DNA of 64,000 bases, from contig JANYHL010000125.1 in assembly GCA_025359085.1 (NCBI GenBank), positions 841-64,840 on the forward strand. The letters are read 5' to 3'. Of the stretch, positions 1 to 64,000 are shown in pieces. The DNA is from Gammaproteobacteria bacterium (lineage in GTDB: Bacteria; Pseudomonadota; Gammaproteobacteria; Burkholderiales; Burkholderiaceae_C). The position numbers were made by a program, and so were the translations under genes. How positions within the stretch are numbered: the first letter of the stretch is position 1; each line of letters begins with the position of its first letter. Below the pieces are notes generated by a model, which saw only the letters and a program-made list of their open reading frames with translations, was not told the DNA's origin and made no database searches.

Positions 1-1792
1 TTTGCACCACATGGCCAATCACCCGCTCCAGGCGCTCCTCATGCCCGCGTGTCAGAACCGGCTCGGTCAACTTGACCTCCAGCGTTCTGCCCTGCCCGGC
101 CGCCTGCGCCTCAATACGTTGAATGATGCCGCCCAGGTTGACCCCGAACGCCGTTCCTGGGGGCGTCGCGCCTTCGTGCAACTGCAGCATCAACTGGCGC
201 ATTCGGTCGAGTGAGTTTTCAACGGTCAACAACATGTCTTGCTGGAATTCCGGGTTGTTGCCCAAGCGTTTGGCGTTTTTCAGCATCAGCGACAACTGCG
301 TCACAATATTTTTGAGATCGTGGACCACAAAGGCCGACATGCGGTTGAAGGCGTCAAACTTGCGCACTTCCAGCAGATCTTCGGTCGCTTGCATCTGCGC
401 CAGAAAGCTGGCCGCCTGCTGGCCCGCCGTTTTCAGCAGGTCAATCACCTCCCAGTTCACCTCAACCCGTGTGCGCGCACTGGCCAACACCACAAAACCG
501 ATCAGCTCCTGCCCCACCATCAGCGGCACCACCAGCCAGGCCTGCGCCAGCTCCTGCAGCCAGCTCGGCAATTTCAACGGGCCGTAACGCCGGGAGTAGG
601 AACGGTACTCTTCCAGATTGATCACCCAGCCACTGTTCGTCAGGAACTGACAAAGCGGCGATGCGGCGTCTTCTTTCTCCAGCGTCTGCGCCAGATTCCA
701 GCGCGCGGCCTGGCTGAACGCAGCTTCGCCCTTGACCCTGATCCACAAGCCACCTGCGGGACTCTCCAGCATGTTGGCCAGGCCCCGAATCACCTGTTGC
801 CCCATCTGCTGAGGCGAATCTTGGGCCGACAAGGTACGGGTGAATTTAAGCCATTCCTCACGGTAGTCGAAACGATAACGGAAGAAGTGCTTGCCCAGAA
901 ATACCCGCAAGCGCGCGCGCAACGACCCCGACAGCACCAGCATCAGCAGCATGACCAGCGCCGAAAACACCAGTGCCAGCTGCAGTGCACGCCCCCACTC
1001 GCCGCCAAAGTAACGCACGTAGTAGCCGACACCGGAGATGAACATCAAATAGAGGCCCGCGATCAGCAAGGTGGCCGAATGAAAAGCGGCCGTGGGTGAC
1101 AGTCGGATGTTGGCGATCCAGTCGCTGCGCCGGGTGGTGGAGAGCAGCAAGAGCGGCACCACCAAGGTATGCACCAGCCCACGGATGCTGAGAGCATCGC
1201 CATCCAGTCGGTTAAACAATGTGGCCTCTGAAAACAAATAGAGGTCGAACAAAAATGCACCGGCCAAGCCCAGACACAAGGGCTTGATGTTCCAGCGCGC
1301 TTCTTCAACCACGTTTCTAAATACCTGCTCTAGCAAAACCAGGGCCAATACCGGCGACGCCATGGCGCTCAGCAGGATCAATCTTGAAGCGGCGCCCGAA
1401 GCCTTGATGCCCAAAGCGGCGAATGCGAGTACCAACAAACCAAAGCCCACCACCGTGACCGCCAGCGGCACCATCCAGACCGTGCCGATTGCTTTGCCTG
1501 CTGCCCGACTCGGGCGCAGCAAAATCAGAAAAAAAGCATACCAACAGGCGTAGCGCAACAGGTCCGCCACGGTACTCAGCAGCAACAACAGGGGGGTGCC
1601 GGTCAACAGCAGCGCCCAGCCGAGCCAACCCCAAAGAGCGCTCGATAACACGGCGGCCAGCACCGCTGTTTTAGACCACTCGTGCAAAGAGCGTCCATAG
1701 CCGAGCTGGAGCAGCCGCAAGGCAAAGGCCGAGTACGAAAAACCCACCAGGCCATAGCTCCACGTCGTCAGGACAAGACCAGCGCTATCCAT
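1..1792 (-). CDS. prsK: PEP-CTERM system sensor histidine kinase PrsK (C-terminal part runs off the window)
   Basis: Not in the ORF track because there is no stop in the window. My translation from ATG 1792 (AAGGGG SD upstream) reads MDSAGLVLTTWSYGL..., multi-TM N-terminus, LEQVFRN..RWNIKPLCLGL, KHFFRYRFDYREEWLKFT, and ends at GHEERLERVIGHVVQ (HATPase N-box region). It lies directly downstream of the priming sugar transferase, as is typical for TIGR02916-type kinases. Confidence 0.92.
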   Translation of the reverse strand, partial: MDSAGLVLTTWSYGLVGFSYSAFALRLLQLGYGRSLHEWSKTAVLAAVLSSALWGWLGWALLLTGTPLLLLLSTVADLLRYACWYAFFLILLRPSRAAGKAIGTVWMVPLAVTVVGFGLLVLAFAALGIKASGAASRLILLSAMASPVLALVLLEQVFRNVVEEARWNIKPLCLGLAGAFLFDLYLFSEATLFNRLDGDALSIRGLVHTLVVPLLLLSTTRRSDWIANIRLSPTAAFHSATLLIAGLYLMFISGVGYYVRYFGGEWGRALQLALVFSALVMLLMLVLSGSLRARLRVFLGKHFFRYRFDYREEWLKFTRTLSAQDSPQQMGQQVIRGLANMLESPAGGLWIRVKGEAAFSQAARWNLAQTLEKEDAASPLCQFLTNSGWVINLEEYRSYSRRYGPLKLPSWLQELAQAWLVVPLMVGQELIGFVVLASARTRVEVNWEVIDLLKTAGQQAASFLAQMQATEDLLEVRKFDAFNRMSAFVVHDLKNIVTQLSLMLKNAKRLGNNPEFQQDMLLTVENSLDRMRQLMLQLHEGATPPGTAFGVNLGGIIQRIEAQAAGQGRTLEVKLTEPVLTRGHEERLERVIGHVVQ

Positions 1793-1844
1793 GCTTCACC
1801 CCTTGTCGCATGACCGCAGCCACGGCACAGAAATCAAAGCCATG

Positions 1845-3227
1845 TTATTGCGCACCGATGCCCATCAGGACGACGCCCACCGTCTCAAACAGCACGACCA
1901 GATCAAGAAACAGGGAATTATTTTTCACGTAATAAAGGTCGTACTGCAGCTTCTCAGCCGCGTCTTCAACCGAGGCCCCGTAGTGGTAACGCACCTGCGC
2001 CCACCCGGTGACGCCCGGTTTGACACTTTGCCGCACCGCGTAATACGGAAGCTCTTGTGTCAACTTGTCCACAAAATAGGGACGCTCCGGGCGCGGCCCA
2101 ACCAGGCTCATGTCGCCACTGAGCACGCTGAACAGCTGCGGCAACTCATCAATGCGCAGCTTGCGGATAGTCCGGCCGACCCGTGTCACGCGGTCATCGG
2201 CCGCCAGAGCCCAGCGCGGCTTGCCGTCTTGTTCGGCGTCGCAGCGCATGCTGCGAAACTTGATTACATTGAAGAGCCGACCGTTCAAACCGACGCGTTC
2301 CTGCCGGTACAAAATCGGGCCGCCGCTCTCCAGCAAAATCAAGACGCAAGTCAGCAGCATCACCGGCAAGGCCAGCAGGATCAGCAGCGTGGCACACAGC
2401 AGATCAAAAATGCGCTTGACCACGGTGCGCACCAGGCCTTGTTTGAAGCCATCGCCAAAAATGAGCCACCCCGCCGACACTGCGTCACGGCGAATCTGGC
2501 CAAAGGTCTTCTCGAAGTGGGTGGCAACGTCGACCACCCGCACACCGTGCAACTTGCAGTCCAGCAACTCGCGCAAAGGCATACTGCCACCGCGGCGCTC
2601 CCCCACAGCCACCACAATTTCGTCAACCCGCTCGTCCATGACAATGTCGGTCAGCGACTTTGCAGACGACAGCAACTCGCGACCGCTTATCTCGCCCATC
2701 GATTCAGTGGGGCTGGCGTAGTAACCGACCAGATCAACACTGGGATCCGAATTTTTCAGGGTTCGACCCACCAGCCTGGCCCGTTCGCCCGAGCCAAAAA
2801 CCAGCACCCGCTGACGCATCATGGCCCGTGGCGTGGCGTGCGCCATATAGATTCGGTGGATCAGCAGCAGGGCCAACGCCCCAATCAGCGCCAGCAAGAA
2901 ACTCTTCTCATCCTCAAGGCTAAGCGGGGACAGACGGAAGATGATGTAGGCCAGTGACAACGAAAGACACAAGGACAGAAGGGCACGAGCACGCGTCTGC
3001 CCCAACGTGCGGTTGTGCACCCGCTGGTAGAAGCCCAGCCCCATGTTGATCACCAAGATGCCAATGGCCGACAAGACAGACACCATGATCACCACCGGGG
3101 AAACTGAGGCCGGGTGCGTCGCCTGCGACAGAACTGCAACCACCACGGTCACGACCAGCAAGCCGAGGTCAAAGCACATTTGTAAAAATGTCCGCTTGTG
3201 AAAATAGTGATCAAATATCTTTATCAT
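1845..3227 (-). CDS. Priming polyprenyl-phosphate glycosylphosphotransferase, PEP-CTERM system-associated (TIGR03013-like)
   Basis: N-terminal TM helices; C-terminal bacterial sugar transferase domain (KRIFD, KFRSM, RIDELPQL, GDMSLVGPRPERP, KPGVTGWAQV, DLYYVKN). Confidence 0.95.
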   Translation of the reverse strand: MIKIFDHYFHKRTFLQMCFDLGLLVVTVVVAVLSQATHPASVSPVVIMVSVLSAIGILVINMGLGFYQRVHNRTLGQTRARALLSLCLSLSLAYIIFRLSPLSLEDEKSFLLALIGALALLLIHRIYMAHATPRAMMRQRVLVFGSGERARLVGRTLKNSDPSVDLVGYYASPTESMGEISGRELLSSAKSLTDIVMDERVDEIVVAVGERRGGSMPLRELLDCKLHGVRVVDVATHFEKTFGQIRRDAVSAGWLIFGDGFKQGLVRTVVKRIFDLLCATLLILLALPVMLLTCVLILLESGGPILYRQERVGLNGRLFNVIKFRSMRCDAEQDGKPRWALAADDRVTRVGRTIRKLRIDELPQLFSVLSGDMSLVGPRPERPYFVDKLTQELPYYAVRQSVKPGVTGWAQVRYHYGASVEDAAEKLQYDLYYVKNNSLFLDLVVLFETVGVVLMGIGAQ

Positions 3228-3347
3228 TTTGAAACTCCACAGTCCCTTGCTGGAACTTGAGTCTGCGCTGCAGCGCTTGTTGGCGCTTGATTATTCGCAA
3301 CCGACCCAGAGAATCGTGTCAATGCAAGACGTTCGAAACACCCGCTG

Positions 3348-4604
3348 CTAAACCAGTACTTCCAGGCAAGCCGGGTGGCTCAAGAAGCCTTGCGGGCTGG
3401 CACTGGCGCCATAGGCGCCCGACTGGAATACCACCACCAGATCATCAACCTGCGCCACCGGCAGCGTCATGCGGTCGGCCAGCAGGTCCAGCGGTGTACA
3501 CAAGGGCCCCACCACCGACACTGTTTCCATTTCCAGTGAATCGGCCTTGTTGCCGATCGTGACCGGGTAGTTTTTGCGTATCACCTGGCCAAAATTGCCA
3601 GACGCTGATAAATGGTGGTGCAGCCCGCCGTCCACCACCAGATAGACCTGCCCGCGCGACACCTTGCGGTCCACGATGCGGGCCACGTAAACCCCGGCTT
3701 CACCCACCAGGTAACGACCCAGCTCGATCACCAGGGTGGCGTCGGGCAGCTCGATCCGAGCCCGCTGCGCCAGGCGGGCAAGGTTGTCGCCAATGGGGGT
3801 CAGATCCAGCCGCTGCTCCCCTGGAAAGTAGGGAATGCCAAAACCGCCCCCCAGATTCAGGACGCGCACCGGCGCGGGCGCCGACGGTGCCAGCCGCAGC
3901 GCCAGCTCGTAAGCTTTTTGCTGGGCCTCGCAAATGGATTCGGCGCGCAGGTTCTGCGAGCCGGCAAACAAATGAAAGCCCTCAAAGGCCAGACCGGCGC
4001 GGCCGATGCGGTCCAGCAACGCGGGGATTTGCTCCACGTCCACCCCAAACGGTTTGGCACCCCCGCCCATTTTCATGCCTGACCCTTTCAGTTCAAAGTC
4101 CGGGTTGACCCGCACTGCCACGCGCGCGGGCAGGCCCAAATCGCTGCAAATTGACTGCAGCGTGGTCACTTCACGAAACGATTCAATGTTGACCAAGACG
4201 CGCGATGCCACCGCCTGGCGCAACTCCGCCTCGCGCTTGCCCGGCCCGGCAAAGCTGATGTCCAGCGGGCGGGCACCCGCGTCAAGCGCCACTTTGAGCT
4301 CACCGGCCGAGGCCACGTCAATGCCATCCACCAAACCGGCCATCAAGCCCACCAGCGCGGGCATCGGGTTGGCCTTCATCGCATAGTGCAGTTTGACCGC
4401 CGCCGGCAGCACGCGGCGCAGCTGCTGCACACGCGTACGCAACAGCGCGCGGTCGTAAGCATAAAACGGGGTTTGACCCACCCGTGCGGCCAGCTGTGTC
4501 AAGCGTTCGCCCCCCACCAGCAGCTCGCCCTCGTGCAGCGCAAACTGGTCCATGAGCGCATGCACGGGCAGCGCCCGTTCTGTGACCAATTCAGTAAGCA
4601 GCAT
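3348..4604 (-). CDS. PLP-dependent group IV (LysA/BtrK-like) decarboxylase, exosortase A system-associated (TIGR03099-like)
   Basis: YAMKAN (PLP lysine), HLFAGSQ, GGGFG, ELGRYL, GPLCTPLD, GAYG. Start moved to ATG 4604 to avoid overlap with the ligase stop at 4625. Confidence 0.9.
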   Translation of the reverse strand: MLLTELVTERALPVHALMDQFALHEGELLVGGERLTQLAARVGQTPFYAYDRALLRTRVQQLRRVLPAAVKLHYAMKANPMPALVGLMAGLVDGIDVASAGELKVALDAGARPLDISFAGPGKREAELRQAVASRVLVNIESFREVTTLQSICSDLGLPARVAVRVNPDFELKGSGMKMGGGAKPFGVDVEQIPALLDRIGRAGLAFEGFHLFAGSQNLRAESICEAQQKAYELALRLAPSAPAPVRVLNLGGGFGIPYFPGEQRLDLTPIGDNLARLAQRARIELPDATLVIELGRYLVGEAGVYVARIVDRKVSRGQVYLVVDGGLHHHLSASGNFGQVIRKNYPVTIGNKADSLEMETVSVVGPLCTPLDLLADRMTLPVAQVDDLVVVFQSGAYGASASPQGFLSHPACLEVLV

Positions 4605-4624
4605 GATGGGCTCCAGTAAGGGAC

Positions 4625-6247
4625 CTAGACTTTTTCCTGCCGTGCCAGCCACTCGCTCGACAGTAATTTACGGTCGATCTTGCCGTTGGGATTGCGCGGC
4701 AACGGCCCGGTCACCAGTTCGATGCCCGCTGGCACCATGTAGGCGGGCATTCGCATCCGACACTCAGTCCACAAAAAATTTATATCATTCTGGCCTCTAG
4801 CCCTCGTCGCAACTGCGGGAGTAGCTATTATTTGTATAGCATGCCCCAGCACCGGGTGGGCCACGCCAAACGCCACGCACTCGCCCACCAGTTGCGTGGC
4901 ATACAAGATCTCTTCCACTTCGGTCGGACTGACGCGGTAGCCCGAGGTCTTCATCATCTCATCGCGCCGACCGATGAAGTACAGATAGCCTTCTGCATCA
5001 CGACGCACCGTGTCCCCGGAAAAAACCGCGTATTCGGGCAAGGGCAGGCCCGGCTGGCGTCCCGGTGCGTCGGCTGCCAGGAGCTTGTAACGCTCAGCGG
5101 TTTTTTCGATGTCGTTCCAATAGCCCATGCCGACCAGGGCTCCGCGGTGGACCAGTTCGCCGGGCTCGTCCGCCTCGCAGGGCGAGCCATCTTCACGCAA
5201 CACCAAAATCTCGGCGTTCGGAATCGCCTTGCCAATGGAGTCGGGTCGCCGCTCCACCTCTTCGGGCGGCAGGTAGGTGGAACGAAACGCTTCGGTCAGG
5301 CCATACATCAAAAAAGGTTGGGCCTGCGGCACGCGCTGGCGCAGCAGATTGAGGGTTTCACGCGGCATGCGTCCGCCGGTGTTGGCGAAGTAGCGCAGGG
5401 TCCCGTTAATGGATTCTGGCCAGTCCAGTTGCGCCAACTGGATGTACAAGGGCGGCACCGCAGTCAGGCCGGTTACCCCTTCGCGCGCCATCGTCTTTAG
5501 CACATCGCGCGGCAGCAAGTAGTTGAGCAACACCACCCGCGCGCCCACATGAAATGCCGTGGTGAGCTGGCTGAAGCCCGCGTCAAACGACAAAGGCAGC
5601 GCCGCCAGCAGCGTGTCCTGCGCCGTGTTCTCCAGGTAGGACGCCACGCTCTTGGCCCCGGCCACCATATTGCGATGCGACAGCACCACACCTTTGGGGC
5701 GGCCGGTGCTGCCCGAGGTGTAAAGAATGGCGGCCATGTCGGTGTCGATGACCCGATGCCCCGGCCGGGCCGGGCCGTCCAGCAAGTCATTCCAGGCGGT
5801 CAAGCTCCACGCGGCAGTGCCGGGCCGGGTGTCGTCGCCGAGTTCAATCGCAGTGAGCACCACATGCTGCAGGTCCGGGCAAGCCGACAAGGCCTCTTGC
5901 AGCAAAGCCAGGCGTTCGGGCGAGGTCAGCAGCACGCGCACATTGCAGTCACGCAAGATGAAAGCGACCTGCTCCGGCTTCAGCAAGGGGTTGATCGGCA
6001 CAAACACGGCACCCGCCGCAGGTGCGCCAAAACTGGCGATCACGGTCTCGAAGCGTTTTTCAAGGTAGATGGCGAGTCGCTCGCTGCGCCCCAGGCCCAG
6101 GCGCATCAGGCCGGCGGCAAACCGGCTGACATCCGCTTGCAGATCCGCATAACTGCGGCTGGCGGCGCCATCGGTAAGGGCAATCGCCAGCGGCGTGCGC
6201 TGGGCAGTCACAAAAATCAGCTCTGGCAGCAGGGTCGATTCGATCAT
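4625..6247 (-). CDS. AMP-forming acyl/aminoacyl ligase (ANL superfamily), exosortase A system-associated (TIGR03098-like)
   Basis: YTSGSTGRPKG, YGLTE, SGD, KTSGYRVSP and GKIDR adenylation motifs. Likely start MIESTLL at 6247; the longer ORF overlaps the ACP on the opposite strand. Confidence 0.93.
   Translation of the reverse strand: MIESTLLPELIFVTAQRTPLAIALTDGAASRSYADLQADVSRFAAGLMRLGLGRSERLAIYLEKRFETVIASFGAPAAGAVFVPINPLLKPEQVAFILRDCNVRVLLTSPERLALLQEALSACPDLQHVVLTAIELGDDTRPGTAAWSLTAWNDLLDGPARPGHRVIDTDMAAILYTSGSTGRPKGVVLSHRNMVAGAKSVASYLENTAQDTLLAALPLSFDAGFSQLTTAFHVGARVVLLNYLLPRDVLKTMAREGVTGLTAVPPLYIQLAQLDWPESINGTLRYFANTGGRMPRETLNLLRQRVPQAQPFLMYGLTEAFRSTYLPPEEVERRPDSIGKAIPNAEILVLREDGSPCEADEPGELVHRGALVGMGYWNDIEKTAERYKLLAADAPGRQPGLPLPEYAVFSGDTVRRDAEGYLYFIGRRDEMMKTSGYRVSPTEVEEILYATQLVGECVAFGVAHPVLGHAIQIIATPAVATRARGQNDINFLWTECRMRMPAYMVPAGIELVTGPLPRNPNGKIDRKLLSSEWLARQEKV
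4779..4840 (-). repeat. ~60-nt dispersed repeat element, copy 1 (in frame inside the ligase CDS)
   Basis: GCTAT-ACAAATA-ATAGC, 21 nt, then GGCTAGAGGCCAGAATGATATAAA; same architecture as the copies at 35574 and 60485. Confidence 0.75.
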
Positions 6248-6368
6248 GGTTACAAACAATCGTGGCGGTTGAGAAAACGCAAGCACAGAACACTCTGGCG
6301 CTGCACCCTTGGGCACTTGACCCCTAAAATTATTTTCAACAGTCAGGTCGCATACTAGGGAGTTTGAA

Positions 6369-6623
6369 TTGAATATCACACAAGCTGTCGGTCGTGTTAT
6401 TGACGAATCTCTATGTTTGAATGGGCGCAGCGCTACTTTCACGCGCAACACACCGCTGCTGGGCGCGATCCCCGAACTGGACTCGATGGCGGTTGTTGCT
6501 CTCATTACGGCGCTGGAAGAGCAGTTTGGCTTGGTCGTGGACGATGATGACATCGACGGCGCGACGTTTGCCACACTGGGTTCCCTGACCGACTTTGTCA
6601 GTCGCAAACTCGCCGTCACCTGA
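6369..6623 (+). CDS. Acyl carrier protein (ACP1), divergent from the ligase
   Basis: 84 aa, acidic, ELDSMAVVALI phosphopantetheine-Ser motif; TTG start after a GGGAG SD. Confidence 0.9.
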   Translation: MNITQAVGRVIDESLCLNGRSATFTRNTPLLGAIPELDSMAVVALITALEEQFGLVVDDDDIDGATFATLGSLTDFVSRKLAVT

Positions 6624-6673
6624 GCAGCGTTTCACACTCGCCCCAGTTCACCCCACTTTAGCCCGCCGTCCCC

Positions 6674-7600
6674 ATGCCTGTACCCGCCGAGGCCTTCTTC
6701 CTAGCCGCTGTGCCGACTACAACCGGCGCGCCTGACCAGCGGTTTTGCATTTTCTATCCAGCTCAGGGAACGACCGTGCTCGGCTTGGTCCTTTACATCC
6801 ACCCCTTCGCTGAAGAGATGAACAAGGCCCGCCGCATGGCAGCCCTGCAGGCGCGCGCACTGGCGCAAGCGGGCTACGCCGTGCTCCAGCTCGACCTGCA
6901 GGGCTGCGGCGACAGTTCCGGTGACTTCGGCGACGCCACCTGGCAAAACTGGGTCCGCGACGTGGTCTTAGGCAGTCAATGGTTACGCACGCGCCACAAC
7001 GGACCGGGGCCCCAGGGACGCTGCGCCCCGCTCTGGTTGTGGGGCTTGCGCGCCGGTTGCCTGCTGGCGGTCGAGGCGGCCCACCAGCTCGACGCACCCT
7101 GCCACTTTCTGTTCTGGCAGCCCCCGGCGACCGGACGAGCCCTGCTGCAACAGTTCCTGCGCCTGAAGGCGGCAGCCGACCTGCAGAATAACCAGGCCAA
7201 GAGCGTCATGGCCGGCCTGCGCCAGCAGTTGAGCGACGGCTTGCCGGTCGAAATTGCCGGGTACAAATTAGCACCTGAGCTGGCCACCGGTTTAGAGCAG
7301 TCGGTGTTGTTGCCCGCGCCAGCCCAGGCGCCCGGACGTCGGCTTGAATGGCTTGAGCTCTCCACCCGACCGGATGCCGCTTTCAGCCCAGCCTCCCGCC
7401 AAGCCATTGCGCAATTGCAGCAGCGCGGCTTTGAGGTAAACACCCACCTCATTGACGGCCCCGCCTTCTGGCAAACCAGCGAGATCGAAGAAGTGCCGGC
7501 CCTGATAGCAGCGACAACGACAGCCGTCTCATCCAGCAGCGCGCGGGGCGCCAGCGCGCCGTTTCAGCTTGATGCTACCGCGGAGGTACTCGCCGCATGA
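6674..7600 (+). CDS. alpha/beta hydrolase 2, exosortase A system-associated (TIGR03101-like)
   Basis: HPFAEEMNKARR, DLQGCGDS, LWGLRAG elbow, GPAFWQ; overlaps the next gene by ATGA. Confidence 0.88.
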   Translation: MPVPAEAFFLAAVPTTTGAPDQRFCIFYPAQGTTVLGLVLYIHPFAEEMNKARRMAALQARALAQAGYAVLQLDLQGCGDSSGDFGDATWQNWVRDVVLGSQWLRTRHNGPGPQGRCAPLWLWGLRAGCLLAVEAAHQLDAPCHFLFWQPPATGRALLQQFLRLKAAADLQNNQAKSVMAGLRQQLSDGLPVEIAGYKLAPELATGLEQSVLLPAPAQAPGRRLEWLELSTRPDAAFSPASRQAIAQLQQRGFEVNTHLIDGPAFWQTSEIEEVPALIAATTTAVSSSSARGASAPFQLDATAEVLAA

Positions 7601-8481
7601 GCTACACCGAAGAAGCCACCTCTTTTGCTTGCGCAGACGACAATTTGCTGGGGATTCTCTGTCAACCCGACACGCCCGCCCAGACCGGCGTCATCGTGAT
7701 TGTGGGCGGTCCTCAATACCGTGTCGGCAGCCACCGGCAATTCGTGCTGTTGGCACGCGCCCTGGCCGCTGCTGGTTATGCCGTGCTGCGTTTTGACTAT
7801 CGGGGCATGGGCGACAGCGAAGGCCAGCCCAGGCCGTTTGGGGCCGTCAGCGCCGACATTGCGGCTGCCATTGACGTCCTGCAACAACGGGTGGCGTCGG
7901 TCCGGCAAGTGGTCTTATGGGGCTTGTGCGACGGCGCCTCGGCGGCGCTCCTTTATTGTTTCGAGCATGACGATCCTCGCGTGGTCGGCTTGTGTCTGCT
8001 CAACCCCTGGGTTCGCTCCGAGGCCAGTCTGGCGCGAACCCAGATCAAGCATTACTACACGCAGCGTCTGATGCAGAAGACGTTCTGGCAGAAATTACTG
8101 AGTGGCAGAATGGCGCTGGGCGTCCTCAGTGATCTGACCTACAACATCCGGCTATCGACCTCGGGATCAGGCTGGCTGCGCACTGAAAAACAAAGCTTTC
8201 AGCAAAGCATGGCGCTGGCCTGGCAGCGCTTCAGTGGCCAAATATTGTTACTCTTGAGCGGCGATGATTACGTGGCCAAGGAGTTTCTGGAGTATGCCAA
8301 TACGAATGCCGCCTGGAAGGACGCATGGGCCCATGCTCATCTGCAACGCCACAACTTGCCCGAAGTCGATCACACTTGCTCCAGCGCGATGTCGCGCCAA
8401 CGGGTCGAACAACTCACCCTGGACTGGCTGCTACAGCAAGGTGCGTCCACCCACCGCAGCCGTGACGGGATGGCAGCCTGA
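7597..8481 (+). CDS. alpha/beta hydrolase 1, exosortase A system-associated (TIGR03100-like)
   Basis: VGGPQYRVGSHRQF, FDYRGMGDSEG, LWGLCDG nucleophile elbow, LLNPWVR, late DHT. Confidence 0.9.
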   Translation: MSYTEEATSFACADDNLLGILCQPDTPAQTGVIVIVGGPQYRVGSHRQFVLLARALAAAGYAVLRFDYRGMGDSEGQPRPFGAVSADIAAAIDVLQQRVASVRQVVLWGLCDGASAALLYCFEHDDPRVVGLCLLNPWVRSEASLARTQIKHYYTQRLMQKTFWQKLLSGRMALGVLSDLTYNIRLSTSGSGWLRTEKQSFQQSMALAWQRFSGQILLLLSGDDYVAKEFLEYANTNAAWKDAWAHAHLQRHNLPEVDHTCSSAMSRQRVEQLTLDWLLQQGASTHRSRDGMAA

Positions 8482-8599
8482 CATGCACCATCAACGTTTT
8501 GGCCCCCGCGACTGCGCTTTCCCCCATCCCGGCGCGCCAGATGGCCTGGATGACCACGAGGGTCAAAAAAATCATGCTTTATTTCTCGCCAGGGAGTAG

Positions 8600-9862
8600 A
8601 TGATGCTGCAGGCCAACGTCAGGCACGCACAGGACACAGGACGGAAACCGGCCATACCCTGGAATGGACCGAGATCACCCGCACTGACTGCCAACCTGCA
8701 TCCTGAAGGTCGGCTCAATAACCCGCTGCTCAGCGTCGATGTGCTGCGCCAGCTGGATGAAATTCCTTCGGACGTCGCGCGGCTCTTTGCCTGCGCAGAG
8801 CTGCAAAACGTGGAGTCAGGTCTGGCCTGGTACAAGAATTTGGTCAATTCCGTTTATCCAGACCACGACGGACTATTGATCTACATTCTGAGAAAACAGG
8901 GGCAAGCACTGGCACTTCTTCCCGTGCTGAGGCAGGGCAAGTCGGGGGGCTATTGCATCAAGTCGCTCAGCAACTACTACACCACGCTCTACGCGCCGTT
9001 CATCGCACCGGAAGTGACGGTGCATGATTTGGCGCTGCTGCTGAAGACCCTGCGCGATGACCAGTCCCCGCTGGCGTCCTTGCAGTTTTCGCCGATGGAC
9101 CCCGACGCAAGAAGCCACCAACTCTTGCTTGGCGCACTGAAACTTGCCGGGCTGCCGGCCTTTGAATTTTTCTGTTTTGGCAACTGGTACCTGCCTGTGG
9201 CGGACGATTGGCCCCGCTATTTTCGCAACCGGGAGGGCCAACTGCGCAGCACCATTAAACGCATGAGCAAAGCCTTTGTGACCGCCGGGGGCAGCTTGGA
9301 GCTTGTCATGGGAGGGGCCAACCTGGAGCGCGGGATCAATGCCTACCTGAAGGTCTATGCCGCCAGTTGGAAGCGTGCGGAGCCTTACCCTGGTTTCATG
9401 CCGGGCCTGATGCGCGTCTGTGCCGAACACGGCTGGTTGCGACTGGGCATCGCCTGGCTGAATGGTGAGGCCATCGCCGCCCAAACATGGATCGTGGCCA
9501 ACGGCAAAGCCAGCATTTACAAATTGGCCTACGACGAAAGCCATAAAAAACACGCCCCCGGCACACTGTTGACAGCGATGCTGTTGCAACACGTGTTCGA
9601 GCAAGATCAGGTCACGGAGGTCGACTACCTGGTCGGGGATGACCCCTACAAGAAAGCCTGGATGAGTCATCGCCGTGAGCGCTGGGGTATCGTGGCCTAC
9701 AACCCGAAATCACTGCGCGGGCTGTTCGGCTTCAGCCGGGAACTGCTGGGCAGAGCGATAAGAGCAGGCGTGACGCGTGCCATGGCGCTGGTGTCCCCGC
9801 CGAAACAGGCCAAGATTGCAAACGCCACTCCGAACAGCAAGGCCCATGGCAGGGGACCTTAA
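8600..9862 (+). CDS. GNAT-fold (CelD/BcsL-, FemAB-like) acyltransferase
   Basis: RLGIAWLNGEAIAAQ, YKLAYDE, PGTLLTAMLL, EVDYLVGDDPYKKAW. The true start may be downstream of 8600. Confidence 0.8.
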   Translation: MMLQANVRHAQDTGRKPAIPWNGPRSPALTANLHPEGRLNNPLLSVDVLRQLDEIPSDVARLFACAELQNVESGLAWYKNLVNSVYPDHDGLLIYILRKQGQALALLPVLRQGKSGGYCIKSLSNYYTTLYAPFIAPEVTVHDLALLLKTLRDDQSPLASLQFSPMDPDARSHQLLLGALKLAGLPAFEFFCFGNWYLPVADDWPRYFRNREGQLRSTIKRMSKAFVTAGGSLELVMGGANLERGINAYLKVYAASWKRAEPYPGFMPGLMRVCAEHGWLRLGIAWLNGEAIAAQTWIVANGKASIYKLAYDESHKKHAPGTLLTAMLLQHVFEQDQVTEVDYLVGDDPYKKAWMSHRRERWGIVAYNPKSLRGLFGFSRELLGRAIRAGVTRAMALVSPPKQAKIANATPNSKAHGRGP

Positions 9863-9904
9863 TAAAGTTCGCCAAGGCTCTTTCTTCACTTGGAAGGATT
9901 GAAT

Positions 9905-10651
9905 ATGAGATTCGGACCATTGTTAAACCATCATCATCTGCTCGCGGCAATACGAACAGGCGGCGCCGTGCTTCTTGCTTTTTTGACGGGTTTCCATGCA
10001 GCGGCAGACGCACAAGAAGTCCCAGGGGGCTGCGGATCATTGACGCAGCCCTGGGGTCCCTTTGACTACCGTCCTGACCACTACATACCCGAGAACACTT
10101 ACCGGTCACACCGAGCGCTACTCGCAATTGTGGAGCAGGCCCATTTCACACCGGAGGTCGAAATGCTGGCCCGGGGTAAAACCAGCACAACAGCCGGCAA
10201 CGACATCTCCTACACCCTGGGTATTTTCCCCAACCACCATCGCGCCCTGCTGGCCATGGCGGCACTGAGTGACAAGGAGAAGACGGACAAACCCTATGGC
10301 GCACGCTACTCGGTGGAGTGCTTTTTCCGGCGCGCCGTCGCCTGGCGACCTGATGACAATATTGTTCACATGGTTTACGCCAGGTATCTTGCCAAAGCAT
10401 CGCGTGTCGCTGAAGCCGAGCAACAGCTCGGTATCGCAGCCAGCCAGGCCAACGACAACCCGCTGACTCACAACAACCTCGGTTTGATTTACTTCGACAT
10501 GAAGAACTACGGCCAGGCGCTCTTTCATGCGCATAAGGCTTACGCCCTTGGGCTGGAAATATCCGCCCTGCGAAAACAATTGGAAAGCGTCGGCAAATGG
10601 AAAGAACCCCGGTCGGAAGCTGCGCTGGAACCGGTTAAAAATACACAGTGA
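9905..10651 (+). CDS. Exported TPR-repeat protein of unknown function
   Basis: Signal-like segment ending AAADA; CGSL..WGPFDY motif; C-terminal TPR-like helices (HNNLGLIYFDMKNYGQALFHAHKAYALG). ATG 9905 has an AAGGA SD. Confidence 0.7.
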   Translation: MRFGPLLNHHHLLAAIRTGGAVLLAFLTGFHAAADAQEVPGGCGSLTQPWGPFDYRPDHYIPENTYRSHRALLAIVEQAHFTPEVEMLARGKTSTTAGNDISYTLGIFPNHHRALLAMAALSDKEKTDKPYGARYSVECFFRRAVAWRPDDNIVHMVYARYLAKASRVAEAEQQLGIAASQANDNPLTHNNLGLIYFDMKNYGQALFHAHKAYALGLEISALRKQLESVGKWKEPRSEAALEPVKNTQ

Positions 10652-10737
10652 CCCTCCGCCGCCAAGTTGAAGACTTTGCCTCGTGGGCATCGCGATCATG
10701 GGGTGGACCTGACCAGCCAACAAAGGGGTAGTTACAA

Positions 10738-12495
10738 ATGACACTTTTTGCGGGCGCTCTAAGCCTGAATACCGATCGCCTGTCACCTGCGCTGAAGCTT
10801 TCATTGCGCGCTAACCTGCGCAGCGGCGACGACCAGCGGGGTAGCTGGTGCGTCCACGAACAGGCGTCATTTTTCTTGGTCAAGTGGGACTCCGGTGCTT
10901 TTGCGGAGCCTGCCTGGCGCGCGTCTCCTGACGGATCCGTCTGTGCGCTCGCTGGCGATCCGATCCTGCTGGAGAACGGCCGCAGGCTCAAGCGTCTGGA
11001 ACAGATGGCACGCCTCGCACCAGAACTGAGCACCCTGCAAGACACCGCGCTGGCGCAATGCCGTGGCTCATTTGCGTTGGTCCACTACGCAGCCGCGACC
11101 CAAACGCTCTGTCTGAGCACGGATGCGCTGGGGTTACGTTCAATCTACTATGTCATTCAAGATGACTGCCTGATTTTTGCCACAGCATTGCGGGTGCTCG
11201 AAGCCGTGCCCGAAGTACGCAAGCAATTGTCTCTGCAGGGTATGGCGGAGCTCAGCGTTTTTTCGTTCCCCCTGGCAGAACGCACGCCCTATGAAGGGCT
11301 GAAAATTCTGCGGGAGTGCGAGGTCCTCACAGCACGCACGGCGGGTGTCAAGATGCACCGTTATTACGACTGGTCCACGCAGGAAGATGCCCCCAGCCAG
11401 GCCACCGATGCAGCAGCGCAACTCCATGCCACTTTCCGCGAAGCGGTTGACGCCCGCTTGAGCCAGGATCAGCGCGTTTACAGCTTTTTAAGTGGCGGCA
11501 TGGACTCACGCGCGATCGTCTCCACCTTGATTGATCGGGGACGGCAGGTGGAGGCGCTCAATTTCTCGTCGCCCGCGTCACAGGACCAGCGCTATGCCCT
11601 GTCGTTTGCGACGCAAGCCGGTAGCGGCTGCCACTTGCACTGCTTGCCGGGTGGCAACTTTCCCAATTTCTCGTTCCTGGCGCTGGCCGCAAAAACCGCA
11701 CTCGAGCAAAACGAGCCGACTTCAGTGGATCGTCCACAGTTCATCTGGTCTGGCGACGGCGGCAGTGTTGGCTTGGGTCATGTCTATATGGATGAACGCA
11801 TGCTGGAGCTCGGCGCACAGGGCGACGTTAAAGGTGCCGTGGCGCATTTTCTTGCGCTCAACAGGATTGCACTTTCAAGTCGAGTACTCACGGCGTCTGC
11901 CCGGGAACAGCAAGCGCACTTGATGTTTGACAGTGTCCTGAGCGAGGTCCATCGCTACCCGCGCGAAGATGTGGGTCGACGTCTCTACCTGTTCCTGCTC
12001 TTCAACGACCAGCGCCGCCATTTGTTCAAGCACTTTGAGACCATTGATCAACATGGACTGGAGTTATTGACGCCTTTCTTTGATGCAAAATTACTCAAGA
12101 CGGTCGCAGCCACCCCGGCGCGCTGGGGCGTGCTGCATCGTCTGTATGCGCAGTTGTTCGAGCACCTCCCGGCGTTTGCACGCCGGACCCCGTGGCAGAC
12201 CTATCCAGGCCACCAGCCCTGCCCGCTGCCAGGAGACCCACTCGCAAGTTACCAGTGGGCGCGTCACGTGGCGCCTGCCCCCGATGGCCTCAAAGAACGT
12301 GGCCAGCTGGCGCTGGAACTGCTCCAGACATTCAACTGGCGCATGCGCCCGCAAGTCTTTTCACCCGCCCTTGTCGGGTTGGCGGCACTGTTACACGCCT
12401 CCGGTCTGCGCGATTGTCGACACGTCTTGCAACTGCTGCAGCTCTACCGTTTGCACGATGCCCAGACACGGTCCCAGCAGCGGGTTCGATCGTGA
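10738..12495 (+). CDS. Asparagine-synthetase-like amide ligase lacking the N-terminal glutaminase Cys
   Basis: FLSGGMDS PP-loop, SGDGG, PFFD and a degenerate Ntn domain (DALGLRSIYY); starts MTLFAG rather than MCGI. Confidence 0.8.
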   Translation: MTLFAGALSLNTDRLSPALKLSLRANLRSGDDQRGSWCVHEQASFFLVKWDSGAFAEPAWRASPDGSVCALAGDPILLENGRRLKRLEQMARLAPELSTLQDTALAQCRGSFALVHYAAATQTLCLSTDALGLRSIYYVIQDDCLIFATALRVLEAVPEVRKQLSLQGMAELSVFSFPLAERTPYEGLKILRECEVLTARTAGVKMHRYYDWSTQEDAPSQATDAAAQLHATFREAVDARLSQDQRVYSFLSGGMDSRAIVSTLIDRGRQVEALNFSSPASQDQRYALSFATQAGSGCHLHCLPGGNFPNFSFLALAAKTALEQNEPTSVDRPQFIWSGDGGSVGLGHVYMDERMLELGAQGDVKGAVAHFLALNRIALSSRVLTASAREQQAHLMFDSVLSEVHRYPREDVGRRLYLFLLFNDQRRHLFKHFETIDQHGLELLTPFFDAKLLKTVAATPARWGVLHRLYAQLFEHLPAFARRTPWQTYPGHQPCPLPGDPLASYQWARHVAPAPDGLKERGQLALELLQTFNWRMRPQVFSPALVGLAALLHASGLRDCRHVLQLLQLYRLHDAQTRSQQRVRS

Positions 12496-12517
12496 CCACG
12501 GGTCTATCGCCAACACG

Positions 12518-14149
12518 CTAGGGTTCAGCAGTGCGCAACTGACCATTCGCCGCACGCGGGGTGGGTGTGGTCATTGCCTGTTGATAGTCTTTGATGCGCT
12601 TGTTAACGCAAAAGCAAAAAATTGAACCATTGAGGCGCGAGAACACCGGGGAGAAAGCAAAGCGGCGTCCGAGCAATTTGGAGATGCCGCGCTGAAGATA
12701 ATAGTTCCAGGCGTGGCGGCGTGGCGATGTCGTCCACAGCAGTGCATTCCAGCGCCTTACCCAAGGCAGCAGTCGGGCTTGCGCGCGCGAAAGCACGCCC
12801 TGCGCCACCAGAAAGGCAAGATACTCCTGTCGGAGCTTGGCATCCACCGGGATCACCGGCGCTGGATACTCAAGCACGCTGGCCATTTTTATTTGCCCGA
12901 ACATCGCGCGCGGCAGTCCGGCCTGCTCGGCCAGTCGGCGCGGGATGGGTCGGTCGTAGTCCGTGTGCAAACGCCACGGTTCCATTTCCTCGGACTCAGT
13001 GATTCTGAAGATATCGGCCCGGCTCCTGGCACCCAAATACGGAAAAGCGAGTTGAACATAACCCGCCTGAAGCCGGACCTCAGTCAGACCATGGTTGCCC
13101 AAATCAACACGCATCAGATCCGGATTGAGCATACCGGGACGATCAGCATAGTAGTGTCCTGGGTACCACATCTCACCCAGGCAACCCGTCAGCAACACCG
13201 CCGGTTGGCGCACATGGTCGCTTATCTGCTGCAGGTTGAAGTCGCCGGTTTCATGCATGCAGGCATAAAACAGATACTCCTGTGCGCCGTCATGCTCCAG
13301 CGCACGACGGTCAATTGGCTCACACGGGAGCCCGAAGAACTCGCAGATGGCGCCGCCGTCGTCGTCGAGTTCAAGCTGCTTGTCCTCATCGGCAAAATAG
13401 CCTTTGCTTTTGCTTTTGGTCACGGTGAAGACCAGATCAACGCCGTGTTCTTTCGCGATAGCATTGGCCGCCGTCGAGTCATAGCCCTTGGACTGTGTGG
13501 AGAAAATCACCATTTGGCGCGAGCGTGAAGCATCGCGTGAATTTGCTGCGAGTCGCCGGTAGCAGTCGCCAAGGTAACCCGCGTAAGCCGTGAAATCGGC
13601 AAAGGCAGGCGGCAGCGGCTTGTCCAACTCCCTGACCCGTCCGGGTGCGACCTCAAGGTTCCAATGCATCAAACGGTTGACTTTGCCGTTTTTGGTCGGA
13701 ATCTGGCGCACGTAACGTTGGATGCCCTGCATCAGCGAGCTGTTGATGGCGTCATACGCTGTGAAGACGGGGGCGAGCTCATCGTTCTGCTGGGCAAGCA
13801 GCAAGGGCAGCGAGTTTGCCACCACCACGTGGTTTGCGTCGCCGCTCGCCCACCAGTAAAGATAGTCAGTGGTGCTGGCGCTGGCGACGAACACCAATGA
13901 CTCCCCCCGGAGCACAGCCCCTGAGCCGAAAACGCAGGCGCTTTGATCAAACCCCGCCTCTGTGAAGGAGCCGTCCCAGAGTCCCTCGATGAAACCCTGT
14001 TCAAAGACCTCAACCCAGGGTCCATGGGTGACCGTGGCCTTCTGTTCCAACGAGTCAACCCGGGCCAGCCATGCCAGTCTGGGCATCGCCTGATTGGGGA
14101 GGAAGGTAAGTTTCACGCCAAGTGCCTTTAAAAATATTGATGCATGCAA
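12518..14149 (-). CDS. Hypothetical protein with a divergent N-type ATP-pyrophosphatase (Asn-synthetase-like) domain
   Basis: FSTQSKGYDSTAA (SGxDS-like), VLLTGCLGE, DYDRPIPRRLAE..FGQ.K. Alternative GTG start at 14116. Confidence 0.6.
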   Translation of the reverse strand: MHASIFLKALGVKLTFLPNQAMPRLAWLARVDSLEQKATVTHGPWVEVFEQGFIEGLWDGSFTEAGFDQSACVFGSGAVLRGESLVFVASASTTDYLYWWASGDANHVVVANSLPLLLAQQNDELAPVFTAYDAINSSLMQGIQRYVRQIPTKNGKVNRLMHWNLEVAPGRVRELDKPLPPAFADFTAYAGYLGDCYRRLAANSRDASRSRQMVIFSTQSKGYDSTAANAIAKEHGVDLVFTVTKSKSKGYFADEDKQLELDDDGGAICEFFGLPCEPIDRRALEHDGAQEYLFYACMHETGDFNLQQISDHVRQPAVLLTGCLGEMWYPGHYYADRPGMLNPDLMRVDLGNHGLTEVRLQAGYVQLAFPYLGARSRADIFRITESEEMEPWRLHTDYDRPIPRRLAEQAGLPRAMFGQIKMASVLEYPAPVIPVDAKLRQEYLAFLVAQGVLSRAQARLLPWVRRWNALLWTTSPRRHAWNYYLQRGISKLLGRRFAFSPVFSRLNGSIFCFCVNKRIKDYQQAMTTPTPRAANGQLRTAEP

Positions 14150-14172
14150 AGCGGTACAACTCGTCTCATCGT

Positions 14173-16074
14173 CTACTGCCTGATCAATTCGACGATCCGA
14201 TCTGCTGCGGTGTGATGGGCGGCGTCAACGGCGGACCGGAACTGTGGCGAGAACGGCTCCAACACGTAGTCGATCACCGACTGGTGTTCCTGCGGCTGGC
14301 CAACACCGATCTTGACACGGCGAAATTTATCATCCTGGAACGCCTGCAGAATGGAGCGAACACCACGATGCCCACCATCACCCCCGCGCATCCGCGCCCG
14401 CACGGTCCCAATCGGCAGGTCCAGGTCATCGTGGACCAGAATGCACTGGGTGGCATGAAATGAGAAATTCTGGGAGAGCCGAAGGAGTGCCGGGCCCAGG
14501 TCATTCATCGGGCTCATGGATTTAATCAGGCAAACCGGAGCGCCATGCAACTCCCCTCTTGCCACCAGGGCCAGGCCGCCCTCAGACACCCAGTCAATCG
14601 CCAGCCGCTGGGCCAAAAGTTCTACCGCACGATAGCCCACGTTGTGCGGCGTATCGGCTAGACCGGGGTCCGGGTTGCCGAGCCCGATGACCATGACGGG
14701 AGGCCGAACTTCGTTACGCGATTTAGACAACACGGGAGGCAACTCAGGTGCAACTGACGAGGCCTCGGGTGTTGCCGTTGGGATTTGCCCACCAGAGGCC
14801 ACGTGCAGCAGCTCGCAGACATCGCAGGACTGCAAGCGTGCACAGTCAGAACGCCAGCACTTGACATCGGCGGTCCGGGCGACGATCAGGCGCTGCAGGT
14901 GATCGGCTTTGTGCGAGCCTTTCAATAAAACCAGATCCTGCGGGCGCAGGTAGGCACGCAAAAACGCAAAGGCGTCCGGCAAAGATGCAAAGGCCCGCAA
15001 GTCGTGCTGGGCCATTCGTTCGGCACGCAGTGCGGCTGAGGCCCGCGGACCAACGAACACGACGCAATCGGCCACGGCCAGCGCCATCTGTGCAATTTCA
15101 ACATAGCGCCGACTGGAATCGCCCTGGTAGTCCGAGATGGTTCCGATGACGATGACCTTGCGCGGCGCGTTGGCCTGGCGCATGAATTCAAACGCCGGCG
15201 CGATGGTGGACAACGGCGCCTTCCAATCATCACGAATGAACGTTATGCCATCCACGCTGACCGGCGCCATGCGTCCTTCAAAGGGCTCCACACTGGCCAG
15301 CGCCTGCGCCGCTACTGCAAGCGGTGCGCCCAGCGCAACGCCGCTCGCCAGTGCCGCCAGGACCACCGAGGCCCAGTGCGTGCCACAGAGTTGGGTTTGC
15401 ACACGGACCGAGTCGCCCTGCCACGTGGCGTTGAGGGAAAGACGCTCCGGCCAGACCGATTGAATCGCCTCACCCCGCAGCATGGCGTCACCCGAGACGC
15501 CATAGGTCACGCAGCGGCCCGAGAACAATGAACGCATCGCCAGCACCCGCGGGTCATCCACATTCAGAACGGCGATGCCGTCTGACGGTAACGCGCTGAT
15601 CAGCTTGCCTTTCTCCTGGGCGATGGCGTCTTGGCTTCTAAACGCGGTGAAATGGTCTGCGCCAATATGGGTCACTACGCCAACCGTGGGGCGCACCAGC
15701 GCCAAGGGCAAGTCCATCGCCCCAGGTCCGTGGGCAGACATTTCGGTCACGCAATAGGCGTGCGACCGGCGCGTACCAAGAATCACCCGAACCATGTCCA
15801 TCGGCCAGTTCAAGGAACCTGGATTGGTGCGCCCATTTCCCAGGTGGCGCTGCAAAATACTGGCGATCAAATCTTTGGCGGTGGTCTTGCCGGAACTGCC
15901 CGTGATGCCGACGAACACGGTATTGCGCAAGCGACGACGATACAGAATGGTCAGCCGATACAGCGCTTGATCATAAAAACGGCGCCAGCGCCACGCCACC
16001 CCAGCCGCCATGGCGGTGAAGCGTGCCGGAATTATCTTCTGAGCAGTTTTGGCGAGGGTGCTGGCAGCTTGCAT
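14173..16074 (-). CDS. Mur-ligase (MurF-like middle and C-terminal domains) fused to a C-terminal peptidyl-tRNA hydrolase domain
   Basis: Mur part: GITGSSGKTT, VTEM, THIGADH, LNVDDP, DDWKAP, LLKGS. Pth part: IGLGNP..TPHNVG, MN, VHDDLDLP, GGHRG, RVKIGVG, DYVL. Single uninterrupted 633-aa frame. Confidence 0.9.
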   Translation of the reverse strand: MQAASTLAKTAQKIIPARFTAMAAGVAWRWRRFYDQALYRLTILYRRRLRNTVFVGITGSSGKTTAKDLIASILQRHLGNGRTNPGSLNWPMDMVRVILGTRRSHAYCVTEMSAHGPGAMDLPLALVRPTVGVVTHIGADHFTAFRSQDAIAQEKGKLISALPSDGIAVLNVDDPRVLAMRSLFSGRCVTYGVSGDAMLRGEAIQSVWPERLSLNATWQGDSVRVQTQLCGTHWASVVLAALASGVALGAPLAVAAQALASVEPFEGRMAPVSVDGITFIRDDWKAPLSTIAPAFEFMRQANAPRKVIVIGTISDYQGDSSRRYVEIAQMALAVADCVVFVGPRASAALRAERMAQHDLRAFASLPDAFAFLRAYLRPQDLVLLKGSHKADHLQRLIVARTADVKCWRSDCARLQSCDVCELLHVASGGQIPTATPEASSVAPELPPVLSKSRNEVRPPVMVIGLGNPDPGLADTPHNVGYRAVELLAQRLAIDWVSEGGLALVARGELHGAPVCLIKSMSPMNDLGPALLRLSQNFSFHATQCILVHDDLDLPIGTVRARMRGGDGGHRGVRSILQAFQDDKFRRVKIGVGQPQEHQSVIDYVLEPFSPQFRSAVDAAHHTAADRIVELIRQ

Positions 16075-16077
16075 CCG

Positions 16078-17550
16078 TCAGGCCCGAGTCAATAACTGTC
16101 GCCGGGCGCTTGCGATGCTGCGCAACAAATCAAGTACTTCGCGCGTTCCATGGCGATTGAGCCCCCACGACAGCGCGCTGTAAGAAACCCCACCCATGCC
16201 CAGCAGAATCAGCAGGTGCAGCACGCTCTCTTGGTTGCCTGGCAAAAAATGGCGCGTCGCGGTGACGACCGCATACATGCCCAAACTTGCCACCGCGGCA
16301 GGCAACATGGCGATGGCGAGTTGCACGAGACGGAGCTGGAGCACCGGCAGACCACGCATCATGCCCTGCAAAAAGACCAGCGGCGAGACGACCAGCCAGG
16401 CGAGACAAAGGCCCAGCAACCCGCCCTCATTCACACCAATGATGAAAGCCGGCGGCATGAGCAGCGAGGCCCAGATCACGTTGCGCAACACAATGTCGGA
16501 GCGCCCGACCCCCTGGATGGCGGTTGCCACAAAATTGGCCACCATTCGCAGTGGAATGATCAATGCCAACAACTGCAGTGGCACAGTGGAGGCCGCCCAC
16601 TTGGCACCAAGGATCACCTGCACAATTTCCGGGGCGATGCTGGACATGCCCCACAACACCGGGAAGGCAAAAAAACTCAGTACCCGGGTGCCCATGAGTA
16701 CGTTTTCACCGACCTTATGGAGGTCGTGCTGCATACGCGAAAAAGTGGGGAACGCCACTTGATTGACAAGGCCAGAAAGGCGTTGACTGGGCAGCGAGGC
16801 AAGGTGCATGGCAACCGAATAAATGCCGAGAATTTCATTACCCAGCCACTTGGCGCAAATCAGGATGTCAATCTGGGACAAAAACATCCAGAACACCTGA
16901 ATGGCGGTAAAGCTACCCCCAAAGCGCAACAACGAGCGCATACCTGTGAGTGAAAAATCCGGCCAGCGGGAAAAAGGGGAAAGCCAGTTGAGCCCGACGG
17001 TCTTGCCAAGCTGGCTGATCAGGGAGCCGACGACCAGTGCCCAGACACCAGCACCCGCCAGAGCCAGGGTCAGTGTGGTGAGGCTGGCAAGCACCGCATT
17101 GCACAAATCCAGCAGGGACCGATTGCGGAACTCCATCTTGCGCTGCAACTGGGCATCCGGGATAACCGCGAATCCCGCCAGCACAAATTGCAGGGACAGG
17201 GCGCGAATCACCGGGATCACGCGCGGCTCGTCATAGAAGCCGGCAATCAGCGGCGCCGCAAGCACCAACAGGGCAGCCAATGAAAAATGAATCACCAGGA
17301 TGACGCCAAATACGCGCCTGAGCAGAGGCTCATCGACGTCGGCCTTTTGCACCACCGCCGCCCCGAGACCCAATTCAGAGAACATGGAGAGAAATGACAC
17401 AAACACCGTGGCCATGGCGAGCAGACCATAGTCCGCGGGGGTTAGAAGTCGAATCACCGCGAGGGTGATTCCCCAGGTGATCAACTGGCTCGCCAGCCTG
17501 ACGCTGGCAGTCCAGCGAAATCCCGACAGCGCTTGTGACCGCAGGCTCAT
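16078..17550 (-). CDS. wzx: Wzx-type polysaccharide flippase (WzxC-like)
   Basis: About 12-14 TM segments; RLLTPADYGLLAM, ELGLGAAVVQ, GIYSVAMHL, QVAFPTFSR. Confidence 0.9.
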   Translation of the reverse strand: MSLRSQALSGFRWTASVRLASQLITWGITLAVIRLLTPADYGLLAMATVFVSFLSMFSELGLGAAVVQKADVDEPLLRRVFGVILVIHFSLAALLVLAAPLIAGFYDEPRVIPVIRALSLQFVLAGFAVIPDAQLQRKMEFRNRSLLDLCNAVLASLTTLTLALAGAGVWALVVGSLISQLGKTVGLNWLSPFSRWPDFSLTGMRSLLRFGGSFTAIQVFWMFLSQIDILICAKWLGNEILGIYSVAMHLASLPSQRLSGLVNQVAFPTFSRMQHDLHKVGENVLMGTRVLSFFAFPVLWGMSSIAPEIVQVILGAKWAASTVPLQLLALIIPLRMVANFVATAIQGVGRSDIVLRNVIWASLLMPPAFIIGVNEGGLLGLCLAWLVVSPLVFLQGMMRGLPVLQLRLVQLAIAMLPAAVASLGMYAVVTATRHFLPGNQESVLHLLILLGMGGVSYSALSWGLNRHGTREVLDLLRSIASARRQLLTRA

Positions 17551-18851
17551 GACTGGGCCACGTGCTCAAGCCGCTGCTGCAACAGCAAGGCGTCGAGAAA
17601 ATATTTGGTGGCCCAGTTCGGATAAGCTGCCCGCATGTAAGAGCCAAACAGCGGAAAGGATCCGGCCAACGCGCCCACCACCGCAGCATCATCGGACTGG
17701 CGCAATTGGAGCGCTTTCAGAAAATCAAGCAGTTTGTCCGCCTGTATGCGGTAACTTTCCTCCCCGGACAACTCGAACAAGCGATAGGCAACGATGGCGA
17801 TCTGCGCCGAACCGGTCAGACAGGAGGAAAAGCCGGCGGGCTCCCAGTCCGCATAAAAACGACCCGGCAGGTAGCCGTTGCTGGCCATGCGCGGCAGGAT
17901 GGCATCGAGACTGCGCCGAACGGCCTCGATAAAGTCGGATCGCCCCGCGAGAGCACCCACCTCAAGAATGCCCTGCAAGGTGTAGCCAATCGTGTGCGTG
18001 AGCGGCGCCTCGGAATGCGTCAGGCAATTGTGCGCAAACCAGCCATTGTGCCGCTGCTGACGCAACGCGGCTTCCACGATCCAAACCGCCATGCGTTTGT
18101 AGGCATCGTCCTGAGCCAGTTCACCAAAGCGATAGATTGACCAGGCGCACAGACAGGTGTAGGTCTTGATCTCGCCAACACTGACAAAAGCGCCATTGGT
18201 TTTGAAATACCCCTGCTCGTCCAGATCATTGACCAAAAAATCTGCTGCCTGTCGCGCGGCGGCCAGCAGCGTTGGGTCCGCTGAATAGCGGTAGGCGGAG
18301 CACCAGCCGTCAAGCACCATGCCGGTGTTGAATGTCGCGGCGGTCTGGCGCTCGGGCGGGCAGACCGGGCCGCCTTGGACGGCGCCAGAAGGCATTTGCA
18401 CCACCGTTTCCCACATCGCCATGCGCATCGCAGCCGCGGCCGCGACTGGGTCGTCAAACTGCGCCGCAAAGGCCAGCAGCGAGGTGATGATGTAGCCCGT
18501 GGTCTCGGGATACGATGCGCGCCACCCTGCATTTACCTTGTCTTGGTCGTCGTCGATATCGCATGGAAAATAGCCAAGAGACACGCCGTCATCCGGACTG
18601 GCGGCCTGCGCCTGCAACAGCCAGTGCACCGCAGCGCGCGCACGTTCTCGGGTTTCTCCTCGCACCGGTTGAGGCATTGCGGCGGCAAAGCGCCAGTGGC
18701 TGCGGATAACTTCACCGCGGAAGGCTTGGTTATGCGTTGGAAAAAGCGCCCGAAGCTCCCGTGCCACCGCAGCCGCACCCCAATAGGTGCTGCGCAGGCC
18801 ACCCTGCAAATATTGATGGCGCAGGATGCGGGCTATGGCGGTGGGCTTCAA
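17547..18851 (-). CDS. Hypothetical (alpha/alpha)-toroid protein (prenyltransferase/squalene-cyclase-like repeats)
   Basis: AVHWLLQAQ, YPETTGYII, WETVVQMPSGA, FNTGMVLDGW, QQRHNGWF, THTIGYTLQG, CLTGSAQ, NWATKYFLDAL. TTG start 18851 behind AGGAG. Confidence 0.65.
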   Translation of the reverse strand: MKPTAIARILRHQYLQGGLRSTYWGAAAVARELRALFPTHNQAFRGEVIRSHWRFAAAMPQPVRGETRERARAAVHWLLQAQAASPDDGVSLGYFPCDIDDDQDKVNAGWRASYPETTGYIITSLLAFAAQFDDPVAAAAAMRMAMWETVVQMPSGAVQGGPVCPPERQTAATFNTGMVLDGWCSAYRYSADPTLLAAARQAADFLVNDLDEQGYFKTNGAFVSVGEIKTYTCLCAWSIYRFGELAQDDAYKRMAVWIVEAALRQQRHNGWFAHNCLTHSEAPLTHTIGYTLQGILEVGALAGRSDFIEAVRRSLDAILPRMASNGYLPGRFYADWEPAGFSSCLTGSAQIAIVAYRLFELSGEESYRIQADKLLDFLKALQLRQSDDAAVVGALAGSFPLFGSYMRAAYPNWATKYFLDALLLQQRLEHVAQS

Positions 18852-18861
18852 CGGACACTCC

Positions 18862-20097
18862 TTAGAACATGACTTGACCACCAGCCACCAACAAGTTGAC
18901 GCCAGTCAGAAACGAGGCCTGTTCAGCCACCAGATAGGCCACCGCCTGGGCCACATCAGCGGGCGTTGCAATTCTCTTCAAGGGTGTCCGGGCGGCCTCC
19001 ATCTTGAAGACGCGTTCCTGATAGTGCTCAGTCAATTCGGTACGCGTCAGACCGGGCGACACCATGTTGACCCTAATCTGCGCCTCGGCCCACTCCGCCG
19101 CCATCGCCTTGGACAAGCCCATCAGTGCATATTTTGCGCACACATAGTCAGCCATGCCGGTGGCCGGAACGCCAATGGTCACTTGCGAAAGAATATTGAC
19201 GATAGAGCCGCCGCCGGCCGCTTTCATGGCGGGATAAACCGCTTGACACAACTGCAACACCGCTTTGACCTGATACGCCATGTGGCCCTCAAAATCGGGC
19301 CAGCCCAGTTCGCTGAGCGGGCGATTGATGAGATCGCCAACGGCGGCATTCACCAGCACCCGTGGTGGACCCAGCACCTGCTGCACCTGCACCATCAAAG
19401 CGGACACTGAATCAGCATTGCGCACATCAGCCTTCACCGCAAACGCAATGCCACCAGCGAGCTCAATCTCCCGCACCACCTGCAGCGCCCGGTCCGCACT
19501 GCGAAAATAGTTCACCGCCACGGCATAGCCATTTTTGGCCAGCGTCCTGGCAATTTGCGCACCGATGCCTCTGGAGGCCCCTGTCACCAGTGCCACAGGT
19601 CGGCTCGAATCAATTGGCGAGGGGGTCGGCGAATCCACAACCAAGGGCGATGGCGGTAAATCGTCCCTGACCTTGACCTTGGCAGTGCCCGTGACCAGCA
19701 CCTTGTCGTCCATGCTGCGAATCTCGGTATTGAGTACCAGGGTCCGGGTCGCATCGCTTTTACCCACCACTTTGGCGACCGCACGAACCGGCTCATCAAT
19801 GCGCACAGGACGCCGGAAGCTGAGGTCCTGACCCAGGTACAGGGCATGCTTGCCCGGCACGCGCATACCCACCAACTGGGAGAACAAGGACGCCAGCAAA
19901 ATTCCATGCACCACTTGCGACCCGAACTCGGTGCCCGCAGCATATCCGGCGTCAACATGCAAGGGGCTGTAGTCGCCACTTAGGGCAGCGAACGTTTGCA
20001 CATCCTGGTCGGAAAATGATCGCACCAACTCAAAGCTTTGCCCGACGGCAATATCGTCAAAACTGAACTCCGATGCTGGCGCAAAGTCATGCTTCAT
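18862..20097 (-). CDS. MaoC-type hot-dog dehydratase fused to an SDR (FabG-like) reductase
   Basis: FAALSGDYSPLH and VHGILLAS (MaoC); TGASRGIG, NAA, YVCAK, NMVSPG (SDR). Start MKHDF at 20097. Confidence 0.9.
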   Translation of the reverse strand: MKHDFAPASEFSFDDIAVGQSFELVRSFSDQDVQTFAALSGDYSPLHVDAGYAAGTEFGSQVVHGILLASLFSQLVGMRVPGKHALYLGQDLSFRRPVRIDEPVRAVAKVVGKSDATRTLVLNTEIRSMDDKVLVTGTAKVKVRDDLPPSPLVVDSPTPSPIDSSRPVALVTGASRGIGAQIARTLAKNGYAVAVNYFRSADRALQVVREIELAGGIAFAVKADVRNADSVSALMVQVQQVLGPPRVLVNAAVGDLINRPLSELGWPDFEGHMAYQVKAVLQLCQAVYPAMKAAGGGSIVNILSQVTIGVPATGMADYVCAKYALMGLSKAMAAEWAEAQIRVNMVSPGLTRTELTEHYQERVFKMEAARTPLKRIATPADVAQAVAYLVAEQASFLTGVNLLVAGGQVMF

Positions 20098-20125
20098 TTG
20101 AACCCTTGTGCATGGCGCGGACTGA

Positions 20126-20362
20126 CTACAGCTTGGCGCCCACGACCTGGACGACATCAAAATACGACACCATCAATTCGAAGTCAGAGACCTCGAAAGA
20201 AATCGAGAACTCCTCCTCCAAGGCCAGAACGAGATTGATATGGTTGGCAGAGTCCCAACCCGGCGTGTTGTCCATCGAGGTGTTGTCATCGATCATGGTC
20301 GCGTCCATATTCAGGATGATCGCCATCACCGCCCGAATTGTTTCCTCAACATCTTTAGACAT
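20126..20362 (-). CDS. Acyl carrier protein (ACP2)
   Basis: 78 aa, acidic, GWDSANHINLVLALEEEF motif; ATG 20362 overlaps the FkbH stop. Confidence 0.9.
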   Translation of the reverse strand: MSKDVEETIRAVMAIILNMDATMIDDNTSMDNTPGWDSANHINLVLALEEEFSISFEVSDFELMVSYFDVVQVVGAKL

Positions 20363-22328
20363 GCAATGGCTCCGAGCTGAGCACCTGCGCAGCTCGCTTG
20401 CTGGTCTGGGGTGGGACCGAAATCTGGAACCAGTCGGGTCGCCGGACCATGGCTTTTGCCAGGTCCAGCTCCCAGGTGGTGCTACCAGAGTCATCTTCGC
20501 CGAGTTTGCAAAAACCATGTTTCTCAAACAAGTCGCGCACCGGCACATTCTTGTCGGTGGGCACCACACGCCCGCATAATTTATTGAGGCCCCGCTGCCG
20601 CGCAGCATCGCAGAGGTAGGCCAGCATGGCCGTCTCCACCGTACGACCGATGACCCGGCAACTGAGCAAGAAATTATCAATAGTGAGTCGATTCGCGTCC
20701 GCGCGCGCCATCATGAGGCCAACAATGCCGTTGTCACCAAAGCGATCTCGTACCCCCACTGTCACGGCCAAGCTACTCGGGTCGTGCACACGATCATCAA
20801 GCTCAGCCTCACACAAGCGAACGGTGGTGGCGTTGAACTGATTGGTCTTTTGGGTTAATTGGGCTGCGCGCGCACGCGACGTTGAATCGACCGGGGCCAC
20901 ACTTAGCGTCATGTCCAGGTCCCGGTAATAGTCTTCCAGATTGCTGCTGGAAGAGCGCGCGGTTTCTGCCATGGCGCGCTGCTGGTACAACTGACCCCGG
21001 CGCCGATCTTCATCCGACAGGCCAAGGGTGTCGAAAAGCCCCTGCGCGCATAAGGCTTCAACATACAACTCGGGGCGGCACGGTAGTTCAATGACAGTGA
21101 CCATGGGCAATTCGCGCCGAACCTGTTCACATTCAGCCGGATTGTCATCAACGAAAACCATGTGATCCAGACCAATATTAAGTCGTGTGGCAATTATTTT
21201 GAGTGAATCGCTCTTGGGATTCCAGTGTATTTGCAGCTCAGCAAAATGTTCTTTGCGAATCGTCATGAAGCGGTGATTCGCAAACACGGCATCCACATCC
21301 GCAGGATTGTTCTTGCTAGCAACAGCCAACAGGACACCCCGGCGGTAGAGGTCAAGAATCGCTCGTTGAAATTCGACAAAAGCGCTGCCCGGGTAAGTCG
21401 GCCCCAGTTGAATTCCGTCAATGCCGTCCTCGCCGATGACGCCACCCCAAAGCGTGTTGTCTAGGTCGACCACCAAACACTTCTTGCTCAAGCCTTTCAA
21501 CGCACGGAAAAACTTCATGTATTCCTGCGCCAGGTTGCCCAACATACCCATAGCGATGGGCGCCCTGGCGTACAAGCGCATCCTGGCGTCATACCAATGC
21601 TGCGCACCAAACTGGTTAACCAGCCCGGCGTAGTCCACGATATGGACATCGACGATGTCGGCTGTTGTCTCGACCAGGGCGCGGTTCAGGTCAATGACCA
21701 GTTTTGCCTGGCCACGCGTCAAGCCAACATCGGCAATGCCAGCCCTTCTAAGTCGCGGTTGCGCCAGGTTGTGCACCAACAAGGGCATGGTGCTTGCGTC
21801 GCGTAATGTGCGCAACAAGGTGCCAATTTTTTGCTTGAAATTATCGACAACCAGGTCAAGGCTTGCGCTGGCCTGATCCGCATCCATGAAATCGGTATAA
21901 ACCTCAGGCAACCAGTCCTCCCCTTCTATGGCCAGGATAGTCACGTCAGGTGCGAACGCATAGAGACCACTGGTTGGGTCCAGAATCTCCTGGTTAATCA
22001 GGCTAAAACCGGACTGATAGACTTCAATACGCAGGCCATTGGAAAATCCATAGGCGACCAGGGAGTCCTGAATAAAGTCGATCGAAAATGACGAAAGCAA
22101 TGCCACCCGGTAGGGCCTGCAGGTGTTTAGCTCTGGCGGCAGTTCCTTTACCAGTTGGCGCAAGAATCTGAAATTCACCAGACTTGGATTATTTTGCAGC
22201 AGCGCATGCGCGCCCTGAAGCGCCGACGATATCGCGCCAGCCTTGACACTTTGCGCAATCGAGTTGCGTAACTCGCCGTCAGCATCAGCAGTGCGTTTGG
22301 GCACAATTGCCTTGCAACTCTCAGTCAT
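20355..22328 (-). CDS. FkbH-like HAD-IIIC glyceryl transferase/phosphatase
   Basis: VDLDNTLWGG, ASKNN, FVDDNPAE, QLTQKTNQFN, FLLSCRVIGR (acyl-carrying Cys). Confidence 0.93.
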   Translation of the reverse strand: MTESCKAIVPKRTADADGELRNSIAQSVKAGAISSALQGAHALLQNNPSLVNFRFLRQLVKELPPELNTCRPYRVALLSSFSIDFIQDSLVAYGFSNGLRIEVYQSGFSLINQEILDPTSGLYAFAPDVTILAIEGEDWLPEVYTDFMDADQASASLDLVVDNFKQKIGTLLRTLRDASTMPLLVHNLAQPRLRRAGIADVGLTRGQAKLVIDLNRALVETTADIVDVHIVDYAGLVNQFGAQHWYDARMRLYARAPIAMGMLGNLAQEYMKFFRALKGLSKKCLVVDLDNTLWGGVIGEDGIDGIQLGPTYPGSAFVEFQRAILDLYRRGVLLAVASKNNPADVDAVFANHRFMTIRKEHFAELQIHWNPKSDSLKIIATRLNIGLDHMVFVDDNPAECEQVRRELPMVTVIELPCRPELYVEALCAQGLFDTLGLSDEDRRRGQLYQQRAMAETARSSSSNLEDYYRDLDMTLSVAPVDSTSRARAAQLTQKTNQFNATTVRLCEAELDDRVHDPSSLAVTVGVRDRFGDNGIVGLMMARADANRLTIDNFLLSCRVIGRTVETAMLAYLCDAARQRGLNKLCGRVVPTDKNVPVRDLFEKHGFCKLGEDDSGSTTWELDLAKAMVRRPDWFQISVPPQTSKRAAQVLSSEPLHV

Positions 22329-23169
22329 AACAATAGACTCCTTGCTGATGCATTTGACACACTGTCTGAGCCACTGCGGCAGCAGCCAGCACGGTGACTT
22401 TGAGCCCCCCGACCTTCGCCTCTCGCCAGGCGCCCGCCTTCTTCAAGTAGGGAACCATCTTGTGCAGATTGCGACGCTGCGACACCGCTGGCTCAAACAA
22501 GCGGCAACTTGTTTCCAACATGACGCCGTCCCGGGTTTTCGAACACAGGTGAAACACTTCTTGTGTGAATGGAGCGACAGGAAACTCAGTTTCAAGCTTT
22601 TCTTCCAACAGATGAAAGAAGGTTAATACGCCGATATCTGTACCCAGCAAGACAATCTTGCCATCGCGTTGGAGCAAGGCCTCAAAGGGGGTGCCCACAC
22701 CGCAAGGTGTGTGTGCCAGATGGTGCCCGGCCACGATGGCGCAGGCGTCATGCCCCCACACAGCCACCGAGTGGGTTGGATGAACACTGCGCACAACTTG
22801 CGGCGTGCGTCTGAACAGTTCGGTCAGCAAGCCCATCTTCGATGGCGTACGAGACTCATCGAACAGAGGATTGGTTCGGGCGTAGGCGACAGCGGTGCCC
22901 GAGAAGGTCATGGTCGGCATCATGACCATGCCCTCGGTGCCGACCGCAGCCTGCAACACGGAGATGACGTCACTCGGCTTGCCCTGAAATCCTTCAAAGG
23001 CATCGAAAGAACTGTGGACCAGCACGGTCTCACCGCGCCCGACGCCAAGCTCAACCAGCAGGCGTTGCAACTCATCTGCGGCAAATGGACGCAAGGTGTT
23101 GACAACGAATCTCCTGAACACCCTAAGGTGCCGCTTGGCCCGCGTTTTCACACTCTTCAAAGCATTCAT
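22321..23169 (-). CDS. AAC(3)/YokD-family N-acyltransferase
   Basis: LVHSSF, MMPTMTF, MGLLTELFR, RSVHPTHSVAVWG, GKIVLLG, TFFHLLEE. Confidence 0.88.
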   Translation of the reverse strand: MNALKSVKTRAKRHLRVFRRFVVNTLRPFAADELQRLLVELGVGRGETVLVHSSFDAFEGFQGKPSDVISVLQAAVGTEGMVMMPTMTFSGTAVAYARTNPLFDESRTPSKMGLLTELFRRTPQVVRSVHPTHSVAVWGHDACAIVAGHHLAHTPCGVGTPFEALLQRDGKIVLLGTDIGVLTFFHLLEEKLETEFPVAPFTQEVFHLCSKTRDGVMLETSCRLFEPAVSQRRNLHKMVPYLKKAGAWREAKVGGLKVTVLAAAAVAQTVCQMHQQGVYCYD

Positions 23170-23198
23170 TTTTAGACTCGATGCCCGATCAGTTTCAC

Positions 23199-24212
23199 TT
23201 AGTCGGCGGCGACCGAGCCATTGCTCGGAGCGCCGTCCACAAGTTTTTTCAACGTTAACAAGGCGGAGGGCAACACCAGCACCAGAACCACCATGTGGGC
23301 CCGCACCTCTTCGTAGTTTGAAAACACCATGTAAACCGCACTCAAGCCCAGCGCAAATGCGACAGAGGCCACCACAAACCTATGCTTGGATGGCAGAAAG
23401 AACAGGGCAAGAAAAACAGGCAAAGCGTGAACCAGCAGGGGCGGATAGCGAACATTCATTTCCACCAGCTTTTGGGCGTTGCTCCACAGGGTATTGAAGG
23501 CTCCCTGCAAGTTGTAATAGGAGCCATCCACTGGGGATGGAAATAGCTGACCCAACGCCATATAGGTGCCAAACGTGATCAGCAACAAGAATAACGTCTC
23601 CATGCTCGTCTTTAGCCAACCGCTCCTGTTAACGTGAACCAGGAAGTAAAGAAACGGCAGCAAGATCGTGTCGAATTTGACAAGAACGCTAAGGAATAGG
23701 CAGAAGACCAAAACAACGAAATTTCCTTCTGCAACCAGATAGAGAAGTCCGATCCAGAACACCATCTGCAGCCGGTCCCAAGGATGAAAAAGCTGAAACA
23801 GATAAGTCAACGGAAGCATGGCACAAAAATATAAAACGCCCAGCAAACTATAAGGATCTGGCAACCATTTTTTGAGATAAAAATACAATGCCAACAAACC
23901 GACAAACAAAAATGCGGTATCCAGCAGTTTGTAAATTTTGGCAACCGTTAAGCCGGTATTAATCCTGATGGCCTCTGCCAGATAGACGATTCCGATTCGT
24001 TTTTGAATCGAGGTCGCGCCAAGGGCTGTCCAACCCTTGCCGCCCGGCGCCTTGTTTTCCAGGATACCAAAGTGAAGCTCTTCACGCTGCTTTTCAAGTT
24101 GCTTTGAGTAGATGGTTTGATCACCGATCCAGGTTTGCATGCCGATCGTGATCGTGGCCAACAGCCACGACAAAAGGAACAAACCAATCACTTTTTGATA
24201 ATTAGTATTCAT
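23199..24212 (-). CDS. Multi-pass membrane protein, possible GT-C (GtrII-like) glycosyltransferase
   Basis: About 9-10 hydrophobic segments, periplasmic-type loop, PWD and KFD motifs; follows a GtrA-like gene; AT-richer codon usage. Confidence 0.5.
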   Translation of the reverse strand: MNTNYQKVIGLFLLSWLLATITIGMQTWIGDQTIYSKQLEKQREELHFGILENKAPGGKGWTALGATSIQKRIGIVYLAEAIRINTGLTVAKIYKLLDTAFLFVGLLALYFYLKKWLPDPYSLLGVLYFCAMLPLTYLFQLFHPWDRLQMVFWIGLLYLVAEGNFVVLVFCLFLSVLVKFDTILLPFLYFLVHVNRSGWLKTSMETLFLLLITFGTYMALGQLFPSPVDGSYYNLQGAFNTLWSNAQKLVEMNVRYPPLLVHALPVFLALFFLPSKHRFVVASVAFALGLSAVYMVFSNYEEVRAHMVVLVLVLPSALLTLKKLVDGAPSNGSVAAD

Positions 24213-24300
24213 TGCAATAGTTCACCCAATAAAACCGAATGGCGATGCCTTCCCTGCCCGCGCCAAGCGTATGGGCCAGGCTCTCGTTGTGTGCCACCTG

Positions 24301-24714
24301 CTATCTCTGAGTTGGCTGGGCGGGCCCCTTAAAGACAAAGTACTTCTGAATCACATACGACAACACAGCGCTAAACGGCAAGGCAAGGGCACCGGCTGTA
24401 TAGGCGTCAAGCCCAAAGTCGATGATTCGACCTATCAAAAAAATGACGCATAAGTAGATAAATATCCAGCTCAATATAAAACGCCCCAGCAAGCGATTGT
24501 TTCGGTTGTTGAATACCAGATGGCCTTGTGTCTTGAAACTGAACAAGATGCCGATGACCAAGGCAATGAGGTTGGCCATTTGGTAGCTCACGCCGACAGA
24601 CAACAGCAATGCATAAATGAGATAACTAACGCTGGTGTTGAGAATGCCGACCAAAACAAATCTGACGACCACGGCTTTCCTGATTTGTGTCGGAATTGCG
24701 TTCAGAATGTTCAT
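24301..24714 (-). CDS. GtrA-family small flippase-like protein
   Basis: 137 aa, 4 TM; RFVLVGILNT, ANLIA, SFKTQGHLVF, SYVIQKYFVF. Confidence 0.88.
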   Translation of the reverse strand: MNILNAIPTQIRKAVVVRFVLVGILNTSVSYLIYALLLSVGVSYQMANLIALVIGILFSFKTQGHLVFNNRNNRLLGRFILSWIFIYLCVIFLIGRIIDFGLDAYTAGALALPFSAVLSYVIQKYFVFKGPAQPTQR

Positions 24715-25667
24715 TGAAAGTAACCGAACTGGCTCTTTTGATCTACGGCCTTCAACGGTGCAGTTTTGCGAAGCCAATACGCTGCGTTTCCACTTGGAAA
24801 GAGACGCGAGAGCAATATTCCAACAGGCAGGAACAACAAATAGATCAAGAACCTGAACCGCCCCGTCAATACGACCGAAAGGCTGGCAGCGACACCATTC
24901 GGAAAGGACGCCGACTTACTATTGACAACATCGAATCCCCATCGCTCAGAAAGTTGCTTAATAGACGGTGCCTCCGGAAAGCTGATGTGCCTCGGTGCGT
25001 CAAGGTTGTGCCACTTCTTGCCAAAAACCCGCGCCTCCCATGATCCGATATTGGGAATGACAAAATAGAATATCCCATCCGGTTTCAGTAGCCTATGGAC
25101 TATTTCAAAAGCGTGATTGATATCCGTGAGATGCTCAAGCACGAAGTGCATGGTGACGACGTCTACCCGCCCCTCGTGGTCGCGCAGTAGTGCCCGCTCA
25201 TCAGCGTAAACCGGGATTTTTAGCACGTTTGAAAGTTGCGTCGCATGACCCGGATTGGCTTCAAAACCAATGAGATTTAGGTTTTTCGCCTGATTTTCGT
25301 CTAGGAACCAGCCATCGCCACACCCGAAGTCAAGCAACAGTGCCGACTCTTTGATGCTCGTAATATGCCGTCGAGTATTAAAGTAACAGGAGCCCATGAC
25401 CCATGAGCGCATAAGACGATACGGCCACGATTTTTTTTTATGAATCGGGTACGCGTCATAAAAAATGGCCAAATCTTTTGGAATGGGCGCTTGTTGGATG
25501 AGGCCACAGCCAACACAGCGGGCGTAGCTAACTCGACAGGACTTCTGCAGGTAGTAGTCCTTGCAGTCAGACCACACGGTAACAGCAGCAGAGCTGGTGC
25601 ATTGGATACAAGAAAAATCGGAGGTCATCTGCATAGCAAGAGATATTTTTTTATTGGTTTTTTGCAA
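24711..25667 (-). CDS. Class I SAM-dependent methyltransferase with N-terminal Cys motifs
   Basis: CxxC...CxxC N-terminus; LLDFGCGDG, GFE, HFVLEHL, LKPDG, PRH. Confidence 0.85.
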   Translation of the reverse strand: MQKTNKKISLAMQMTSDFSCIQCTSSAAVTVWSDCKDYYLQKSCRVSYARCVGCGLIQQAPIPKDLAIFYDAYPIHKKKSWPYRLMRSWVMGSCYFNTRRHITSIKESALLLDFGCGDGWFLDENQAKNLNLIGFEANPGHATQLSNVLKIPVYADERALLRDHEGRVDVVTMHFVLEHLTDINHAFEIVHRLLKPDGIFYFVIPNIGSWEARVFGKKWHNLDAPRHISFPEAPSIKQLSERWGFDVVNSKSASFPNGVAASLSVVLTGRFRFLIYLLFLPVGILLSRLFPSGNAAYWLRKTAPLKAVDQKSQFGYFQ

Positions 25668-26484
25668 AAATAGCGTGATACACAGCCGCCCTAACGATGG
25701 TATTCAAATGAGCCTTCGCCAGACCAATGGTGCGGTCTGCCCCCGAAATGCAAAATCTGGTGTCCGCCTTGAATTTATCGACAAAACCCTTGAAGTCCCG
25801 ATGCTGTTTCCCACCAATGGCCACACTCCAGGAGCCCGGACTGACCCGAAACGCGGAGGTCTGCGTTGCAGTGTAATAGGCGTCGCCATGCGCAAGAACT
25901 CTGAACCAATAGTCCAGATCGACAAGATAGGGGTGACTGGCATCATAAGTGCCCACTTTTTTGATGATTTCATGCCGAACCAAACCATTGCCGGGCTCAC
26001 CAATCAGGTTGCTTCCTGCACGGATACAGCGCTTGACTAACGCGCCACTTTCAATTCGACCGGTCGCCTGCCGAGCGAGGCCACGCCTCATTAACACCCG
26101 ACCCTCGGTGTCGATGATGTTTCGCGAGCCGAACACCAGCGCAATCTGGCCGGCAGGGTCGTTTTCCAGCACCGCAACCTGTTTTTCAAGACAATCAGGC
26201 GCGAGTAAATCGTCATGGGGTAGTAGTTTGAAGTACTTGCCGTGAGCCACTTCGAGGCAACGATTCCAATTGCCTTCAGGGCCTAGATTGTGGGTGTTTC
26301 TGATGTATTTGATGCGTGGATCGCCATAGCGCGCGAGCAGCTTCGGCGTGTCGTCAGGCGAGTGGTCATCGAGTATGCACAACTCGAAATAGGGGTAGGT
26401 TTGATTCAAAACCGACTCGATCGTCTTACCCAAAAATGCGGCCCCGCGGTAAGTTGGTATGCAGACAGACACTTTGGCATTCAT
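25651..26484 (-). CDS. GT2 family glycosyltransferase
   Basis: VSVCIPTYRG, LDDHSPDDT, NWN, LLPHDD, DLDYWFR. Confidence 0.9.
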   Translation of the reverse strand: MNAKVSVCIPTYRGAAFLGKTIESVLNQTYPYFELCILDDHSPDDTPKLLARYGDPRIKYIRNTHNLGPEGNWNRCLEVAHGKYFKLLPHDDLLAPDCLEKQVAVLENDPAGQIALVFGSRNIIDTEGRVLMRRGLARQATGRIESGALVKRCIRAGSNLIGEPGNGLVRHEIIKKVGTYDASHPYLVDLDYWFRVLAHGDAYYTATQTSAFRVSPGSWSVAIGGKQHRDFKGFVDKFKADTRFCISGADRTIGLAKAHLNTIVRAAVYHAIFAKNQ

Positions 26485-26510
26485 TTTTGTTGACTCACAG
26501 TCTGGGGTCA

Positions 26511-27461
26511 CTAGTGCGAGCCGCCCCGGGCCAGATTGACACGCTCTTGAAGCATCAGTTGTGCAATGCCAACGGCGAGGCTCACCGCAGGCAGATTAGC
26601 GTTTGGCTGTACCGCCATGGAACGGAATTGCACGCGCCGCGTGTACAGACCAGAGAGGCGATTAGCGCTGGTCACGATGCGCGGCCCACGCCGTGCAATT
26701 CGCTTGAAAATCGAGACAATCTCAGCGATTGTGGTTGGACGCTCCGAGGCCACGATTCTGATGACAGCCTGTTGTGACTCAGCAATTCCGGCTAGCGCAC
26801 TGAGCATCGCGGCAGCGGCATCGTCAGAGGCAATGTAGTCACGGATTGTGTCAAATGGAACATATATTTGTATGGGCTGGTTGCGCAGGATGCAGCGTGC
26901 CATATGAGTCAGCAGACCTTGCTTCTTCTCGGTCGCCTGCCCGGAACCATAAAGAGTGGAGATTCGGGCAATGAGCGCCGTTGTAGAACGATTTCTTTTT
27001 ACGAAGGAAGACAACAAGTCCTCTTGCAGCAGTTTCGCGCGGGCATAGGCGGTGGTCGGTGTGGGCTTTGAATGTTCGGTAATGAGTTCATCGGATGACT
27101 CGGCGTAGATGGCGCCTGCCGAGCTGGCAAAGGCAATGGCACCAGGCCTTGACATGAGACGGGGATGCGACTCAAGCGTCTGCAAGACGTGAGTCAAGGC
27201 GCGGGCTTCCGGCCCAAGCGCCTCGGCGGAACTGCTCATCGTTCCAACACCCGCAGCCCAATAGATTTGCCACTGGTCAGCGGCCTGAACCCTTAATGCA
27301 AACTTGCCAACTGTCGCTGACACTTGAGCCGCCAGTGCTTCCTCGTCCCCCCAACAAAAGCGTTCATCAGGAAGGAATAGCTCCTCGCCATTGCGGCGCA
27401 AGGCACGGCAAAGTGCCGCCCCCAAGAGACCGCCACTCCCAATAACCCAAGAAATCATCAT
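26511..27461 (-). CDS. NAD-dependent NDP-sugar epimerase/dehydratase/reductase
   Basis: GSGGLLG, ASSAGAIY, YARAK (YxxxK), RISTLYG, RDYI. Confidence 0.85.
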   Translation of the reverse strand: MMISWVIGSGGLLGAALCRALRRNGEELFLPDERFCWGDEEALAAQVSATVGKFALRVQAADQWQIYWAAGVGTMSSSAEALGPEARALTHVLQTLESHPRLMSRPGAIAFASSAGAIYAESSDELITEHSKPTPTTAYARAKLLQEDLLSSFVKRNRSTTALIARISTLYGSGQATEKKQGLLTHMARCILRNQPIQIYVPFDTIRDYIASDDAAAAMLSALAGIAESQQAVIRIVASERPTTIAEIVSIFKRIARRGPRIVTSANRLSGLYTRRVQFRSMAVQPNANLPAVSLAVGIAQLMLQERVNLARGGSH

Positions 27462-28423
27462 GGCAGAACAGCCGGACGCGTTGGCTTGGTGCTGACCACA
27501 TACAGGGGCTTGCCCATGACAATGCCCATCGTCACCGCCAGATACTCAGCGATCACGCCAAGCGCCGTCAGAATGCTGCCAGAGAAAAAAGAAACAACAA
27601 TCAGCATCGACGCCCAGCCCTGCACCGGGACCTGTCCGAATACCTTGCCGTACAGGGCATAGGCCGAGATGACGATGGCCAGGATCATGGAAAAGAAACC
27701 CATGATGGTGATCAATCTCAGCGGACGTGTGCCGGTGGTCAGTATCAAGTTCCAGAAATGCCCAAACAGCCTGAAATATGAATAACCAGAAGGGCGGGTC
27801 AACTCGTCTCGAAGTCGGACCGGACAATGTCCTATGCGACCTGTCACCCAGAAAAGTCCCACATCAAGATAGACACCATTGCCACAGTACGCAGCAAGCG
27901 TCCTGGCAATCTCACCGTCCACCAGACGAAAGCTGTTGAACCTGCCAATTGCGCTATTGCCCAACATTTTTGTGCTGATTGTTTTGGCAGCCCGACTCAA
28001 ACCATTTCGAAGCCACCCATGAGGCGGCGGATTTGTAGGCTGCGCATACACCAACTGGAGTGACGAATCCAGGGCGTAGTCCAGCATGGAGCCAATATCT
28101 GCCGGGTTTTGCTGTCCATCCTCGTCCATGGTCACCACCCAATCCCCGGTAGCACTGGCCATGCCCGCCAAGGTGGCCGCGTGCTGACCGTAATTTCTGG
28201 AAAGCCACACCGACTTTGCACAGAGATACTTGGCGCAGATATCTTCAATGGTCGTATCAGACCGATCCGGTCCGCAATCGTGAACAAACAAGACCTCGCA
28301 GACCACAAAACCCTTGCCGTTGGGTGTGGTCTGCTGATGCGTCAAAGGCGCGATTTCTTCTACCAGGGTGGGCAATGTGCGAGCCCCTTGGTAGACAGGA
28401 ATGACGATGGAGACACGATGCAT
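27458..28423 (-). CDS. GtrB/ArnC-like polyprenyl-phosphate glycosyltransferase (GT2)
   Basis: SIVIPVY, VHDCGPD, LSRNYGQHAA..AG, TMDEDGQ, two C-terminal TM helices, GVIAEYL. Confidence 0.88.
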   Translation of the reverse strand: MHRVSIVIPVYQGARTLPTLVEEIAPLTHQQTTPNGKGFVVCEVLFVHDCGPDRSDTTIEDICAKYLCAKSVWLSRNYGQHAATLAGMASATGDWVVTMDEDGQQNPADIGSMLDYALDSSLQLVYAQPTNPPPHGWLRNGLSRAAKTISTKMLGNSAIGRFNSFRLVDGEIARTLAAYCGNGVYLDVGLFWVTGRIGHCPVRLRDELTRPSGYSYFRLFGHFWNLILTTGTRPLRLITIMGFFSMILAIVISAYALYGKVFGQVPVQGWASMLIVVSFFSGSILTALGVIAEYLAVTMGIVMGKPLYVVSTKPTRPAVLP

Positions 28424-28553
28424 GAAATGGCTATCTATGGACTTGATAGAAGAATTTTTGGCTGGGAAGGCAGACATTGAGTTGATCAATGTCAATTGGG
28501 CCAACACATCTCAGGCGGGCCTTGTTCATTCACCGGCTTTGCTGGAGTGGGTG

Positions 28554-29828
28554 TCAAACGGGTAAAGAAGGGGCACAATTTTCACGAGCAGCTTGGTTCA
28601 GAAAGGTGACCAAGGTCTCTGATCGTCCCAGCCGCGATGCTTTTTGGACAGCCAGTCGTTGCGGAAGACGCAAATTCCCGAGTCGCCAATCACGCACAAA
28701 AGTCGTCAAGGCCCGGGCAATTTCATCAGCGGAGTCAAGCGAAGCCGTGTCAGTCAAGCCAGCGCCTCGCAGCACCTCTGCTGTGTCCCCGGCAGAATCG
28801 GTCAACCCCAGAATGGGCTTGTCTGCGCGCAAATATTCGTAGATTTTTGCGGGTATCTGGGCATTGCAGTTGCTGGCCTGCATCACCAGCAGGGCATCAA
28901 CCGCCATCATTTCAGACAGCGCCTCGCGGTAGGACATGGCGGGGCACAGTTCAATGAAATCTTGCGCATCATGGGTTTGCGCCAAGTGTTGCAGCAGTTC
29001 ATCATGGACTGAAGCCCGAAATCGGATGCGCAGATCACCCTCCGTCAAGACTCCCGCTTTCTTCAGCCGTCCCAGGGCGACAAACAATTGTGTCGGATCG
29101 CGCTCCGACGGGTAAACAATACCGCTGTGCAGCATCAACAGCGGGCGCGCGGGCGCATCCAACACCTGGGCGCTTTCGGTGGGTGGCGGCGCAGCAGCAA
29201 AACTTTCTTCGTCATAACCGTTTTCAAGAACCACAATGCGACGGGAGGCAGCCGGGTAGCGTTGCTGGTACATCTGTGCCGCACCGGGCGTTGTAAACAC
29301 GCTGTAGCGTGCTCGCGCCAGTGCATCTTCCTCGACGGCCAAGTAGCTGCGCCAGGTGCGCGGATCGGCGGGATAACCCGCATGCGCCATGGGGTCGCGG
29401 AAGTCTGCGATCCACGGGATACCCGACTTTCGGTGCAGTGCCGAGCCAATCACATGCGCAGTTGCGATCGGGTAAGTGGACCAGATCAGATCCGGTTTGA
29501 AATCGTCAATCATCCTGAGTCCTTCACGGATGGCGGCGAACTTCCAACTGATCCAGCGGTCAGGTCGTGCCATCCAGCCCAAGTAACGCCCGGCAAACTG
29601 GAGGTGTCGTGCTGTATCCAGCGCAAACGGACGACGCACCACGGTGCCCGCTGGTACGTCTGCCAACAGATCATCACTGCTCTTCTCATAGGCCCGCGGG
29701 TCGGCGCTCAACACCAGCGGCTGCCACCCAAAGGACGGCAGATGTTGTACGAAACGCAGCGTCCGTTGAATGCCGCTGCTCCCCGCCAAAGGCGGGAAGT
29801 GGTAGGCAATCATCAATATTTTTTTCAC
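28554..29828 (-). CDS. GT4 family glycosyltransferase
   Basis: ILMIAYHFPP..SG, WIADFRDP, NGYDEE, HSGIVY, PAKIYEYL..KPIL; GTG start 29828. Confidence 0.88.
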   Translation of the reverse strand: MKKILMIAYHFPPLAGSSGIQRTLRFVQHLPSFGWQPLVLSADPRAYEKSSDDLLADVPAGTVVRRPFALDTARHLQFAGRYLGWMARPDRWISWKFAAIREGLRMIDDFKPDLIWSTYPIATAHVIGSALHRKSGIPWIADFRDPMAHAGYPADPRTWRSYLAVEEDALARARYSVFTTPGAAQMYQQRYPAASRRIVVLENGYDEESFAAAPPPTESAQVLDAPARPLLMLHSGIVYPSERDPTQLFVALGRLKKAGVLTEGDLRIRFRASVHDELLQHLAQTHDAQDFIELCPAMSYREALSEMMAVDALLVMQASNCNAQIPAKIYEYLRADKPILGLTDSAGDTAEVLRGAGLTDTASLDSADEIARALTTFVRDWRLGNLRLPQRLAVQKASRLGRSETLVTFLNQAARENCAPSLPV

Positions 29829-29933
29829 GCGGTCTCCGTGCGCCAAGGCAATGTCACTGCCACGCTGTAGCCGGTTACCCAAGCCAGCGAAGCCGTTGGT
29901 GTCAGGCCAAAGGAGGCGTTGAGTCGCTTCGCC

Positions 29934-30362
29934 TCAACAGGGAACTTGCCCAGTTCTGAGGGCGGCCTCGGCTGCCGACGCGGCACCAGTGCAAAAACTG
30001 TATGCACCACTGTTTTCGTAGACATCAAAAGTGTAGTTGCCACCACTGGTGTAGCTGTAGTTAATCTGGTCCCCCACGATGGACCACGCCCCCACTTGTT
30101 CGGTGGGATCGACGTTTCCTGGGGTCGCTGGACCCCGCTTATAGTCGATGAGCGCGCCCCCGGTTTGGTGGTATTCCTGGGCTTGCCAGGGGGGTGCTGC
30201 GCCAACGCAAACCGTCTTGCCTGTCAGCGTGTTCAGGGCCAAGCTTCCTCCTGAGCCCGCAGCGTTCATCTTATTCCAGCCACCCGTCGCCGTACAAATT
30301 GCCATCGCTTGCCCTGAAACAAGGGCAAACACAAGAGTGGTGGCAAGCGCGAATGTCTTCAT
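29934..30362 (-). CDS. Small secreted 4-Cys protein of unknown function
   Basis: Sec signal MKTFALATTLVFALVSGQAMA; mature part ICTATGG...TVCV...WQAQEYHQTGGALIDYKRGP..DPTEQVGAWSI...SFC...GQVPC; GGAG SD before ATG 30362. Confidence 0.8.
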   Translation of the reverse strand: MKTFALATTLVFALVSGQAMAICTATGGWNKMNAAGSGGSLALNTLTGKTVCVGAAPPWQAQEYHQTGGALIDYKRGPATPGNVDPTEQVGAWSIVGDQINYSYTSGGNYTFDVYENSGAYSFCTGAASAAEAALRTGQVPC

Positions 30363-30539
30363 GATGCATCTCCGAAATTTGGGTTGGGCTGGGTTCAGAC
30401 CAACCAGCCAGCGGCATGAACGCCAACCGTTCACCTGCACCGTTGATTCCGTCGTATCTCCGAAACCCACCCGGGTTGGCTGATCATCTGTTTGAGAGCC
30501 CAAGCATGCCCGCTGACGATAGGGTCAAGATGCGAAATA

Positions 30540-33500
30540 TCAATGAGTCTGCATAGTTTTCTCGAATACCAAGCCGCGTTTCGACGGCGCCACCGGATAG
30601 AGACAGGCCCACGCCAGCAACAGCAGCAGCAGCAAGAAGCGTGACGCGTCAATTTGGGTATCGAAAACTCCCCCCGCCAAAAAGCCCACAAGTGCGGCCA
30701 GCGATGCCCCTGATAGAGCATCGCCGCGCCAGGCTTTCTGCGCTGCCCTGACCGCGGCCAGAAGAAGAAGAGCGTTCAGCGCCACCAAACCGAACCAGCC
30801 CTGATCGAAGAGCACACCGAAGAACAAGCTGTGCACGCGCCAGTGCGCATGCAAGCTGCCCGCCGTGGCAAAAAACCATTGATCCAAGCCTTGTGAAAAG
30901 TCACCATTTCGCAAGAGGTTGCCGTTGTGAGCATGCTCCAGGCGCACGTTGTCAATATCGATGGTTGACTGCGCAACAGCGTAGGTGAGTGCCAGTTTTC
31001 TCGGCCTCTGGCCAAACCAGGGGTTGGCGGCGTTGGCGTTGACGCTGAAGCGTGTTTCGATGCTGCGCCAGGCACCAAACTCAGCACCGAGGTCAAACGT
31101 CGGGGACAGGCAGTTGAAAGAGGTAAGCAACCACTTTTCGCAGATCGGTACAGTGAGGGTGGCGCCTGGGCGGCTGGGACGTACATCGAGACTGAGGACG
31201 TACTGCTGCCCCGGCTGCAAAGACACAAATTGCTCCACCCCAATGGCATCCCCTGAGTCTAGCCGCAAATAACTGCTGCCCGCTTCGTGCCTGAGTTGAT
31301 AGGTGCCCACTTTCGGGTCCAGGGTGCTGCGCCAAAATTTGGTTTCAGGGAAACGGCCCAGACCCATGCCAAAGAGCGACGTAGCCCAACCGGGGTCTCG
31401 AATACCGAGCGCGTCCTGCCAGCGCGCCTGTCGAAAGGCAAGGTCGGTACTCACGGCCTCCATCCGCGACTGCAAAAACTCGCCTTTATAAATTGGCACG
31501 GCCACCAGCAGCATGACGCCTGCCAATCCGATGGAAATTACGCCGCGACGGGCAAGTCGGCTGGTACTGGCTGTCCAAGCCAGTAACACGATACAGACCG
31601 CAAGTGCAAACGCCAGGTAGCCACCCCGAGAAAAAGTAACCATCAATGCATAGGTGCTGGCCAAAACGAGTGACACGCCGCCGAGTCTGAGCAGCCAATG
31701 CCGCTTCTCGAGCGTCAGGATAATCAAAGATGGAATGGCCGCCGCAAGAAAACTATCGAGGTAGGCGCCTCCGGTGTGCCCGGCCGAAAACGGTCCAGTC
31801 ACGCGGTAACCGTCAGAGAAGTTCCAGAGTTCGCTGAATTCGATTCGCTCCCAGATAACGACAGCAACTGTCAGCGCCAGTCCGACCGTCAGCCCCCAGC
31901 CAAAGGGGCGGCGTGCGTCAACGCCAGCCGCCACAAACCTTCTGGACAAAGCAGCAACCACTGCTGCCCAACAGGCCCCCTTCACGATTCTCAGGGCGTT
32001 ATAAGCGCTGAAGTAGTTGTTGAAGGAGTTTGCGTCCGGCAACTGCAGTGGAAGCAACCCACGCACGCTGCTGATGGCAAAACTCAATACGACTGAGGTA
32101 ACTGCCAGCCTCAAAAAGGCATCAGGCGGCGCCCGACTGTGGCGCGGCGCGGGGACGCGACTGTAGGCAACCGCCAGGCTAACCAACAGGAGTGCGTCAA
32201 ATTCATCCAGAAAGAAGCGTCCGCTCCAAGGCGCCAGGTCAAACACAGGCAAGGCCGCCGCAATGAGGGCAAACACCCAGACCGGGCGATGCCAGACCAG
32301 GGCGGCGCCCGTTATAAGCACCACGCCGACAAACACCGGGAAGACGGGAAAGGCAGCCAGCCAAACACCTGCTGCCAAGAGGTACAGGAGCAGCCAGGGC
32401 CGGGGTGCCCTGAGGGGCAGGGTGGGCATTGATTGATGAGGACCCAGGAGTTGCAAAAAGCGCGCGGTGAGCCAGCTTGCCGCGCAGGCCAGAAGGATGT
32501 TGGTCGGGTCGGGGTGAAGCCCTTGAATAAAGAGCTTGCCACTTTCGATGCCCATCGCAATCACCGACGCCACGACTGCGACAAAGGCCGCTGAACGCCG
32601 ATGAGCCCATGCCAGCAGGGCAACGGGCGTGTAGGAGATGGAAACCACCCCCAGACTGAACAGGGCTAACGCTTCGGTCGTGAAATAGTGGTAGTAGAAC
32701 GGCATGAATTTGACTTGCGCCAGCTGTGCAACGGCGCCGTTCAGCCCATGCCAATCGGAGGCGAGCCAGCCATTAAGCTCAAGTAACAGTGTCAGATACG
32801 CCGCCGCCAGGGCGGGGGTGTAGCGCCGCAGCACCAGGGCGATCTGTTCCGGGGTCCAACGATGGCCGTACCGGCTCAGCGCCAGGCCGCCACAGACGCC
32901 AGCCACGCGGGTCAGAACGGACAGTCCTTGCGCGACGCCCGAAGCCATCAGGAACTGCAAGACTTCAATCAAGCTGCCCAACAACAGTCCGATCAGCGCC
33001 GCCTGCCTGTAATGGGCAAAGCGCAAACCCGCGCGCCGTGCCAACAAGAAGCCAAACGGCAAGGTCAACCCCACTTCAGCCACCAGGTGAAGGATCAGGA
33101 GCACAGGCCTGGGCGAACTGCCTGCAATCAGCCAACCCCAGCTGTCCGAATCAAGCCGGGCCGCCAGCTCCGACCACGACACAACAAAGTCGTAAGGGAA
33201 CAAGGCAAAGGCCAGGTAGGCAAAGACATAGCCGTCAAGCGCGAGCGCCGTCAGCCGCTGCGGCTTGCCAACCAATGAAGCGATCAATGTCCCGAACCAA
33301 TGGGCATACCGGGCCGACAACGCCAGGCCGATCAGGCTACCCAGACACTCGGCCAGGATGTCATTGAGAGAAACCGTTCTTTGCGGGAAGAACAGTTGGA
33401 CAAACTCGACCGTCACCGCCAGCGCCATTGACCCCCCCCCGGCGATGACAAGCAACAATGCGAGGGGCAGGTCTTTGAATTTTTTTATCAGCATCTGCGC

Positions 33501-33734
33501 CGTCAGAAATCCGACCGGGACGTAGAGCACACCGTTGGCGACCCAGTCGGCCCGTGAATCAATGCCAAGGGTTAGAAAGGGGATGTTCCTGAACGCCTGC
33601 ACAGCATCATCCCAGGGGCGATCCACGTACTGCAAGGGAACCAGGCTGCCATAGACAACAAACAACAAATAGAGCAGCAGGAGCCAGTTCTGAAGGGCTC
33701 TTGATTCCTGCTCGTGGTCATCCGTATTCGTCAT
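30540..33734 (-). CDS. 1064-aa membrane protein: tandem VanZ-like regions, O-antigen-ligase (Wzy_C)-like region and CBM-like periplasmic domain
   Basis: ANGVLYVPVG/VEFVQLFFPQRTVSLNDILA and IEVLQF (VanZ-like); TFSRGGYLA, R..RWQDA, FGMGLGRFP, HSLFFGVLFDQGWFG (ligase-like); NLLRNGDFSQGLDQWF (CBM4/9-like). Confidence 0.75.
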   Translation of the reverse strand: MTNTDDHEQESRALQNWLLLLYLLFVVYGSLVPLQYVDRPWDDAVQAFRNIPFLTLGIDSRADWVANGVLYVPVGFLTAQMLIKKFKDLPLALLLVIAGGGSMALAVTVEFVQLFFPQRTVSLNDILAECLGSLIGLALSARYAHWFGTLIASLVGKPQRLTALALDGYVFAYLAFALFPYDFVVSWSELAARLDSDSWGWLIAGSSPRPVLLILHLVAEVGLTLPFGFLLARRAGLRFAHYRQAALIGLLLGSLIEVLQFLMASGVAQGLSVLTRVAGVCGGLALSRYGHRWTPEQIALVLRRYTPALAAAYLTLLLELNGWLASDWHGLNGAVAQLAQVKFMPFYYHYFTTEALALFSLGVVSISYTPVALLAWAHRRSAAFVAVVASVIAMGIESGKLFIQGLHPDPTNILLACAASWLTARFLQLLGPHQSMPTLPLRAPRPWLLLYLLAAGVWLAAFPVFPVFVGVVLITGAALVWHRPVWVFALIAAALPVFDLAPWSGRFFLDEFDALLLVSLAVAYSRVPAPRHSRAPPDAFLRLAVTSVVLSFAISSVRGLLPLQLPDANSFNNYFSAYNALRIVKGACWAAVVAALSRRFVAAGVDARRPFGWGLTVGLALTVAVVIWERIEFSELWNFSDGYRVTGPFSAGHTGGAYLDSFLAAAIPSLIILTLEKRHWLLRLGGVSLVLASTYALMVTFSRGGYLAFALAVCIVLLAWTASTSRLARRGVISIGLAGVMLLVAVPIYKGEFLQSRMEAVSTDLAFRQARWQDALGIRDPGWATSLFGMGLGRFPETKFWRSTLDPKVGTYQLRHEAGSSYLRLDSGDAIGVEQFVSLQPGQQYVLSLDVRPSRPGATLTVPICEKWLLTSFNCLSPTFDLGAEFGAWRSIETRFSVNANAANPWFGQRPRKLALTYAVAQSTIDIDNVRLEHAHNGNLLRNGDFSQGLDQWFFATAGSLHAHWRVHSLFFGVLFDQGWFGLVALNALLLLAAVRAAQKAWRGDALSGASLAALVGFLAGGVFDTQIDASRFLLLLLLLAWACLYPVAPSKRGLVFEKTMQTH

Positions 33735-33847
33735 GGAGAGGCTTTGGTTCTGAGGCGGTCCATGCTAACCAGAGAACGCCTTGTGCCCGCATGCCAAAGA
33801 CACTGGGCATGATTTTTCGCAAATGACAGCAAGCCTGGTTCTGGAAA

Positions 33848-35569
33848 ATGGGACCAATGGCAGCGTTATCTCCTCGTTCAATCCAGTGCGACCCGCTGTC
33901 TGCCAGCAGTTTCCCCTTGAACCTTGGTTCTCCCCGGTTTTCCAACGCAGACCTGGACAAGCTCGCCCGAAGTCAGGGTTCCTTGGCGGCCTGGCGACAA
34001 GCGCTGGCCAACGATGCAGTCAGGGCGCTTGCGGGCGTGACGGGCGACTTTGCGGTGGCCTTTATTGAACCGGGTGGCCGCACATTGATGGCGGTGGACC
34101 GCTTTGCAATCCGTTCGTTGTGTTACCGCTTGGACGAGGGAACGTTGCGGTTTGCCGCACGGGTCGATGAACTCGCCGATGCGTCAACTGAAATTGACCC
34201 GCAAGCAATATTTGACTACCTCTACTTTCACGTCATCCCGTCGCCGCGCACCATTTACAAAGGCATTTTTCGGCTGCCGCCGGGTCATTGTGCGGTGTTC
34301 GAGAAGGGCCAACTCACGGTAACGCCGTACTGGACACCGACCTTCGAGGAGCAGCGAGGTGCCTCTTTTGGTGATTTGAAAGATGAGTTCAGACAACTGT
34401 TGCACGACGCCGTGACCCGGCAGCTCGACGGCAGCAAAGCGGCCTGTTTCCTCAGTGGCGGCACCGACAGCTCCACTGTGGCCGGCATGGTGGCCCGGGC
34501 CTGTGGCAAGCCTGGCGCCACTTATTCCATCGGCTTTGACGAACAGGGCTACGATGAAATGGAGTTTGCCCGCCTCGCCGCCAAACACTTTCAGACCGAG
34601 CACCACGAGTACTACGTAACACCCGATGACGTGGTGCGCAGCATCCCGGCGGTGGCGGCCCATTACGACCAGCCCTTTGGCAACTCGTCTGCCCTGCCCG
34701 CCTACTACTGCGCCAAGATGGCACGGGCAGACGGCGTGAGCAAACTGCTGGCGGGGGACGGCGGCGACGAACTCTTTGGCGGCAACACCCGCTATGCCAA
34801 ACAGAAGGTCTTTGGCTGGTATGACCATCTTCCGGCTGGGCTGCGAACGGGGCTGCTGGAACCCCTGTCCAGGTCTTCGGTCATGAACCAGATTCCGCTG
34901 TTGCGCAAGGGCGCCAGCTATGTGAACCAGGCCCAGGTTTCGATGCCCGACCGCATGATGACCTACAACCTGCTGTTTCGCTTGGGCATTCAAGCCATGT
35001 TGAGCCCGGAGCTGCTGGCGCAGGTGGATCAACATGACCCCGCCCGTCAACAAGGCCGCGTCTGGGGCCAGGCCCGTACCGACAACCTGCTCAACCGCAT
35101 GCTGGCCTTTGACTGGCGCTACACGCTGGCCGACTGTGACCTGCCCAAGGTCGTGGGCACGACCGACCTGGCGGGCGTCGGGGTCGGCTTTCCGCTGCTG
35201 GACGACCGGCTCCTGGCCTTCTCGCAAAGACTGCCCCCCAGCTACAAGCTCCAGGGACTCAAGCTGCGCTGGTTCTTTAAAGAGGCGTTACGCGACTTTC
35301 TGCCCGCCGAGATCATTGCCAAAAAAAAGCAAGGTTTCGGCCTGCCGTTTGGCGTGTGGGCCAACGCTCACCCCGCCCTCAAGACCCTGGCGGCCGACTC
35401 GCTCTACAGCTTGGCCAGGCGTGGCGTGGTGCGAACGGATTTTGTTCAAAATCTGCTCGACCAGCGCCTGCCCGAGCACCCGGGTTATTACGGCGAAATG
35501 GTGTGGATTCTGACCATGCTGGAACAGTGGTTGGCGGCGAAGGCACCCCGATTCAGCCTGGCAAATTGA
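33848..35569 (+). CDS. Asparagine-synthetase-like amide ligase lacking the N-terminal Cys, oriented opposite to its neighbours
   Basis: AVDRFAIRSLCY, FLSGGTDSS, AGDGGDELFGG, FPLLDD, KKKQGFGLP. An in-frame TGA at 33824 precludes an MCGI start. Confidence 0.85.
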   Translation: MGPMAALSPRSIQCDPLSASSFPLNLGSPRFSNADLDKLARSQGSLAAWRQALANDAVRALAGVTGDFAVAFIEPGGRTLMAVDRFAIRSLCYRLDEGTLRFAARVDELADASTEIDPQAIFDYLYFHVIPSPRTIYKGIFRLPPGHCAVFEKGQLTVTPYWTPTFEEQRGASFGDLKDEFRQLLHDAVTRQLDGSKAACFLSGGTDSSTVAGMVARACGKPGATYSIGFDEQGYDEMEFARLAAKHFQTEHHEYYVTPDDVVRSIPAVAAHYDQPFGNSSALPAYYCAKMARADGVSKLLAGDGGDELFGGNTRYAKQKVFGWYDHLPAGLRTGLLEPLSRSSVMNQIPLLRKGASYVNQAQVSMPDRMMTYNLLFRLGIQAMLSPELLAQVDQHDPARQQGRVWGQARTDNLLNRMLAFDWRYTLADCDLPKVVGTTDLAGVGVGFPLLDDRLLAFSQRLPPSYKLQGLKLRWFFKEALRDFLPAEIIAKKKQGFGLPFGVWANAHPALKTLAADSLYSLARRGVVRTDFVQNLLDQRLPEHPGYYGEMVWILTMLEQWLAAKAPRFSLAN

Positions 35570-35573
35570 ATTA

Positions 35574-35634
35574 GCTATTTTTTATATAGCAACAAACCAT
35601 TGCTGCACGCTGGCTAGAGGCTCATTTAACTAAA
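35574..35634 (+). repeat. ~60-nt dispersed repeat element, copy 2 (between convergent genes)
   Basis: GCTAT-TTTTTAT-ATAGC, 21 nt, then GGCTAGAGGCTCATTTAACTAAA. Confidence 0.75.
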
Positions 35635-35635
35635 A

Positions 35636-36958
35636 TTATCGGCCAATCGGGAAATACTCGATGCCCTTTGCGCGCACCCATTTTGGGTCATACAGGTTGC
35701 GACCGTCAAAAATCAGGGGCGCTTTGAGATGGGCTTTGACGGCGTCGAAGTCCGGACTGCGAAACTCCTTCCACTCGGTCACGATGACCAGCGCATCGGC
35801 ACCCTCCAACGTGTGCATCGGGGTTTGCGCGTAGCTCAGGCGCGACTCGGTGGCAAAAATTCGCCGGGCTTCGGGCATGGCGGCGGGGTCATAGGCCGTG
35901 AGGGTGGCGCCTGCTGCCAGCAAGTCGGCGACCAAGGCCCGGCTGGGTGCCTCGCGCATGTCATCGGTCTGCGGCTTGAAAGCCAGGCCCCACACGGCAA
36001 AGTGTTTGCCGGTCAGGTCATCGCCCAGGCGGGCTTTGATCTTGTGGCTCAGCACGTGCTTTTGGGCATCGTTGGCAGCCTCGACCGCGCCCAACACCTT
36101 CAGCTCCATGCCAGCCTGGTCGGCCGCAGTCCTGATCAAGGCCTTGACATCCTTTGGAAAGCACGAACCCCCATAGCCGCAGCCGGGGTATAAAAAATCG
36201 TAGCCAATGCGCGGGTCCGAGCCAATGCCTTGGCGCACCATCTCGATGTCGGCCCCCAGCTTTTCAGCCAGGTTGGCCAGCTCGTTCATAAAACTGATGC
36301 GGGTGGCTAGCATGGCGTTTGCAGCATATTTGGTCAGCTCCGCGCTGCGCACATCGGTGACGATCAGGCGGTCGCGGTTGCGCTGAAAGGGGGCGTACAA
36401 AGCACGCATCAGGTACACCGCCTGCTCATTGTCAGCCCCGACCACGATCCGGTCGGGCCGCATGAAGTCTTCAACCGCCGCACCTTCCTTGAGAAACTCC
36501 GGGTTGGACACCACGGCGTAAGGCGTTTCAACGCCGCGCTGGCGCAACTCATGGGCAATGGCTTCCCGCACCTTGTCGGCCGTGCCCACCGGCACTGTGC
36601 TTTTGTTGACCACCAGCTTGTAATCGGTCATTAGGCGCCCGATGTTGCGCGCTGCCACCAACACCTGCTGCAGGTCAGCCGCGCCATCCTCATCAGGCGG
36701 CGTACCGACGGCAATAAACTGGATGGTTCCGTGCTGCACGGTGCGCTCAACATCGGTCGTGAAGTGCATCCGCCCGGCTGCAACATTGCGCTGCACCAGA
36801 TCTTGCAGGGCCGGCTCATAGATCGGGATCAATCCCTCTTCAAGCAGGCGTATCTTCTCGCCATCCAGATCCAGACACATCACATCATTGCCGACTTCGG
36901 CCAGGCAAGCGCCACTGACCAAGCCCACATACCCGGTACCAACCACGGTGACTTTCAT
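35636..36958 (-). CDS. ugd: UDP-glucose 6-dehydrogenase
   Basis: [66 protein letters not shown]. Confidence 0.95.
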
Positions 36959-36985
36959 TTTTTCTCCCTGCAATTAAGGTTTCGT

Positions 36986-37936
36986 CTATCGAGCGCTGCG
37001 CAGATTGGCCAACATGCGCGCGCCAAAGCGCAGCCGGGTCGCGTCCCAAGGCGTAAAGCGCCGAATCTGGAACAGGTCATCGCCCACGCCGGATGCCCCC
37101 CAGCGGGTGCTGACGGCAGCATCAAAATCCAGCCGACGCACCAGCTCCACACTGTGCGGCGTGTAGTCATCACCCGGCTTGCCATTTGGGTAGGCAAACA
37201 GGCTGACGCGTTCAGCCAGCAATTGCTCCAGAAAGTCCTTGCTGGCCTGGATTTCGTGGCGCACCTGCTCGTCGGGGAGCCGCGCCAGAATGGGGTGGGA
37301 GACAGTGTGTGCGCCAATTTGCATGCCCGCCTGATGCAGGGCCTTGACCTGGTGCGAAGCCATCATCAGGTCACGGGGCGGCGCTACCTGCGCCAGCTGG
37401 GCAATTTGCTCAGTCACAACGAAACGCTGCTCACCGGGTCGGTACTTGATCTGATCGATGAGGGCTGCAATCGCTGTCCTCCTGTCCTCGACGCCGTCCA
37501 GGGCATGACGACCCAGGCCCAGGCAAGACAGGTCAAGAACCGGCAGTTGGCAAGCGCGCAGGGACTCGATGATGCGGTCATTCCACATACAGCCACCATC
37601 CAGAAAACCGGTGGCGATAAAGAAAGTGGCGTTCAGGCCATGGCGCTGCAAGATCGGCAACGCCACGTGGTAGTTGTCCGCGTAGCCATCATCAAAGGTA
37701 ATGCAAGCGGCGCGCGCGGGCAGGGTACCGGCTTTGAGCCCGGCCACTGCCGCGTCCAGAGGCAGCACGTTAAACCACGCGGCCAACCAGCCACACAGCC
37801 CATCAAAACGCCGGGCGTGCATTTCATCCGGAAAAAGCGGGTCGGATACCGGCAATACCCGGTGAAAGATCAACACCGACAAGCGGCTTCGGGCACCGCC
37901 CGGCGACAGGTACTCAAGCATGGGTTTGAGGACCAT
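36986..37936 (-). CDS. Polysaccharide deacetylase (CE4/NodB-like)
   Basis: LIFHRV, ITFDDGYADN, IGAHTVSHPIL, FAYPNG. ATG 37936 is TGATG-coupled to the upstream gene. Confidence 0.9.
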   Translation of the reverse strand: MVLKPMLEYLSPGGARSRLSVLIFHRVLPVSDPLFPDEMHARRFDGLCGWLAAWFNVLPLDAAVAGLKAGTLPARAACITFDDGYADNYHVALPILQRHGLNATFFIATGFLDGGCMWNDRIIESLRACQLPVLDLSCLGLGRHALDGVEDRRTAIAALIDQIKYRPGEQRFVVTEQIAQLAQVAPPRDLMMASHQVKALHQAGMQIGAHTVSHPILARLPDEQVRHEIQASKDFLEQLLAERVSLFAYPNGKPGDDYTPHSVELVRRLDFDAAVSTRWGASGVGDDLFQIRRFTPWDATRLRFGARMLANLRSAR

Positions 37937-39240
37937 CAGACCATGCTCGGCTTGGCGCTCTTGAGCGCCTGGTTCGCTTGCTGCACCTGCAACTCTTGCT
38001 CCTCCCGGACCCACTCCTTGCTGTCCATCCAGCGGCAACCCAGCACCACCAGCACCAACAGGTTGTAGGGCAAGTCGTAGTACGACAAGCTCAGAAAGGC
38101 GCCGCCCACCGCGTACCCTGCCAGGCTGACTTGGCACATCGCCCCCAAATGCGACAGCCATTGGGTTTGAGGCAATTCTTTCCCCTGAATCCGCAAGCGC
38201 CCGGCTGAACGCCAGACAAAAAACCACAAAAGCAAAAACAGAAAAAGACCAATAAAGCCGTGTTCGCCCAGCACCATAAAGTAGATGCTGTGGGCGGCGT
38301 GCAGATCGAGCGGATTGGGCGCGTAGAGCGCGAACAGGTCGGGCATGTAGACCATGAATCCACCACCAAAAATATTGGCTTTGGCCAGGTTCCAAGCCAT
38401 CCACCAGGCATTGATGCGCCCAGTCGCGGAGGCGTCGTCTTCATACTCGCTGATCGTCCCCATTCGATCCCACCAGCTGTCCGGCATGAATGACAGCAAG
38501 GCCAAGCCCACGGCCAGGAGAGAAAGCAGTCCAAGCACTTTTTTGTCACTGCGCCACCACAGCACACAAGCCATGGCCACAATGGCGAGCAGCGCACCAC
38601 GCGACTGGCTTCCCAGCGCTGCCGCAGCACACAAGAACATCGACAACATGAGCCCACGCTTGATCCAGACCGACTCCGTGGTGAGCTGCAAGAAGCGCAT
38701 CAAAGGAATGATCATCACCAAGGCCAGGGCCACCTCGTTGTTGCCTCCAATGTAGGTTCCGGTCGGCCCCCAAACCCGATAAGTACCGCCCGTTGCCAGC
38801 GTAAACAAGCCGCCCTTGACACCAAAAAATCCGATCGATGCCGCCAATATCCAGGCCAGCAACGTGATGTGTTTCTTTGAGCAGAGCACGACCATCGCAA
38901 CCAGCACCATCAGGTCAATTTTCATGACCCTTTTCCATAAGTCAAAGCTTTCATCAAAGTAAAACGAAAACGGCAAGGTGACGCACATCCACAGCATGAA
39001 CAGCATCAACACGGCGGTTTCGCGCGTTACAAAAAATTGACGCCGGTCACGCGTGAGCAGCACGCCCAGCAAGGTGGTGCCAGCAATCGCCGCCGCCACC
39101 GGCATGCTGCTCAATTGCCAGCTGTAGGCGTGCGGATTCATGATGCTGATCCAGGTCCAGCCCAAGATGCCAACCCAGGGATGCAGCATGCCATAGGCTG
39201 AAAAAACAAGAATAATCGAACCCAGGAGATAGTCACGCAT
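37936..39240 (-). CDS. Putative O-glycosylation ligase / Wzy, exosortase A system-associated (TIGR03097-like)
   Basis: MRD..., WISIMNPH, GGNNEVA, SQSRGALL, GRINAW, AHSIYFMVLGEHGFIG. Confidence 0.88.
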   Translation of the reverse strand: MRDYLLGSIILVFSAYGMLHPWVGILGWTWISIMNPHAYSWQLSSMPVAAAIAGTTLLGVLLTRDRRQFFVTRETAVLMLFMLWMCVTLPFSFYFDESFDLWKRVMKIDLMVLVAMVVLCSKKHITLLAWILAASIGFFGVKGGLFTLATGGTYRVWGPTGTYIGGNNEVALALVMIIPLMRFLQLTTESVWIKRGLMLSMFLCAAAALGSQSRGALLAIVAMACVLWWRSDKKVLGLLSLLAVGLALLSFMPDSWWDRMGTISEYEDDASATGRINAWWMAWNLAKANIFGGGFMVYMPDLFALYAPNPLDLHAAHSIYFMVLGEHGFIGLFLFLLLWFFVWRSAGRLRIQGKELPQTQWLSHLGAMCQVSLAGYAVGGAFLSLSYYDLPYNLLVLVVLGCRWMDSKEWVREEQELQVQQANQALKSAKPSMV

Positions 39241-40453
39241 GCAGGACCTCCTTGCTTTGCACTGCAATTTTTTGAAACATGGCCAGCTGGGCATCCGTGG
39301 TGCTCTGCCAGCTGAAGTTTTCAGCATAAGAGCGAACCTGCGCGCGGTCCGGGTAAGACGCCAGCAAGGCACTGATGGCCTGCGCGAAGGCGCCGCCTTC
39401 ACGCTGATCGACCAGCCGCCCGGCCACAGCCTGCGCTACCACTTCTGGCGTGCCCCAGATGCGGGCGGCCACCACCGGCGTGCCACACGCCATGGATTCA
39501 AGCAGCACATTGGCCCAGCCCTCACGGCTTGACGCCAGAATCAGCACGTCGGCCGCGCTGTACCAGCGAAACAGCTCCACATTGGGCAAAGCACCGGTGA
39601 AAGTGACACGATTTTCTACCCCCAACCGCTTGCACAACTGCAGCAGTGAGTCGCGTTCTTCGCCGTCGCCCACGATGATCAAGCGCGCTTGTGGGTGAGA
39701 CGGCAGCAGTTGGGACAGGGCGTCAATCGCTACGTGGTGCCCTTTGCGCTGGATCAGGTAGCCCACCGAGAGCAGCAGCGGAGAACCAGTCAAACCCAGC
39801 TCGCTGCGCGCCGCTTCTTGCCGCAGGGGTCGAAAGCGCAACAAATCGACCCCATTGCGCATGACATGCAGACGGTCTTGCGGAATTTTCCAGGCGCGCA
39901 GAACATCCACCAGCGCTGAGCAGACCCCCACCGACGCGGCAGCACGGGACGCGGCCCATTGCATCATCCATCGTGGCAGGGTGTACTGCGGGATCAGGTT
40001 CAGGTCGGTACCCCGCGCGGTCACGGTGAAAGGCTTATTGAAGTGGCGCGCCAGCAAGGCCGCAGCCACGCCGTCGGGGTAGTAATAATGCGCGTCGATG
40101 GCATCGAACTCATACCCCTCGGCGATCAACTGCCGTAGCGCCGACGCCGCCCCCCATGCCATGCTCAGCGGCGCCAAGGTCATGCCGACCTTGGGCGGCA
40201 ACAGATAACGCGGATGCAGGACGTCAATGCCGTTGTAGGTTTCCCGCCTGGGCGTGCTGGCCATGCGGGCGTAGTCACCATAGCGTGGGTCGGTGGAAAA
40301 GAACCACGGCACGGGCGCCACAACCCGCACCTCCACTTTGCCACTGCTCAGGAGTTCACGCAGCCGGGTTTCAACAAAGATGCCATGGCCCGGTCGCACG
40401 CTACTGGGGTACAAGGTCGAGAACGTCAGCAAACGAATTTTTCTGGAACTCAC
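39233..40453 (-). CDS. GT4 family glycosyltransferase
   Basis: FSTLYP, DAHYYYPDG, RGTDLN, NGVD, REGWANVLLESMACGTPVV; GTGA overlap start at 40453. Confidence 0.9.
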   Translation of the reverse strand: MSSRKIRLLTFSTLYPSSVRPGHGIFVETRLRELLSSGKVEVRVVAPVPWFFSTDPRYGDYARMASTPRRETYNGIDVLHPRYLLPPKVGMTLAPLSMAWGAASALRQLIAEGYEFDAIDAHYYYPDGVAAALLARHFNKPFTVTARGTDLNLIPQYTLPRWMMQWAASRAAASVGVCSALVDVLRAWKIPQDRLHVMRNGVDLLRFRPLRQEAARSELGLTGSPLLLSVGYLIQRKGHHVAIDALSQLLPSHPQARLIIVGDGEERDSLLQLCKRLGVENRVTFTGALPNVELFRWYSAADVLILASSREGWANVLLESMACGTPVVAARIWGTPEVVAQAVAGRLVDQREGGAFAQAISALLASYPDRAQVRSYAENFSWQSTTDAQLAMFQKIAVQSKEVLHA

Positions 40454-41652
40454 AGCAAGTTCTTTCTCAGCGTTTGTGCGGAGCCCGCAGTGGGTTCGTC
40501 CGCGACACCGGTGGCGGCAAACAGGCTCGCCACTTTGTGTGCATGCTGGCGCCACGTCAGCTGCTTGCACGCAATCAGTTGCTGCGCCGCTGCCCCCATG
40601 CGCGCGCGCAAGGTCGTGTCCTGGCATAAGGCGTTCAAAGCCTTTTCAAGACCGGCATGGTCGTCCGGGTCATAGAGCAAGGCATTGACACCCGAAGTCA
40701 AAATTTCGTGGTGATTGGGCTGGTCAGGCGCCACAATCGCCTTGCCCAAGGCCAGATACTCAAACAGACAAAGGGGCGAGGCATACGGCACCAAGGCCGT
40801 CTGCAGGGCGATATCAAACGCCACGGCCAAAGCGGGCACCTGGTCGCGCGGCACGGCCCCGGTAAAAGTGAGGCGGTCAGCCACGCCAAGCCGGGCCGCA
40901 CAGGCCTCAATCCCGGCACGCGCGGGCCCGTCCCCAATCACCAGCAAATGCACGTTGTGCTGGGCGGCACTGTGCGCGACCCAGACCAGGATGCGGTCCA
41001 GCCGGTCCCACTCCCGCACAAAACCGGTAAAACCAATCACCAGGCGCCCGCCCAGACCCAGCCTATCTTTGGCCTGGGCTAACGAGGGCAAATTTTTGTA
41101 ATGATCTTCATTGATGCCATTCGGTATGACGCGAATGCGCGCCGGATCAATGCCTTGGGTCACCATGTAGTCGGCCAGCACCCGGGTCACCGGCAAAATC
41201 ACATCGGCGTGCTGCCAGACATAGCGCTCCGCCCAATCGGCCAAGCGCGGCCAGGACAGCCCGCCGTACTGACGCCGCTCCTGTGCCATGGGTGCGTTGA
41301 CCTCCAGTATCAGAGGCAGGCCAAAGCGCTTTTTAGCCCATATGCCGGCCAGCAAATAGAGGTTGTAACGCTCGTAAATGCCATCGGGCTTGTCTTGCCT
41401 GACCGCCGCGCAGAGCCGTCGATAAGCCAGCACCGAGTAGGCCAACTCGGCCAATTCATAGAGTTGCTTCGGCATCCTGGTTTTGAGCTGTCCAACCCAG
41501 CCCGGACTGCCACCGGACTGGTTTTTCCCCGCTACCTGCGGTGAGCTCACCCGCACGCCATGGCCTTCAGCACGCAGGCTGGCAATCATTTCGTCGATAT
41601 GAGTAGATTGACCGTCGCGTGAGGCAGTGCGGTGATGGTAAAGAATCTTCAT
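40450..41652 (-). CDS. GT4 family glycosyltransferase
   Basis: YERYN, LEVNAP, IPNGI, SPLCLFEYLALGKAIV. Confidence 0.9.
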   Translation of the reverse strand: MKILYHHRTASRDGQSTHIDEMIASLRAEGHGVRVSSPQVAGKNQSGGSPGWVGQLKTRMPKQLYELAELAYSVLAYRRLCAAVRQDKPDGIYERYNLYLLAGIWAKKRFGLPLILEVNAPMAQERRQYGGLSWPRLADWAERYVWQHADVILPVTRVLADYMVTQGIDPARIRVIPNGINEDHYKNLPSLAQAKDRLGLGGRLVIGFTGFVREWDRLDRILVWVAHSAAQHNVHLLVIGDGPARAGIEACAARLGVADRLTFTGAVPRDQVPALAVAFDIALQTALVPYASPLCLFEYLALGKAIVAPDQPNHHEILTSGVNALLYDPDDHAGLEKALNALCQDTTLRARMGAAAQQLIACKQLTWRQHAHKVASLFAATGVADEPTAGSAQTLRKNLL

Positions 41653-41656
41653 ACAC

Positions 41657-43576
41657 TCAACCTGGGACAGATTGCGCTACGCCTGCCCCACAGGTGTTGC
41701 GCAGAAAAGCGTCATACATCATCAAAGTCCAAAGCGGCGTGCTGTTATCACGCGCACCCCGCTCATGTTGCTCGATCATCTGGCGTATCGTGATCTGGTC
41801 GAACCAACCCGAGTCCGCCAACGGCCCAGCCAAGAGAGCGCCGCGAACCCGTTCACGCAAGGGGCCCCGGAACCAGCTTGCCAGCGGTACGGCAAACCCC
41901 ATCTTGGGGCGGTACATGATCTCATTGGGGAGATGCGGCTCCATCGCCTTCTTCAACAAGAACTTGCTCTCGCCTCCTCTTATCTTCATGGAAGAGGGCA
42001 GCGTGGCCAGCCATTCAACAATCTCATGATCCATCAGTGGCTCGCGTACTTCCAGCGAATGAGCCATGCTGGCGCGATCAACCTTGGTATTGATGTCACC
42101 AACCAGATAGGTGTGCATATCGATGTATTGAATCAGCGCCAGGGGGTCATCCGTGTCAGCTCTTGCTGCATGCTGTGAAAACACCTCGCGGGCGTTGTAC
42201 CCACCCAACCCTGTTTTCAATGAACGGCTGTAGAGGCGGTTGCGCTCGTCATCGCGCAACAGTGACATGCTGTGAAAATAGGCCTCCACCGAGCTGCGTG
42301 CCAGCGCCTCGAAGGTGGTCTTGGCCCGCAATACACGCGGCGCCCAGTCAGCTTTCGGGTAGAGCTGCCCCAAAGTTCCGAAAAGTGGCCGCCGCAAGCC
42401 CACCGGGAGCGCTGCGCGCATGCGCTCTTCCATCAAATGAAGCTTGTAGCGACGATAGCCGCCAAAGGTTTCATCCCCGCCGTCCCCCGACAGGGCCACC
42501 GTGACATGCTTGCGCGCCAACTGGCAAACGCGGTAGGTGGGAATGGCCGAGCTGTCAGCGTAGGGCTCGTCGTAAAGCCGGGCCAAGGTGTCGATCAGAT
42601 CGAAATCATCGCTTTGCACCGTCTCAACATGGTGATGGGTGCGGTAACGATCAGCCACGGTTTGCGCGAAGGCGGTTTCGTTGAAAGCCGGGTCTTCAAA
42701 GGCAATGGAGCAGGTGTTGACCGGCTCCATTGACAGGCCCGCCATCATGGCCACCACCGCGCTGGAATCCACCCCGCCGGATAAAAAAGCGCCGAGCGGC
42801 ACTTCGGCAATCATGCGCAGCCGTATCGACTCCTGCAGCTTCTCGGCCAACTGCTCGCAAGCTTGCTCATCGCTGATTTTTGCATTCAGGCTGAAGCAGA
42901 TATCCCAATAGGACCGCGGCTCACTTACCCGCTCGCCACGGCGAAGTAGCAACGTGTGGGCCGGCGGCAGCTTTCTCGTCGACTTGAAGATCGTGCGCGG
43001 CTCAGCCACATAACCGAGGGCAAAATATTCCTCCACCGCCAGCGGATCAATGTCGCGTCGCAACCCGTCATGCGCCAGAATCGACTTGAGCTCCGAGCCA
43101 AACAACAGCATGCCGTCGTCCAGCAGCGCGTAGTACAAAGGCTTGACGCCCAGCCGGTCGCGCGCCATGAAAAATAGCTGCTGGTTTCGATCCCACAGCG
43201 CAAACGCGAACATGCCACGAAAGCGTTGGACGCACTTGACGCCCCAAGACTCCCAGGCGTGGACGATTACCTCGGTGTCACTGCGGGTGTGAAACACATG
43301 GCCGAGCGCCTGCAATTCGGGGATCAGTTGCTGGTAGTTGTAGATTTCGCCGTTGAACACCACCACCACGGAGCGATCTTCATTGAACAGCGGCTGCTGG
43401 CCGGTGGCAATATCAATGATCGCCAGGCGCCGGTGGCCCAAACCAAGGCCGGGCTCAAGGTGCAAGCAACCCTCGTCCGGCCCGCGGTGCAGTTGCGAAT
43501 CGTTCATGCGCTGCAAGACGGCGCGGTCGATATCCCGACTGCCGCGGGTGTCAAAAATACCGGTAATGCCACACAT
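41657..43576 (-). CDS. Glutamine-dependent amidotransferase (AsnB family), XrtA-system type (TIGR03108-like)
   Basis: MCGITG (intact Ntn Cys), GHRRLAIID, FNGEIYN, RDRLGVKPLYY, FLSGGVDSS, KMGF. Confidence 0.93.
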   Translation of the reverse strand: MCGITGIFDTRGSRDIDRAVLQRMNDSQLHRGPDEGCLHLEPGLGLGHRRLAIIDIATGQQPLFNEDRSVVVVFNGEIYNYQQLIPELQALGHVFHTRSDTEVIVHAWESWGVKCVQRFRGMFAFALWDRNQQLFFMARDRLGVKPLYYALLDDGMLLFGSELKSILAHDGLRRDIDPLAVEEYFALGYVAEPRTIFKSTRKLPPAHTLLLRRGERVSEPRSYWDICFSLNAKISDEQACEQLAEKLQESIRLRMIAEVPLGAFLSGGVDSSAVVAMMAGLSMEPVNTCSIAFEDPAFNETAFAQTVADRYRTHHHVETVQSDDFDLIDTLARLYDEPYADSSAIPTYRVCQLARKHVTVALSGDGGDETFGGYRRYKLHLMEERMRAALPVGLRRPLFGTLGQLYPKADWAPRVLRAKTTFEALARSSVEAYFHSMSLLRDDERNRLYSRSLKTGLGGYNAREVFSQHAARADTDDPLALIQYIDMHTYLVGDINTKVDRASMAHSLEVREPLMDHEIVEWLATLPSSMKIRGGESKFLLKKAMEPHLPNEIMYRPKMGFAVPLASWFRGPLRERVRGALLAGPLADSGWFDQITIRQMIEQHERGARDNSTPLWTLMMYDAFLRNTCGAGVAQSVPG

Positions 43577-43581
43577 GCTGT

Positions 43582-44787
43582 TTACTGATGTTGAAGGGTG
43601 GGATGAGCCGAACCTCGGCGGCGCAATTGCTGGTCGTAAATCGACTGATAGGTGGACACCATCGCCTGCATACTGAAATTGGCCTGCACGCGCTGGCGGC
43701 CGACCTGCCCCATGTGGCGCGCCCGCTCTGGGTTGGAGGCCAGTTCCACCAGCCGAAAGGCCATGGCCTGTGGATTAGCCGGAGCCACCATCAGCCCGGT
43801 CTTGCCCTGCACCACCAGGTCCGCATTGCCCCCCACCGTCGTAGCGATCACCGGCAACGCGCTGGCCATGGCCTCCAGAATGGAGTTGGAAATGCCCTCG
43901 GCCAGCGATGGCAAGGCAAAGAGGTGCAGACCGCGCAGGATGTCAGCCACGTCGCCCCGCTCACCGGGCAACCAAGCCAGATGAGCCAAACCTGCCTGCG
44001 CCAGCACCGCTTGGACCTGCGCACGCAAGGGCCCGTCCCCCACCATCACCAGACGCAAACGTTGCTGCAAATCGGGCGCCACGGAAAGCGCTTGCACAAA
44101 CGCATGGGCCAGCATCACTTGATCCTTCACCGCCTGCATGCGCCCGACCGTCCCCACCAGCCAGTGCTGTTGTGGGTCAAACGGGCAATTGGCGATCGGA
44201 ACAGGGCCCGCGGGCGCCGCATGAAAGTGCGCCGTATCGACGCCGTTATAGGCTTGGGTGATGGCTGATTTTGAAACATGCACCTTATCCATCAGATAGT
44301 CAGCCAGATCGCGCGACAAGGCCGTGTAATGATGAACGAAGGGCTTGTAGAAACGGCGTTGGCGCTGGTAGGCGTGGTTGTTTCCATCCAGATCGCCCAC
44401 ATCCCGCCCGTGTTCGCCGTGAATGCGAACCGGCACCCCGGCCGCCCAGGCCGGGGCTTGCGCCTCCAGCGCGGCGAGGTTGCGGCTGTGCACAATAGCG
44501 GGGCGCAGTTGCCGAAATATCTTGAACAGCCTGGCGTATTGCCAAAACCCTTGACCGGGTGGCTTTTGCAGTGCGATGAACTCAACATCGTTGCGCTGCA
44601 CGCGCTGCTTGAAATTTGTGATTTCCGTCAACGCCAGCACCGCATGACGATAGGTGTCCGAGGGCATGTGGTTGATGAGGTTGACAATACCGTTCTCCAG
44701 ACCCCCGGTGTCAAAGCGGTAAGTCACATGCAGCACCAGTGGACGCGGGTCACCTTGCATACAAAACCTTCCGTGAGGCGCGCTCAC
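43582..44787 (-). CDS. GT4 sugar transferase, PEP-CTERM-associated (TIGR03088-like)
   Basis: GGLENG, HSRNLAALE, HGEHGRD, EGISNSILEAMASALPV. Confidence 0.9.
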   Translation of the reverse strand: MSAPHGRFCMQGDPRPLVLHVTYRFDTGGLENGIVNLINHMPSDTYRHAVLALTEITNFKQRVQRNDVEFIALQKPPGQGFWQYARLFKIFRQLRPAIVHSRNLAALEAQAPAWAAGVPVRIHGEHGRDVGDLDGNNHAYQRQRRFYKPFVHHYTALSRDLADYLMDKVHVSKSAITQAYNGVDTAHFHAAPAGPVPIANCPFDPQQHWLVGTVGRMQAVKDQVMLAHAFVQALSVAPDLQQRLRLVMVGDGPLRAQVQAVLAQAGLAHLAWLPGERGDVADILRGLHLFALPSLAEGISNSILEAMASALPVIATTVGGNADLVVQGKTGLMVAPANPQAMAFRLVELASNPERARHMGQVGRQRVQANFSMQAMVSTYQSIYDQQLRRRGSAHPTLQHQ

Positions 44788-46064
44788 AGGCGCCAGAGTT
44801 TGTAGCCAGCCGCTTCGATCGCGCTGCGATCAAAAGCGGCCTTGACATCAATGAACGCGCCGCCCTTCACCAGCTTCTTGCCGAAATCTTCGACCGTCAA
44901 GGTGGCGTACTCCCGATGCGCCACCGCCGCCACAATGGCATCGGCGCGTGGCAGTTCCGCCCAGCGTAACAGCGTCACACCGTATTCATGCATGGCTTCA
45001 GCCATATCAGCCCGCGGATCGGTCACAAAGACCTCCACACCGTAGGACTTGAGTTCATGAATGATGTCAACCACTTTGGAGTTGCGAAGATCGCTACAGT
45101 TTTCTTTAAAGGTCAGCCCCAAGATGTTGACCTTGGCGCCTTTGATGTAGCTGTCAGCGGCGATCATCTGCTTGATGGTTTGCTCCGCAATGAATTTGCC
45201 CATGCCATCATTGATGCGACGTCCGGCCAAAATAACTTGCGGGTTGTACCCCAGCATCTCGGCCTTGTGCGTCAGGTAGTAGGGGTCTACGCCGATGCAA
45301 TGCCCCCCCACCAGACCGGGCTGAAATTTAAGAAAATTCCATTTGGTGCCCGCAGCTGCAAGCACCTCGGTGGTGTCGATACCAAGTTTGTCGAAGATGA
45401 TGGACAGCTCGTTCATCAAGGAGATATTCAGATCACGCTGGGTGTTCTCAATCACCTTGGCAGCTTCTGCGGCCTTGATACTGGACGCACGATGCACGCC
45501 CGGCAAGATGATGGTTTCGTACAGCTCGGCTACTTTGTTCAGCGTATCAGGGCTGTCGCCAGAAACGACTTTCAGAATTTTTGTGAGGGTGTGCTCTTTG
45601 TCACCCGGGTTGATTCGCTCAGGCGAGTAGCCGACAAAGAAGTCTTTTTTCCAGGTCAGACCGGACGCTCGTTCCAGTACCGGAATACAGACTTCCTCGG
45701 TCGCCCCCGGGTAAACCGTTGACTCGTAGACGACGATAGCGCCGCTCTTCATGTTGCCGCCAACGCTGGCGCTGGCACCGATGAGCGGTCGAAAATCTGG
45801 AATATGGGCGGTGTCCACCGGCGTCGGCACGGCTACCACGATGATGTCTGCCTCAGCCAGCATGCGGGGGTCGGCGGTATACACGGCATGGGGAGACGCC
45901 CGCATATCTTCATCCGACAGTTCGCGCGAGGGATCAACTCCTTTGAGGCAGGACTCAACTTTGGACACGGAAATATCAAACCCAATGGTACGAAAGTGTT
46001 TGCCAAACTCAACCACCAAGGGCAAACCCACATAACCCAATCCAATCACGGCGATCACACTCAT
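44784..46064 (-). CDS. UDP-N-acetylhexosamine 6-dehydrogenase (WbpA/TviB-like)
   Basis: GLGYVGLP, YESTVYPG, YSPERINPGD, KVIENTQRD, GGHCIGVDPYYL, GLTFKENC; GGAGG SD. Confidence 0.92.
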   Translation of the reverse strand: MSVIAVIGLGYVGLPLVVEFGKHFRTIGFDISVSKVESCLKGVDPSRELSDEDMRASPHAVYTADPRMLAEADIIVVAVPTPVDTAHIPDFRPLIGASASVGGNMKSGAIVVYESTVYPGATEEVCIPVLERASGLTWKKDFFVGYSPERINPGDKEHTLTKILKVVSGDSPDTLNKVAELYETIILPGVHRASSIKAAEAAKVIENTQRDLNISLMNELSIIFDKLGIDTTEVLAAAGTKWNFLKFQPGLVGGHCIGVDPYYLTHKAEMLGYNPQVILAGRRINDGMGKFIAEQTIKQMIAADSYIKGAKVNILGLTFKENCSDLRNSKVVDIIHELKSYGVEVFVTDPRADMAEAMHEYGVTLLRWAELPRADAIVAAVAHREYATLTVEDFGKKLVKGGAFIDVKAAFDRSAIEAAGYKLWRL

Positions 46065-46115
46065 CACGAAACCTCCACGATGTTCATCAATTAAAGAAAT
46101 CTCTTTTTTTGTTCA

Positions 46116-47702
46116 TCAATTGGTTTTTTGCGCCTTGCGCAACAAGGCATTAATGCTCGGGTAGTTGGCTGCCCAAAATGATTCCAGTACCGCATCCGCA
46201 CCTCCGGCTGGGTCTTTGGGGGTGTAGACAACAATCACGGCGCCGTCATCGCCACGTCCTGTCAACCGATAGAACGCGCTGTAAACCTTTGCCAGGTAAT
46301 CGTTGGCGGTCAAGGTGCCGTTAACCCAGTAGATTTGCCAAACCATCAACCGACTCTCATGGTCTGACTGACCGCGTGAGATGCCACGCAGCTCAGCGGT
46401 GCGCAATTCGCAGGTTTGTTGGTCGGCCAATTTGATCGAGCGGGTCGCGCTGGCGACCTGCGCCCATTGCGGGTCGTTGCTGCGTACCAATACATTGTTG
46501 GAACTGACCAATTTCTGGCTGTAATTTTGGCGGCGGTAATACCCCAGATACAGGCCAACCGCACGGCCCTGATTGACATAGCTCGCATTCATTTCAGCCG
46601 AAGGATTCTGAAACGCGGGTTTGAATGGCGGCACATGCGGGCTCGTGACTTGCCAGCTTGACGCCAGCGCCAACGGTGCCACCAGCTGCGTCGAGTCACC
46701 ATTTGGGCCAGTCTCAAACGCCCACAGAGCGACATGAGGCACGGCCATGAGTGCCGCGAAGCCAGCGGTTACCGTCCACAACCGAGGCGCAGTCATTGCC
46801 TGCTTTTTTGCAGCAGGAACCAAACCTCGGACAATTCCCGGTTGCTCGGACTCCGTCCAACGGGCACCAATGAGGAACATCAACATCATCACGATACCGA
46901 AAAAGAGCCAGCCATAAATCAGGTGGTCGACGCCCACGGCGAGTTTATTGCCCGAGAGGTGCCCCAGCATGACAATGATGTAAGCGCGCATCCAGTTGGC
47001 AACAATGGGAACCAGTAACGAAACGAGCACAAACAGGACACGACGTCCGGTCGACCGGTAGTTCAGGTAAGCGTAAAGGGCGCCGACGGTCAACGAAGCG
47101 ATCAGGTAGCGCACGCCACTGCAGGCCTCCACCACCGACCAATTGCCGGTAGGAATGACAAACTGAAGCCCCTCGCGATAGACCGGAACACCGCTCAGGC
47201 GCAGGGCCAGCACCGTAAAATTGGCAGTCCACTCCATGAGCTGGGGCATGAGAAATTCACCAATCGGAACCGCAAAAAACAGGAAACCCAAAGGGAAAAC
47301 AATCAAACGAGCGACCGACCATCCCAACACGGCCGGCACCGCAGAAACCAGCAGCGCTACAAATGCCAGTTGGGTCACCGCATTGACGGCCGTCAACTCT
47401 CCCAGAAGCCATGCCAGGGCTGCACCGGCGACAAACACCAGCACGCCAGGCGTTGGTCGGGGCACTTGCATTTCGATCAGCCGACGTTGTCGCCAGACCA
47501 ACCACAAGACAATCGGAGGGACCAGGAAGGCATGAGCAAACGTATCCGACCGGCTCCAGATCGTCACCATGGCGGAGCCAGTGTCGCGATACAGCAAGAG
47601 CGTCCAGAGCAAGAGCAGGACCAGAGCCGCGAGCGCATGCCGCCAGGCCTGACTCAGCTCGGAGCGGATAACGGCAGCGTAAGGCGTGGCAATAGCGTTC
47701 AT
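46116..47702 (-). CDS. xrtA: Exosortase A with C-terminal EpsI domain
   Basis: TM domain with catalytic-triad motifs VVEACSG (Cys), NWMRAY (Arg) and DHLIYGW (His); periplasmic EpsI-like C-terminus. Confidence 0.93.
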   Translation of the reverse strand: MNAIATPYAAVIRSELSQAWRHALAALVLLLLWTLLLYRDTGSAMVTIWSRSDTFAHAFLVPPIVLWLVWRQRRLIEMQVPRPTPGVLVFVAGAALAWLLGELTAVNAVTQLAFVALLVSAVPAVLGWSVARLIVFPLGFLFFAVPIGEFLMPQLMEWTANFTVLALRLSGVPVYREGLQFVIPTGNWSVVEACSGVRYLIASLTVGALYAYLNYRSTGRRVLFVLVSLLVPIVANWMRAYIIVMLGHLSGNKLAVGVDHLIYGWLFFGIVMMLMFLIGARWTESEQPGIVRGLVPAAKKQAMTAPRLWTVTAGFAALMAVPHVALWAFETGPNGDSTQLVAPLALASSWQVTSPHVPPFKPAFQNPSAEMNASYVNQGRAVGLYLGYYRRQNYSQKLVSSNNVLVRSNDPQWAQVASATRSIKLADQQTCELRTAELRGISRGQSDHESRLMVWQIYWVNGTLTANDYLAKVYSAFYRLTGRGDDGAVIVVYTPKDPAGGADAVLESFWAANYPSINALLRKAQKTN

Positions 47703-48937
47703 AGCGCCTCTCGTGCTGGCCGGCTGGCGTCCAGATAGCGGTCAATGCCACCCAGGTGAGCGCTCCAACTGTAGCTCGCAAGCACCCGTAGGCGCGCCGA
47801 CTGCCCGATGGCAGCCGCTCGGGTCGGCGTCTTCAGCACCGCGTCTATTTCGCGCACAAAGCCGTGGACCCCTGAGGCACAAATCAGTTCCTCACTGCGT
47901 GTCTTGATGGCTTGTGCGCAAGATCGCGAGGCCACCACCGGTCGCCCCATTGCCATGGCCTCCAATATTTTGTTCTGCAATCCACGCGCCACCCGCAAGG
48001 GCGCCACCACCAATGCGGCGTGCTGCAAATAGGGTCGAACATCCGGCACGGTGCCAGTGACCACGACTGAATCAGACGCCAGAGACAAGACTGCAGGTGG
48101 TGGGCTGCGCCCCACAATGTAGAAGCGCACAGTTGGCCATAACTGGCGTAAACGCGGCAGAATGTCACACGCAAACCAGGTCACCGCATCCACATTCGGC
48201 CAGTAATCCATGGCGCCGGTGAACACCACCGGTATCCGCGCGGGCTGTTCGCCCGGCCCGGCAAAGGGCGAAGGGCGTGCCGGGTCAGGCGAGAAATAAT
48301 CGGTATCGACGCCGTTGCTCATGGCAACGACCGAATCGACACACTCTGGCGCCATCTTTTGAAACATGGCCGCTTCACTTTCAGTCACAAAAAATGATTT
48401 CTCCGACCGAGCTGCCACCGCACGCTCGAAGTCACGCAAGCGCTCACCCTCGCGTCGGTACAACCATGACAGGGGCCACCGGTGGCTCGGGGCGTACTGC
48501 GTCCATTTGGCTGAGTCAACATCAACAAAATCGACCAGCATCGGCGGTGAGGTGACGCCGGGCACGGCCGGCACATACTGAGCCATGACGGACGAGAAAA
48601 TCACCGTCGCATCAATCGGGTGTTGTGCCAAGGTCTGCTGGACCCAGGCTTGCAACCCCGCATCCTGGTAGTAACGCAAGCTCAAGGGCTGTTGACTGAG
48701 CAAGGCAGAGAGGCTGCGAAGTTTGGCAAGCCGGGGGTGAAGCCGCGCCACGTGCAGATCCGGGCACATCTTTCGCACTGTCTCAACATAGGCCTCATCT
48801 TGCGGGTCGTCCACAAAAGTGCCGAGGAAAACACGGTGCCGTGCGGTCAGGTGTTTGAGCAAATGGTAGGAGCGAACTTTGTCGCCCTTGTTCGGCGGGA
48901 ATGGAAGCCGGTGCACCAGGTAAAGCAGGTTGGCCAT
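47699..48937 (-). CDS. GT4 sugar transferase, PEP-CTERM-associated (TIGR03087-like)
   Basis: HRLPFPPNKGDKVRS, DFVDVDSAKW, FTGAMDYWPNVD, ARGLQNKILEAMAM. Confidence 0.92.
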   Translation of the reverse strand: MANLLYLVHRLPFPPNKGDKVRSYHLLKHLTARHRVFLGTFVDDPQDEAYVETVRKMCPDLHVARLHPRLAKLRSLSALLSQQPLSLRYYQDAGLQAWVQQTLAQHPIDATVIFSSVMAQYVPAVPGVTSPPMLVDFVDVDSAKWTQYAPSHRWPLSWLYRREGERLRDFERAVAARSEKSFFVTESEAAMFQKMAPECVDSVVAMSNGVDTDYFSPDPARPSPFAGPGEQPARIPVVFTGAMDYWPNVDAVTWFACDILPRLRQLWPTVRFYIVGRSPPPAVLSLASDSVVVTGTVPDVRPYLQHAALVVAPLRVARGLQNKILEAMAMGRPVVASRSCAQAIKTRSEELICASGVHGFVREIDAVLKTPTRAAAIGQSARLRVLASYSWSAHLGGIDRYLDASRPAREAL

Positions 48938-48944
48938 GATGAGT

Positions 48945-49982
48945 TCAGCCCAGGTTGCGCACAACAAAAGGGCCCAACCAATTGGTAAGCACCAGCGGCA
49001 GGCGACGCCAGGTGGCGATCAGCAGCTTGAATCTGGCATTGGAGGGGTTGTTTTGTGGCACGTCATCGCGCTTATACAGACAATATTCATAGTGCAGCGG
49101 TGTGGGCTCAAAACCCCAGTTCTTTTTGAACGCGTAAGAACCTGTGCCCTGTTTGCTGCGGCCATAGTCAAACACCGTGAGACCGCGCGCGCAGGCGCGG
49201 CGCATCAATTCCCAGTATTTGAAATCGTTGGCAGCGAATTCGCGCGCGGGCTCAAAGTCGCCTGCGTAATAGGGCAAGACCTCGCCCCGAAAATAAAAAC
49301 TCAAGACACTGCTCAGCGCCCGGCCATCGGGTGCACTCACCGTCAGCACCTCACAATCGGGTCCAAACTCAGCCAGCAAGGCCTGAAAGTAGCGCTTGGG
49401 CAGGGCGGGCGTGCCATGGCGGCGAACGTTGTCGGCATAGAGGGCAAAAAAACGTTCTACATCAGGGTCAATCGTGCTGACCAGGTCATTCTTGATGCCT
49501 TTGCGCACCATGGCCCGCTGCTTGCGCGGAATGGCCAGTAAATTGGCTTCTTCCTCCATTAGAATTTCCTTGCGAAACGTGACGTACAGGTCTTGCTTGG
49601 GCCAGTCTGCATGACGCGGATTGATGTTGCGCCATTCAAGATGCGCCACACCCAGTCGCCTTGCGATCCCTTGTGCTTCCTGCTCCAGGACTTGTGCCAC
49701 TTCCTCGCTGGCAGCAGCGATGCCGCCATAGACCGCAAAGGGCAAACCTGAGAGAGAGTTGCCAAACAACCAACTGTTGACATGGCCTAGCGGCAGCACA
49801 CCCAGAATTTCACCATCCGACTCGGCATACAGGAAATAGGTGTCATGATGAAAAATACCATGCACTATTTTTTGCCAACCTGCGCGGTGGAAAAACGTGC
49901 TCTCCGGGCTGGCCATCACAAACGCATCCCAGCGCTGGGCGGTGGCAATGTCGGTGGGCATGAGACGCTTGATGTTTAACAT
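48945..49982 (-). CDS. FemAB-like protein, PEP-CTERM-associated (TIGR03019-like)
   Basis: STFFHR, LPFAVYGG, PRKQRAMVRK, PYYAG, YWELMRRA, FDYGRSK, FKKNWG. Confidence 0.9.
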   Translation of the reverse strand: MLNIKRLMPTDIATAQRWDAFVMASPESTFFHRAGWQKIVHGIFHHDTYFLYAESDGEILGVLPLGHVNSWLFGNSLSGLPFAVYGGIAAASEEVAQVLEQEAQGIARRLGVAHLEWRNINPRHADWPKQDLYVTFRKEILMEEEANLLAIPRKQRAMVRKGIKNDLVSTIDPDVERFFALYADNVRRHGTPALPKRYFQALLAEFGPDCEVLTVSAPDGRALSSVLSFYFRGEVLPYYAGDFEPAREFAANDFKYWELMRRACARGLTVFDYGRSKQGTGSYAFKKNWGFEPTPLHYEYCLYKRDDVPQNNPSNARFKLLIATWRRLPLVLTNWLGPFVVRNLG

Positions 49983-49989
49983 GGGCGGC

Positions 49990-50865
49990 TCAAGCGGCGT
50001 TCGCTGGTTGACTGAATCGGTCCAGGAAGATTTGGTCCATACGTCCCCACTTGAAGTCACCGAGCAAGCGGTTCAGACGACCTTCCATGCGCTTAATATT
50101 GACGTAATGCCGAAACCGGGTCTTGCTGCTGATGCCCTCAATGCGAGGCTGTCCAGGGTCAATCTCCCAGGGATGAAAATAGAAGATGCCTGACTGATGC
50201 TCATGGCCGTTCACCCGACTGAGCATCCAATGGGACCAGGCATAGGGCAGCAATCTGAAGTAGCCCCCCCCACTGGAGGGCAAGTTGCGGTTAAACAACC
50301 GCAACGTGGTAATCGGAATTTCCATCAACCCGGGACGCACTTCATAGGCAAAACGAGGCGAATCCGGCATGCCATAGTGATCGTGCCGAATCGGGTAGAC
50401 GCTGGAGCTGTAGCGGTAACCCGCCCGGGCCAGGCAGTCAAAGGCCCAGAGATTGCCACTGCCAATTGAAAAACTGGGGGCACGATAACCGTTGACTACG
50501 CTGCCTGCCACATCTTCCAGAATAATCTTGGCCAGTTGAATGTCGGCAAAAAATGCGGCTTCGGTTTGATCGCTGGCACGCTCATGGCCATAACCATGAC
50601 TGGCCAGTTCATGCCCTTGGCGCACGATGTGCCGTACCAACTCAGGATAACGCTCAGCAATCCAGCCGAGCGTAAAAAATGTAGCCTTGGTATCGGTGTC
50701 GGCGAGCATTTCAAGGATGCAATCAATATTACGTTCTATCCGGCATTCACGCAGATTCCACTCGGAGCGGGCAATATGCGGCGCAAATGCCGAAACCTGA
50801 AAATAGTCTTCCACATCAATAGTCAACGCATTGGTGAGGGGAGCAACTGGCATAGAAATTTTCAT
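49990..50865 (-). CDS. Polysaccharide deacetylase, XrtA system (TIGR03006-like)
   Basis: NALTIDVEDYFQV, ATFFTLGW, HELASHG, GYRAPSFSI, GGGYFRL, FYFHPWEID. Confidence 0.93.
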   Translation of the reverse strand: MKISMPVAPLTNALTIDVEDYFQVSAFAPHIARSEWNLRECRIERNIDCILEMLADTDTKATFFTLGWIAERYPELVRHIVRQGHELASHGYGHERASDQTEAAFFADIQLAKIILEDVAGSVVNGYRAPSFSIGSGNLWAFDCLARAGYRYSSSVYPIRHDHYGMPDSPRFAYEVRPGLMEIPITTLRLFNRNLPSSGGGYFRLLPYAWSHWMLSRVNGHEHQSGIFYFHPWEIDPGQPRIEGISSKTRFRHYVNIKRMEGRLNRLLGDFKWGRMDQIFLDRFSQPANAA

Positions 50866-52058
50866 AAGGCAACCGACTTCGATGCCATGGCTGCTTGCCG
50901 CTGCTTCAGCCACGGGTACATGTCGGCGGCGATCCGCTGCGCCGCCTGCCCATCCCAAAGCTCGGGCAAGCGACCGCGCTTTCCTTTGCCAGCCAGGATG
51001 TCCCTTACCGCACCCAAAATGGCGGCCCGATGGCGGCCCACGAGCGTGTTGGTGCCTTGCTCCACGGTGATCGGACGCTCGGTATTTTCCCGCAGCGTCA
51101 GGCAAGGCACCCCCAGCGCCGTGGTTTCCTCCTGTAACCCGCCTGAGTCCGTCAGCACCACCGTGGCTTCGGCCATCAGTCCCAGCATTTCAAGATAGCC
51201 CTGCGGCGGCAGCAAGGCCATGCGCGCGGGGTCAATCAAGTTCATCAGACCAAACCGCTCAATATTGTTGCGGGTACGCGGATGCAGCACAAAAACCAGG
51301 GGCAAGCTGGTGGCGACCTCACTCAGTACGCCAAGCAATGCGCGCAAAGTCTCAAGGTGATCCACATTGGAGGGGCGATGCAAGGTCACCACCCCCAAGC
51401 CCAAAGGGTGCTTAAAAACCGCAGGGTCGATTTGACACGCTTGTAGCGTGTCGCGCGCGCTTCGGGCGTTGGCCCGGCCAAAAAACACCGAGTCAATCAT
51501 GACGTTTCCGGCAAAACAGACCCGGTCTGGCGCGACACCCTCGCGCACCAGGTTGTCTTGCGCCGTGCGTTCTGTGGTGTAGAGTCGATCAGCAATCTGG
51601 TCGGTCAGTATGCGGTTGATTTCTTCCGGCATGGTACGGTCATAACTGCGCAGTCCAGCCTCGATATGCACCACTGGCACGCCTTTTTTGACGGCTACCA
51701 ACGCGCAAGCCAGCGTGGAATTCACGTCTCCGACGACCGCCACGCAGGAGGGCAGGTAGGCATCAAGGACGGGCTCGAACCGGCGCATCACCTCAGCCGT
51801 CTGCATCGCGTGCGTGCCCGACCCCACTTCAAGATTGACATCCGGGGTGGGCAAGCGCAGGTCTTCAAACAGACGCTCACTCATATCCTTGTCGTAATGC
51901 TGGCCGGTGTGCACCAGTAGCACCGGCAGCGCGGGCACATGAGCGGCCATGGCCCGCAGAATAGGCGCCATCTTCATGAAGTTGGGGCGCGCACCGACGA
52001 CGCAAATCACAGGCCTCAACTCTCCATCTGCTGCTTGCCGACGCGTCGGCCCATTCAT
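50862..52058 (-). CDS. wecB: UDP-N-acetylglucosamine 2-epimerase (non-hydrolysing)
   Basis: VGARPNFMK, HTGQHYD, HIEAGLRS, EEINR, TLHRPSN, DSGGLQEE, TERP. Confidence 0.93.
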   Translation of the reverse strand: MNGPTRRQAADGELRPVICVVGARPNFMKMAPILRAMAAHVPALPVLLVHTGQHYDKDMSERLFEDLRLPTPDVNLEVGSGTHAMQTAEVMRRFEPVLDAYLPSCVAVVGDVNSTLACALVAVKKGVPVVHIEAGLRSYDRTMPEEINRILTDQIADRLYTTERTAQDNLVREGVAPDRVCFAGNVMIDSVFFGRANARSARDTLQACQIDPAVFKHPLGLGVVTLHRPSNVDHLETLRALLGVLSEVATSLPLVFVLHPRTRNNIERFGLMNLIDPARMALLPPQGYLEMLGLMAEATVVLTDSGGLQEETTALGVPCLTLRENTERPITVEQGTNTLVGRHRAAILGAVRDILAGKGKRGRLPELWDGQAAQRIAADMYPWLKQRQAAMASKSVAL

Positions 52059-53158
52059 GAATGACTCTCCTGGCTCGGTTTTCGCACCGCCATAATCATT
52101 TTTTGCAGCATGGCAAGAACTTCAAGATTGATTCGCTCAATCCGAAGCATGCTGAGTTCAAGGCGGCGCAAACGGCCATCGTATTGCTCGGTGCCCAAGC
52201 CTTCGATTTGGCTGCAAAGAGCCCCCGCCAAGGCGGATGAAACCTGTAATTTGGAGGCATCCACACCGCTAGCTTCACTGCTCGTACTTTGAGCGTCCGC
52301 GTCAGCAGGACCAGGTCCAGCGGAAGCGATCCTGTTGACCGAAACCGCCGATTCATCATGGAGTTCATTCACCACTTCATTGACATCCTCCACATCAAAT
52401 GCGTCCTTGCTGCCCAGGAACCCAAGCAGCAACAGGCGGTCGCAGGTCAAATTGATGCGGCGGGGAATGCCTCCTGAGGCCTTGAAAATCGCCTCAAAGG
52501 CAGCGTCAGCAAAAGTGGGTCGCCCGACGGCGCCAGCGCACTTGAGACGATGTTCGACATAGCCCCGTGTTTCCTCTTTGTCCAGGGGTCCAATATGGCA
52601 AGTGGCCGTCACGCGTTGCCTGAGTTGCTGCATGGTGGGGCTCTGCAAAATACTGCGGAACTCGGGCTGCCCCACCAGAAATGTCTGCAGTAACGCTTGT
52701 TGGCCAAACTGAAAGTTAGACAACATGCGTAATTCTTCAACCGCCCTGGCCGTCAGGTTTTGCGCTTCGTCAACAATCAACAGGCAGCGTCGCCCCTGGC
52801 TGGTTTGATTGACCAGATAGGCCTCTAGCGCCATCAGTACATCGGCCTTGGACACATCCTTAACCCGCACACCAAAGGCCGCACCCACCATGCGCAAGGT
52901 GTCTTCGGCATCGAGCTGCGTGGTGACGAGGTTGGCGGCCACCACCTTGCTGGGGTCCAGACTGGCGAGCAGGCCGCGCACAATGGTGGTCTTTCCTGCA
53001 CCTACCTCACCAGTAATTACAATGAACCCTTCATTGCGTTGCACGCCGTACTCGAGGTAAGCCTTGGCACGGCGGTGCTGTTTGCTTCCAAAATAGAAGC
53101 TGGGGTCAGGGTTAAGCTGAAAAGGTTTGCTACTCAACCCGTAATATGTTTCATACAT
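52055..53158 (-). CDS. ExeA-like AAA ATPase, PEP-CTERM-associated (TIGR03015-like)
   Basis: YGLSSKPFQLNPDP, GEVGAGKTT (Walker A), LIVDEAQNL (Walker B), GIPRRIN. Confidence 0.93.
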   Translation of the reverse strand: MYETYYGLSSKPFQLNPDPSFYFGSKQHRRAKAYLEYGVQRNEGFIVITGEVGAGKTTIVRGLLASLDPSKVVAANLVTTQLDAEDTLRMVGAAFGVRVKDVSKADVLMALEAYLVNQTSQGRRCLLIVDEAQNLTARAVEELRMLSNFQFGQQALLQTFLVGQPEFRSILQSPTMQQLRQRVTATCHIGPLDKEETRGYVEHRLKCAGAVGRPTFADAAFEAIFKASGGIPRRINLTCDRLLLLGFLGSKDAFDVEDVNEVVNELHDESAVSVNRIASAGPGPADADAQSTSSEASGVDASKLQVSSALAGALCSQIEGLGTEQYDGRLRRLELSMLRIERINLEVLAMLQKMIMAVRKPSQESHS

Positions 53159-53161
53159 GGG

Positions 53162-54721
53162 TCAGAACTGCACATTGAAACTGACGGTAAGGGCGTTTTC
53201 ACCATAAGGCGCAGTGGCACTGCTATAAACCACGCGCCGAAGGCCAACAGAAGCTGCAGCGTTTTTGCCAACTTTGCCCATGATCTGAATACTCAGCAGG
53301 CGCAGGCGGGTCTCTTGCAAGCTCGATACCCCCGATGTATCTTGTTGTGAGGCCAGAACACCCAGCGAATAATCAGGTGTCAGACGATGCGAATAATTGG
53401 CGCTGAAGCCGTGCTGGCGAAGCACGGATGAAGACGTGAAGTCATCAACACCAGTCGACACCGTGTCAAGCCGACGGCCCTCACTTCGGCTTGCGAGGAA
53501 GGTGATGGTGTCGCGCACCCCCAGCAAGGCAAACGACAAGTCCTGGCGCCGTTGCAAGGACACAGCCGAGGTCAGGGCGTTGCTGATCACCCGGGCGTCA
53601 GGGCTGATGCCGTTACTTTGCAAATAGGCCTTGACCAACTGGGCTCGTGCGACTTCGTTCGGCTCCAGATAAGCAAACTGGCTGAACAAAAGATCGTAGA
53701 TGGCGCCCAGGCCGACACCCCGGGTCTGTTCGGGTCCGGTTGAAACCTCTTTCACATCGGAAAATTTCCAAGCAGTGCGAGCCGTTCGGTGCTCGAAACT
53801 GACATTGTGCGCATCGCCGAAAGGACGCCGGTCCAGTGCCACTGACAATTTACTCGTCTCCGACGGTGACCAGATCACGGCCACACCGCTGGTGTCGTAA
53901 CTTTGCATTTCGACACTGGTGTAATTGTTTTTTTCACGCCCAGCCCTAACCGACACGCTGAGCTGCGGGGTAATGGCATAGGACAAGCCAAGGTTGAGTC
54001 GCTCAGCTTCGGTCTGGCGCCCGACGTTGTAATCGGCAGTTTGCTGGCTGGCATCAGCCAACCAGCCAAGATTGCCAAAGGCACTGTCCGCACCGACCTT
54101 GACGGCAGCATCGACCGTCGTCACACCAGAGCCTAGGGCGGCATCGCTGCTGGTGACGCCCCGGCTGTATCGCACCTCATAGTTGGCAACATTCCCCACG
54201 CGCCCGCGTATATAAGGTGATAACCGGTACGTCGAAACCTCGGCCCGATTGGGGTTGACCGACGTATTGTCCGTGGACGGGGCGCCAAATGCGGAAATCG
54301 CCTGTTGCGAAATAAAGCCACTGAAATCGAGATAAGCCCAGTTGTCGAGAACCTCCAGCGTGCCAAATGTGTTGAGGGCATTTTGCGATTGCCGGGGCGA
54401 GGAGCCTTGCGCGTAAAACAATTCATTGCGTGAATAATCAAAATAAGCCTGAACCCGCGCACCTTCCACGCTGACGCGAATGCCGGGACTGATCTGGGTA
54501 ATTTGTTCAGACTGGGGTGCGGAAGCACTCAGACCCACGTTATCCGTCAGAACTTCGGTGATCGCAAGGCGCGGCACCACCGTCACCACTCGCCGTGGAC
54601 CCGTCTCCGCAACGACGCCCTGCGCACAAGCGCCAACCGACGCCATCACCAACAAACCAGCGCTTGGGACGCGAGCCACCCGCGTCCGCCATGAGCGCAA
54701 TGAAAGCGGGCTGCACATCAT
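53162..54721 (-). CDS. Outer-membrane beta-barrel protein, PEP-CTERM-associated (TIGR03016-like)
   Basis: Signal-like N-terminus, TDNV motif, alternating amphipathic strands, terminal Phe (VSFNVQF). Confidence 0.85.
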   Translation of the reverse strand: MMCSPLSLRSWRTRVARVPSAGLLVMASVGACAQGVVAETGPRRVVTVVPRLAITEVLTDNVGLSASAPQSEQITQISPGIRVSVEGARVQAYFDYSRNELFYAQGSSPRQSQNALNTFGTLEVLDNWAYLDFSGFISQQAISAFGAPSTDNTSVNPNRAEVSTYRLSPYIRGRVGNVANYEVRYSRGVTSSDAALGSGVTTVDAAVKVGADSAFGNLGWLADASQQTADYNVGRQTEAERLNLGLSYAITPQLSVSVRAGREKNNYTSVEMQSYDTSGVAVIWSPSETSKLSVALDRRPFGDAHNVSFEHRTARTAWKFSDVKEVSTGPEQTRGVGLGAIYDLLFSQFAYLEPNEVARAQLVKAYLQSNGISPDARVISNALTSAVSLQRRQDLSFALLGVRDTITFLASRSEGRRLDTVSTGVDDFTSSSVLRQHGFSANYSHRLTPDYSLGVLASQQDTSGVSSLQETRLRLLSIQIMGKVGKNAAASVGLRRVVYSSATAPYGENALTVSFNVQF

Positions 54722-55665
54722 GGCTGCATGGACAGGGACGACAATCCCGGCCGCGCTTGCTCATGGCCGTAGCCATAACCATAGCCGTAGCCCCCCTTGG
54801 CAGCGGTGGTCGCCTGGTTCAACAACATCAACTTCACGGGGCAGGCTTCGATCATGGCCAGCGCTTGTACAACATCTGACTGTAGAGTCTTCCCCGCTTG
54901 CACCACCACCACCACCTGGCCCATGCTGGCGGCCAGCACGCGCGCTTCAGTCGCAAGAAGCAGGGGCGGCGAATCAAAAATCACGATGCGGTCCGTGTAG
55001 CGGGTGGCCATATCCGTGAGCAGTCGGGTCATCGCGTCACTGGCCAGCAATTCAGTCGCTCGGGCATGCGGCGTGCCACTGGGCAACAAGGTCAGTTTGT
55101 CAATGTTCGTTCTCAGCATCACGCTGGACAGATCCTTCGATTCATCGAGCACCAGATCGAGCAAACCCGGGCCATCAGGCAAGCCCATCACCGCCATCAC
55201 CGAGGGACGCGAAACGTCAGCATCCACCAACATGACCGTGTAATCAAGCTCAGTGGCCATGCTCATCGCCAAATTAATGGCGGAAAAAGTCTTTCCTTCA
55301 CCAGGCAATGCGCTGGTGACCATGATCAAGTTGCCATGGGCGACGGCCGAGGCCCCTTTGCCCATGGCATTACTGATCAGCGGCCGCTTGACAACCCGGA
55401 ATTGATCTGCAATTTGGGAGCGCGGCGCATTTGGACTGACAATGCCCGCTCGTGCGAGCGCCTCCAGATCAATGCCAATGCGTCGTGACAGGGTGGTTGA
55501 GCCCAGATCAGGCCCCGTCCTTGCCTCTGCATTTCGAAGGGCCTCGGTCGTCAGGTGCCCGTTGGCATCAGCTGCTTGCGCCGCGGGCGTGGCGGCAGGC
55601 ATCTCGGCCCCGGCCTGGCGAAGTTGTTCCAGGCGCACTGCCGCCTGCTCGATCAAGCTACTCAT
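54718..55665 (-). CDS. BY-kinase (Wzc cytoplasmic half; TIGR03018-like)
   Basis: SALPGEGKTFS, LVDAD, IFDSPP, C-terminal GYGYGYGYG tyrosine cluster. Confidence 0.93.
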   Translation of the reverse strand: MSSLIEQAAVRLEQLRQAGAEMPAATPAAQAADANGHLTTEALRNAEARTGPDLGSTTLSRRIGIDLEALARAGIVSPNAPRSQIADQFRVVKRPLISNAMGKGASAVAHGNLIMVTSALPGEGKTFSAINLAMSMATELDYTVMLVDADVSRPSVMAVMGLPDGPGLLDLVLDESKDLSSVMLRTNIDKLTLLPSGTPHARATELLASDAMTRLLTDMATRYTDRIVIFDSPPLLLATEARVLAASMGQVVVVVQAGKTLQSDVVQALAMIEACPVKLMLLNQATTAAKGGYGYGYGYGHEQARPGLSSLSMQP

Positions 55666-55672
55666 ATTTGAT

Positions 55673-57247
55673 TCATCCTGGCCGTCCGGACATCACGGAA
55701 AACATGATCATCCCGGTTATAAAAACGCCAACCAGGCCACCTGACGCGGCCCAGAACTTTTTCAATTCCAGCTTTTCTTTCAATACCGCCCCCTCGTCCA
55801 TGACCATCGTCACCACACCCAGCAGCGGCAACCCAAGGACCGCCTTCAAAGAACGCGCATCGTAGAAAACAGCACGCAACTGACTGGCAATAAAAGCCGC
55901 GAGCAGGCCGGCGCCCAAGGCGGCTAACAGGGCAAGCGGCATCAACAGCAGACGGTTTGTCGCCACGGGTTGGGGCGAGGCACGCGGCGGATCGATCAAA
56001 CGAAAGTCGGCCATGCCGGCGGCATTGTCGAGATCGCCAGACATGGCGGCCGACTCTCTTCGGGTGACCAAGTCGTTGTAGTTCTTTTTGTTGATGTCGT
56101 AGTCCCGATTCAATTGCGCGAGTTCAGCTTCAATTTGGGGCGCGGTTTTCATCAACTCGCGCGCCCGGGCGAAGCGAGTCTCGTACTCGCCCACTCTGGC
56201 GCGCAAGGCAGCAACCTGCACCTCCGAGGTGGCCAGCAGTCGATTGAGTTCCTGATAAACGAGGCTATTGGCGGACGCGGACGCAGGATTAGCCAACGCG
56301 GTCTTACGCAGTTCCTGCAACTCCTTGCGTTTGGCCCCCTCCAGTTCCTGGATCAACCGCCGGGTTCCAGCTACATCGGGATGTTGCTCTGTAAAACGCT
56401 GCAGCAGTCCATCCAGCTGACGCTTCTGCGCATCGATACGCGCATCAATCTCGGGGGTGGAAATTTGCATGGCCGATTCCTGAAGCAGGCTGCGCGAAGT
56501 GATATTGGCGTTTTGATCTCTTTCGGCGTCGAGCTGACGCTTGGCCGAATCCCGCGCGTTTTCAGCCTCTCGCAACTCCAGGCGTGCCTGGCTCAGTTGA
56601 CTGCTGACAACACCAATCTGGCCAGCCATGTCTCGGCCTTCGGCATTTTGAATTTCAATGTTACGCAGCCTGAATTGCTTTAAACGTGTTTCGGCTTCTT
56701 CAAGCTTTGTCACATAGGACTGGATCTGCTCATCAATGAATTTGCGCGCCGTGGTGGCGTCCTTGCGGCTATCGCCCAGACTGGACTCAATAAAAATTGA
56801 CACCAGAGACTGAACCACCCGCTTGGCCTTGTCAGGGCTTGAGTCACGGTAGGACAAGACATAAAGATTGTCCCGGCCCACGTTCTTGATTTCAAGCGTC
56901 TTCATCAAGCTGTCAATCAAGGCCTCTTGTGCGCTTTTGGACTGGGCCTTCAGATCAAGGTCGGCCATGCGAATAAGCTTTTCAATATTCGGGCGACTGA
57001 TCAGCGTGCGACTCAACATCACCACCTGCTGATCGACATTCGGCTGCACCGCCAGGCCCGACATCAAGGGTTTCAGGATGGACTGGGTGTCCACGTAAAT
57101 ACGGGCGGTCGCCTCGTACTTGTCAGGAACCGACATCACCACAAACATTCCGATTGCGGTTACCACCCAGGCCACAAAAAGACCCAGCCAGCGATGCTTC
57201 CACATGCCTCGGGCGGCGGTGGCTAATTGGTCAATGAGCTCATCCAT
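55673..57247 (-). CDS. Polysaccharide chain-length determinant / co-polymerase (Wzc periplasmic half; TIGR03007-like)
   Basis: Two TM segments flanking a coiled coil; YEATARIYVD, LNRDY, FRLIDPP. Confidence 0.92.
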   Translation of the reverse strand: MDELIDQLATAARGMWKHRWLGLFVAWVVTAIGMFVVMSVPDKYEATARIYVDTQSILKPLMSGLAVQPNVDQQVVMLSRTLISRPNIEKLIRMADLDLKAQSKSAQEALIDSLMKTLEIKNVGRDNLYVLSYRDSSPDKAKRVVQSLVSIFIESSLGDSRKDATTARKFIDEQIQSYVTKLEEAETRLKQFRLRNIEIQNAEGRDMAGQIGVVSSQLSQARLELREAENARDSAKRQLDAERDQNANITSRSLLQESAMQISTPEIDARIDAQKRQLDGLLQRFTEQHPDVAGTRRLIQELEGAKRKELQELRKTALANPASASANSLVYQELNRLLATSEVQVAALRARVGEYETRFARARELMKTAPQIEAELAQLNRDYDINKKNYNDLVTRRESAAMSGDLDNAAGMADFRLIDPPRASPQPVATNRLLLMPLALLAALGAGLLAAFIASQLRAVFYDARSLKAVLGLPLLGVVTMVMDEGAVLKEKLELKKFWAASGGLVGVFITGMIMFSVMSGRPG

Positions 57248-57330
57248 CAGATTTGATCTCGATTGTCAGAGTTGAAACGCGACAATGCCGTCGTCCTGCG
57301 ACGCAGGCCTGCAGCCAGGAGGAAACGGTT

Positions 57331-57963
57331 CTAGAACCAGCCTTGCGGAATAATGAGAACGTCGCCCGGTTTCATCTCTACATTGGCAGAGATATCGCCG
57401 CGCTTGATCAGGTCTTTGAGCCGCACCGAATAGCGCTTGCCGCCCTCCGAGGCACGGGTGATAGAGGCCGCGTTGCCATCAGCAAAGTCGGTCAACCCCC
57501 CCACGGCAATCATCACATCAAGCACCGTCATTTTTTGTTTGTACGGCAAGGCCTGAGGGCGAGCCGCCTCGCCCACCACCCGAATTTGCTCACTGTAAGG
57601 GCCGACAAAACTGGTGACGATGATCGTTACCACTGGATCCCGCACCAGCTTGCTCAAAGCTTTCTCCACATCGCGCGCAATTTCAACCGAGGTCTTGCCT
57701 TGGGCCACCAGCTCATCGACCAACGGTGTGGATACCTTGCCATCAGGACGAACCGGCACGGACAGCGAAAGTTCAGGATTGCGCCAAACGATGATGTTGA
57801 GCATATCGCCCGCACCCACCACATAGTTGTAGTCGGTGGCGGCTGCAGCCATCGGCGCGGGAGGGTAAGATGAATAGCTGGCACAAGCGGCCACCAGTCC
57901 AGCGATTAAACCCAAAGCGACCCAACGGATCGCTGTTTTAGCAATGGCAAAATAACTTTTCAA
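57331..57963 (-). CDS. wza: Wza-like polysaccharide export lipoprotein (TIGR03027-like)
   Basis: Lipobox LVAAC; YVVGAGD, VRPDGKVSTP, IAVGGLTDFA, MKPGDVLIIP; TTG start 57963 after AGGGG. Confidence 0.9.
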   Translation of the reverse strand: MKSYFAIAKTAIRWVALGLIAGLVAACASYSSYPPAPMAAAATDYNYVVGAGDMLNIIVWRNPELSLSVPVRPDGKVSTPLVDELVAQGKTSVEIARDVEKALSKLVRDPVVTIIVTSFVGPYSEQIRVVGEAARPQALPYKQKMTVLDVMIAVGGLTDFADGNAASITRASEGGKRYSVRLKDLIKRGDISANVEMKPGDVLIIPQGWF

Positions 57964-58185
57964 AGCGTATCCCCTGTACAAGTTGAATGCGTCCAAGGGG
58001 CTCGAATACTGAAACTAGTTTTCCGATCCGACTCATGCACCAGCCCCCGAATCACGCTTTGAAGTTTGCGCTGATCGGCACTTGCTAAATTGATATTTCT
58101 CAAGAAACGAAGCACATTGCGCAACGGACCAACGGCAAGTAAATTTCTGCTTTTGCGAGGGTGAAGAACCCTAGAATCAGGCGCT

Positions 58186-58647
58186 ATGACCAAGTTGCTG
58201 ATGGTGTGTATGGGCAATACCTGTCGCTCTCCGATGGCGCGCGCCGTGGCTTGCAAGCTGGCCGCTGAGGCCGGGCTGACGCAGCCATTTGAAGTAGATT
58301 GCGCAGGCACCCACGCGCACCCGCTGGGCGAACGGCCCGACCCCAGGGCCGCGCTGGCGCTGATGCGTCACGGCTATGAACTGGGCCGCGCCCGTTCCCG
58401 AAGAATTGCGGAGCAGGACTTCCACGCCTTCGACCTGATTCTGGCCATGGACATCGTCAATTTGACTGAGCTACGTCGGCTATGCCCGGTCGACCAAATC
58501 CACAAATTGCATCTGTTGCTGAACTTTGCCGAAGGGCTCGAGGGCGTCGAAGTTCCTGATCCGTACTACGGCAACCAGGAAGGATTCGAGCATGTGCTGG
58601 CACTCTGCGAGGCAGGCGCCAGGGGCTTGATTCAGCATTGCCGCTAA
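58186..58647 (+). CDS. wzb: Low-molecular-weight protein tyrosine phosphatase (Wzb-like)
   Basis: CMGNTCRS P-loop, DLILAMD, VPDPYYG; divergent from wza. Confidence 0.9.
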   Translation: MTKLLMVCMGNTCRSPMARAVACKLAAEAGLTQPFEVDCAGTHAHPLGERPDPRAALALMRHGYELGRARSRRIAEQDFHAFDLILAMDIVNLTELRRLCPVDQIHKLHLLLNFAEGLEGVEVPDPYYGNQEGFEHVLALCEAGARGLIQHCR

Positions 58648-58650
58648 CAC

Positions 58651-58669
58651 CGGATATTTTCAATATCCG
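58651..58669. terminator. Hairpin between convergent genes (possible bidirectional terminator)
   Basis: CGGATATT-TTC-AATATCCG perfect 8-bp inverted repeat; no clear U-tract. Confidence 0.45.
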
Positions 58670-58676
58670 CGGCCAA

Positions 58677-59684
58677 CTAAACCTGGTAATAGTCTCGGTA
58701 CCAAGCTACGAAACGGGCAATCCCGTTCTCAATCGGCGTGCCGGGCACGAAGCCGACCCAGTCGCTCAAGGCATCGGTATTGGCATACGTGGCGGGCACA
58801 TCCCCATCCTGCAAAGGCAATAGATTTTTCTCTGCCTTGCGGCCCAGGGCGTTCTCGATACAAGCAATGAAATCAAGCAGCGGCACGGGCTTGTTATTGC
58901 CAATATTGAACACCCGGTAAGGCACGTTGCTGGTAGCCGGGTCGGCCAGCGCGGGGTCATACACCGGATTGGGGCAAGCGACCCGATCCAGCACCCGAAC
59001 GACTCCTTCAACGATATCGTCCACAAAAGTGAAATCCCGCTGCATCTGGCCATAGTTGAAGACGTCGATGGGACGCCCGTCCAGGATCGCCTTGGTGAAC
59101 AAGAACAAAGCCATGTCAGGCCGACCCCAGGGTCCATACACAGTGAAGAAGCGCAGGCCGGTGGTGGGCAAACCATACAAATGACTGTAGGTGTGCGCCA
59201 TCAGTTCATTGGCTTTCTTGGTGGCGGCGTAAAGACTGACCGGATGATCCACGCTGTCATGCTCGGAAAACGGCATCTGGGTGTTGCCGCCGTAAACGCT
59301 GGAACTAGAGGCATACACCAGGTGCTGGACCTGTGAATGGCGGCAAGCTTCCAGCACATTCATAAATCCAATAATGTTGCTGTCAATGTAGGCGTGCGGA
59401 TTTTGCAGGGAGTAACGCACACCGGCCTGCGCCGCCAGGTGAATGACACGGTCAAATTTTTCATCAACAAAAAGCTGCGCCATACCCGGTCGATCCGCCA
59501 CATCCAGCTTAACGAAGCGAAATCCCGCATGCGGTGTCAGGCGCTTGAGGCGATCTTGTTTCAGGGTGACGTCGTAATAGTCATTGAGATTGTCCAGCCC
59601 CAGGACTTCATCACCGCGCGCCAGCAAACGTAGAGCTGTCGCCATGCCAATGAAGCCGGCCGTCCCCGTCAGAAGTATTTTCAT
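58677..59684 (-). CDS. UDP-glucuronate 4-epimerase-like NAD-dependent epimerase
   Basis: [48 protein letters not shown]. Confidence 0.92.
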
Positions 59685-59722
59685 GGATTGATGCTCGATC
59701 AGAAGTTGCTTTTCAGCGCATC

Positions 59723-60082
59723 TTAATGGGTGTGCGGCGGCCAAGCGGCGCCGACCTCAATAACTTCTGCTGGATTGGGAAAAAATGAATTGTCAAACTT
59801 CGCGGCGAGACCTTGCACACCATTCCTGTAGTCAATCCGAAGCACTTTCCCGTCGCACATCAGTTTCAATTTTTGACCGCGAACCGTCAACTCGACGGCA
59901 AAGCACACATGCGAACCCAGCGCTGGCGCCGCTTCTGTTTCAAAATAGATACCGGTTGCGCTGAGGTTGCGGGCCAATCCATCAAGCGTACCCATTTTGA
60001 CCGGCAACACGGTGTCGAATCGAAGCGCACGCCGTTCGTAGTTGAACGGGTTTTTTTTGTCTTGAACTCTCAGGTGCTTCAT
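59723..60082 (-). CDS. Stand-alone PilZ domain protein
   Basis: RRALR (RxxxR) and NLSATG ((D/N)xSxxG) c-di-GMP motifs. Confidence 0.85.
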
Positions 60083-60435
60083 GCTGTGCCAACATCAGAC
60101 TCATACGACGACAAATACAATCAAAGCCCGCCACCGGACAAGCCAAGCTGCTCGACCCGTGAACTATGCAAGAACCGTGCCGAAGATTAAATTAAATTAA
60201 TTAATCTATGCGTATCAATGGGTTAAACCATTACTGCATCGAAGGGTTCAGCTTTTAACACGCTCTTGTGCGGGTTTTGTAAACCTATCCGACACGTCAT
60301 ACAAGCCGGTCTGCGAGGTGCTCAATGGCAATGCCGCGGAAAAACTGCCGATCGGGCCCGGAATTCCCGCAGAAAATTTGATCGGGTAAAGCGGTTGGCT
60401 TTGAAAAAGCAAGCAGCGGTGCCGTGCAAGCCTTG

Positions 60436-60469
60436 CCAGGGTTGTAACAAGACAGGTTTTCAACCCTGG
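60436..60469. promoter_or_regulatory. 9-bp perfect inverted repeat in the intergenic region
   Basis: CCAGGGTTG-N16-CAACCCTGG; function unknown. Confidence 0.35.
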
Positions 60470-60484
60470 ACTGGCGACGAAATA

Positions 60485-60547
60485 ACTATTAATATGATAG
60501 CTGTTGATGCAGTATAGACAAGGGCTAGCGCCAAGTTTCACTTATAA
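60485..60547 (+). repeat. ~60-nt dispersed repeat element, copy 3
   Basis: ACTAT-TAATATG-ATAGC, 21 nt, then GGCTAGCGCCAAGTTTCACTTATAA. Confidence 0.7.
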
Positions 60548-60708
60548 TCCAGCGTCTGCCGGACCTGGGTGTACGTTGCGTCAGTGATGCGCAGGTTCGG
60601 GTGGTCGCGAAAATTTATAAGAAGTTTCCCTGTCACCCCCGTCCCAATGGGGTGGGAAGCTTTGATCCAATAGCATTCACGCCAGCACCCGGCTCAGGCG
60701 CCTGGTTT

Positions 60709-61101
60709 TCAGCCCGCCTTGACCGCCAGCACCGGGCAGGCTACCGACAGCAAGATGTCTTGCGCCACGCTGCCCATGATCAGCTTGCCGATGGCCGAGC
60801 GCTGGCGCAGGCCGATGATCAGCAGTGACACGGGCAGGGTATCGACCAGGCCCTGAATTTCTTCCGCCGCGCTTTTACCGCGCACCAGCTGCCTGAATTC
60901 TGCGTCGACACCGGACGCAAGCAGCAACTGCTGCACCCGTTCGACATCTTCAACGTCCGCTTTTGAGACATCAGTGCTGTTGCCGCCGGGGCTGGCATTG
61001 ACCACCAACAGGTGTTCATTGCGGCGTTTGGCAATTTCAATGCCTTTGTCCAAGGCGGCCTGACCTTCGGGACGCGGCGCATAAGCGACAAGTATGGTCA
61101 T
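60709..61101 (-). CDS. Universal stress protein (UspA family)
   Basis: ILVAY, LLIIGLR, GKLIMGSVAQDILL..CPVLAVK. Confidence 0.9.
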   Translation of the reverse strand: MTILVAYAPRPEGQAALDKGIEIAKRRNEHLLVVNASPGGNSTDVSKADVEDVERVQQLLLASGVDAEFRQLVRGKSAAEEIQGLVDTLPVSLLIIGLRQRSAIGKLIMGSVAQDILLSVACPVLAVKAG

Positions 61102-61160
61102 GATTTCAGTCCTGTTTTTTCAATAAAAATCGGCGCGGGTCGCGGTGGATGGGGTGTGAA

Positions 61161-61883
<723 letters not shown>

Positions 61884-61899
61884 GGTCGGTCCTGTGGCG

Positions 61900-63834
61900 T
61901 TAAGCGGCGCTGCCGCCGAGGTAGGCTTCAATCACCTTGGCATCGGCCTGCACATCAGCCGGTTTGCCTTCGGCGATTTTCTGACCGAAGTCGAGCACGG
62001 ACACGGCATCGCAAATGCCCATCACCACGTCCATATGGTGCTCAATCAGAATCACCGTGATGCCGTGGTCGCGAATTTTGCGGATGATGGCGACCAGTTC
62101 CTTGATGTCGGGTGCGGTCAGGCCAGCGGCGGGCTCGTCGAGCAGCAGCAACTGCGGGTCCAATGCCAACGCACGGGCAATCTCCAGCAAGCGCTGCTTG
62201 CCGTAAGGCAGATTGCGGGCCTCTTCCTGCACCAGATCGCCCAGCCCGACAAAATTGATCAGGTCCAGACCGCGCTGCACCGAAGCCGCCTCTTCGCGTT
62301 GGTAGCGCGGGGTGTGCAGCGCCACATCGGCCAGGTTGCTGGCAAAGCTGTGGTGCAGGCCAACCTGCACGTTTTGCAAGGCGGTCATTTCACCAAACAG
62401 TTGCACATTCTGGAAGGTGCGGGCAATGCCGCTGAGGGCGATCTCCGACGAGGTGCGCCCGACCACCGAGCGGCCGGCGAATTCGATCGTGCCGGCCGTC
62501 GGCACATAAATGCCGGTCAGCACATTCATCATGGTACTTTTGCCCGAGCCGTTGGGTCCGATCAGGCCGTGGATGGTGCCGCGCTTGACGTGCAAATCAA
62601 CCTGGTTGATGGCTTTGAGGCCACCAAATTGCATCAGCACCCCTTTGGCGATCAGCAGATCGTGGCCCGCCTCGATGCGACCGGTGTTGTCGGCCACCTT
62701 GATGGCGTCTCTGCCGGTGGTCATGTGTGCCACGTAGCCCGTGGATGCGGCACGCTTGGCCACAAACAAGCCCCGCGCAAAGCCCACGATACCATCCTGC
62801 AGGTAATACACCACAAACAAGATCATCAAGCCGAATATGCTCAGGCGCCAGTCGGTGATCGACTGCAGCCAGAAAGAAAACCCGGCGAGCGCCAGCGTGC
62901 CCACGACCGGGATGGCCATGGCTCGGGGTGTGGTCATCTTTTTGGCGATGCCGATCACGCCACCGACGGCCATCATCACCGCCAACGACGTGGCCACGAT
63001 GCGAAACAGCTCCAGGTCATCGAGCAGCTTGGGCAGGATCACGATGATGGCAGCGCCCAGCAGCGCCCCTGAACGCGTCTTGCGCCCGCCCATGATGACC
63101 GCCAGCAGGAACAACACGGTCAACTCAAAGTTGTAGGTGTTGGGGGAAATATATTGCTCGGAATACGCATACAGGCAACCAGCCAGCCCGGCAAAACCGG
63201 CGCTGATAACAAACGCGTACACCTTGTAACGGTAGACCGACACCCCCATGCAGTCGGATGCCACGGGGCTCCCGCGCAGCGCCTCAAACGCTCGCCCGAG
63301 TTGCGAACGCAAGATACGGTCTACAACGACCAGAGACAGCACCATCATCACAAACACCAGCCAGTAAAAGCCGTTTTCGTGGAGCTGCACCCCCGCGATC
63401 GAGGGCTTGGGAATCTTGAGGCCCAGCGGGCCTTCGGTCAAAAAGTCCATCTCATTGATCAGAATTTGAATGATGGTGCCAAAAGCCAGCGTCACCATCG
63501 CCAGATAAGGCCCGGTGACCCGCAAGGCAGGCAAGGCGAGCAGCGCACCAAAGCCCGCCGTCACGAAAATGCTGGCCGGAATGATCAACCACAACGGCGC
63601 ACCGAGCTTGAGGAACAACACACCGGCGGTGTAGGAGCCCACGCCAAACAGCCCGGCATGGCCGAGCGACACTTGACCCGTATAGCCCACCACGATGTCC
63701 AGCCCAAACAGCAAAATGGCATAGATCATGATCGTGCCGATCATGTGGATGTAGTAGGGATTGCTGGTATACAGCGGCGCACCCGCCAGCGCTGCCAAGC
63801 CGATCACGGCCGTAATAAGAGACTTGCGCTTCAT
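61900..63834 (-). CDS. Fused LivM permease - LivG ATPase
   Basis: GYTGQVSLGH and GPYLAMVTLAFG (LivM); GPNGSGKST, RTFQN, LPYGKQR, LLDEPAAG, IEHHM (LivG). Confidence 0.92.
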   Translation of the reverse strand: MKRKSLITAVIGLAALAGAPLYTSNPYYIHMIGTIMIYAILLFGLDIVVGYTGQVSLGHAGLFGVGSYTAGVLFLKLGAPLWLIIPASIFVTAGFGALLALPALRVTGPYLAMVTLAFGTIIQILINEMDFLTEGPLGLKIPKPSIAGVQLHENGFYWLVFVMMVLSLVVVDRILRSQLGRAFEALRGSPVASDCMGVSVYRYKVYAFVISAGFAGLAGCLYAYSEQYISPNTYNFELTVLFLLAVIMGGRKTRSGALLGAAIIVILPKLLDDLELFRIVATSLAVMMAVGGVIGIAKKMTTPRAMAIPVVGTLALAGFSFWLQSITDWRLSIFGLMILFVVYYLQDGIVGFARGLFVAKRAASTGYVAHMTTGRDAIKVADNTGRIEAGHDLLIAKGVLMQFGGLKAINQVDLHVKRGTIHGLIGPNGSGKSTMMNVLTGIYVPTAGTIEFAGRSVVGRTSSEIALSGIARTFQNVQLFGEMTALQNVQVGLHHSFASNLADVALHTPRYQREEAASVQRGLDLINFVGLGDLVQEEARNLPYGKQRLLEIARALALDPQLLLLDEPAAGLTAPDIKELVAIIRKIRDHGITVILIEHHMDVVMGICDAVSVLDFGQKIAEGKPADVQADAKVIEAYLGGSAA

Positions 63835-63836
63835 CT

Positions 63837-64000
63837 TCAGACCTTTTTGATCGCGTTTTTACCAAACAGGCCGGACGGTTTGAATGCCAGCACCAGCAGC
63901 AGCAGCACCAGGCCCGGCACGTCTTTGTAACCGGTGGAAATGTAAAAACCGGTGGTGGTTTCGGCCACGCCCAGAATAATGCCCCCCACAATGATGCCCA
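63837..64000 (-). CDS. livH: Branched-chain amino acid ABC permease LivH (C-terminal fragment)
   Basis: My translation gives GIIVGGIILGVAETTTGFYISTGYKDVPGLVLLLLVLAFKPSGLFGKNAIKKV-stop. Confidence 0.85.
   Translation of the reverse strand, partial: GIIVGGIILGVAETTTGFYISTGYKDVPGLVLLLLVLAFKPSGLFGKNAIKKV

Follow-up and report, generated by a model that had tools for sequence, protein, structure and literature searches.

Three copies of an AT-rich element in the window

The window, the 64,000-nucleotide stretch of DNA analysed here, carries three copies of a short repeat that had been predicted from the letters of the sequence, and all three were confirmed at their predicted places and with the predicted anatomy. 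The pattern [GA]CTAT-N7-ATAGC-N21-GGCTAG matches the window three times, against 0.00 matches expected from 100 dinucleotide-preserving shuffles. A profile made from the strict-pattern copies (cut-off E<0.01) places the borders of the three copies slightly wider than the original prediction. The features are as follows.

4625..6220, minus strand: AMP-binding acyl-CoA ligase-like gene of an exopolysaccharide locus, host of copy 1 (PF00501, 272.9 bits; PF13193, 34.3 bits)
4773..4842, minus strand: copy 1, inside the C-terminal domain of the ligase-like gene (profile match, 54.5 bits)
35569..35641, plus strand: copy 2, between convergent genes (profile match, 45.8 bits)
60480..60551, plus strand: copy 3, intergenic (profile match, 50.3 bits)
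60610..60678, minus strand: possible decayed fourth copy, GCTAT-TGGATCA-AAGCT...GGGGTGACAG...TTATAAATTTT (by eye, from alignment)

The open reading frame that holds copy 1 (4625-6619, minus strand) runs uninterrupted across it and translates it in frame as AIQIIATPAVATRARGQNDINF; the Pfam AMP-binding_C alignment (residues 434-514, model positions 1-76) spans the copy. The site is filled in seven further genomes of the genus, and holds GC-rich native sequence, 1-4 residues shorter, in genome G014 and in orthologues from outside the family. Copy 2 occupies the entire gap between an asparagine-synthase-like gene (stop codon TGA, 35567-35569) and a UDP-glucose dehydrogenase gene (stop codon TAA on the reverse strand, 35636-35638); an empty-site comparison here met relatives that were too diverged, with synteny broken. 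The neighbours of copy 3 are a universal-stress-protein gene (60709-61101, minus strand), with the copy on its downstream side, and an epimerase gene, with the copy on its upstream side; the copy is antisense to each of them. Its region is 100% identical in the MAG GCA_043726205.1 and in run SRR20627842, which are close strains and thus uninformative. The possible fourth copy stands tail to tail with copy 3 and is tentative, as nhmmer did not report it even at E<100.

The family is genome-wide and rigidly spaced

In the whole genome (3.16 Mb) the strict pattern has 61 matches, to which flexible spacings add just one, so the spacing is as rigid as had been proposed; the pattern read backwards has no match. 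The profile search detected 438 copies at E<0.01, a density of one per 7 kb. The expectation of a genome-wide family was therefore borne out, and the family ranges over a subclade of a Comamonadaceae-type family, with a patchy distribution in which whole lineages are without it. An exact-pattern scan of a named genome collection, which may omit very near records and in which the copy-rich relatives are not among the matches, returned only Rhodoferax sp. TH121 and a Polaromonas MAG. Searching the literature for strings of the element sequence retrieved unrelated primers alone, and we found no prior description of the element in the searchable literature.

In a genome of 60% GC, the element forms an AT-rich block of ~70 bp with sharp edges; the information content is zero beyond about -4 to +66, counted from the start of GCTAT. 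It comprises an AT-rich 5' arm with the weak palindrome GCTAT-N7-ATAGC, a central block ATAGC(T)-N21-GGGCTAG, and an AT-rich tail (ATTT..TAAATTT) at the 3' end; a small GC palindrome (GGGCTAGAGCCC) is also present. The conserved parts are ATAGC (95-100%), ACG (84-87%) and GGGCTAG (90-99% for GGGCTA), all rigidly spaced. The 5' arm of the 5-bp stem is conserved at 49-80% only, without compensation. The 21 nucleotides of the central block had been taken as variable; their length is indeed fixed, but their sequence is not free, following a lineage-specific version (a "dialect") whose consensus in this genome is TACTTACGCATATTCCACGGG. CTAG is a strongly avoided tetranucleotide, and 20% of the genome's total falls inside the copies, which make up 0.86% of the genome. 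Pairwise identity among copies averages 59% and no pair exceeds 82%, so recent copying is not apparent in this genome.

Consensus folding and mutual information over 262 copies gave no structure and no Watson-Crick covariation (RNAalifold -0.66), and a search of the whole window against Rfam at gathering thresholds gave no match. What is conserved is sequence, not a fold, in line with the proposal of a protein-recognised element. The 5' and 3' flanks of 413 copies share no identity diagonal that would indicate a target-site duplication, and there are no terminal inverted repeats, the two ends sharing AT-richness alone. Lacking these hallmarks as well as near-identical copies, the family gives no support to the MITE reading that was also proposed. 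The tags of the REP superfamilies were not conserved either: GTAG would require two columns of the reverse complement (G[T/C]AGCTAT) that are conserved at just 44-53%, and for CGTC the CGT (the complement of ACG) is conserved at 84-87% and the fourth base at only 43%. A stable hairpin unit of 20-40 nt is absent; the unit is instead the AT-rich block of ~70 bp. Overall, the interpretation of a genome-wide REP/MITE-like or protein-recognised element is supported.

Many copies reside in frame within conserved genes

Between genes, copies favour convergent over divergent gaps (75 and 27 copies, respectively), opposite to the gaps of the genome itself (195 convergent, 268 divergent). Orientation is even relative to flanking genes (75 same, 74 opposite) and inside genes (84 versus 87), without bias for GC skew or gene strand (p = 0.4 to 0.96). 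Inverted dimers of the REPIN/BIME type were not found: the 11 neighbour pairs within 400 bp are mostly in direct orientation, and the copies are singletons.

Within ORFs we found 171 of the 438 copies, 105 of them deep inside high-scoring ORFs, and the share of copies translated in frame within genes is 28-39%. Among the 88 intragenic copies with at least 30 bits, 74 are confined to two of the six frames. Host genes identified by eye from their translations, essential genes among them, include PurL and DnaX (two copies each), HrpA, a UvrA-like protein, IleS, YgiQ, GspD, TruB, XseA, Pgi and WaaA. Codon usage inside the copies departs strongly from that elsewhere: ATA accounts for 53% of Ile codons (3.8% elsewhere), AGA and AGG together for 52% of Arg codons (4.6% elsewhere) and CTA for 32% of Leu codons (1.4% elsewhere). 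This skew suggests a constraint acting at the DNA level. While the genome-wide nature of the element had been anticipated, its residence in genes and the concerted change at fixed sites described below were not foreseen.

Comparison with orthologues indicates how copies entered genes. XseA is exactly 23 residues longer than in three other families, and at all ten measured sites the protein shows a net gain, from +1 to +23 residues, which implies that the element entered as a block. The gains in truB (+4) and in the ligase (+1 to +4) are so small that an extra deletion or true over-writing is needed to account for them.

Copies at fixed sites follow the dialect of their own genome

The core of the element is kept at orthologous sites over deep divergence, and rare AT-rich codons are kept in the copies even between species that differ at the synonymous sites on either side. 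The spacer changes: in the truB copy, compared in eight genomes, it is the dialect of each genome, and the same holds for the ligase copy of the window at its site. In G156, a genome of another genus, 14 copies agree at all 32 central bases, and their arms, loop and tail differ. Being uniform per lineage, the central part behaves as a maintained recognition sequence and not as a decaying jumping element. Decay also occurs lineage-wide (G014, G001 and G062); where the family has died, as in G014, every copy examined has drifted to GC-rich codons.

Copies lie on both sides of the only RAYT gene

RAYTs are REP-associated HUH tyrosine transposases. An enzyme of this type had been suggested as worth seeking, and the genome encodes a single one (contig C107:4418-5122; NCBIfam NF047646, 84.7 bits with a cut-off of 80), bracketed by two copies (4301-4368 and 5112-5164) that form a direct rather than an inverted pair. 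Of 2654 genes, just 13, the RAYT included, have copies on both sides. The RAYT is the sole mobile-element-like gene seen among these 13, and ten translations of the others, viewed by eye, look like ordinary housekeeping enzymes. The copy at the 3' end of the RAYT gene is found at the same place in five genomes of the genus (two more are weaker) and in three other genera (four more are weaker).

In 41 of 41 genomes of the genus and 139 of 151 genera the RAYT orthologue is intact, and its HUH motif and catalytic Tyr do not vary. All element-bearing genomes have it, as do nearly all element-free ones, and neither RAYT presence or absence nor loss of its active site correlates with element status. 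As the gene is intact even in genomes without the element or with decayed copies, its presence does not track the element. The decayed sequence flanking the RAYT in G014 was considered as a different repeat family and rejected, being unique in that genome.

Origin and maintenance of the family

The reading that we favour, at a probability of roughly 0.45, is that the three stretches belong to a dispersed family of ~70-bp AT-rich REP-like elements, kept uniform by a sequence-specific agent that is probably the candidate RAYT. The element arrived at its sites as a block of ~69 nt and persists where it does little harm, namely in convergent gaps, operon gaps and in-frame sites in two of the six frames, where the encoded peptide can replace a native strand-loop segment. 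Thereafter the copies escape decay, the central block at fixed sites following the genome-wide version. This uniformity points to a trans-acting agent that may recognise the central block as sequence and not as a hairpin. The strongest candidate is the RAYT, conserved and present once per genome, which might cleave the element at its conserved borders, duplicate or swap the block among copies and occasionally place it at new sites. Several observations weigh against this. RAYT presence does not track the element, and the copy at the 3' end of the RAYT gene may be no more than an old insertion passed on by descent. The defining REP hairpin is missing, the copies are singletons and not inverted pairs, those beside the RAYT are in direct orientation, and there is no GC-skew orientation bias of the kind expected from single-strand transposition in the recent past. 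The 82% ceiling on pairwise identity and the small length changes in truB and the ligase also count against it.

A doubtful extension of this reading is concerted re-writing, in which a sequence-specific enzyme (a domesticated RAYT or another partner) would recopy a block of ~30 nt among hundreds of fixed sites. The set would change together per lineage, overwriting parts of essential proteins such as the TruB beta-hairpin or the C-terminal strand of the ligase.

The main alternative, which we consider unlikely, is an uptake-signal-like motif of the USS/DUS type: a receptor would prefer the central block, transformation and homologous recombination would fix the motif at each site, genes included, and dialects would track receptor drift. 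DUS dialects are reportedly known from work by Frye and colleagues in 2013. Such a process would account for the genome's own dialect at fixed orthologous sites, for uniformity in the central block alone in G156, for equal orientations without replication bias, and for the near-zero length change in truB and the ligase; joint decay of all copies in some lineages is also expected after losing one trans-acting factor. It does not predict the 23-residue block in XseA or the gain at all ten sites, because over-writing by point changes predicts zero net change. The sharp block with up to 32 contiguous specified bases also exceeds the known cores of 9-12 bp, the density is one per 7 kb compared with about one per kb for USS and DUS, and we know of no sequence-preferring natural competence in this family.

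It is also possible, at a quite low probability, that the copies are binding sites of a chromosome-organising or other host protein, with a local function in nucleoid structure, supercoiling or transcript ends, and are held by purifying selection with no mobility or drive after their initial spread. For REP/BIME, roles of this sort involving gyrase and IHF have been suggested. A conserved and rigidly spaced sequence without a fold, a core retained over deep divergence, rare codons retained in genes, the preference for gene ends and convergent gaps and the concentration of CTAG in the copies are all consistent with host-protein sites. It is hard to credit, however, that selection re-tuned hundreds of sites, essential proteins included, to a 21-nt dialect in each lineage; entire lineages live without the family, and no candidate protein was found.

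We regard as very unlikely a classical selfish miniature transposon (MITE- or RPE-like) whose transposase is lost or elsewhere and whose copies are neutral relics, tolerated where they lie in genes. The block insertion in XseA, in-frame residence resembling that of Rickettsia palindromic elements, a mean identity that suggests age, and the patchy range with decay in some lineages would all fit. Such relics are already contradicted by the dialect data, as independent decay cannot yield genome dialects at orthologous sites; nor do they explain a constant 32-nt core flanked by scrambled arms, the persistence of rare AT-rich codons despite differing flanking synonymous sites, or the missing terminal inverted repeats and target-site duplication.

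A family of structured non-coding RNAs or transcription signals can practically be dismissed, because the resemblance of the tail to a -10 box (TATAAT/TATAAA) and of GGGC-TAGA-GCCC followed by ATTT to a very weak terminator stands against the lack of an Rfam match, of a consensus fold and of covariation, random orientation beside and within genes, and under-representation in divergent, promoter-bearing gaps. Readings as a sigma-70 or sigma-54 promoter, a LysR box or an ops/JUMPstart element were dropped, as their spacing or orientation did not fit.

If the favoured REP-like reading holds, free-living and environmentally common betaproteobacteria harbour a REP/RPE-type element that occupies ~100 protein genes in one genome and dictates their amino-acid sequence locally. 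Its concerted change at fixed sites would offer a tractable case for the function of RAYTs and REP-like repeats, and for how cells keep hundreds of dispersed sequences uniform. Annotations and protein alignments in this clade include element-derived segments (…AIxxIAAxAxSTGARGQND… and …FKxNxALAPVEYAQxAIKxIA…), which ought not to be taken for native domains.

Comparison with known systems

REP/BIME sequences and REPtrons (REP plus RAYT) form GTAG- and CGTC-tagged superfamilies (Nunvar 2010, PMC2817692; Di Nocera 2013, PMC3733652; Bertels & Rainey 2011, PMC3116915). Similarly to these, the element has hundreds of short copies per genome without target duplication, favours convergent and same-direction gaps near stop codons, and flanks and overlaps a single-copy, vertically inherited RAYT gene. 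Other reported REP families also have some copies in genes, truB and uvrA included. REPs are GC-rich hairpins of 20-40 nt, whereas the element is a ~70-bp AT-rich block in a 60% GC genome, with an uncompensated 5-bp stem, no conserved GTAG/CGTC tag, singleton copies in place of inverted dimers, 28-39% intragenic residence and a RAYT that survives where the element is gone.

MITEs, which occur in frame in Coxiella burnetii (PMC5896051) and have been reviewed for bacteria (PMC10969869), are likewise small non-coding repeats able to extend or interrupt ORFs in frame. The element differs in lacking terminal inverted repeats and target duplication, and among the double-flanked genes a parent insertion sequence was not seen. 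With the USS of Pasteurellaceae and the DUS of Neisseriaceae, it shares definition by sequence, both orientations, preferred frames in genes, dialects and AT-rich flanks. Unlike them, it specifies 16 to 32 bases in a 70-bp block, is seven-fold sparser and originated by block insertion for at least some copies.

Rickettsia palindromic elements (RPE-1 to RPE-8), reportedly described by Ogata and colleagues in 2000, were compared by description. RPE-4 and RPE-6 have been classed as CGTC REPs (PMC3733652). Both RPEs and the element are read through in frame in conserved proteins with preferred frames, both include old insertions common to several species, and truB hosts both. An RPE-like feature, an in-frame repeat in conserved protein genes that is inserted relative to orthologues, is seen here in the host genes named above, with XseA at +23 residues relative to outgroups. 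The element differs in its free-living betaproteobacterial hosts, which are not obligate intracellular, and in having no stable palindrome; at orthologous sites, moreover, its copies keep to the dialect of their lineage instead of simply diverging.

Anatomy and copy number of the repeat

The three stretches originally predicted to form a repeat family are present in the window, and sequence inspection confirms their described anatomy. A scan for [GA]CTAT-N7-ATAGC-N21-GGCTAG finds three matches in the window, where 100 dinucleotide-preserving shuffles give an expectation of 0.00. The family proved genome-wide, as anticipated, with 61 matches in the whole source assembly (149 contigs, 3.16 Mb, GC 59.7%), of which the window is C136:841-64840. 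The spacing is rigid, since freeing both spacings adds just one match genome-wide; the reversed pattern, scanned as a control, gave none. When 60 strict copies were aligned together with flanking sequence, information content was zero beyond about -4 to +66 from the start of GCTAT and the GC content of the flanks jumped back to about 60%. These borders define the element as a discrete, AT-rich unit about 70 bp long.

At a threshold of E<0.01, a profile made from the strict copies detects 438 copies genome-wide, equal to one per 7 kb and covering 0.86% of the genome. Approximately 241-262 of these are near full length. Among 262 full copies, the best-conserved columns are ATAGC (95-100%), GGGCTA (90-99%) and ACG (84-87%), and pairwise identity has a mean of 59% and a maximum of 82%. 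The 5' arm GCTAT is kept at only 49-80%, and its changes are not compensated by the invariant 3' arm. No Watson-Crick covariation was detected among the copies by mutual information, the Rfam search returned no match, and RNAalifold gave -0.66 on the forward and -0.23 on the reverse strand. The copies thus conserve sequence at a fixed spacing and no fold. Neither the target-site duplications that the original prediction proposed to look for nor an inverted-dimer arrangement was found at the element copies, and their orientation is unbiased with respect to both GC skew and the strand of local genes. The tetranucleotide CTAG is about nine-fold under-represented genome-wide (1285 observed, 11,425 expected from base composition), and 20% of the genome's CTAG lies inside element copies.

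The copies in the window are:

4773-4842, minus strand: copy 1, within the AMP-binding_C domain of an acyl-CoA-ligase-like gene (the ligase), with the Pfam alignment uninterrupted through it
35569-35641, plus strand: copy 2, the entire gap between a convergent asparagine-synthase-like gene, whose stop it abuts, and UDP-glucose dehydrogenase, whose stop it includes
60480-60551, plus strand: copy 3, flanked by a universal-stress-protein gene and an epimerase gene and antisense to each of them
60610-60678, minus strand: possible decayed copy, about 60 bp from copy 3, tail to tail

The putative decayed copy (GCTAT-TGGATCA-AAGCT...GGGGTGACAG...TTATAAATTTT) scores below the threshold of the profile. 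For the ligase, the longest ORF (4625-6619, minus strand, 664 aa) opens about 130 codons before the likely start (MIESTLL...), and its 3' end runs 28 nt into the next gene; Pfam domains begin at residue 5 of the 531-aa version.

Genomic placement and host genes

Placement was assessed with our own crude codon-bias gene caller (2654 genes, 87% coverage). By these calls, 267 copies are intergenic: 75 in convergent gaps, 149 in same-direction gaps (75 and 74 in the two orientations), just 27 in divergent gaps, and 16 at contig edges. The preference is opposite to the supply of gaps genome-wide (268 divergent versus 195 convergent). Another 171 copies lie within ORFs, 122 of them at least 150 nt from both ORF ends and 105 in high-scoring ORFs, for about 97 host genes altogether.

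Two reading frames dominate among the 88 intragenic copies scoring at least 30 bits. One same-strand frame (37 copies) encodes approximately AIxxIAAxAxSTGA[R/T]GQNDINF and one opposite-strand frame (another 37) approximately [K/E]FxxNxALAPVEYAQxAIKxIA; the remaining four frames account for only 14. Host proteins, named by eye from translations, include PurL and DnaX (two copies each), HrpA, UvrA-like, IleS, YgiQ, TruB, XseA, Pgi, WaaA and the signal peptide of GspD. Codon use within intragenic copies is foreign to the genome: ATA makes up 53% of Ile codons (3.8% elsewhere), AGA+AGG 52% of Arg codons (4.6%), GCT 47% of Ala codons (9%) and CTA 32% of Leu codons (1.4%).

In the protein that resembles, by eye, a GspD-type secretin (C28:3340-5439), the element forms most of the N-terminal signal-peptide region (MKLRAAADSKNAIYLIAACAIMTGATVLFPVNLLAQT...); it may provide a working signal sequence, unless translation truly starts further downstream. 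The genome also has a second repeat family, which is GC-rich and carries CCGTTCGGGCTGAGCCTGTCGAAGC (reverse complement ...TCGACAGGCTCAGCCCGAACGG...), with component 16-mers occurring up to 17 times. This family too is read in frame, as ...STGSARTD..., inside IleS (C127:29578-32571) and HrpA (C115:7695-11612), both outside the window. Further GC-rich 16-mers, CTTGGGGCGGCCCGGC and TCGCCCCGCCGGGCGAAAGAG, are repeated 12-17 times in the genome.

Entry into host proteins

Relative to orthologues from three other families, XseA has a clean insertion of 23 residues (69 nt), found in all genus members examined and partly trimmed in some. We compared ten intragenic sites with out-of-family orthologues, except YgiQ, which lacks an out-of-family match and was compared with two genus members, G007 and G035. 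Net length change was positive at all ten.

Net gain in residues at intragenic sites
XseA: +23
YgiQ: +19 to +22 (versus G007 and G035)
WaaA: +12 to +19
UvrA-like: +15
Pgi: +8 (span comparison), +15 (alignment)
PurL site 2: +10 to +13
RlmD-like: +7 to +9
PurL site 1: +5 to +8
TruB: +3 to +4
Ligase (copy 1): +1 to +4

The maximum gain equals the element length and there are no losses, which together argue that the element entered host genes as a block. At the small-gain sites, a full-length element stands where native sequence would be. In TruB, the element peptide KLKLALAPVDIEHEAIKIIAK takes the place of the native beta-hairpin ahead of the CSKGTYIR motif, and in the ligase AIQIIATPA... takes the place of the native AIAIIATPA... 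strand. At these sites, either insertion was followed by a deletion or the block overwrote native sequence.

Lineage-specific spacer versions

The 21-nt spacer has a separate consensus in each genome: TACTTACGCATATTCCACGGG in G000, TATCAGCCCTTTATNTATAAG in G009 and TGCTTGCGCAGGCTGTACTTG in G025. Copies at the same site match the version, or dialect, of their own genome. The truB copy occupies an identical position in eight genomes and reads ...ATAAAGGGC... in G009 and G010, ...TGCGCAAGCAGCTAT in G020, ...CCTGCGCAACCAGCTAT in G025, and ...GTGGATATTGA... in G000; G005 and G028 have closely similar versions. The turn of TruB encoded there shifts with the dialect (for example, PVDIEHE versus PLWSLRNQ), and the ligase copy likewise follows its own genome. 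In G156, from another genus, 14 copies have in common an invariant 32-nt center (ATAGCTGCTCCCGCGATATTCT[A/G]TTGGGCTAG), with divergence at nearly every position of the 5' arm, the N7 loop and the tail; these 14 were picked partly for look-alike spacers, and most G156 copies among the matches listed have that spacer. In three genomes with few or no copies, the orthologous copies examined (HrpA in G014, G001 and G062; ligase and truB in G014; the RAYT flank in G014 and G062) have drifted to GC-rich synonymous codons, unlike more distant element-rich genomes, where the core is kept. Neither independent decay of old insertions nor a recent burst of whole elements can yield the same-site dialects, the G156 core and the drift pattern. 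The central block would instead be subject, in each lineage separately, to something acting in trans.

The flanked transposase gene and the range of the element

The original prediction suggested a search for a RAYT-type enzyme (REP-associated tyrosine transposase), and one is present, bracketed by element copies:

C107:4418-5122: RAYT, the sole Y1/HUH transposase gene of the genome, 234 aa

The product matches Pfam Y1_Tnp and, at 84.7 bits, exceeds the cut-off of 80 for the NCBIfam equivalog of REP-associated tyrosine transposases. Immediately downstream of the gene is a 1577-aa gene with an N-terminus resembling that of glutamate synthase large subunit, gltB (C107:4418-10028 for both); orthologous loci are L113-L128 and L165-L182. 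One full-length copy lies 50 bp upstream and another overlaps the 3' end, both antisense. Only 13 of 2654 genes are so bracketed; the remaining twelve, ten of which were translated and inspected by eye, resemble ordinary housekeeping genes. The 3'-end copy is in the same place in G005, G031, G021, G028 and G020, more weakly in G009 and G025, and, in other genera, in G207, G119 and G081, with four weaker cases. It is absent or decayed in element-poor genomes; that the decayed flank of G014 is a different repeat family was ruled out.

An intact RAYT is found in 41 of 41 genus genomes and in 139 of 151 genera of the family, a breadth that suggests a domesticated gene, inherited vertically and with a role beyond the element. 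Across 16 aligned genus genomes, element-free ones included, neither the HUH motif nor the catalytic Tyr varies. RAYT is the best candidate agent, yet would be insufficient to explain where the element survives, because it is also intact in element-free genomes.

The element is abundant in 21 of 37 genus genomes (68 to at least 80 profile matches each, with at least 80 in most of them); eight others have 1-14 matches and eight have none. When one genome per genus was scanned for 150 genera of the same large family, ATAGC-N21-GGCTAG clearly exceeded its count for the reversed pattern in roughly 20-25 genera and reached 84 copies at most. The two named matches outside the genus are in Rhodoferax sp. 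TH121 and a Polaromonas MAG. The family therefore reaches beyond the genus and is patchy over a Comamonadaceae-type subclade. With one exception, the element-bearing genera are those with a RAYT at least 63% identical to that of the source genome, which points to one subclade of the family. In other families of the order, 23 of 24 genomes had no profile match and one had a single match.

Interpretation and comparison with known repeat systems

The REP-like or protein-recognized reading in the original prediction is supported by a genome-wide family with REP-like placement, conservation of sequence and no fold, and a flanked RAYT. We favor, at a probability of roughly 45%, a REP-like element that inserted as a block, is tolerated in frame within proteins, and would owe its uniformity to a sequence-specific agent, with the flanked RAYT as the likeliest candidate. 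Maintenance by a drive resembling that of a DNA uptake signal is a less probable alternative, at about half that weight, and selected protein-binding sites are somewhat less probable again. Decaying MITE relics are improbable, as independent decay cannot give dialects at fixed sites, and an RNA or transcription signal is very improbable given the lack of an Rfam match and of covariation and the RNAalifold value of -0.66 on the forward strand.

No description of the element turned up in the literature searched, whether queried by topic or with sequence strings. Di Nocera et al. (PMC3733652) described GTAG- and CGTC-tagged REPs that prefer convergent and same-direction gaps and overlap stop codons, together with RAYT 'REPtrons' and REPs inside genes such as truB and uvrA; they equated Rickettsia RPE-4 and RPE-6 with CGTC REPs, and Comamonadaceae were not covered. 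The element resembles these REPs in its gap preference, stop-codon overlap, RAYT association and copies inside genes. However, it has no GC-rich hairpin, conserved tag or dimers and so falls outside the structural definition of a REP. To the behaviors known from REPs it adds a very high intragenic share and the keeping of dialects at fixed sites.

What the first reader, a model, noticed from the sequence alone, without database searches (positions are those of the whole stretch)
10738..18851. Candidate undescribed amide/peptide-decoration module (two glutaminase-less ATP-pyrophosphatases, Mur-Pth, flippase, toroid protein)
Seen: four contiguous genes on the minus strand with gaps of at most about 55 nt (toroid protein, Wzx, Mur-Pth, divergent PP-loop protein), converging on an Asn-synthetase-like gene without the glutaminase Cys. 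The wider locus makes uronic acids (Ugd, UDP-HexNAc dehydrogenase, UDP-GlcA epimerase). Established: Asn-synthetase homologues lacking glutaminase activity (beta-lactam synthetase, lasso cyclases) adenylate a carboxylate and couple it to an organic amine, and amino-acid amides of uronic acids occur in bacterial polysaccharides. Inference: these enzymes may build a short non-ribosomal peptide or amino-acid amide side chain on the lipid-linked repeat before flipping, giving a glycopeptide-like EPS.
Basis: inference. Interest (0 to 1): 0.8.

Follow-up and report, generated by a model that had tools for sequence, protein, structure and literature searches.

The report
Amide-ligase cassette in slime-polysaccharide locus
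Inside a large exosortase-type slime-polysaccharide gene cluster sits a portable, unstudied four-gene cassette (a flippase, a cell-wall-type peptide ligase fused to a peptidyl-tRNA hydrolase, and two asparagine-synthetase-like enzymes without the usual glutaminase cysteine) that most likely hangs amino acids or a short peptide on a lipid-linked sugar unit, a chemistry for which no enzymes of this kind have been described.

Summary
A (10738-12495) is an AsnB-like PP-loop enzyme with Thr in place of Cys2. B (12518-14116) has no Pfam or NCBIfam hit, but its confident model matches beta-lactam synthetase. C is a MurF-sister ligase without an N-domain, joined through a Cys4 knuckle to a catalytically intact Pth. 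D is a Wzx flippase. E is an (alpha/alpha)6 barrel.

The co-occurrence test passes for four of the five genes. Wzx-MurPth-B-(convergent A) recurs in the same order in another XrtA locus, and as an island among housekeeping genes. E is not part of that core.

Syntenic loci vary mainly in how many ligases they carry: one, two or five Mur-type genes, and nine tandem Mur-only genes in a Gemmatimonadota contig. This looks like stepwise peptide assembly. Ten of 11 genomes with the ligase also have exosortase A, against 29% in the sampled order.

The best reading is amide-linked amino-acid or peptide decoration of a lipid-linked glycan before flipping. The Pth domain may release tRNA after an aminoacyl-tRNA amine is ligated, as PEARL enzymes do. 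No product or substrate is known, and some copies are orphans, so the mechanism remains inference. I found no literature on this family.

The parts
10738..12495 (+). A: AsnB-like adenylating enzyme (585 aa) with Thr2 in place of the Cys2 nucleophile and PP-loop SGGMDS at residue 252. Convergent on B.
   Evidence: The family has 520 representatives at E<=1e-30. Residue 2 is T in 60, S in 41, A in 3, M in 1 and C in 0 of 105.
12518..14149 (-). B: very divergent beta-lactam-synthetase/AsnB-fold protein with no Pfam hit. Variant PP-loop STQSKGYDS at 217-225. The likely true start is near 14116.
14881..15969 (-). C, Mur-type ligase part (about residues 36-398). P-loop GSSGKT, E111, D140-H141, N171/D173/D174, and DDWKAP in place of MurF's DDxYNAN. 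It has no UDP-binding N-domain.
   Evidence: The tree places it in a clade sister to MurF with 100/99 support.
14815..14859 (-). C, invariant Cys4 knuckle C406-W-x3-C411-x5-C417-x2-C420 (putative zinc site). It caps the ligase and is shared with Mur-only clade members.
14176..14703 (-). C, peptidyl-tRNA hydrolase domain (residues 458-633). N467, H477, N524 and D549 are kept. R561 and K588 stand at the positions of the tRNA 5'-phosphate clamp. Family-specific changes are R->P476 and N->R570.
   Evidence: The genome has a separate canonical pth on contig C16.
16078..17550 (-). D: Wzx/MOP-family flippase (490 aa).
   Evidence: It is 55-74% identical to the Wzx next to Mur-Pth in L001, L003, L008, L009, L113 and L114.
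17547..18851 (-). E: (alpha/alpha)6-barrel carbohydrate-active protein (GH88- or AGE-epimerase-like fold). A neighbour of the conserved cassette, not a part of it.
18862..23169 (-). Upstream co-directional genes: MaoC dehydratase-SDR (18862-20097), ACP (20126-20362), FkbH (20355-22328), AAC(3)-like N-acyltransferase (22321-23169). Probably a separate acyl-decoration sub-cluster that travels with E.
   Evidence: Syntenic in L001 and L008.
6674..10651 (+). Genes on A's strand: hydr2_PEP, hydr1_PEP, a second FemAB-like GNAT (8600-9862) and a TPR protein (9890-10651). All are XrtA-system accessory genes.

Best explanation
D-C-B-A is a portable cassette of carboxylate-amine ligases plus a dedicated Wzx. 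It most likely decorates a cytoplasmic, polyprenol-linked glycan unit with amide-linked amino acid(s) or a short peptide before the unit is flipped. In this window that unit would be the XrtA/PEP-CTERM exopolysaccharide repeat, which can contain GlcA and HexNAcA.

Shown:
- the identities of the genes,
- intact ATP-binding and catalytic motifs,
- the conserved gene order across loci,
- the variable number of ligase genes.

Inferred:
- A and B adenylate carboxylates through the PP-loop (AMP + PPi) and couple them to an amine.
- The Mur domain of C activates a carboxylate as an acyl-phosphate (ADP + Pi) and adds the next amino acid. This parallels MurC-F on UDP-MurNAc, but without nucleotide recognition, because the N-domain is missing.

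More speculative (about 0.3):
- The amine donor of C is an aminoacyl-tRNA.
- The fused Pth domain then cleaves the resulting N-acyl-aminoacyl-tRNA ester, releasing tRNA and exposing the new carboxylate. This is the same logic as PEARL enzymes, on a different fold.
For: Cassette conservation:
- The same four genes occur in the same order in L003 and L113, the latter outside any polysaccharide locus.
- The closest B homologues lie on the same contigs as Mur-Pth (contig lengths 8404, 5102, 5809 and 89572 appear in both lists).

Ligase number varies inside otherwise syntenic loci:
- One Mur-Pth in the window, L003 and L008.
- Two in L001, which is otherwise 70-85% identical.
- In L114, three Mur-Pth plus two Mur-only genes, with Ugd, Wzy, Wzx and an AsnB-like gene.
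- In L018, nine tandem Mur-only genes plus AsnB.

Other amide-forming partners: L017 couples a Mur-only gene with AsnB, GNAT, FemAB_like, ATP-grasp, GT4 and Wzx.

Phylogeny and motifs:
- The Mur domains form a distinct clade (100/99) sister to MurF, with their own signatures.
- Catalytic motifs of both domains are invariant across 25 sequences of 49-80% identity.
- The Pth catalytic residues and the basic clamp positions are retained.
- Every tandem paralogue keeps its own Pth, which fits one hydrolysis per ligation.

Not a housekeeping copy: the genome has separate housekeeping pth and murF genes.

Link to exosortase: XrtA is present in 10 of 11 Mur(-Pth) genomes against 116 of 401 in the order sample. 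It is also present in the Undibacterium genome whose Mur-Pth pair is an orphan.

Mechanistic precedent: PEARLs phosphorylate a carboxylate, let the aminoacyl-tRNA amine attack, then hydrolyse the tRNA ester (PMC11962472).
Against: - No product, substrate or phenotype is known for any member, and no paper was found.
- Mur-Pth genes also occur alone among housekeeping genes: L006/L115, and L103-L106 next to pyc/secA or DUF2201/GDSL. They also occur as a bare pair with an AsnB-like gene (L007, L108, L110).
- Microvirga has the fusion but no XrtA.
- Mur-only clade members work without any Pth nearby, so the ligase chemistry does not need it.
- B and A also occur without any Mur gene (Marinobacter L004, Pelovirga L005).
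- D may simply be the locus's only Wzx.
- The XrtA association counts genomes, six of which belong to one genus.
Confidence: 0.5

Rival explanations
1. The Mur-Pth (with or without AsnB-like partners) makes a soluble or otherwise non-polysaccharide product, such as a small non-ribosomal peptide, a modified metabolite or a modified protein or lipid. Its position in EPS loci reflects co-regulation or export rather than decoration of the repeat unit.
For: - Orphan and pair-only contexts lack glycosyltransferases.
- The L018 array sits beside an HTTM-DCC1 membrane protein and a GNAT, with no sugar genes on the contig.
- Some Mur-family ligases (FolC, CapB, cyanophycin synthetase, CfbE) act on non-glycan substrates (established knowledge; partial hits).
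Against: - A conserved Wzx sits directly next to the ligase in seven contexts, including the four-gene island L113.
- Ugd, Wzy, a deacetylase and GT4 genes accompany it in L114.
- It is enriched in XrtA genomes.
Confidence: 0.17
2. A, B and the third truncated AsnB-like protein only make primary uronamides (ammonia-dependent amidation) or are inactive paralogues. The Mur-Pth is functionally unrelated to them, for example a translation-rescue Pth fused by chance.
For: - AsnB homologues in O-antigen and EPS loci are generally annotated as amidotransferases (for example wbpS labels in PMC3684757).
- Class II amidotransferase synthetase domains can use free ammonia (established knowledge).
Against: - An intact Gln-dependent XrtA amidotransferase is already present.
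- Position 2 of the A family is conserved as Thr or Ser in 101 of 105 representatives, and B's PP-loop variant is invariant. Both indicate selection for a specific function rather than decay.
- The fusion is conserved over more than 120 full-length proteins with both active sites intact.
- The genome has its own pth.
- Gene order with A and B is conserved.
Confidence: 0.1
3. The Pth domain supplies the nucleophile rather than releasing the product. It hydrolyses a di- or oligopeptidyl-tRNA made by a FemAB-like transferase, and the MurF-like domain ligates the freed peptide. MurF does this with the preformed dipeptide D-Ala-D-Ala.
For: - The Mur domain's closest relatives are MurF enzymes, which add a dipeptide.
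- FemAB-like genes are in the window (8600-9862 and 48945-50060) and next to Mur genes in L001, L008, L012, L017 and L107.
Against: - There is no FemAB-like gene in L003, L113, L114 or the orphan loci.
- FemAB enzymes are not known to use aminoacyl-tRNA as the acceptor (established knowledge).
Confidence: 0.08

Closest known systems
MurF / Mur ligase pathway of peptidoglycan (MurC-F), and pMur ligases of pseudomurein
   Same: It has the same central and C-terminal domains, P-loop and Mg/ATP motifs. MurF is the nearest clade. Several paralogues arranged in tandem suggest one residue or block per enzyme. A MOP-family flippase follows the cytoplasmic steps.
   Different: - There is no N-terminal UDP-MurNAc-binding domain.
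- TIGR01143 scores 193 bits against a cut-off of 289.
- DDWKAP replaces DDxYNAN, and there is an extra C-terminal Cys4 knuckle.
- It is fused to Pth.
- It lies outside the dcw cluster, and a true murF exists elsewhere in the genome.
- The flippase is Wzx-type, not MurJ.
PEARLs (peptide aminoacyl-tRNA ligases; PMC11962472)
   Same: The proposed logic is the same: ATP phosphorylates a carboxylate, the amine of an aminoacyl-tRNA attacks, and the tRNA ester is then hydrolysed. One amino acid is added per enzyme.
   Different: The fold is unrelated (LanB-like with an ATP-grasp-like site, against a Mur ligase plus Pth). PEARLs extend scaffold peptides. For the window protein, tRNA use is only inferred from the fusion.
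Beta-lactam synthetase / carbapenam synthetase / lasso-peptide cyclases (glutaminase-less AsnB homologues)
   Same: A and B have the two-domain AsnB fold, lack the Cys nucleophile and retain a PP-loop. B's best structural matches are 1mc1/1jgt and 1q15.
   Different: - Sequence identity is 12-14%.
- There is no clavam, carbapenem or lasso gene context.
- NF033535 scores 68 bits against a cut-off of 525.
- The A family conserves Thr or Ser at position 2, which those enzymes do not.
- The context is an EPS locus.
XrtA/PEP-CTERM exopolysaccharide loci (Haft et al. 2006, cited in PMC13751637; Rubrivivax psc1, PMC3684757)
   Same: The window holds the full marker set: XrtA, EpsB_2, stp1/stp2, pepcterm_femAB, deacetylase, chain-length determinant, tyrosine kinase, ATPase, acyl-CoA ligase, PLP decarboxylase, hydrolases 1 and 2, and the amidotransferase.
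   Different: The Wzx-MurPth-B-A cassette is not among the described markers. It occurs in only about 3% of genomes of the order, against 29% for XrtA.
MurT-GatD (lipid II D-iso-glutamate amidation; PMC3266927)
   Same: A Mur-family ligase without a nucleotide-sugar role works on a lipid-linked precursor together with an amidotransferase-type partner. It also has a Cys4 motif.
   Different: MurT's partner is a triad glutaminase, and MurT carries a DUF1727 C-domain. Here the partners are AsnB-superfamily adenylating enzymes, and the Cys4 lies after the C-domain.

Membership tests
MurF (TIGR01143) | Whole-protein score above the curated cut-off | tested here: not met
   193.4 bits against a cut-off of 288.6.
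MurF (TIGR01143) | N-terminal domain that binds the UDP-MurNAc-peptide | tested here: not met
   The match starts at model position 59 and protein residue 36. Only about 50 residues precede the P-loop.
Mur ligase superfamily | Central ATP-binding domain with P-loop GxxGKT, plus the C-terminal domain | tested here: met
   PF08245 E 5e-31 and PF02875 E 1e-11. The P-loop and acidic motifs are invariant.
MurF (phylogeny) | Branches within the canonical MurF clade | tested here: not met
   It forms a separate clade (100/99 support, stem length 1.22) sister to MurF.
Peptidyl-tRNA hydrolase Pth (TIGR00447) | Score above the cut-off, and the catalytic Asn/His/Asn/Asp set | tested here: met
   132.9 bits against a cut-off of 100. 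N467, H477, N524 and D549 align with Mtb N12, H22, N70 and D95 and are invariant in the family.
Peptidyl-tRNA hydrolase Pth | Asn114 (E. coli numbering) in the GGHNG motif, and Arg before the catalytic His | tested here: not met
   The motifs read GGHRG (R570) and TPHN (P476).
Peptidyl-tRNA hydrolase Pth | Hydrolysis of peptidyl-tRNA | not testable with these tools
   This needs an enzyme assay.
Asparagine synthetase B, glutamine-hydrolysing (TIGR01536) | N-terminal Cys nucleophile | tested here: not met
   A begins MTLFAG. In the A family residue 2 is T or S in 101 of 105 representatives and C in none. B has no Cys2 either.
Asparagine synthetase B (TIGR01536) | PP-loop SGGxDS and a score above the cut-off | tested here: inconclusive
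   A has SGGMDS but scores 88 bits against a cut-off of 267. B has SKGYDS and no sequence hit, and is recognised by fold only.
Beta-lactam / carbapenam synthetase | Fold, plus the catalytic Tyr-Glu dyad and Lys, plus a beta-lactam cluster context | tested here: inconclusive
   The fold matches (E 9e-13, TM about 0.5). Catalytic residues were not mapped, and the gene context is absent.
Lasso peptide cyclase (NF033535) | Score above the cut-off, with precursor and protease genes nearby | tested here: not met
   68 bits against a cut-off of 525. No such neighbours were found.
Wzx / MOP flippase | Polysacc_synt_3 or Polysacc_synt domain over the whole length | tested here: met
   PF13440 scores 262 bits. 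NF007773 scores 221 bits, below its equivalog cut-off of 273.
GH88 / AGE-type (alpha/alpha)6 barrel (protein E) | Fold, and catalytic residues | tested here: inconclusive
   The fold matches 3wiw (TMt 0.75) and 7d5g. Pfam gives only 16 bits to GH127. Catalytic residues were not examined.
XrtA/PEP-CTERM EPS system (the locus) | Exosortase A plus the TIGR030xx marker set | tested here: met
   TIGR03109 scores 350 bits, and TIGR03013, 03087, 03088, 03019, 03006, 03007, 03015, 03016, 03018, 03097-03101 and 03108 are all above their cut-offs.
PEARL | LanB-like fold, with ATP- and aminoacyl-tRNA-dependent extension of a carboxylate | tested here: not met
   There is no LanB/PEARL homology. It is a mechanistic analogy only.

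The most novel reading that the evidence does not exclude
The MurF-sister clade fused to Pth would be a new class of aminoacyl-tRNA-dependent amide ligase, a Mur-fold analogue of PEARLs with a built-in tRNA-releasing hydrolase. Together with Thr/Ser-2 AsnB-like and beta-lactam-synthetase-like partners, it would build a peptidoglycan-independent stem peptide on a Wzx-flipped glycan. In XrtA organisms, the free amine of that peptide could be the long-sought acceptor to which exosortase A transfers PEP-CTERM proteins, by analogy with sortase and the FemXAB-built lipid II cross-bridge.
Probability: 0.12. Interest if true: 0.93.

Novelty: new variant of a known kind. Interest (0 to 1): 0.72.

Why it matters
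Amino-acid amides of uronic acids are common in bacterial surface polysaccharides, yet the enzymes that install them are mostly unknown. Here a coherent, transferable set of candidate enzymes is defined, with testable substrates.

The finding has wider implications:
- The Mur-ligase paradigm (one ligase per residue) may have been reused outside peptidoglycan, in arrays of up to nine genes.
- A housekeeping tRNA-recycling enzyme may have been recruited into glycan decoration.
- A large AsnB-like family has replaced the Cys nucleophile by Thr or Ser rather than simply losing it.

The cassette also bears on an open question: what exosortase A attaches PEP-CTERM proteins to. That question matters for floc and biofilm formation in wastewater and in host-associated Burkholderiales.

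Tried and rejected
- Sequence searches of B against Pfam, NCBIfam and PDB found nothing. Only the predicted fold identified it.
- A promoter and terminator scan of 8000-24500 gave counts equal to shuffles, so it says nothing about operon limits.
- The genome-contig scan with the Mur-Pth alignment was swamped by canonical actinobacterial MurF. Only L008-L018 were informative.
- My simple GC3-based gene caller failed on the very GC-rich Gemmatimonadota loci. Genes there were defined from tblastn hits instead.
- Five literature searches for a Mur ligase/Pth fusion, or for Mur ligases in EPS or Wzx clusters, found nothing relevant. The Curvibacter and Rubrivivax EPS papers do not mention these genes.
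- C as the cell's housekeeping Pth or MurF: rejected.
- C as a peptidoglycan enzyme: unlikely, because it has no N-domain, lies outside the dcw cluster and sits by a Wzx rather than a MurJ.
- A as a lasso cyclase: rejected.
- E as part of the cassette: rejected.
- The Cys4 knuckle as a fusion-specific tRNA-binding element: rejected, because Mur-only members have it too.


Full report
**Setting.** The 64-kb window is one large exosortase-A (XrtA/PEP-CTERM) exopolysaccharide locus.
- It holds XrtA itself (46116-47702), the priming transferase EpsB_2, stp1/stp2 glycosyltransferases, and the canonical pepcterm_femAB.
- It also holds the XrtA deacetylase, chain-length determinant, tyrosine kinase, ATPase and outer-membrane protein.
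- The acyl-CoA ligase/PLP-decarboxylase/hydrolase-1/hydrolase-2 set is present, together with the intact XrtA amidotransferase (41657-43576, 1079 bits, N-terminus MCGI).
- Ugd, a TviB-like UDP-GlcNAc 6-dehydrogenase and WecB are also present.
- The genome is a 3.16-Mb, 149-contig assembly.

**Observation.**
- A (10738-12495, +) starts MTLFAG and carries SGGMDS. It reaches only 88 bits on the AsnB model, whose cut-off is 267.
- B (12518-14149, -) has no hit in Pfam, NCBIfam or PDB sequences. A 33-sequence alignment shows an invariant STQSKGYDS. Its AlphaFold model (pLDDT 91, pTM 0.91) matches beta-lactam synthetase, carbapenam synthetase, AsnB and TsnB9 with probability 1.0.
- C (14173-16074, -) has Mur_ligase_M and Mur_ligase_C followed by a full Pth domain.
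- D is a Wzx.
- E (17547-18851, TTG after GGAG) models as an (alpha/alpha)6 barrel closest to GH88 and AGE-type epimerases.
- The minus-strand string continues upstream through MaoC-SDR, a 78-aa ACP (20126-20362; PP-binding), FkbH and an AAC(3)-like acyltransferase.

**The Mur-Pth fusion.** It belongs to a large unnamed family.
- There are 1493 hits, and more than 120 are full-length fusions at 50-80% identity. Sources label them either "aminoacyl-tRNA hydrolase" or "MurF".
- Across 25 members the ligase P-loop, E111, D140-H141, N171/D173/D174 and DDWK285 are invariant. So are a CW-x3-C-x5-C-x2-C knuckle and the Pth residues N467, H477, N524 and D549.
- Aligned to M. tuberculosis Pth, the catalytic set is intact. 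The basic residues at the tRNA 5'-phosphate clamp positions are kept as R561 and K588; the role of those positions is taken from established knowledge of E. coli K105/R133.
- Two positions differ family-wide: Arg to P476 before the catalytic His, and Asn to R570 in GGHNG.
- The genome has its own pth, murF, murE, murD and a cyanophycin synthetase elsewhere, so C is an accessory gene.
- In a maximum-likelihood tree, the ligase domains of the fusions group with Pth-less relatives from Gemmatimonadota, a gammaproteobacterial MAG and G170. The clade has 100/99 support and is sister to canonical MurF, away from MurD, MurE and CphA.
- The Cys4 knuckle and DD[WFM]KAP are signatures of that whole clade, not of the fusion.

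**Co-occurrence.**
- L003, another XrtA locus, has heparinase-II/III-like, Wzx, Mur-Pth, B, a convergent A, then TPR.
- L113 has only Wzx, Mur-Pth, B and a convergent A. It lies between a CcdAB pair and putA, with no glycosyltransferases. D-C-B-A is therefore a portable unit.
- L001 is syntenic with the window at 70-85% identity on both sides. In the middle it has two Mur-Pth genes and a same-strand A-type gene (35% identical), and no B.
- L008 (Rhodoferax) has one Mur-Pth plus an A-type gene.
- L114 and L009 (Propionivibrio-like) have Ugd, GT4, Wzy, a deacetylase, Wzx, three Mur-Pth, two further Mur-only genes and an AsnB-like gene.
- L014 (Microvirga) has GT4, a Wzx-like gene, Mur-Pth and a distant B homologue.
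- L017 joins GT4, a Cys-type AsnB, Mur-only, GNAT, FemAB_like, ATP-grasp and Wzx.
- L018 (Gemmatimonadota) has nine tandem Mur-only genes, a Cys-type AsnB, a GNAT and an HTTM-DCC1 protein.
- E is absent from L003 and L113. It travels with the FkbH/ACP/MaoC-SDR/AAC(3)-like set (L001, L008) and belongs to a broad family, so it is a neighbour and not a member.
- tabulates all of these loci.

**Counter-examples.**
- Undibacterium (L006/L115) has two tandem Mur-Pth genes between rplS-NUDIX-cobD and a LysR gene.
- Genus g76 genomes have two unlinked copies, next to pyc/secA and next to DUF2201/GDSL genes.
- L007, L108 and L110 have only an AsnB-like/Mur-Pth pair.
- B and A also occur without any Mur gene in the Marinobacter and Pelovirga polysaccharide loci.

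**Genome-level association.**
- In an even sample of 401 genomes of the order, 11 carry a Mur(-Pth) relative.
- XrtA is above its cut-off in 116 of the 401 genomes, and in 10 of those 11. The eleventh genome is 85% complete.
- The Undibacterium genome with the orphan pair has XrtA on another contig. Microvirga has none.
- Six of the 11 genomes are from one genus, so the enrichment is suggestive and not proof.

**The A family.**
- An exhaustive HMMER search gives 520 representatives at E<=1e-30.
- Of 105 representatives with a standard N-terminus, residue 2 is Thr in 60, Ser in 41, Ala in 3, Met in 1 and Cys in none.
- The PP-loop is SGG[LM]DS in 131 of 150.
- The nucleophile position of the Ntn-type domain has therefore been exchanged for a hydroxyl residue and then conserved. 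This argues for a retained but different N-domain function, rather than a dead glutaminase.

**Interpretation.** All the enzymes in and around the cassette make or break acyl bonds to amines. There are two PP-loop adenylating enzymes, an acyl-phosphate-forming Mur ligase and a peptidyl-ester hydrolase, next to a flippase for polyprenol-linked glycans. The locus also makes GlcA and HexNAcA.

The most economical model is amide-linked amino-acid or short-peptide decoration of the lipid-linked unit before flipping. The number of ligase genes would set the length of the chain. That model accounts for the cassette-like replacement seen between the window and L001, and for the arrays in L114 and L018.

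The Pth fusion suggests a further step. Every tandem paralogue keeps its own Pth, so the coupling is probably one hydrolysis per ligation. The closest precedent is the PEARL mechanism: ATP phosphorylates a carboxylate, the aminoacyl-tRNA amine attacks, and the tRNA ester is hydrolysed (PMC11962472). I rate this sub-hypothesis at about 0.3. Pth-less clade members show that it is not obligatory for the ligase.

**Earlier notes of this scan.** Other agents met the same fusion family in other genomes and read it similarly. These are AI notes, not independent evidence. One of them supplied the name of the PEARL analogy, and I checked that mechanism in the paper.

**Verdict.**
- The cassette is real, conserved and portable, and it is undescribed in the searchable literature.
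- Its product, its acceptor and any use of tRNA remain inferred.
- I class it as a new variant of a known kind, namely Mur-type stepwise amide ligation applied to a Wzx-dependent glycan. There is a modest chance that it represents a new tRNA-dependent ligase class.

Noticed in passing
L018:1192-12768 (Gemmatimonadota MAG contig DATBJZ010000134): Nine tandem Mur-ligase-only genes of about 400 aa each, 38-51% identical to the ligase part of C, with the Cys4 knuckle and DDxKA motif. They are flanked by an HTTM-DCC1 membrane protein, a Cys-type AsnB and a GNAT. This looks like a Mur-ligase assembly line for a longer peptide.
   Followed up: partly
L114:8001-17974 (Logan SRR31327628_119), and the related L009: An EPS locus with five Mur-type ligase genes: three Mur-Pth and two Pth-less genes of a different MurF-like type with DDTYNA. 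They sit around a Wzx and an AsnB-like gene, next to Ugd, Wzy, an acyltransferase and a deacetylase.
   Followed up: partly
window 10738-10760 (N-terminus of A), and 105 family representatives: The A family of AsnB-like proteins conserves Thr or Ser at position 2 (101 of 105 representatives, never Cys). This suggests an Ntn-type domain with a hydroxyl nucleophile rather than a lost glutaminase.
   Followed up: partly
window 30540-35569: A 1064-aa VanZ plus Wzy_C/O-antigen-ligase-like membrane protein (30540-33734, -) lies divergent from a third AsnB-like gene that lacks about 105 N-terminal residues including Cys2 (33848-35569, +). The same VanZ/Asn_synthase pairing is seen in L003.
   Followed up: no
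window 18862-23169: A sub-cluster of AAC(3)-like acyltransferase, FkbH, ACP and a MaoC dehydratase-SDR fusion. It suggests a glycerate-derived or hydroxyacyl unit built on the ACP and transferred to an amine. It is syntenic in L001 and L008 and travels with E.
   Followed up: no
window 8600-9862 and 48945-50060: There are two FemAB-type GNAT genes: the canonical pepcterm_femAB (TIGR03019, 513 bits) and a second, 420-aa Acetyltransf_6 protein beside the TPR gene and A. The second has no NCBIfam equivalog.
   Followed up: no
L113:5813-13268: The four-gene cassette sits directly after a PhdYeFM/CcdB toxin-antitoxin pair among housekeeping genes, which hints that it moves as an island.
   Followed up: no
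window 4625-6619: The longest ORF of the exosortase-associated acyl-CoA ligase has about 124 extra N-terminal residues compared with homologues and the TIGR03098 model, so its true start is probably near 6250. It also matches amino-acid adenylation domains (TIGR01733, 258 bits, below the cut-off of 317).
   Followed up: no

What the first reader, a model, noticed from the sequence alone, without database searches (positions are those of the whole stretch)
14173..16074. Mur-ligase / peptidyl-tRNA-hydrolase fusion inside an EPS locus
Seen: one 633-aa ORF joins a Mur ATP-ligase core to a complete Pth domain. The Mur P-loop (GITGSSGKTT) lies at about residue 57-66, whereas it is near 105-115 in MurF, so the N-terminal UDP-binding domain is absent. 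The MurF C-terminal D-x-Y-N-A-N-P signature is changed to DDWKAP. The Pth domain keeps equivalents of E. coli N10, H20, N68, D93 and H113 (GLGNP, TPHNVG, MN, HDDLD, GGH), with N114 replaced by R. Established: Mur-fold enzymes form amide bonds via acyl-phosphates (MurC-F, FolC, CapB); Pth cleaves N-acyl-aminoacyl-tRNA esters. Inference: this is neither housekeeping MurF nor housekeeping Pth but a dedicated enzyme that releases or edits an N-acyl-aminoacyl/peptidyl unit from a tRNA or other ester carrier and ligates amino acids or peptides onto the EPS repeat unit, linking translation-type chemistry to polysaccharide tailoring. I know of no characterised protein with this architecture.
Basis: partly seen in the sequence, partly recalled or inferred. 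Interest (0 to 1): 0.9.

Follow-up and report, generated by a model that had tools for sequence, protein, structure and literature searches.

The report
Mur-type ligase fused to tRNA hydrolase
A real, recurrent but unstudied enzyme joins a cell-wall-type ATP-dependent amide ligase to a peptidyl-tRNA hydrolase inside a slime-polysaccharide gene cluster, and relatives carrying tRNA-binding arms borrowed from seryl- and tyrosyl-tRNA synthetases suggest it attaches tRNA-carried amino acids to a sugar-linked acid.

Summary
Window 14173-16074 (-) is one intact 633-aa ORF: Mur_ligase_M, Mur_ligase_C, an invariant C-W-x3-C-x5-C-x2-C knuckle, a disordered ~35-aa linker and a complete Pth domain. It is not an assembly chimera: more than 100 independent assemblies encode the same architecture. 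It is not housekeeping either: the genome has its own pth and dcw-cluster murF.

It belongs to a distinct clade of MurF-like ligases that lack the UDP-binding domain. Clade members occur with or without Pth.

The gene lies in an XrtA/PEP-CTERM exopolysaccharide locus. It forms a conserved four-gene module: Wzx flippase, Mur-Pth, a PP-loop-like protein and a Cys-less AsnB-like protein. Some relatives are solitary, so the polysaccharide link is frequent but not obligatory.

New evidence: the only extra Pfam domains found in 70 family members are tRNA-binding modules from aminoacyl-tRNA synthetases. These are the SerRS N-terminal arm (three proteins) and the TyrRS C-terminal domains (two contigs).

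Best reading (about 0.45): a Mur-fold functional analogue of PEARLs. The ligase makes an acyl-phosphate, the amine of an aminoacyl-tRNA attacks it, and the tethered Pth releases the tRNA. The substrate and product are unknown. No publication on this fusion was found.

The parts
14173..16074 (-). Complete Mur-Cys4-Pth fusion gene (633 aa, protein P0001). There is a 3-nt gap after the Wzx gene and a 23-nt gap before the next gene.
15919..16074 (-). N-terminal basic helix, residues 1-52 (pI 11.9; 11 K/R against 1 D/E). W28, R29 and R46 are conserved. It replaces the UDP-binding domain 1 of MurF.
15343..15906 (-). Mur_ligase_M ATP-binding domain. It holds the P-loop G56-T65, E111, D140-H141, E154-K155 and N171-x-D173-D174, all invariant or nearly so.
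14911..15276 (-). Mur_ligase_C domain with R268-M269, D282-D283-W-K285-A-P, G311/S314/D315 and LLKGS 383-387.
14815..14859 (-). C406-W-x3-C411-x5-C417-x2-C420 knuckle, a putative zinc site. It is the hallmark of the N-domain-less clade, unfused members included, and is absent from canonical MurF.
14710..14811 (-). Variable linker predicted to be disordered (residues 422-455, pLDDT below 50). The family-wide distance from the Cys4 end to GLGNP is 35-53 residues. This is the region where the SerRS arm sits in the P0288 clade.
14182..14694 (-). Complete peptidyl-tRNA hydrolase domain with N467, H477, N524, D549 and H569. R570 stands in place of E. coli N114.
16078..17550 (-). Wzx/MOP-family flippase immediately upstream in the same operon. 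It is also adjacent in loci L003, L095 and L097.
12518..14149 (-). Downstream gene with no Pfam match (543-aa ORF; the real start is probably near residue 12). It carries a PP-loop-like STQSKGYDST motif and is 68% identical to the gene in the same position in L097.
10738..12495 (+). AsnB-like protein (585 aa). It has the PP-loop SGGMDS and starts MTLFAG, so the glutaminase Cys nucleophile is missing. It is the most widely conserved neighbour of the ligase clade.

Best explanation
The protein is a member of an uncharacterised family of tRNA-dependent amide ligases. It is a Mur-fold functional analogue of the peptide aminoacyl-tRNA ligases (PEARLs).

Proposed mechanism:
1. The MurF-like module has lost the UDP-binding domain. 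It uses ATP to turn a carboxylate into an acyl-phosphate. In this locus the carboxylate is most likely a uronic acid, or a growing amino-acid side chain, on the lipid-linked EPS repeat unit.
2. The free alpha-amine of an aminoacyl-tRNA attacks the acyl-phosphate and gives an N-acyl-aminoacyl-tRNA.
3. That product is exactly what a Pth hydrolyses. The Pth domain, tethered by a flexible linker, cuts the ester, recycles the tRNA and exposes a new carboxylate.
4. The adjacent Wzx flips the decorated unit across the membrane.

What is shown: the architecture, intact catalytic residues in both modules, recurrence, gene context, and aaRS-derived tRNA-binding modules in relatives.

What is inferred: the order of the steps, aminoacyl-tRNA as the nucleophile, and the identities of the carboxylate and the amino acid.
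For: - Both modules look catalytically competent. The Mur P-loop and the E111, D140-H141, K155 and R268 positions are conserved. The Pth N10/H20/N68/D93/H113 equivalents and the basic tRNA clamp are conserved. The Pth domain superposes on M. tuberculosis Pth with TM 0.94-0.95 and rmsd 1.3-1.4.
- The Pth position that changed is N114 (R, L or K), which by memory lies in the peptide-binding pocket. The tRNA-contacting residues are kept. This fits an unusual acyl group on an ordinary tRNA.
- Among 70 diverse family members, the only additional Pfam domains are tRNA-recognition modules. Seryl_tRNA_N lies between the Mur and Pth modules in P0288, P0390 and P0391 (37-45 bits, above the 28.2 cut-off; 62-64% mutual identity). 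PDB matches for that insert are to SerRS residues 29-97. The TyrRS anticodon-binding and S4-like C-terminal domains follow Pth in P0260 and in the full-length 812-aa ORF of an independent contig, L106 (2ts1 residues 242-418, E=4e-14). A non-specific scavenging Pth would have no need to recognise one particular tRNA.
- The product of an amide ligase acting on aminoacyl-tRNA is by definition a Pth substrate. No further enzyme is needed, which fits the solitary copies.
- The chemical logic has precedent in PEARLs: carboxylate phosphorylation by ATP, attack by the amine of aminoacyl-tRNA, then hydrolysis of the tRNA ester (PMC11962472).
- Multi-module loci and fusions look like a stepwise assembly line. 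L095 has three Mur-Pth genes plus two Mur-only genes; tandem pairs occur in L003 and L093; P0078 is a Mur-Mur-Pth fusion.
- Context: the gene is operonic with Wzx. The window encodes two nucleotide-sugar 6-dehydrogenases that create carboxylates, and a FemAB-family XrtA-associated protein, a family that by memory uses aminoacyl-tRNA.
Against: - There is no biochemical evidence of any kind.
- Unfused clade members carry the same DDxKA(P/T) and Cys4 motifs and have no Pth gene within 10 kb. Either they rely on the housekeeping Pth or the clade uses free amino acids.
- In P0078 only one of the two Mur modules is followed by Pth.
- The window's own protein has no aaRS-derived module, so its tRNA specificity, if any, is unexplained.
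- AlphaFold gives no fixed geometry between the two active sites, because the linker has pLDDT below 50.
- Using aminoacyl-tRNA instead of a free amino acid costs extra ATP with no obvious benefit.
- Known Mur ligases bind the carboxylate of the incoming amino acid, which is esterified in an aminoacyl-tRNA (from memory).
- No tRNA gene or aaRS paralogue lies in the window.
Confidence: 0.45

Rival explanations
1. Hydrolase first. Another enzyme makes an N-acyl-aminoacyl- or peptidyl-tRNA. The Pth domain releases that unit from its specific tRNA, and the Mur module then activates the freed carboxylate and ligates it to an amine, for example a deacetylated or aminated sugar of the EPS unit or the next residue.
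For: - It is also compatible with the intact Pth residues and the aaRS-derived tRNA-binding modules.
- GNAT/FemAB-type proteins, an acyl-AMP ligase and ACPs that might N-acylate an aminoacyl-tRNA are present in the locus.
- The Pth could stand in for the missing substrate-binding domain 1.
Against: - It needs an extra N-acylating enzyme, and none is conserved next to the compact modules or the solitary copies.
- Loci with three Mur-Pth genes would each need a separate acyl-aminoacyl-tRNA supplier.
Confidence: 0.2
2. The two activities are only loosely coupled. The Mur module ligates free amino acids, as MurC-F do. The tethered Pth is a local tRNA-rescue activity that clears N-blocked aminoacyl-tRNA by-products of the tRNA-dependent FemAB-type transferases in the same pathway.
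For: - Unfused clade members work without a nearby Pth.
- FemAB-family genes accompany the clade both in the window and in the Gemmatimonadales locus L016.
- The linker is long and flexible.
Against: - Every genome examined already has a housekeeping Pth.
- A general rescue enzyme would not be expected to acquire SerRS- or TyrRS-type modules specific for one tRNA.
- Solitary Mur-Pth genes occur with no FemAB gene nearby.
- The peptide-pocket residue N114 is systematically replaced.
Confidence: 0.13
3. The target is not the exopolysaccharide but a peptidoglycan precursor or another envelope molecule. The ligase would add a residue to a free carboxylate of the stem peptide, as MurT/GatD and AsnB/LtsA-type enzymes amidate such carboxylates. 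This concerns the substrate only and could combine with any of the mechanisms above.
For: - Solitary copies and AsnB-like plus Mur-Pth pairs lie outside polysaccharide loci.
- The nearest structural relatives are MurF enzymes.
- A MurL-like epimerase lies near P0288.
- Wzx belongs to the same flippase superfamily as MurJ (from memory).
Against: - The closest relatives (55% identity or more) sit next to Wzx inside, or as a module of, EPS loci.
- All 8 genomes of the order with a clade member carry an exosortase, against 128 of 301 overall. Five of the eight belong to one genus, so the association is weak.
- The UDP-MurNAc-binding domain is missing.
Confidence: 0.1
4. The fusion is an assembly or gene-calling artefact, or a decaying gene.
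For: The source genome is a 149-contig draft.
Against: - It is a single uninterrupted ORF.
- The same architecture appears in more than 100 independent assemblies, including an isolate genome, Undibacterium sp. Ren11W.
- 112 clusters at 50% identity match the Pth domain at E<=1e-30, most of them about 600-660 aa.
- Catalytic residues are invariant, which indicates purifying selection.
Confidence: 0.01

Closest known systems
MurF (UDP-MurNAc-tripeptide:D-Ala-D-Ala ligase) and the Mur ligase family
   Same: - Best sequence and structure matches are MurF: PDB 4ziy/4qdi/4cvk/1gg4, TM 0.72-0.74 normalised to the target, rmsd 2.3-2.8 over about 372 columns.
- It has the same middle and C-terminal domains, the P-loop, the Glu and His metal ligands, and a Lys at the position of the carbamylated Lys (that assignment is from memory).
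   Different: - There is no UDP-binding domain 1.
- It scores below the NCBIfam murF cut-off.
- DDWKAP replaces DDTYNANP.
- It has a C-terminal Cys4 knuckle.
- It forms a separate clade from canonical MurF, including the genome's own MurF (support 95/98).
- It is fused to Pth.
Bacterial peptidyl-tRNA hydrolase Pth (Pth1; E. coli 2PTH/3VJR, M. tuberculosis 2Z2I)
   Same: - It passes the NCBIfam pth cut-off (132.9 against 100 bits).
- It is 38% identical to M. tuberculosis Pth in the Foldseek structural alignment, and the phmmer alignment is strong end to end (112.6 bits, E=1.6e-31).
- The catalytic N10/H20/D93, N68, H113 and the basic clamp are kept.
   Different: - It is a C-terminal domain of a 633-aa protein and an extra copy beside the housekeeping Pth.
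- N114 is R/L/K, R19 is P, and G107R, H110D and D118S are fixed across the family.
PEARLs (peptide aminoacyl-tRNA ligases such as TglB and BhaB; PMC11962472)
   Same: The proposed chemistry is the same: ATP phosphorylates a carboxylate, the amine of an aminoacyl-tRNA forms the amide, and the tRNA ester is then hydrolysed. Several paralogues per cluster add different residues.
   Different: - The fold is unrelated. PEARLs are described in that paper as having an ATP-grasp-like ATP site, and by memory they are LanB-like. No such Pfam domain is found here.
- Here hydrolysis would be carried out by a dedicated Pth domain.
- The context is polysaccharide assembly, not RiPP or NRPS biosynthesis.
- The mechanism here is inferred, not shown.
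MurT/GatD lipid II amidotransferase
   Same: It is a Mur-family ligase that acts on a carboxylate of a lipid-linked precursor, carries a Cys4 zinc site, and works with an amidotransferase-type partner (from memory).
   Different: - MurT has a DUF1727 C-terminal domain and a GatD (class I glutaminase) partner. Here the C-terminal domain is Mur_ligase_C and the neighbour is AsnB-like and lacks the glutaminase Cys.
- The Cys4 site lies after the C-terminal domain, not inside the middle domain.
- MurT has no Pth.
FemXAB/MurM aminoacyl-tRNA-dependent transferases
   Same: They use aminoacyl-tRNA to add amino acids to an envelope glycopeptide precursor. A FemAB-family XrtA-associated protein is encoded in the same locus, and FemAB-like genes flank an unfused clade member in L016.
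   Different: Fem enzymes have a GNAT-type fold, need no ATP, and use the tRNA ester as the acyl donor to an amine. The proposed Mur-Pth reaction uses the aminoacyl amine as the nucleophile on an activated carboxylate.

Membership tests
Mur ligase superfamily | Middle domain with an ATP-binding P-loop GxxGK(T/S) | tested here: met
   Pfam Mur_ligase_M 5.4e-31. G56-ITGSSGKT-T65 has T58, G59, S60, K63 and T65 invariant in 28 sequences; T58, G59, S60, G62 and K63 are at 90% or more in 70.
Mur ligase superfamily | Metal and phosphate ligands: the Glu after the P-loop, the His of the NxxxDH motif, the Lys at the carbamyl-Lys position, and the Arg of the GR motif | tested here: met
   E111, D140-H141, K155 and R268 are invariant or at 90% or more. 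Assigning these positions to their roles is from memory of MurD/E/F structures. Carbamylation itself cannot be tested here.
Mur ligase superfamily | C-terminal Rossmann-like domain (Mur_ligase_C) | tested here: met
   Pfam 1.1e-11, residues 267-388. Foldseek matches to MurF span about 372 columns.
MurF proper | N-terminal UDP-MurNAc-binding domain 1 | tested here: not met
   TIGR01143 aligns only from model position 59, and PDB MurF chains align from residue about 100-114. Residues 1-46 are predicted as a single helix.
MurF proper | Scores above the curated family cut-off and groups with canonical MurF | tested here: not met
   193.4 bits against a cut-off of 288.6. In the tree the clade is separated from canonical MurF, including the genome's own dcw-cluster MurF, with support 95/98.
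MurF proper | DDxYNANP motif of the C-terminal domain | tested here: not met
   DDWKAP at residues 282-287 aligns to DDTYNANP of A. baumannii MurF.
Pth (bacterial Pth1, TIGR00447) | Scores above the curated cut-off and has the Pth fold | tested here: met
   132.9 bits against a cut-off of 100. TM 0.94-0.95 and rmsd 1.3-1.4 to 2z2i/2z2j.
Pth (bacterial Pth1, TIGR00447) | Catalytic residues N10, H20 and D93, plus N68 (E. coli numbering) | tested here: met
   N467, H477, D549 and N524. In 112 family members N10, D93 and N68 equivalents are invariant and H20 is kept in 111 of 112.
Pth (bacterial Pth1, TIGR00447) | N114 of the peptide-binding pocket | tested here: not met
   R570. Across the family this position is R (81), L (18), K (7) or G (4).
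Pth (bacterial Pth1, TIGR00447) | Basic clamp for the tRNA 5'-phosphate (K105, R133) | tested here: met
   R561 and K588. The position is basic in all 112 members. The role of these residues is taken from memory of the E. coli literature.
Pth (bacterial Pth1, TIGR00447) | The cell's single, stand-alone housekeeping enzyme | tested here: not met
   A separate pth lies at G000:C16:29907-30446 (210.6 bits). The seven other genomes of the order with a clade member also keep a ~200-220-aa Pth.
PEARL (peptide aminoacyl-tRNA ligase) | Homology to the LanB-type, ATP-grasp-like PEARL fold | tested here: not met
   Pfam finds only Mur_ligase_M, Mur_ligase_C and Pept_tRNA_hydro. The resemblance is in proposed chemistry only.
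PEARL (peptide aminoacyl-tRNA ligase) | Amide formation dependent on ATP and aminoacyl-tRNA, followed by hydrolysis of the tRNA ester | not testable with these tools
   Indirect support only: aaRS-derived tRNA-binding modules in relatives and an intact Pth domain.
MurT/GatD | DUF1727 C-terminal domain and a GatD glutaminase partner | tested here: not met
   The C-terminal domain is Mur_ligase_C. The conserved neighbour is AsnB-like and lacks the Cys nucleophile. No GATase_3-type neighbour was seen.

The most novel reading that the evidence does not exclude
The Mur-Cys4-Pth ligases, together with the FemAB-, AsnB- and ATP-grasp-type enzymes of XrtA loci, may build a short tRNA-derived peptide stem on the lipid-linked exopolysaccharide unit. 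That stem would be the long-sought acceptor onto which exosortase A transfers cleaved PEP-CTERM proteins. This would be a Gram-negative counterpart of sortase attaching LPXTG proteins to the Fem-built cross-bridge of lipid II. The choice of amino acid would be set by the tRNA-recognition module: the SerRS arm, the TyrRS C-terminal domains, or the Cys4 knuckle.
Probability: 0.1. Interest if true: 0.92.

Novelty: new variant of a known kind. Interest (0 to 1): 0.78.

Why it matters
If the reading is right, this is a second, independently evolved class of ribosome-independent enzymes that use ATP plus aminoacyl-tRNA to extend a carboxylate. It is built from two of the best-known bacterial folds, and hundreds of members are currently annotated as "MurF" or "aminoacyl-tRNA hydrolase".

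It would link translation substrates to polysaccharide or glycopeptide decoration in floc- and biofilm-forming bacteria. It would suggest what the amide-forming enzyme sets in XrtA/PEP-CTERM loci do. It would also offer a modular catalyst, made of ligase, tRNA reader and releaser, for attaching amino acids to acids.

The SerRS-arm and TyrRS-tail variants give directly testable predictions about which tRNA is used.

Tried and rejected
- **Assembly chimera or pseudogene:** rejected.
- **Only pth or murF of the genome:** rejected.
- **Always in Wzx/Wzy loci:** rejected. Undibacterium L093 has a tandem pair in a housekeeping context, L094 has only an AsnB-like neighbour, and G213 has two solitary copies.
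- **A separate Pth gene beside unfused clade members:** none within 10 kb in 11 loci with unfused members.
- **tRNA genes in the window:** none.
- **Literature on a Mur-ligase/Pth fusion or on these genes in floc/PEP-CTERM papers:** nothing found. A 2026 review of aminoacyl-tRNA-dependent enzymes mentions neither Pth nor Mur ligases.
- **Scan of genome contigs:** it used generic Mur patterns and returned mostly ordinary MurF, so it gives no picture of the family's distribution. The 301-genome survey of the order found only 8 genomes in 4 genera.
- **AlphaFold2:** it gave no confident inter-domain geometry (pTM 0.68, disordered linker), so whether the two active sites face each other could not be judged. 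No coordinates or tRNA docking were available.
- **unk543 as a paralogue of the AsnB-like neighbour:** BLAST was not significant. Only a PP-loop-like motif aligned.
- **C-terminal ~135-aa extensions of P0322 and P0389:** no Pfam match. An integrase-like look by eye was not verified.
Full report
**1. The observation**

Window 14173..16074 (minus strand) is one uninterrupted 633-aa ORF with an ATG start. Pfam finds three domains:
- Mur_ligase_M at residues 57-244 (5.4e-31)
- Mur_ligase_C at residues 267-388 (1.1e-11)
- Pept_tRNA_hydro at residues 461-631 (4.3e-42)

NCBIfam murF (TIGR01143) matches only from model position 59 and scores 193 bits against a cut-off of 288.6. NCBIfam pth (TIGR00447) passes its cut-off, 132.9 against 100 bits. 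The best solved relatives of residues 36-397 are MurF enzymes, aligned from their residue about 100-114. MurF's DDTYNANP aligns to DDWKAP.

**2. Not an artefact and not housekeeping**

The 120 best database homologues (51-80% identity, from many assemblies and sources) all carry the same three Pfam domains. One of them is from an isolate genome, Undibacterium sp. Ren11W.

A search with the Pth domain alone against 1.84 billion cluster representatives gave 112 clusters at E<=1e-30. Most are about 600-660 aa with the Pth domain at the C-terminus.

The source genome (3.16 Mb, 149 contigs) has a separate pth on contig C16 (210.6 bits). Contig C145 carries four Mur ligases, a layout I read as the dcw cluster; one of them (L006) groups with canonical MurF in the tree. 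The seven other genomes of the order that carry a clade member also keep a ~200-220-aa Pth.

**3. Anatomy**

In a 28-sequence alignment these Mur positions are invariant: the P-loop (G56, T58, G59, S60, K63, T65), E111, D140-H141, E154-K155, N171/D173/D174, R268-M269, D282-D283-x-K285 and L383-LKGS387. Most remain at 90% or more in a 70-sequence alignment.

Between the Mur C-domain and Pth lies an invariant C406-W-x3-C411-x5-C417-x2-C420 motif, followed by a variable stretch.

AlphaFold2 gave mean pLDDT 82 and pTM 0.68. It predicts:
- a single long helix for residues 2-46
- confident Mur and Pth domains
- a disordered linker at residues 422-455 (pLDDT below 50)

Residues 1-52 are extremely basic, with pI 11.9.

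Foldseek finds MurF for the ligase part (TM 0.72-0.74 normalised to the target). It finds M. tuberculosis Pth for the hydrolase part (TM 0.94-0.95, rmsd 1.3-1.4). No solved structure covers both parts.

I aligned 112 fused Pth domains to E. coli Pth, whose sequence I verified against 3VJR/2PTH. The result:
- N10, N21, N68, D93, H113 and R131 are invariant, and H20 is kept in 111 of 112.
- K103, K105 and R133 stay basic.
- N114 is R, L or K.
- R19P is common; G107R, H110D and D118S are fixed family-wide.

The tRNA-side residues are kept and the peptide-pocket residue has changed.

**4. A distinct ligase clade**

A maximum-likelihood tree of the ligase part places all the N-domain-less sequences, fused and unfused, in one clade. 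That clade is separated from canonical MurF, including the genome's own, with support 95/98. Presence of Pth needs 2-3 gains or losses.

Unfused members come from Gemmatimonadota, Actinomycetota, Thermodesulfobacteriota, Alphaproteobacteria and one genome of the same order. They end with the same Cys4 motif. One fused sub-clade (L013, L014, L100) has lost it, and canonical MurF lacks it.

No Pth gene lies within 10 kb of the unfused members.

P0078 (1085 aa) is a Mur-Mur-Pth fusion. P0242 is a fragment reading Mur_C-Pth-Pth.

**5. Context in the window**

The window is an XrtA/PEP-CTERM exopolysaccharide locus. It contains:
- PrsK
- a TIGR03013 priming glycosyltransferase
- the exosortase-A-associated acyl-CoA ligase, ACP, PLP decarboxylase, hydrolase 1 and hydrolase 2 set
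- a GNAT (Acetyltransf_6)
- an FkbH/ACP/MaoC-SDR/N-acetyltransferase set
- several glycosyltransferases
- a VanZ-Wzy fusion
- UDP-glucose dehydrogenase and a TviB-like UDP-GlcNAc 6-dehydrogenase
- the TIGR03108 amidotransferase
- exosortase A
- the FemAB-family XrtA-associated protein

The fusion gene follows Wzx with a 3-nt gap. A 543-aa gene with no Pfam match follows it after 23 nt. An AsnB-like gene converges on that one.

**6. Context elsewhere**

| Locus | Context |
|---|---|
| L097 | The same four genes (Wzx, Mur-Pth, 535-aa unknown at 68% identity, AsnB-like at 55% identity) form a compact module outside any larger EPS locus |
| L003 | Repeats the window's larger locus, with two tandem Mur-Pth genes |
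| L095 | Three Mur-Pth genes, two Mur-only genes, Wzx and an AsnB-like gene |
| L093 (Undibacterium) | A tandem pair among housekeeping genes |
| L094 | Only an AsnB-like neighbour |
| G213 (L098, L099) | Two solitary copies, one between pyruvate carboxylase and secA, the other between a GDSL lipase and a DUF2201 gene |
| L016 (Gemmatimonadales) | An unfused member sits with pre-ATP-grasp, GNAT, FemAB_like and Wzx-like genes |

The AsnB-like partner starts MTLFAG, so it lacks the glutaminase cysteine, but it keeps the PP-loop SGGMDS. The 543-aa family is widespread in EPS loci that have no Mur-Pth.

In 301 genomes of the order, a clade member occurs in 8 genomes of 4 genera. All 8 have an exosortase, against 128 of 301 overall. 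Five of the 8 are from one genus, so this is only suggestive.

The polysaccharide link is therefore strong for the close relatives but is not a rule for the family.

**7. The new clue**

I scanned odd-length hits from the Pth-domain search against Pfam.

*SerRS arm.* P0288 (697 aa) carries a Seryl_tRNA_N domain between the Mur C-domain and Pth. This is the coiled-coil arm by which SerRS holds the long variable arm of tRNA-Ser (that role is from memory). It scores 38.9 bits against a cut-off of 28.2. Its best PDB matches are SerRS residues 29-97. Two further proteins, P0390 and P0391, share the architecture at 62-64% identity over that region, with 37-45 bits for the arm. The arm is therefore inherited, not chimeric. 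In this clade the Cys4 motif is missing and the arm occupies its place.

*TyrRS tail.* P0260, a fragment, has after its Pth domain the anticodon-binding helical domain and the S4-like C-terminal domain of TyrRS. It matches 2ts1 residues 242-418 at E=4e-14. An independent metagenome contig, L106, encodes a 98% identical, full-length 812-aa ORF reading Mur_M, Mur_C, Pth, TyrRS tail.

*Survey.* In a Pfam scan of 70 diverse members, these aaRS-derived modules were the only domains found besides the three core ones.

A general peptidyl-tRNA scavenger does not need to recognise one tRNA species. An enzyme that takes a particular amino acid from its tRNA does.

**8. Mechanism**

The most economical model runs as follows:
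1. The Mur module activates a carboxylate as an acyl-phosphate.
2. The alpha-amine of an aminoacyl-tRNA attacks it.
3. The N-acyl-aminoacyl-tRNA that results is a natural Pth substrate, and the tethered Pth cleaves it. This recycles the tRNA and frees a carboxylate for a possible next module.

This is the chemistry described for PEARLs (PMC11962472), carried out with unrelated folds. It explains:
- the solitary copies
- the multi-paralogue loci
- the Mur-Mur-Pth fusion
- the kept tRNA clamp together with a changed acyl pocket
- the flexible tether
- the patchy loss of Pth, since the housekeeping Pth could substitute in trans

In this window the carboxylate is probably a uronic acid, or a growing side chain, on the lipid-linked repeat unit. 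The reasons are two sugar 6-dehydrogenases in the locus, tight coupling to Wzx, and loss of the UDP-binding domain. All of these steps are inferred and none is demonstrated.

The main weaknesses are:
- Unfused members share the ligase motifs.
- The window's own protein has no recognisable aaRS module.
- No inter-domain geometry could be predicted.

**9. Rivals**
It needs an extra N-acylating enzyme that is not conserved.
- A free-amino-acid ligase with a local tRNA-rescue domain. It does not explain the tRNA-specific modules or the redundancy with the housekeeping Pth.
- A peptidoglycan-precursor target. This is a question of substrate rather than mechanism. The solitary copies and the MurL-like epimerase next to P0288 favour it. 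The EPS context of the close relatives argues against it.
- An artefact. Excluded.

**10. Novelty**

I found no publication describing this architecture. Source annotations name it only "aminoacyl-tRNA hydrolase", "UDP-N-acetylmuramoyl-tripeptide--D-alanyl-D-alanine ligase" or "hypothetical protein".

Earlier AI notes from this scan, on other genomes, describe the same family and reach a similar reading. They are not independent evidence. None mentions the aaRS-derived modules.

Both domains belong to known families, and the proposed chemistry has a precedent in PEARLs. I therefore class it as a new variant of a known kind, with a substantial chance that it defines a new class of tRNA-dependent ligases.

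Noticed in passing
window 12518-14149 (-): A 543-aa protein with no Pfam or NCBIfam match and a PP-loop-like STQSKGYDST motif. It belongs to a large family annotated as hypothetical proteins; 391 scored hits included members from Azonexus, Gemmatimonadaceae, Pelovirga and Marinobacter. The family sits in EPS loci rich in AsnB paralogues, FemAB/GNAT, ATP-grasp and deacetylase genes, even where no Mur-Pth is present.
   Followed up: partly
window 10738-12495 (+), 33848-35569 (+), 41657-43576 (-): Three asparagine-synthase-like paralogues lie in one locus. One is a true TIGR03108 XrtA amidotransferase (1078.8 bits). One lacks the first ~105 positions of the glutaminase part. One starts MTLFAG, without the Cys nucleophile, so it is probably an amide ligase or cyclase type rather than a glutamine-dependent amidotransferase.
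   Followed up: partly
window 30540-33734 (-): A 1064-aa ORF combines an N-terminal VanZ-like domain with a Wzy_C/O-antigen-ligase-like domain. It matches the exosortase-associated putative O-glycosylation ligase family only weakly.
   Followed up: no
window 4625-6619 (-) and 6369-6623 (+): The long ORF of the exosortase-associated acyl-CoA ligase over-extends by roughly 110-125 codons at its 5' end. An 84-aa acyl carrier protein (LDSM motif) is encoded on the opposite strand there, as in locus L003.
   Followed up: partly
window 17547-23169 (-): A conserved sub-cassette lies upstream of Wzx: aminoglycoside-3-N-acetyltransferase-like, FkbH-like, a ~78-aa ACP (about 20126-20362), a MaoC dehydratase/SDR fusion, and a 444-aa protein with only a faint GH127-like match. 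The order is identical in L003. It suggests a glyceryl- or hydroxyacyl-type decoration.
   Followed up: no
P0288 contig (JGI 3300071325; no DNA held): The SerRS-arm Mur-Pth gene lies near a GT4 glycosyltransferase and a MurL-like epimerase (MurL_N and MurL_epimerase_C). By memory MurL epimerises the terminal L-Glu of a UDP-MurNAc-peptide. This hints that a tRNA-delivered L-residue may be epimerised after attachment.
   Followed up: no
P0322 (744 aa), P0389 (708 aa): Two Mur-Pth representatives carry a shared ~135-aa C-terminal extension with no Pfam match. By eye it resembles the core-binding domain of a tyrosine recombinase. It may be a gene-call merge.
   Followed up: no
L096 1001-4258 (P0078): A Mur-Mur-Pth triple fusion sits next to a CysN/CysC-like gene, a UDP-GlcNAc 2-epimerase-like gene, an aminotransferase and a single NRPS module (A-T-C). 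This is a different, natural-product-like context for the family.
   Followed up: no
window 46116-47702 (-) and 48945-50060 (-): Exosortase A with a fused EpsI domain, and the FemAB-family XrtA/PEP-CTERM-associated protein (TIGR03019, 512.6 bits), lie about 30 kb from the fusion gene on the same strand. The window therefore holds nearly the whole XrtA system.
   Followed up: partly
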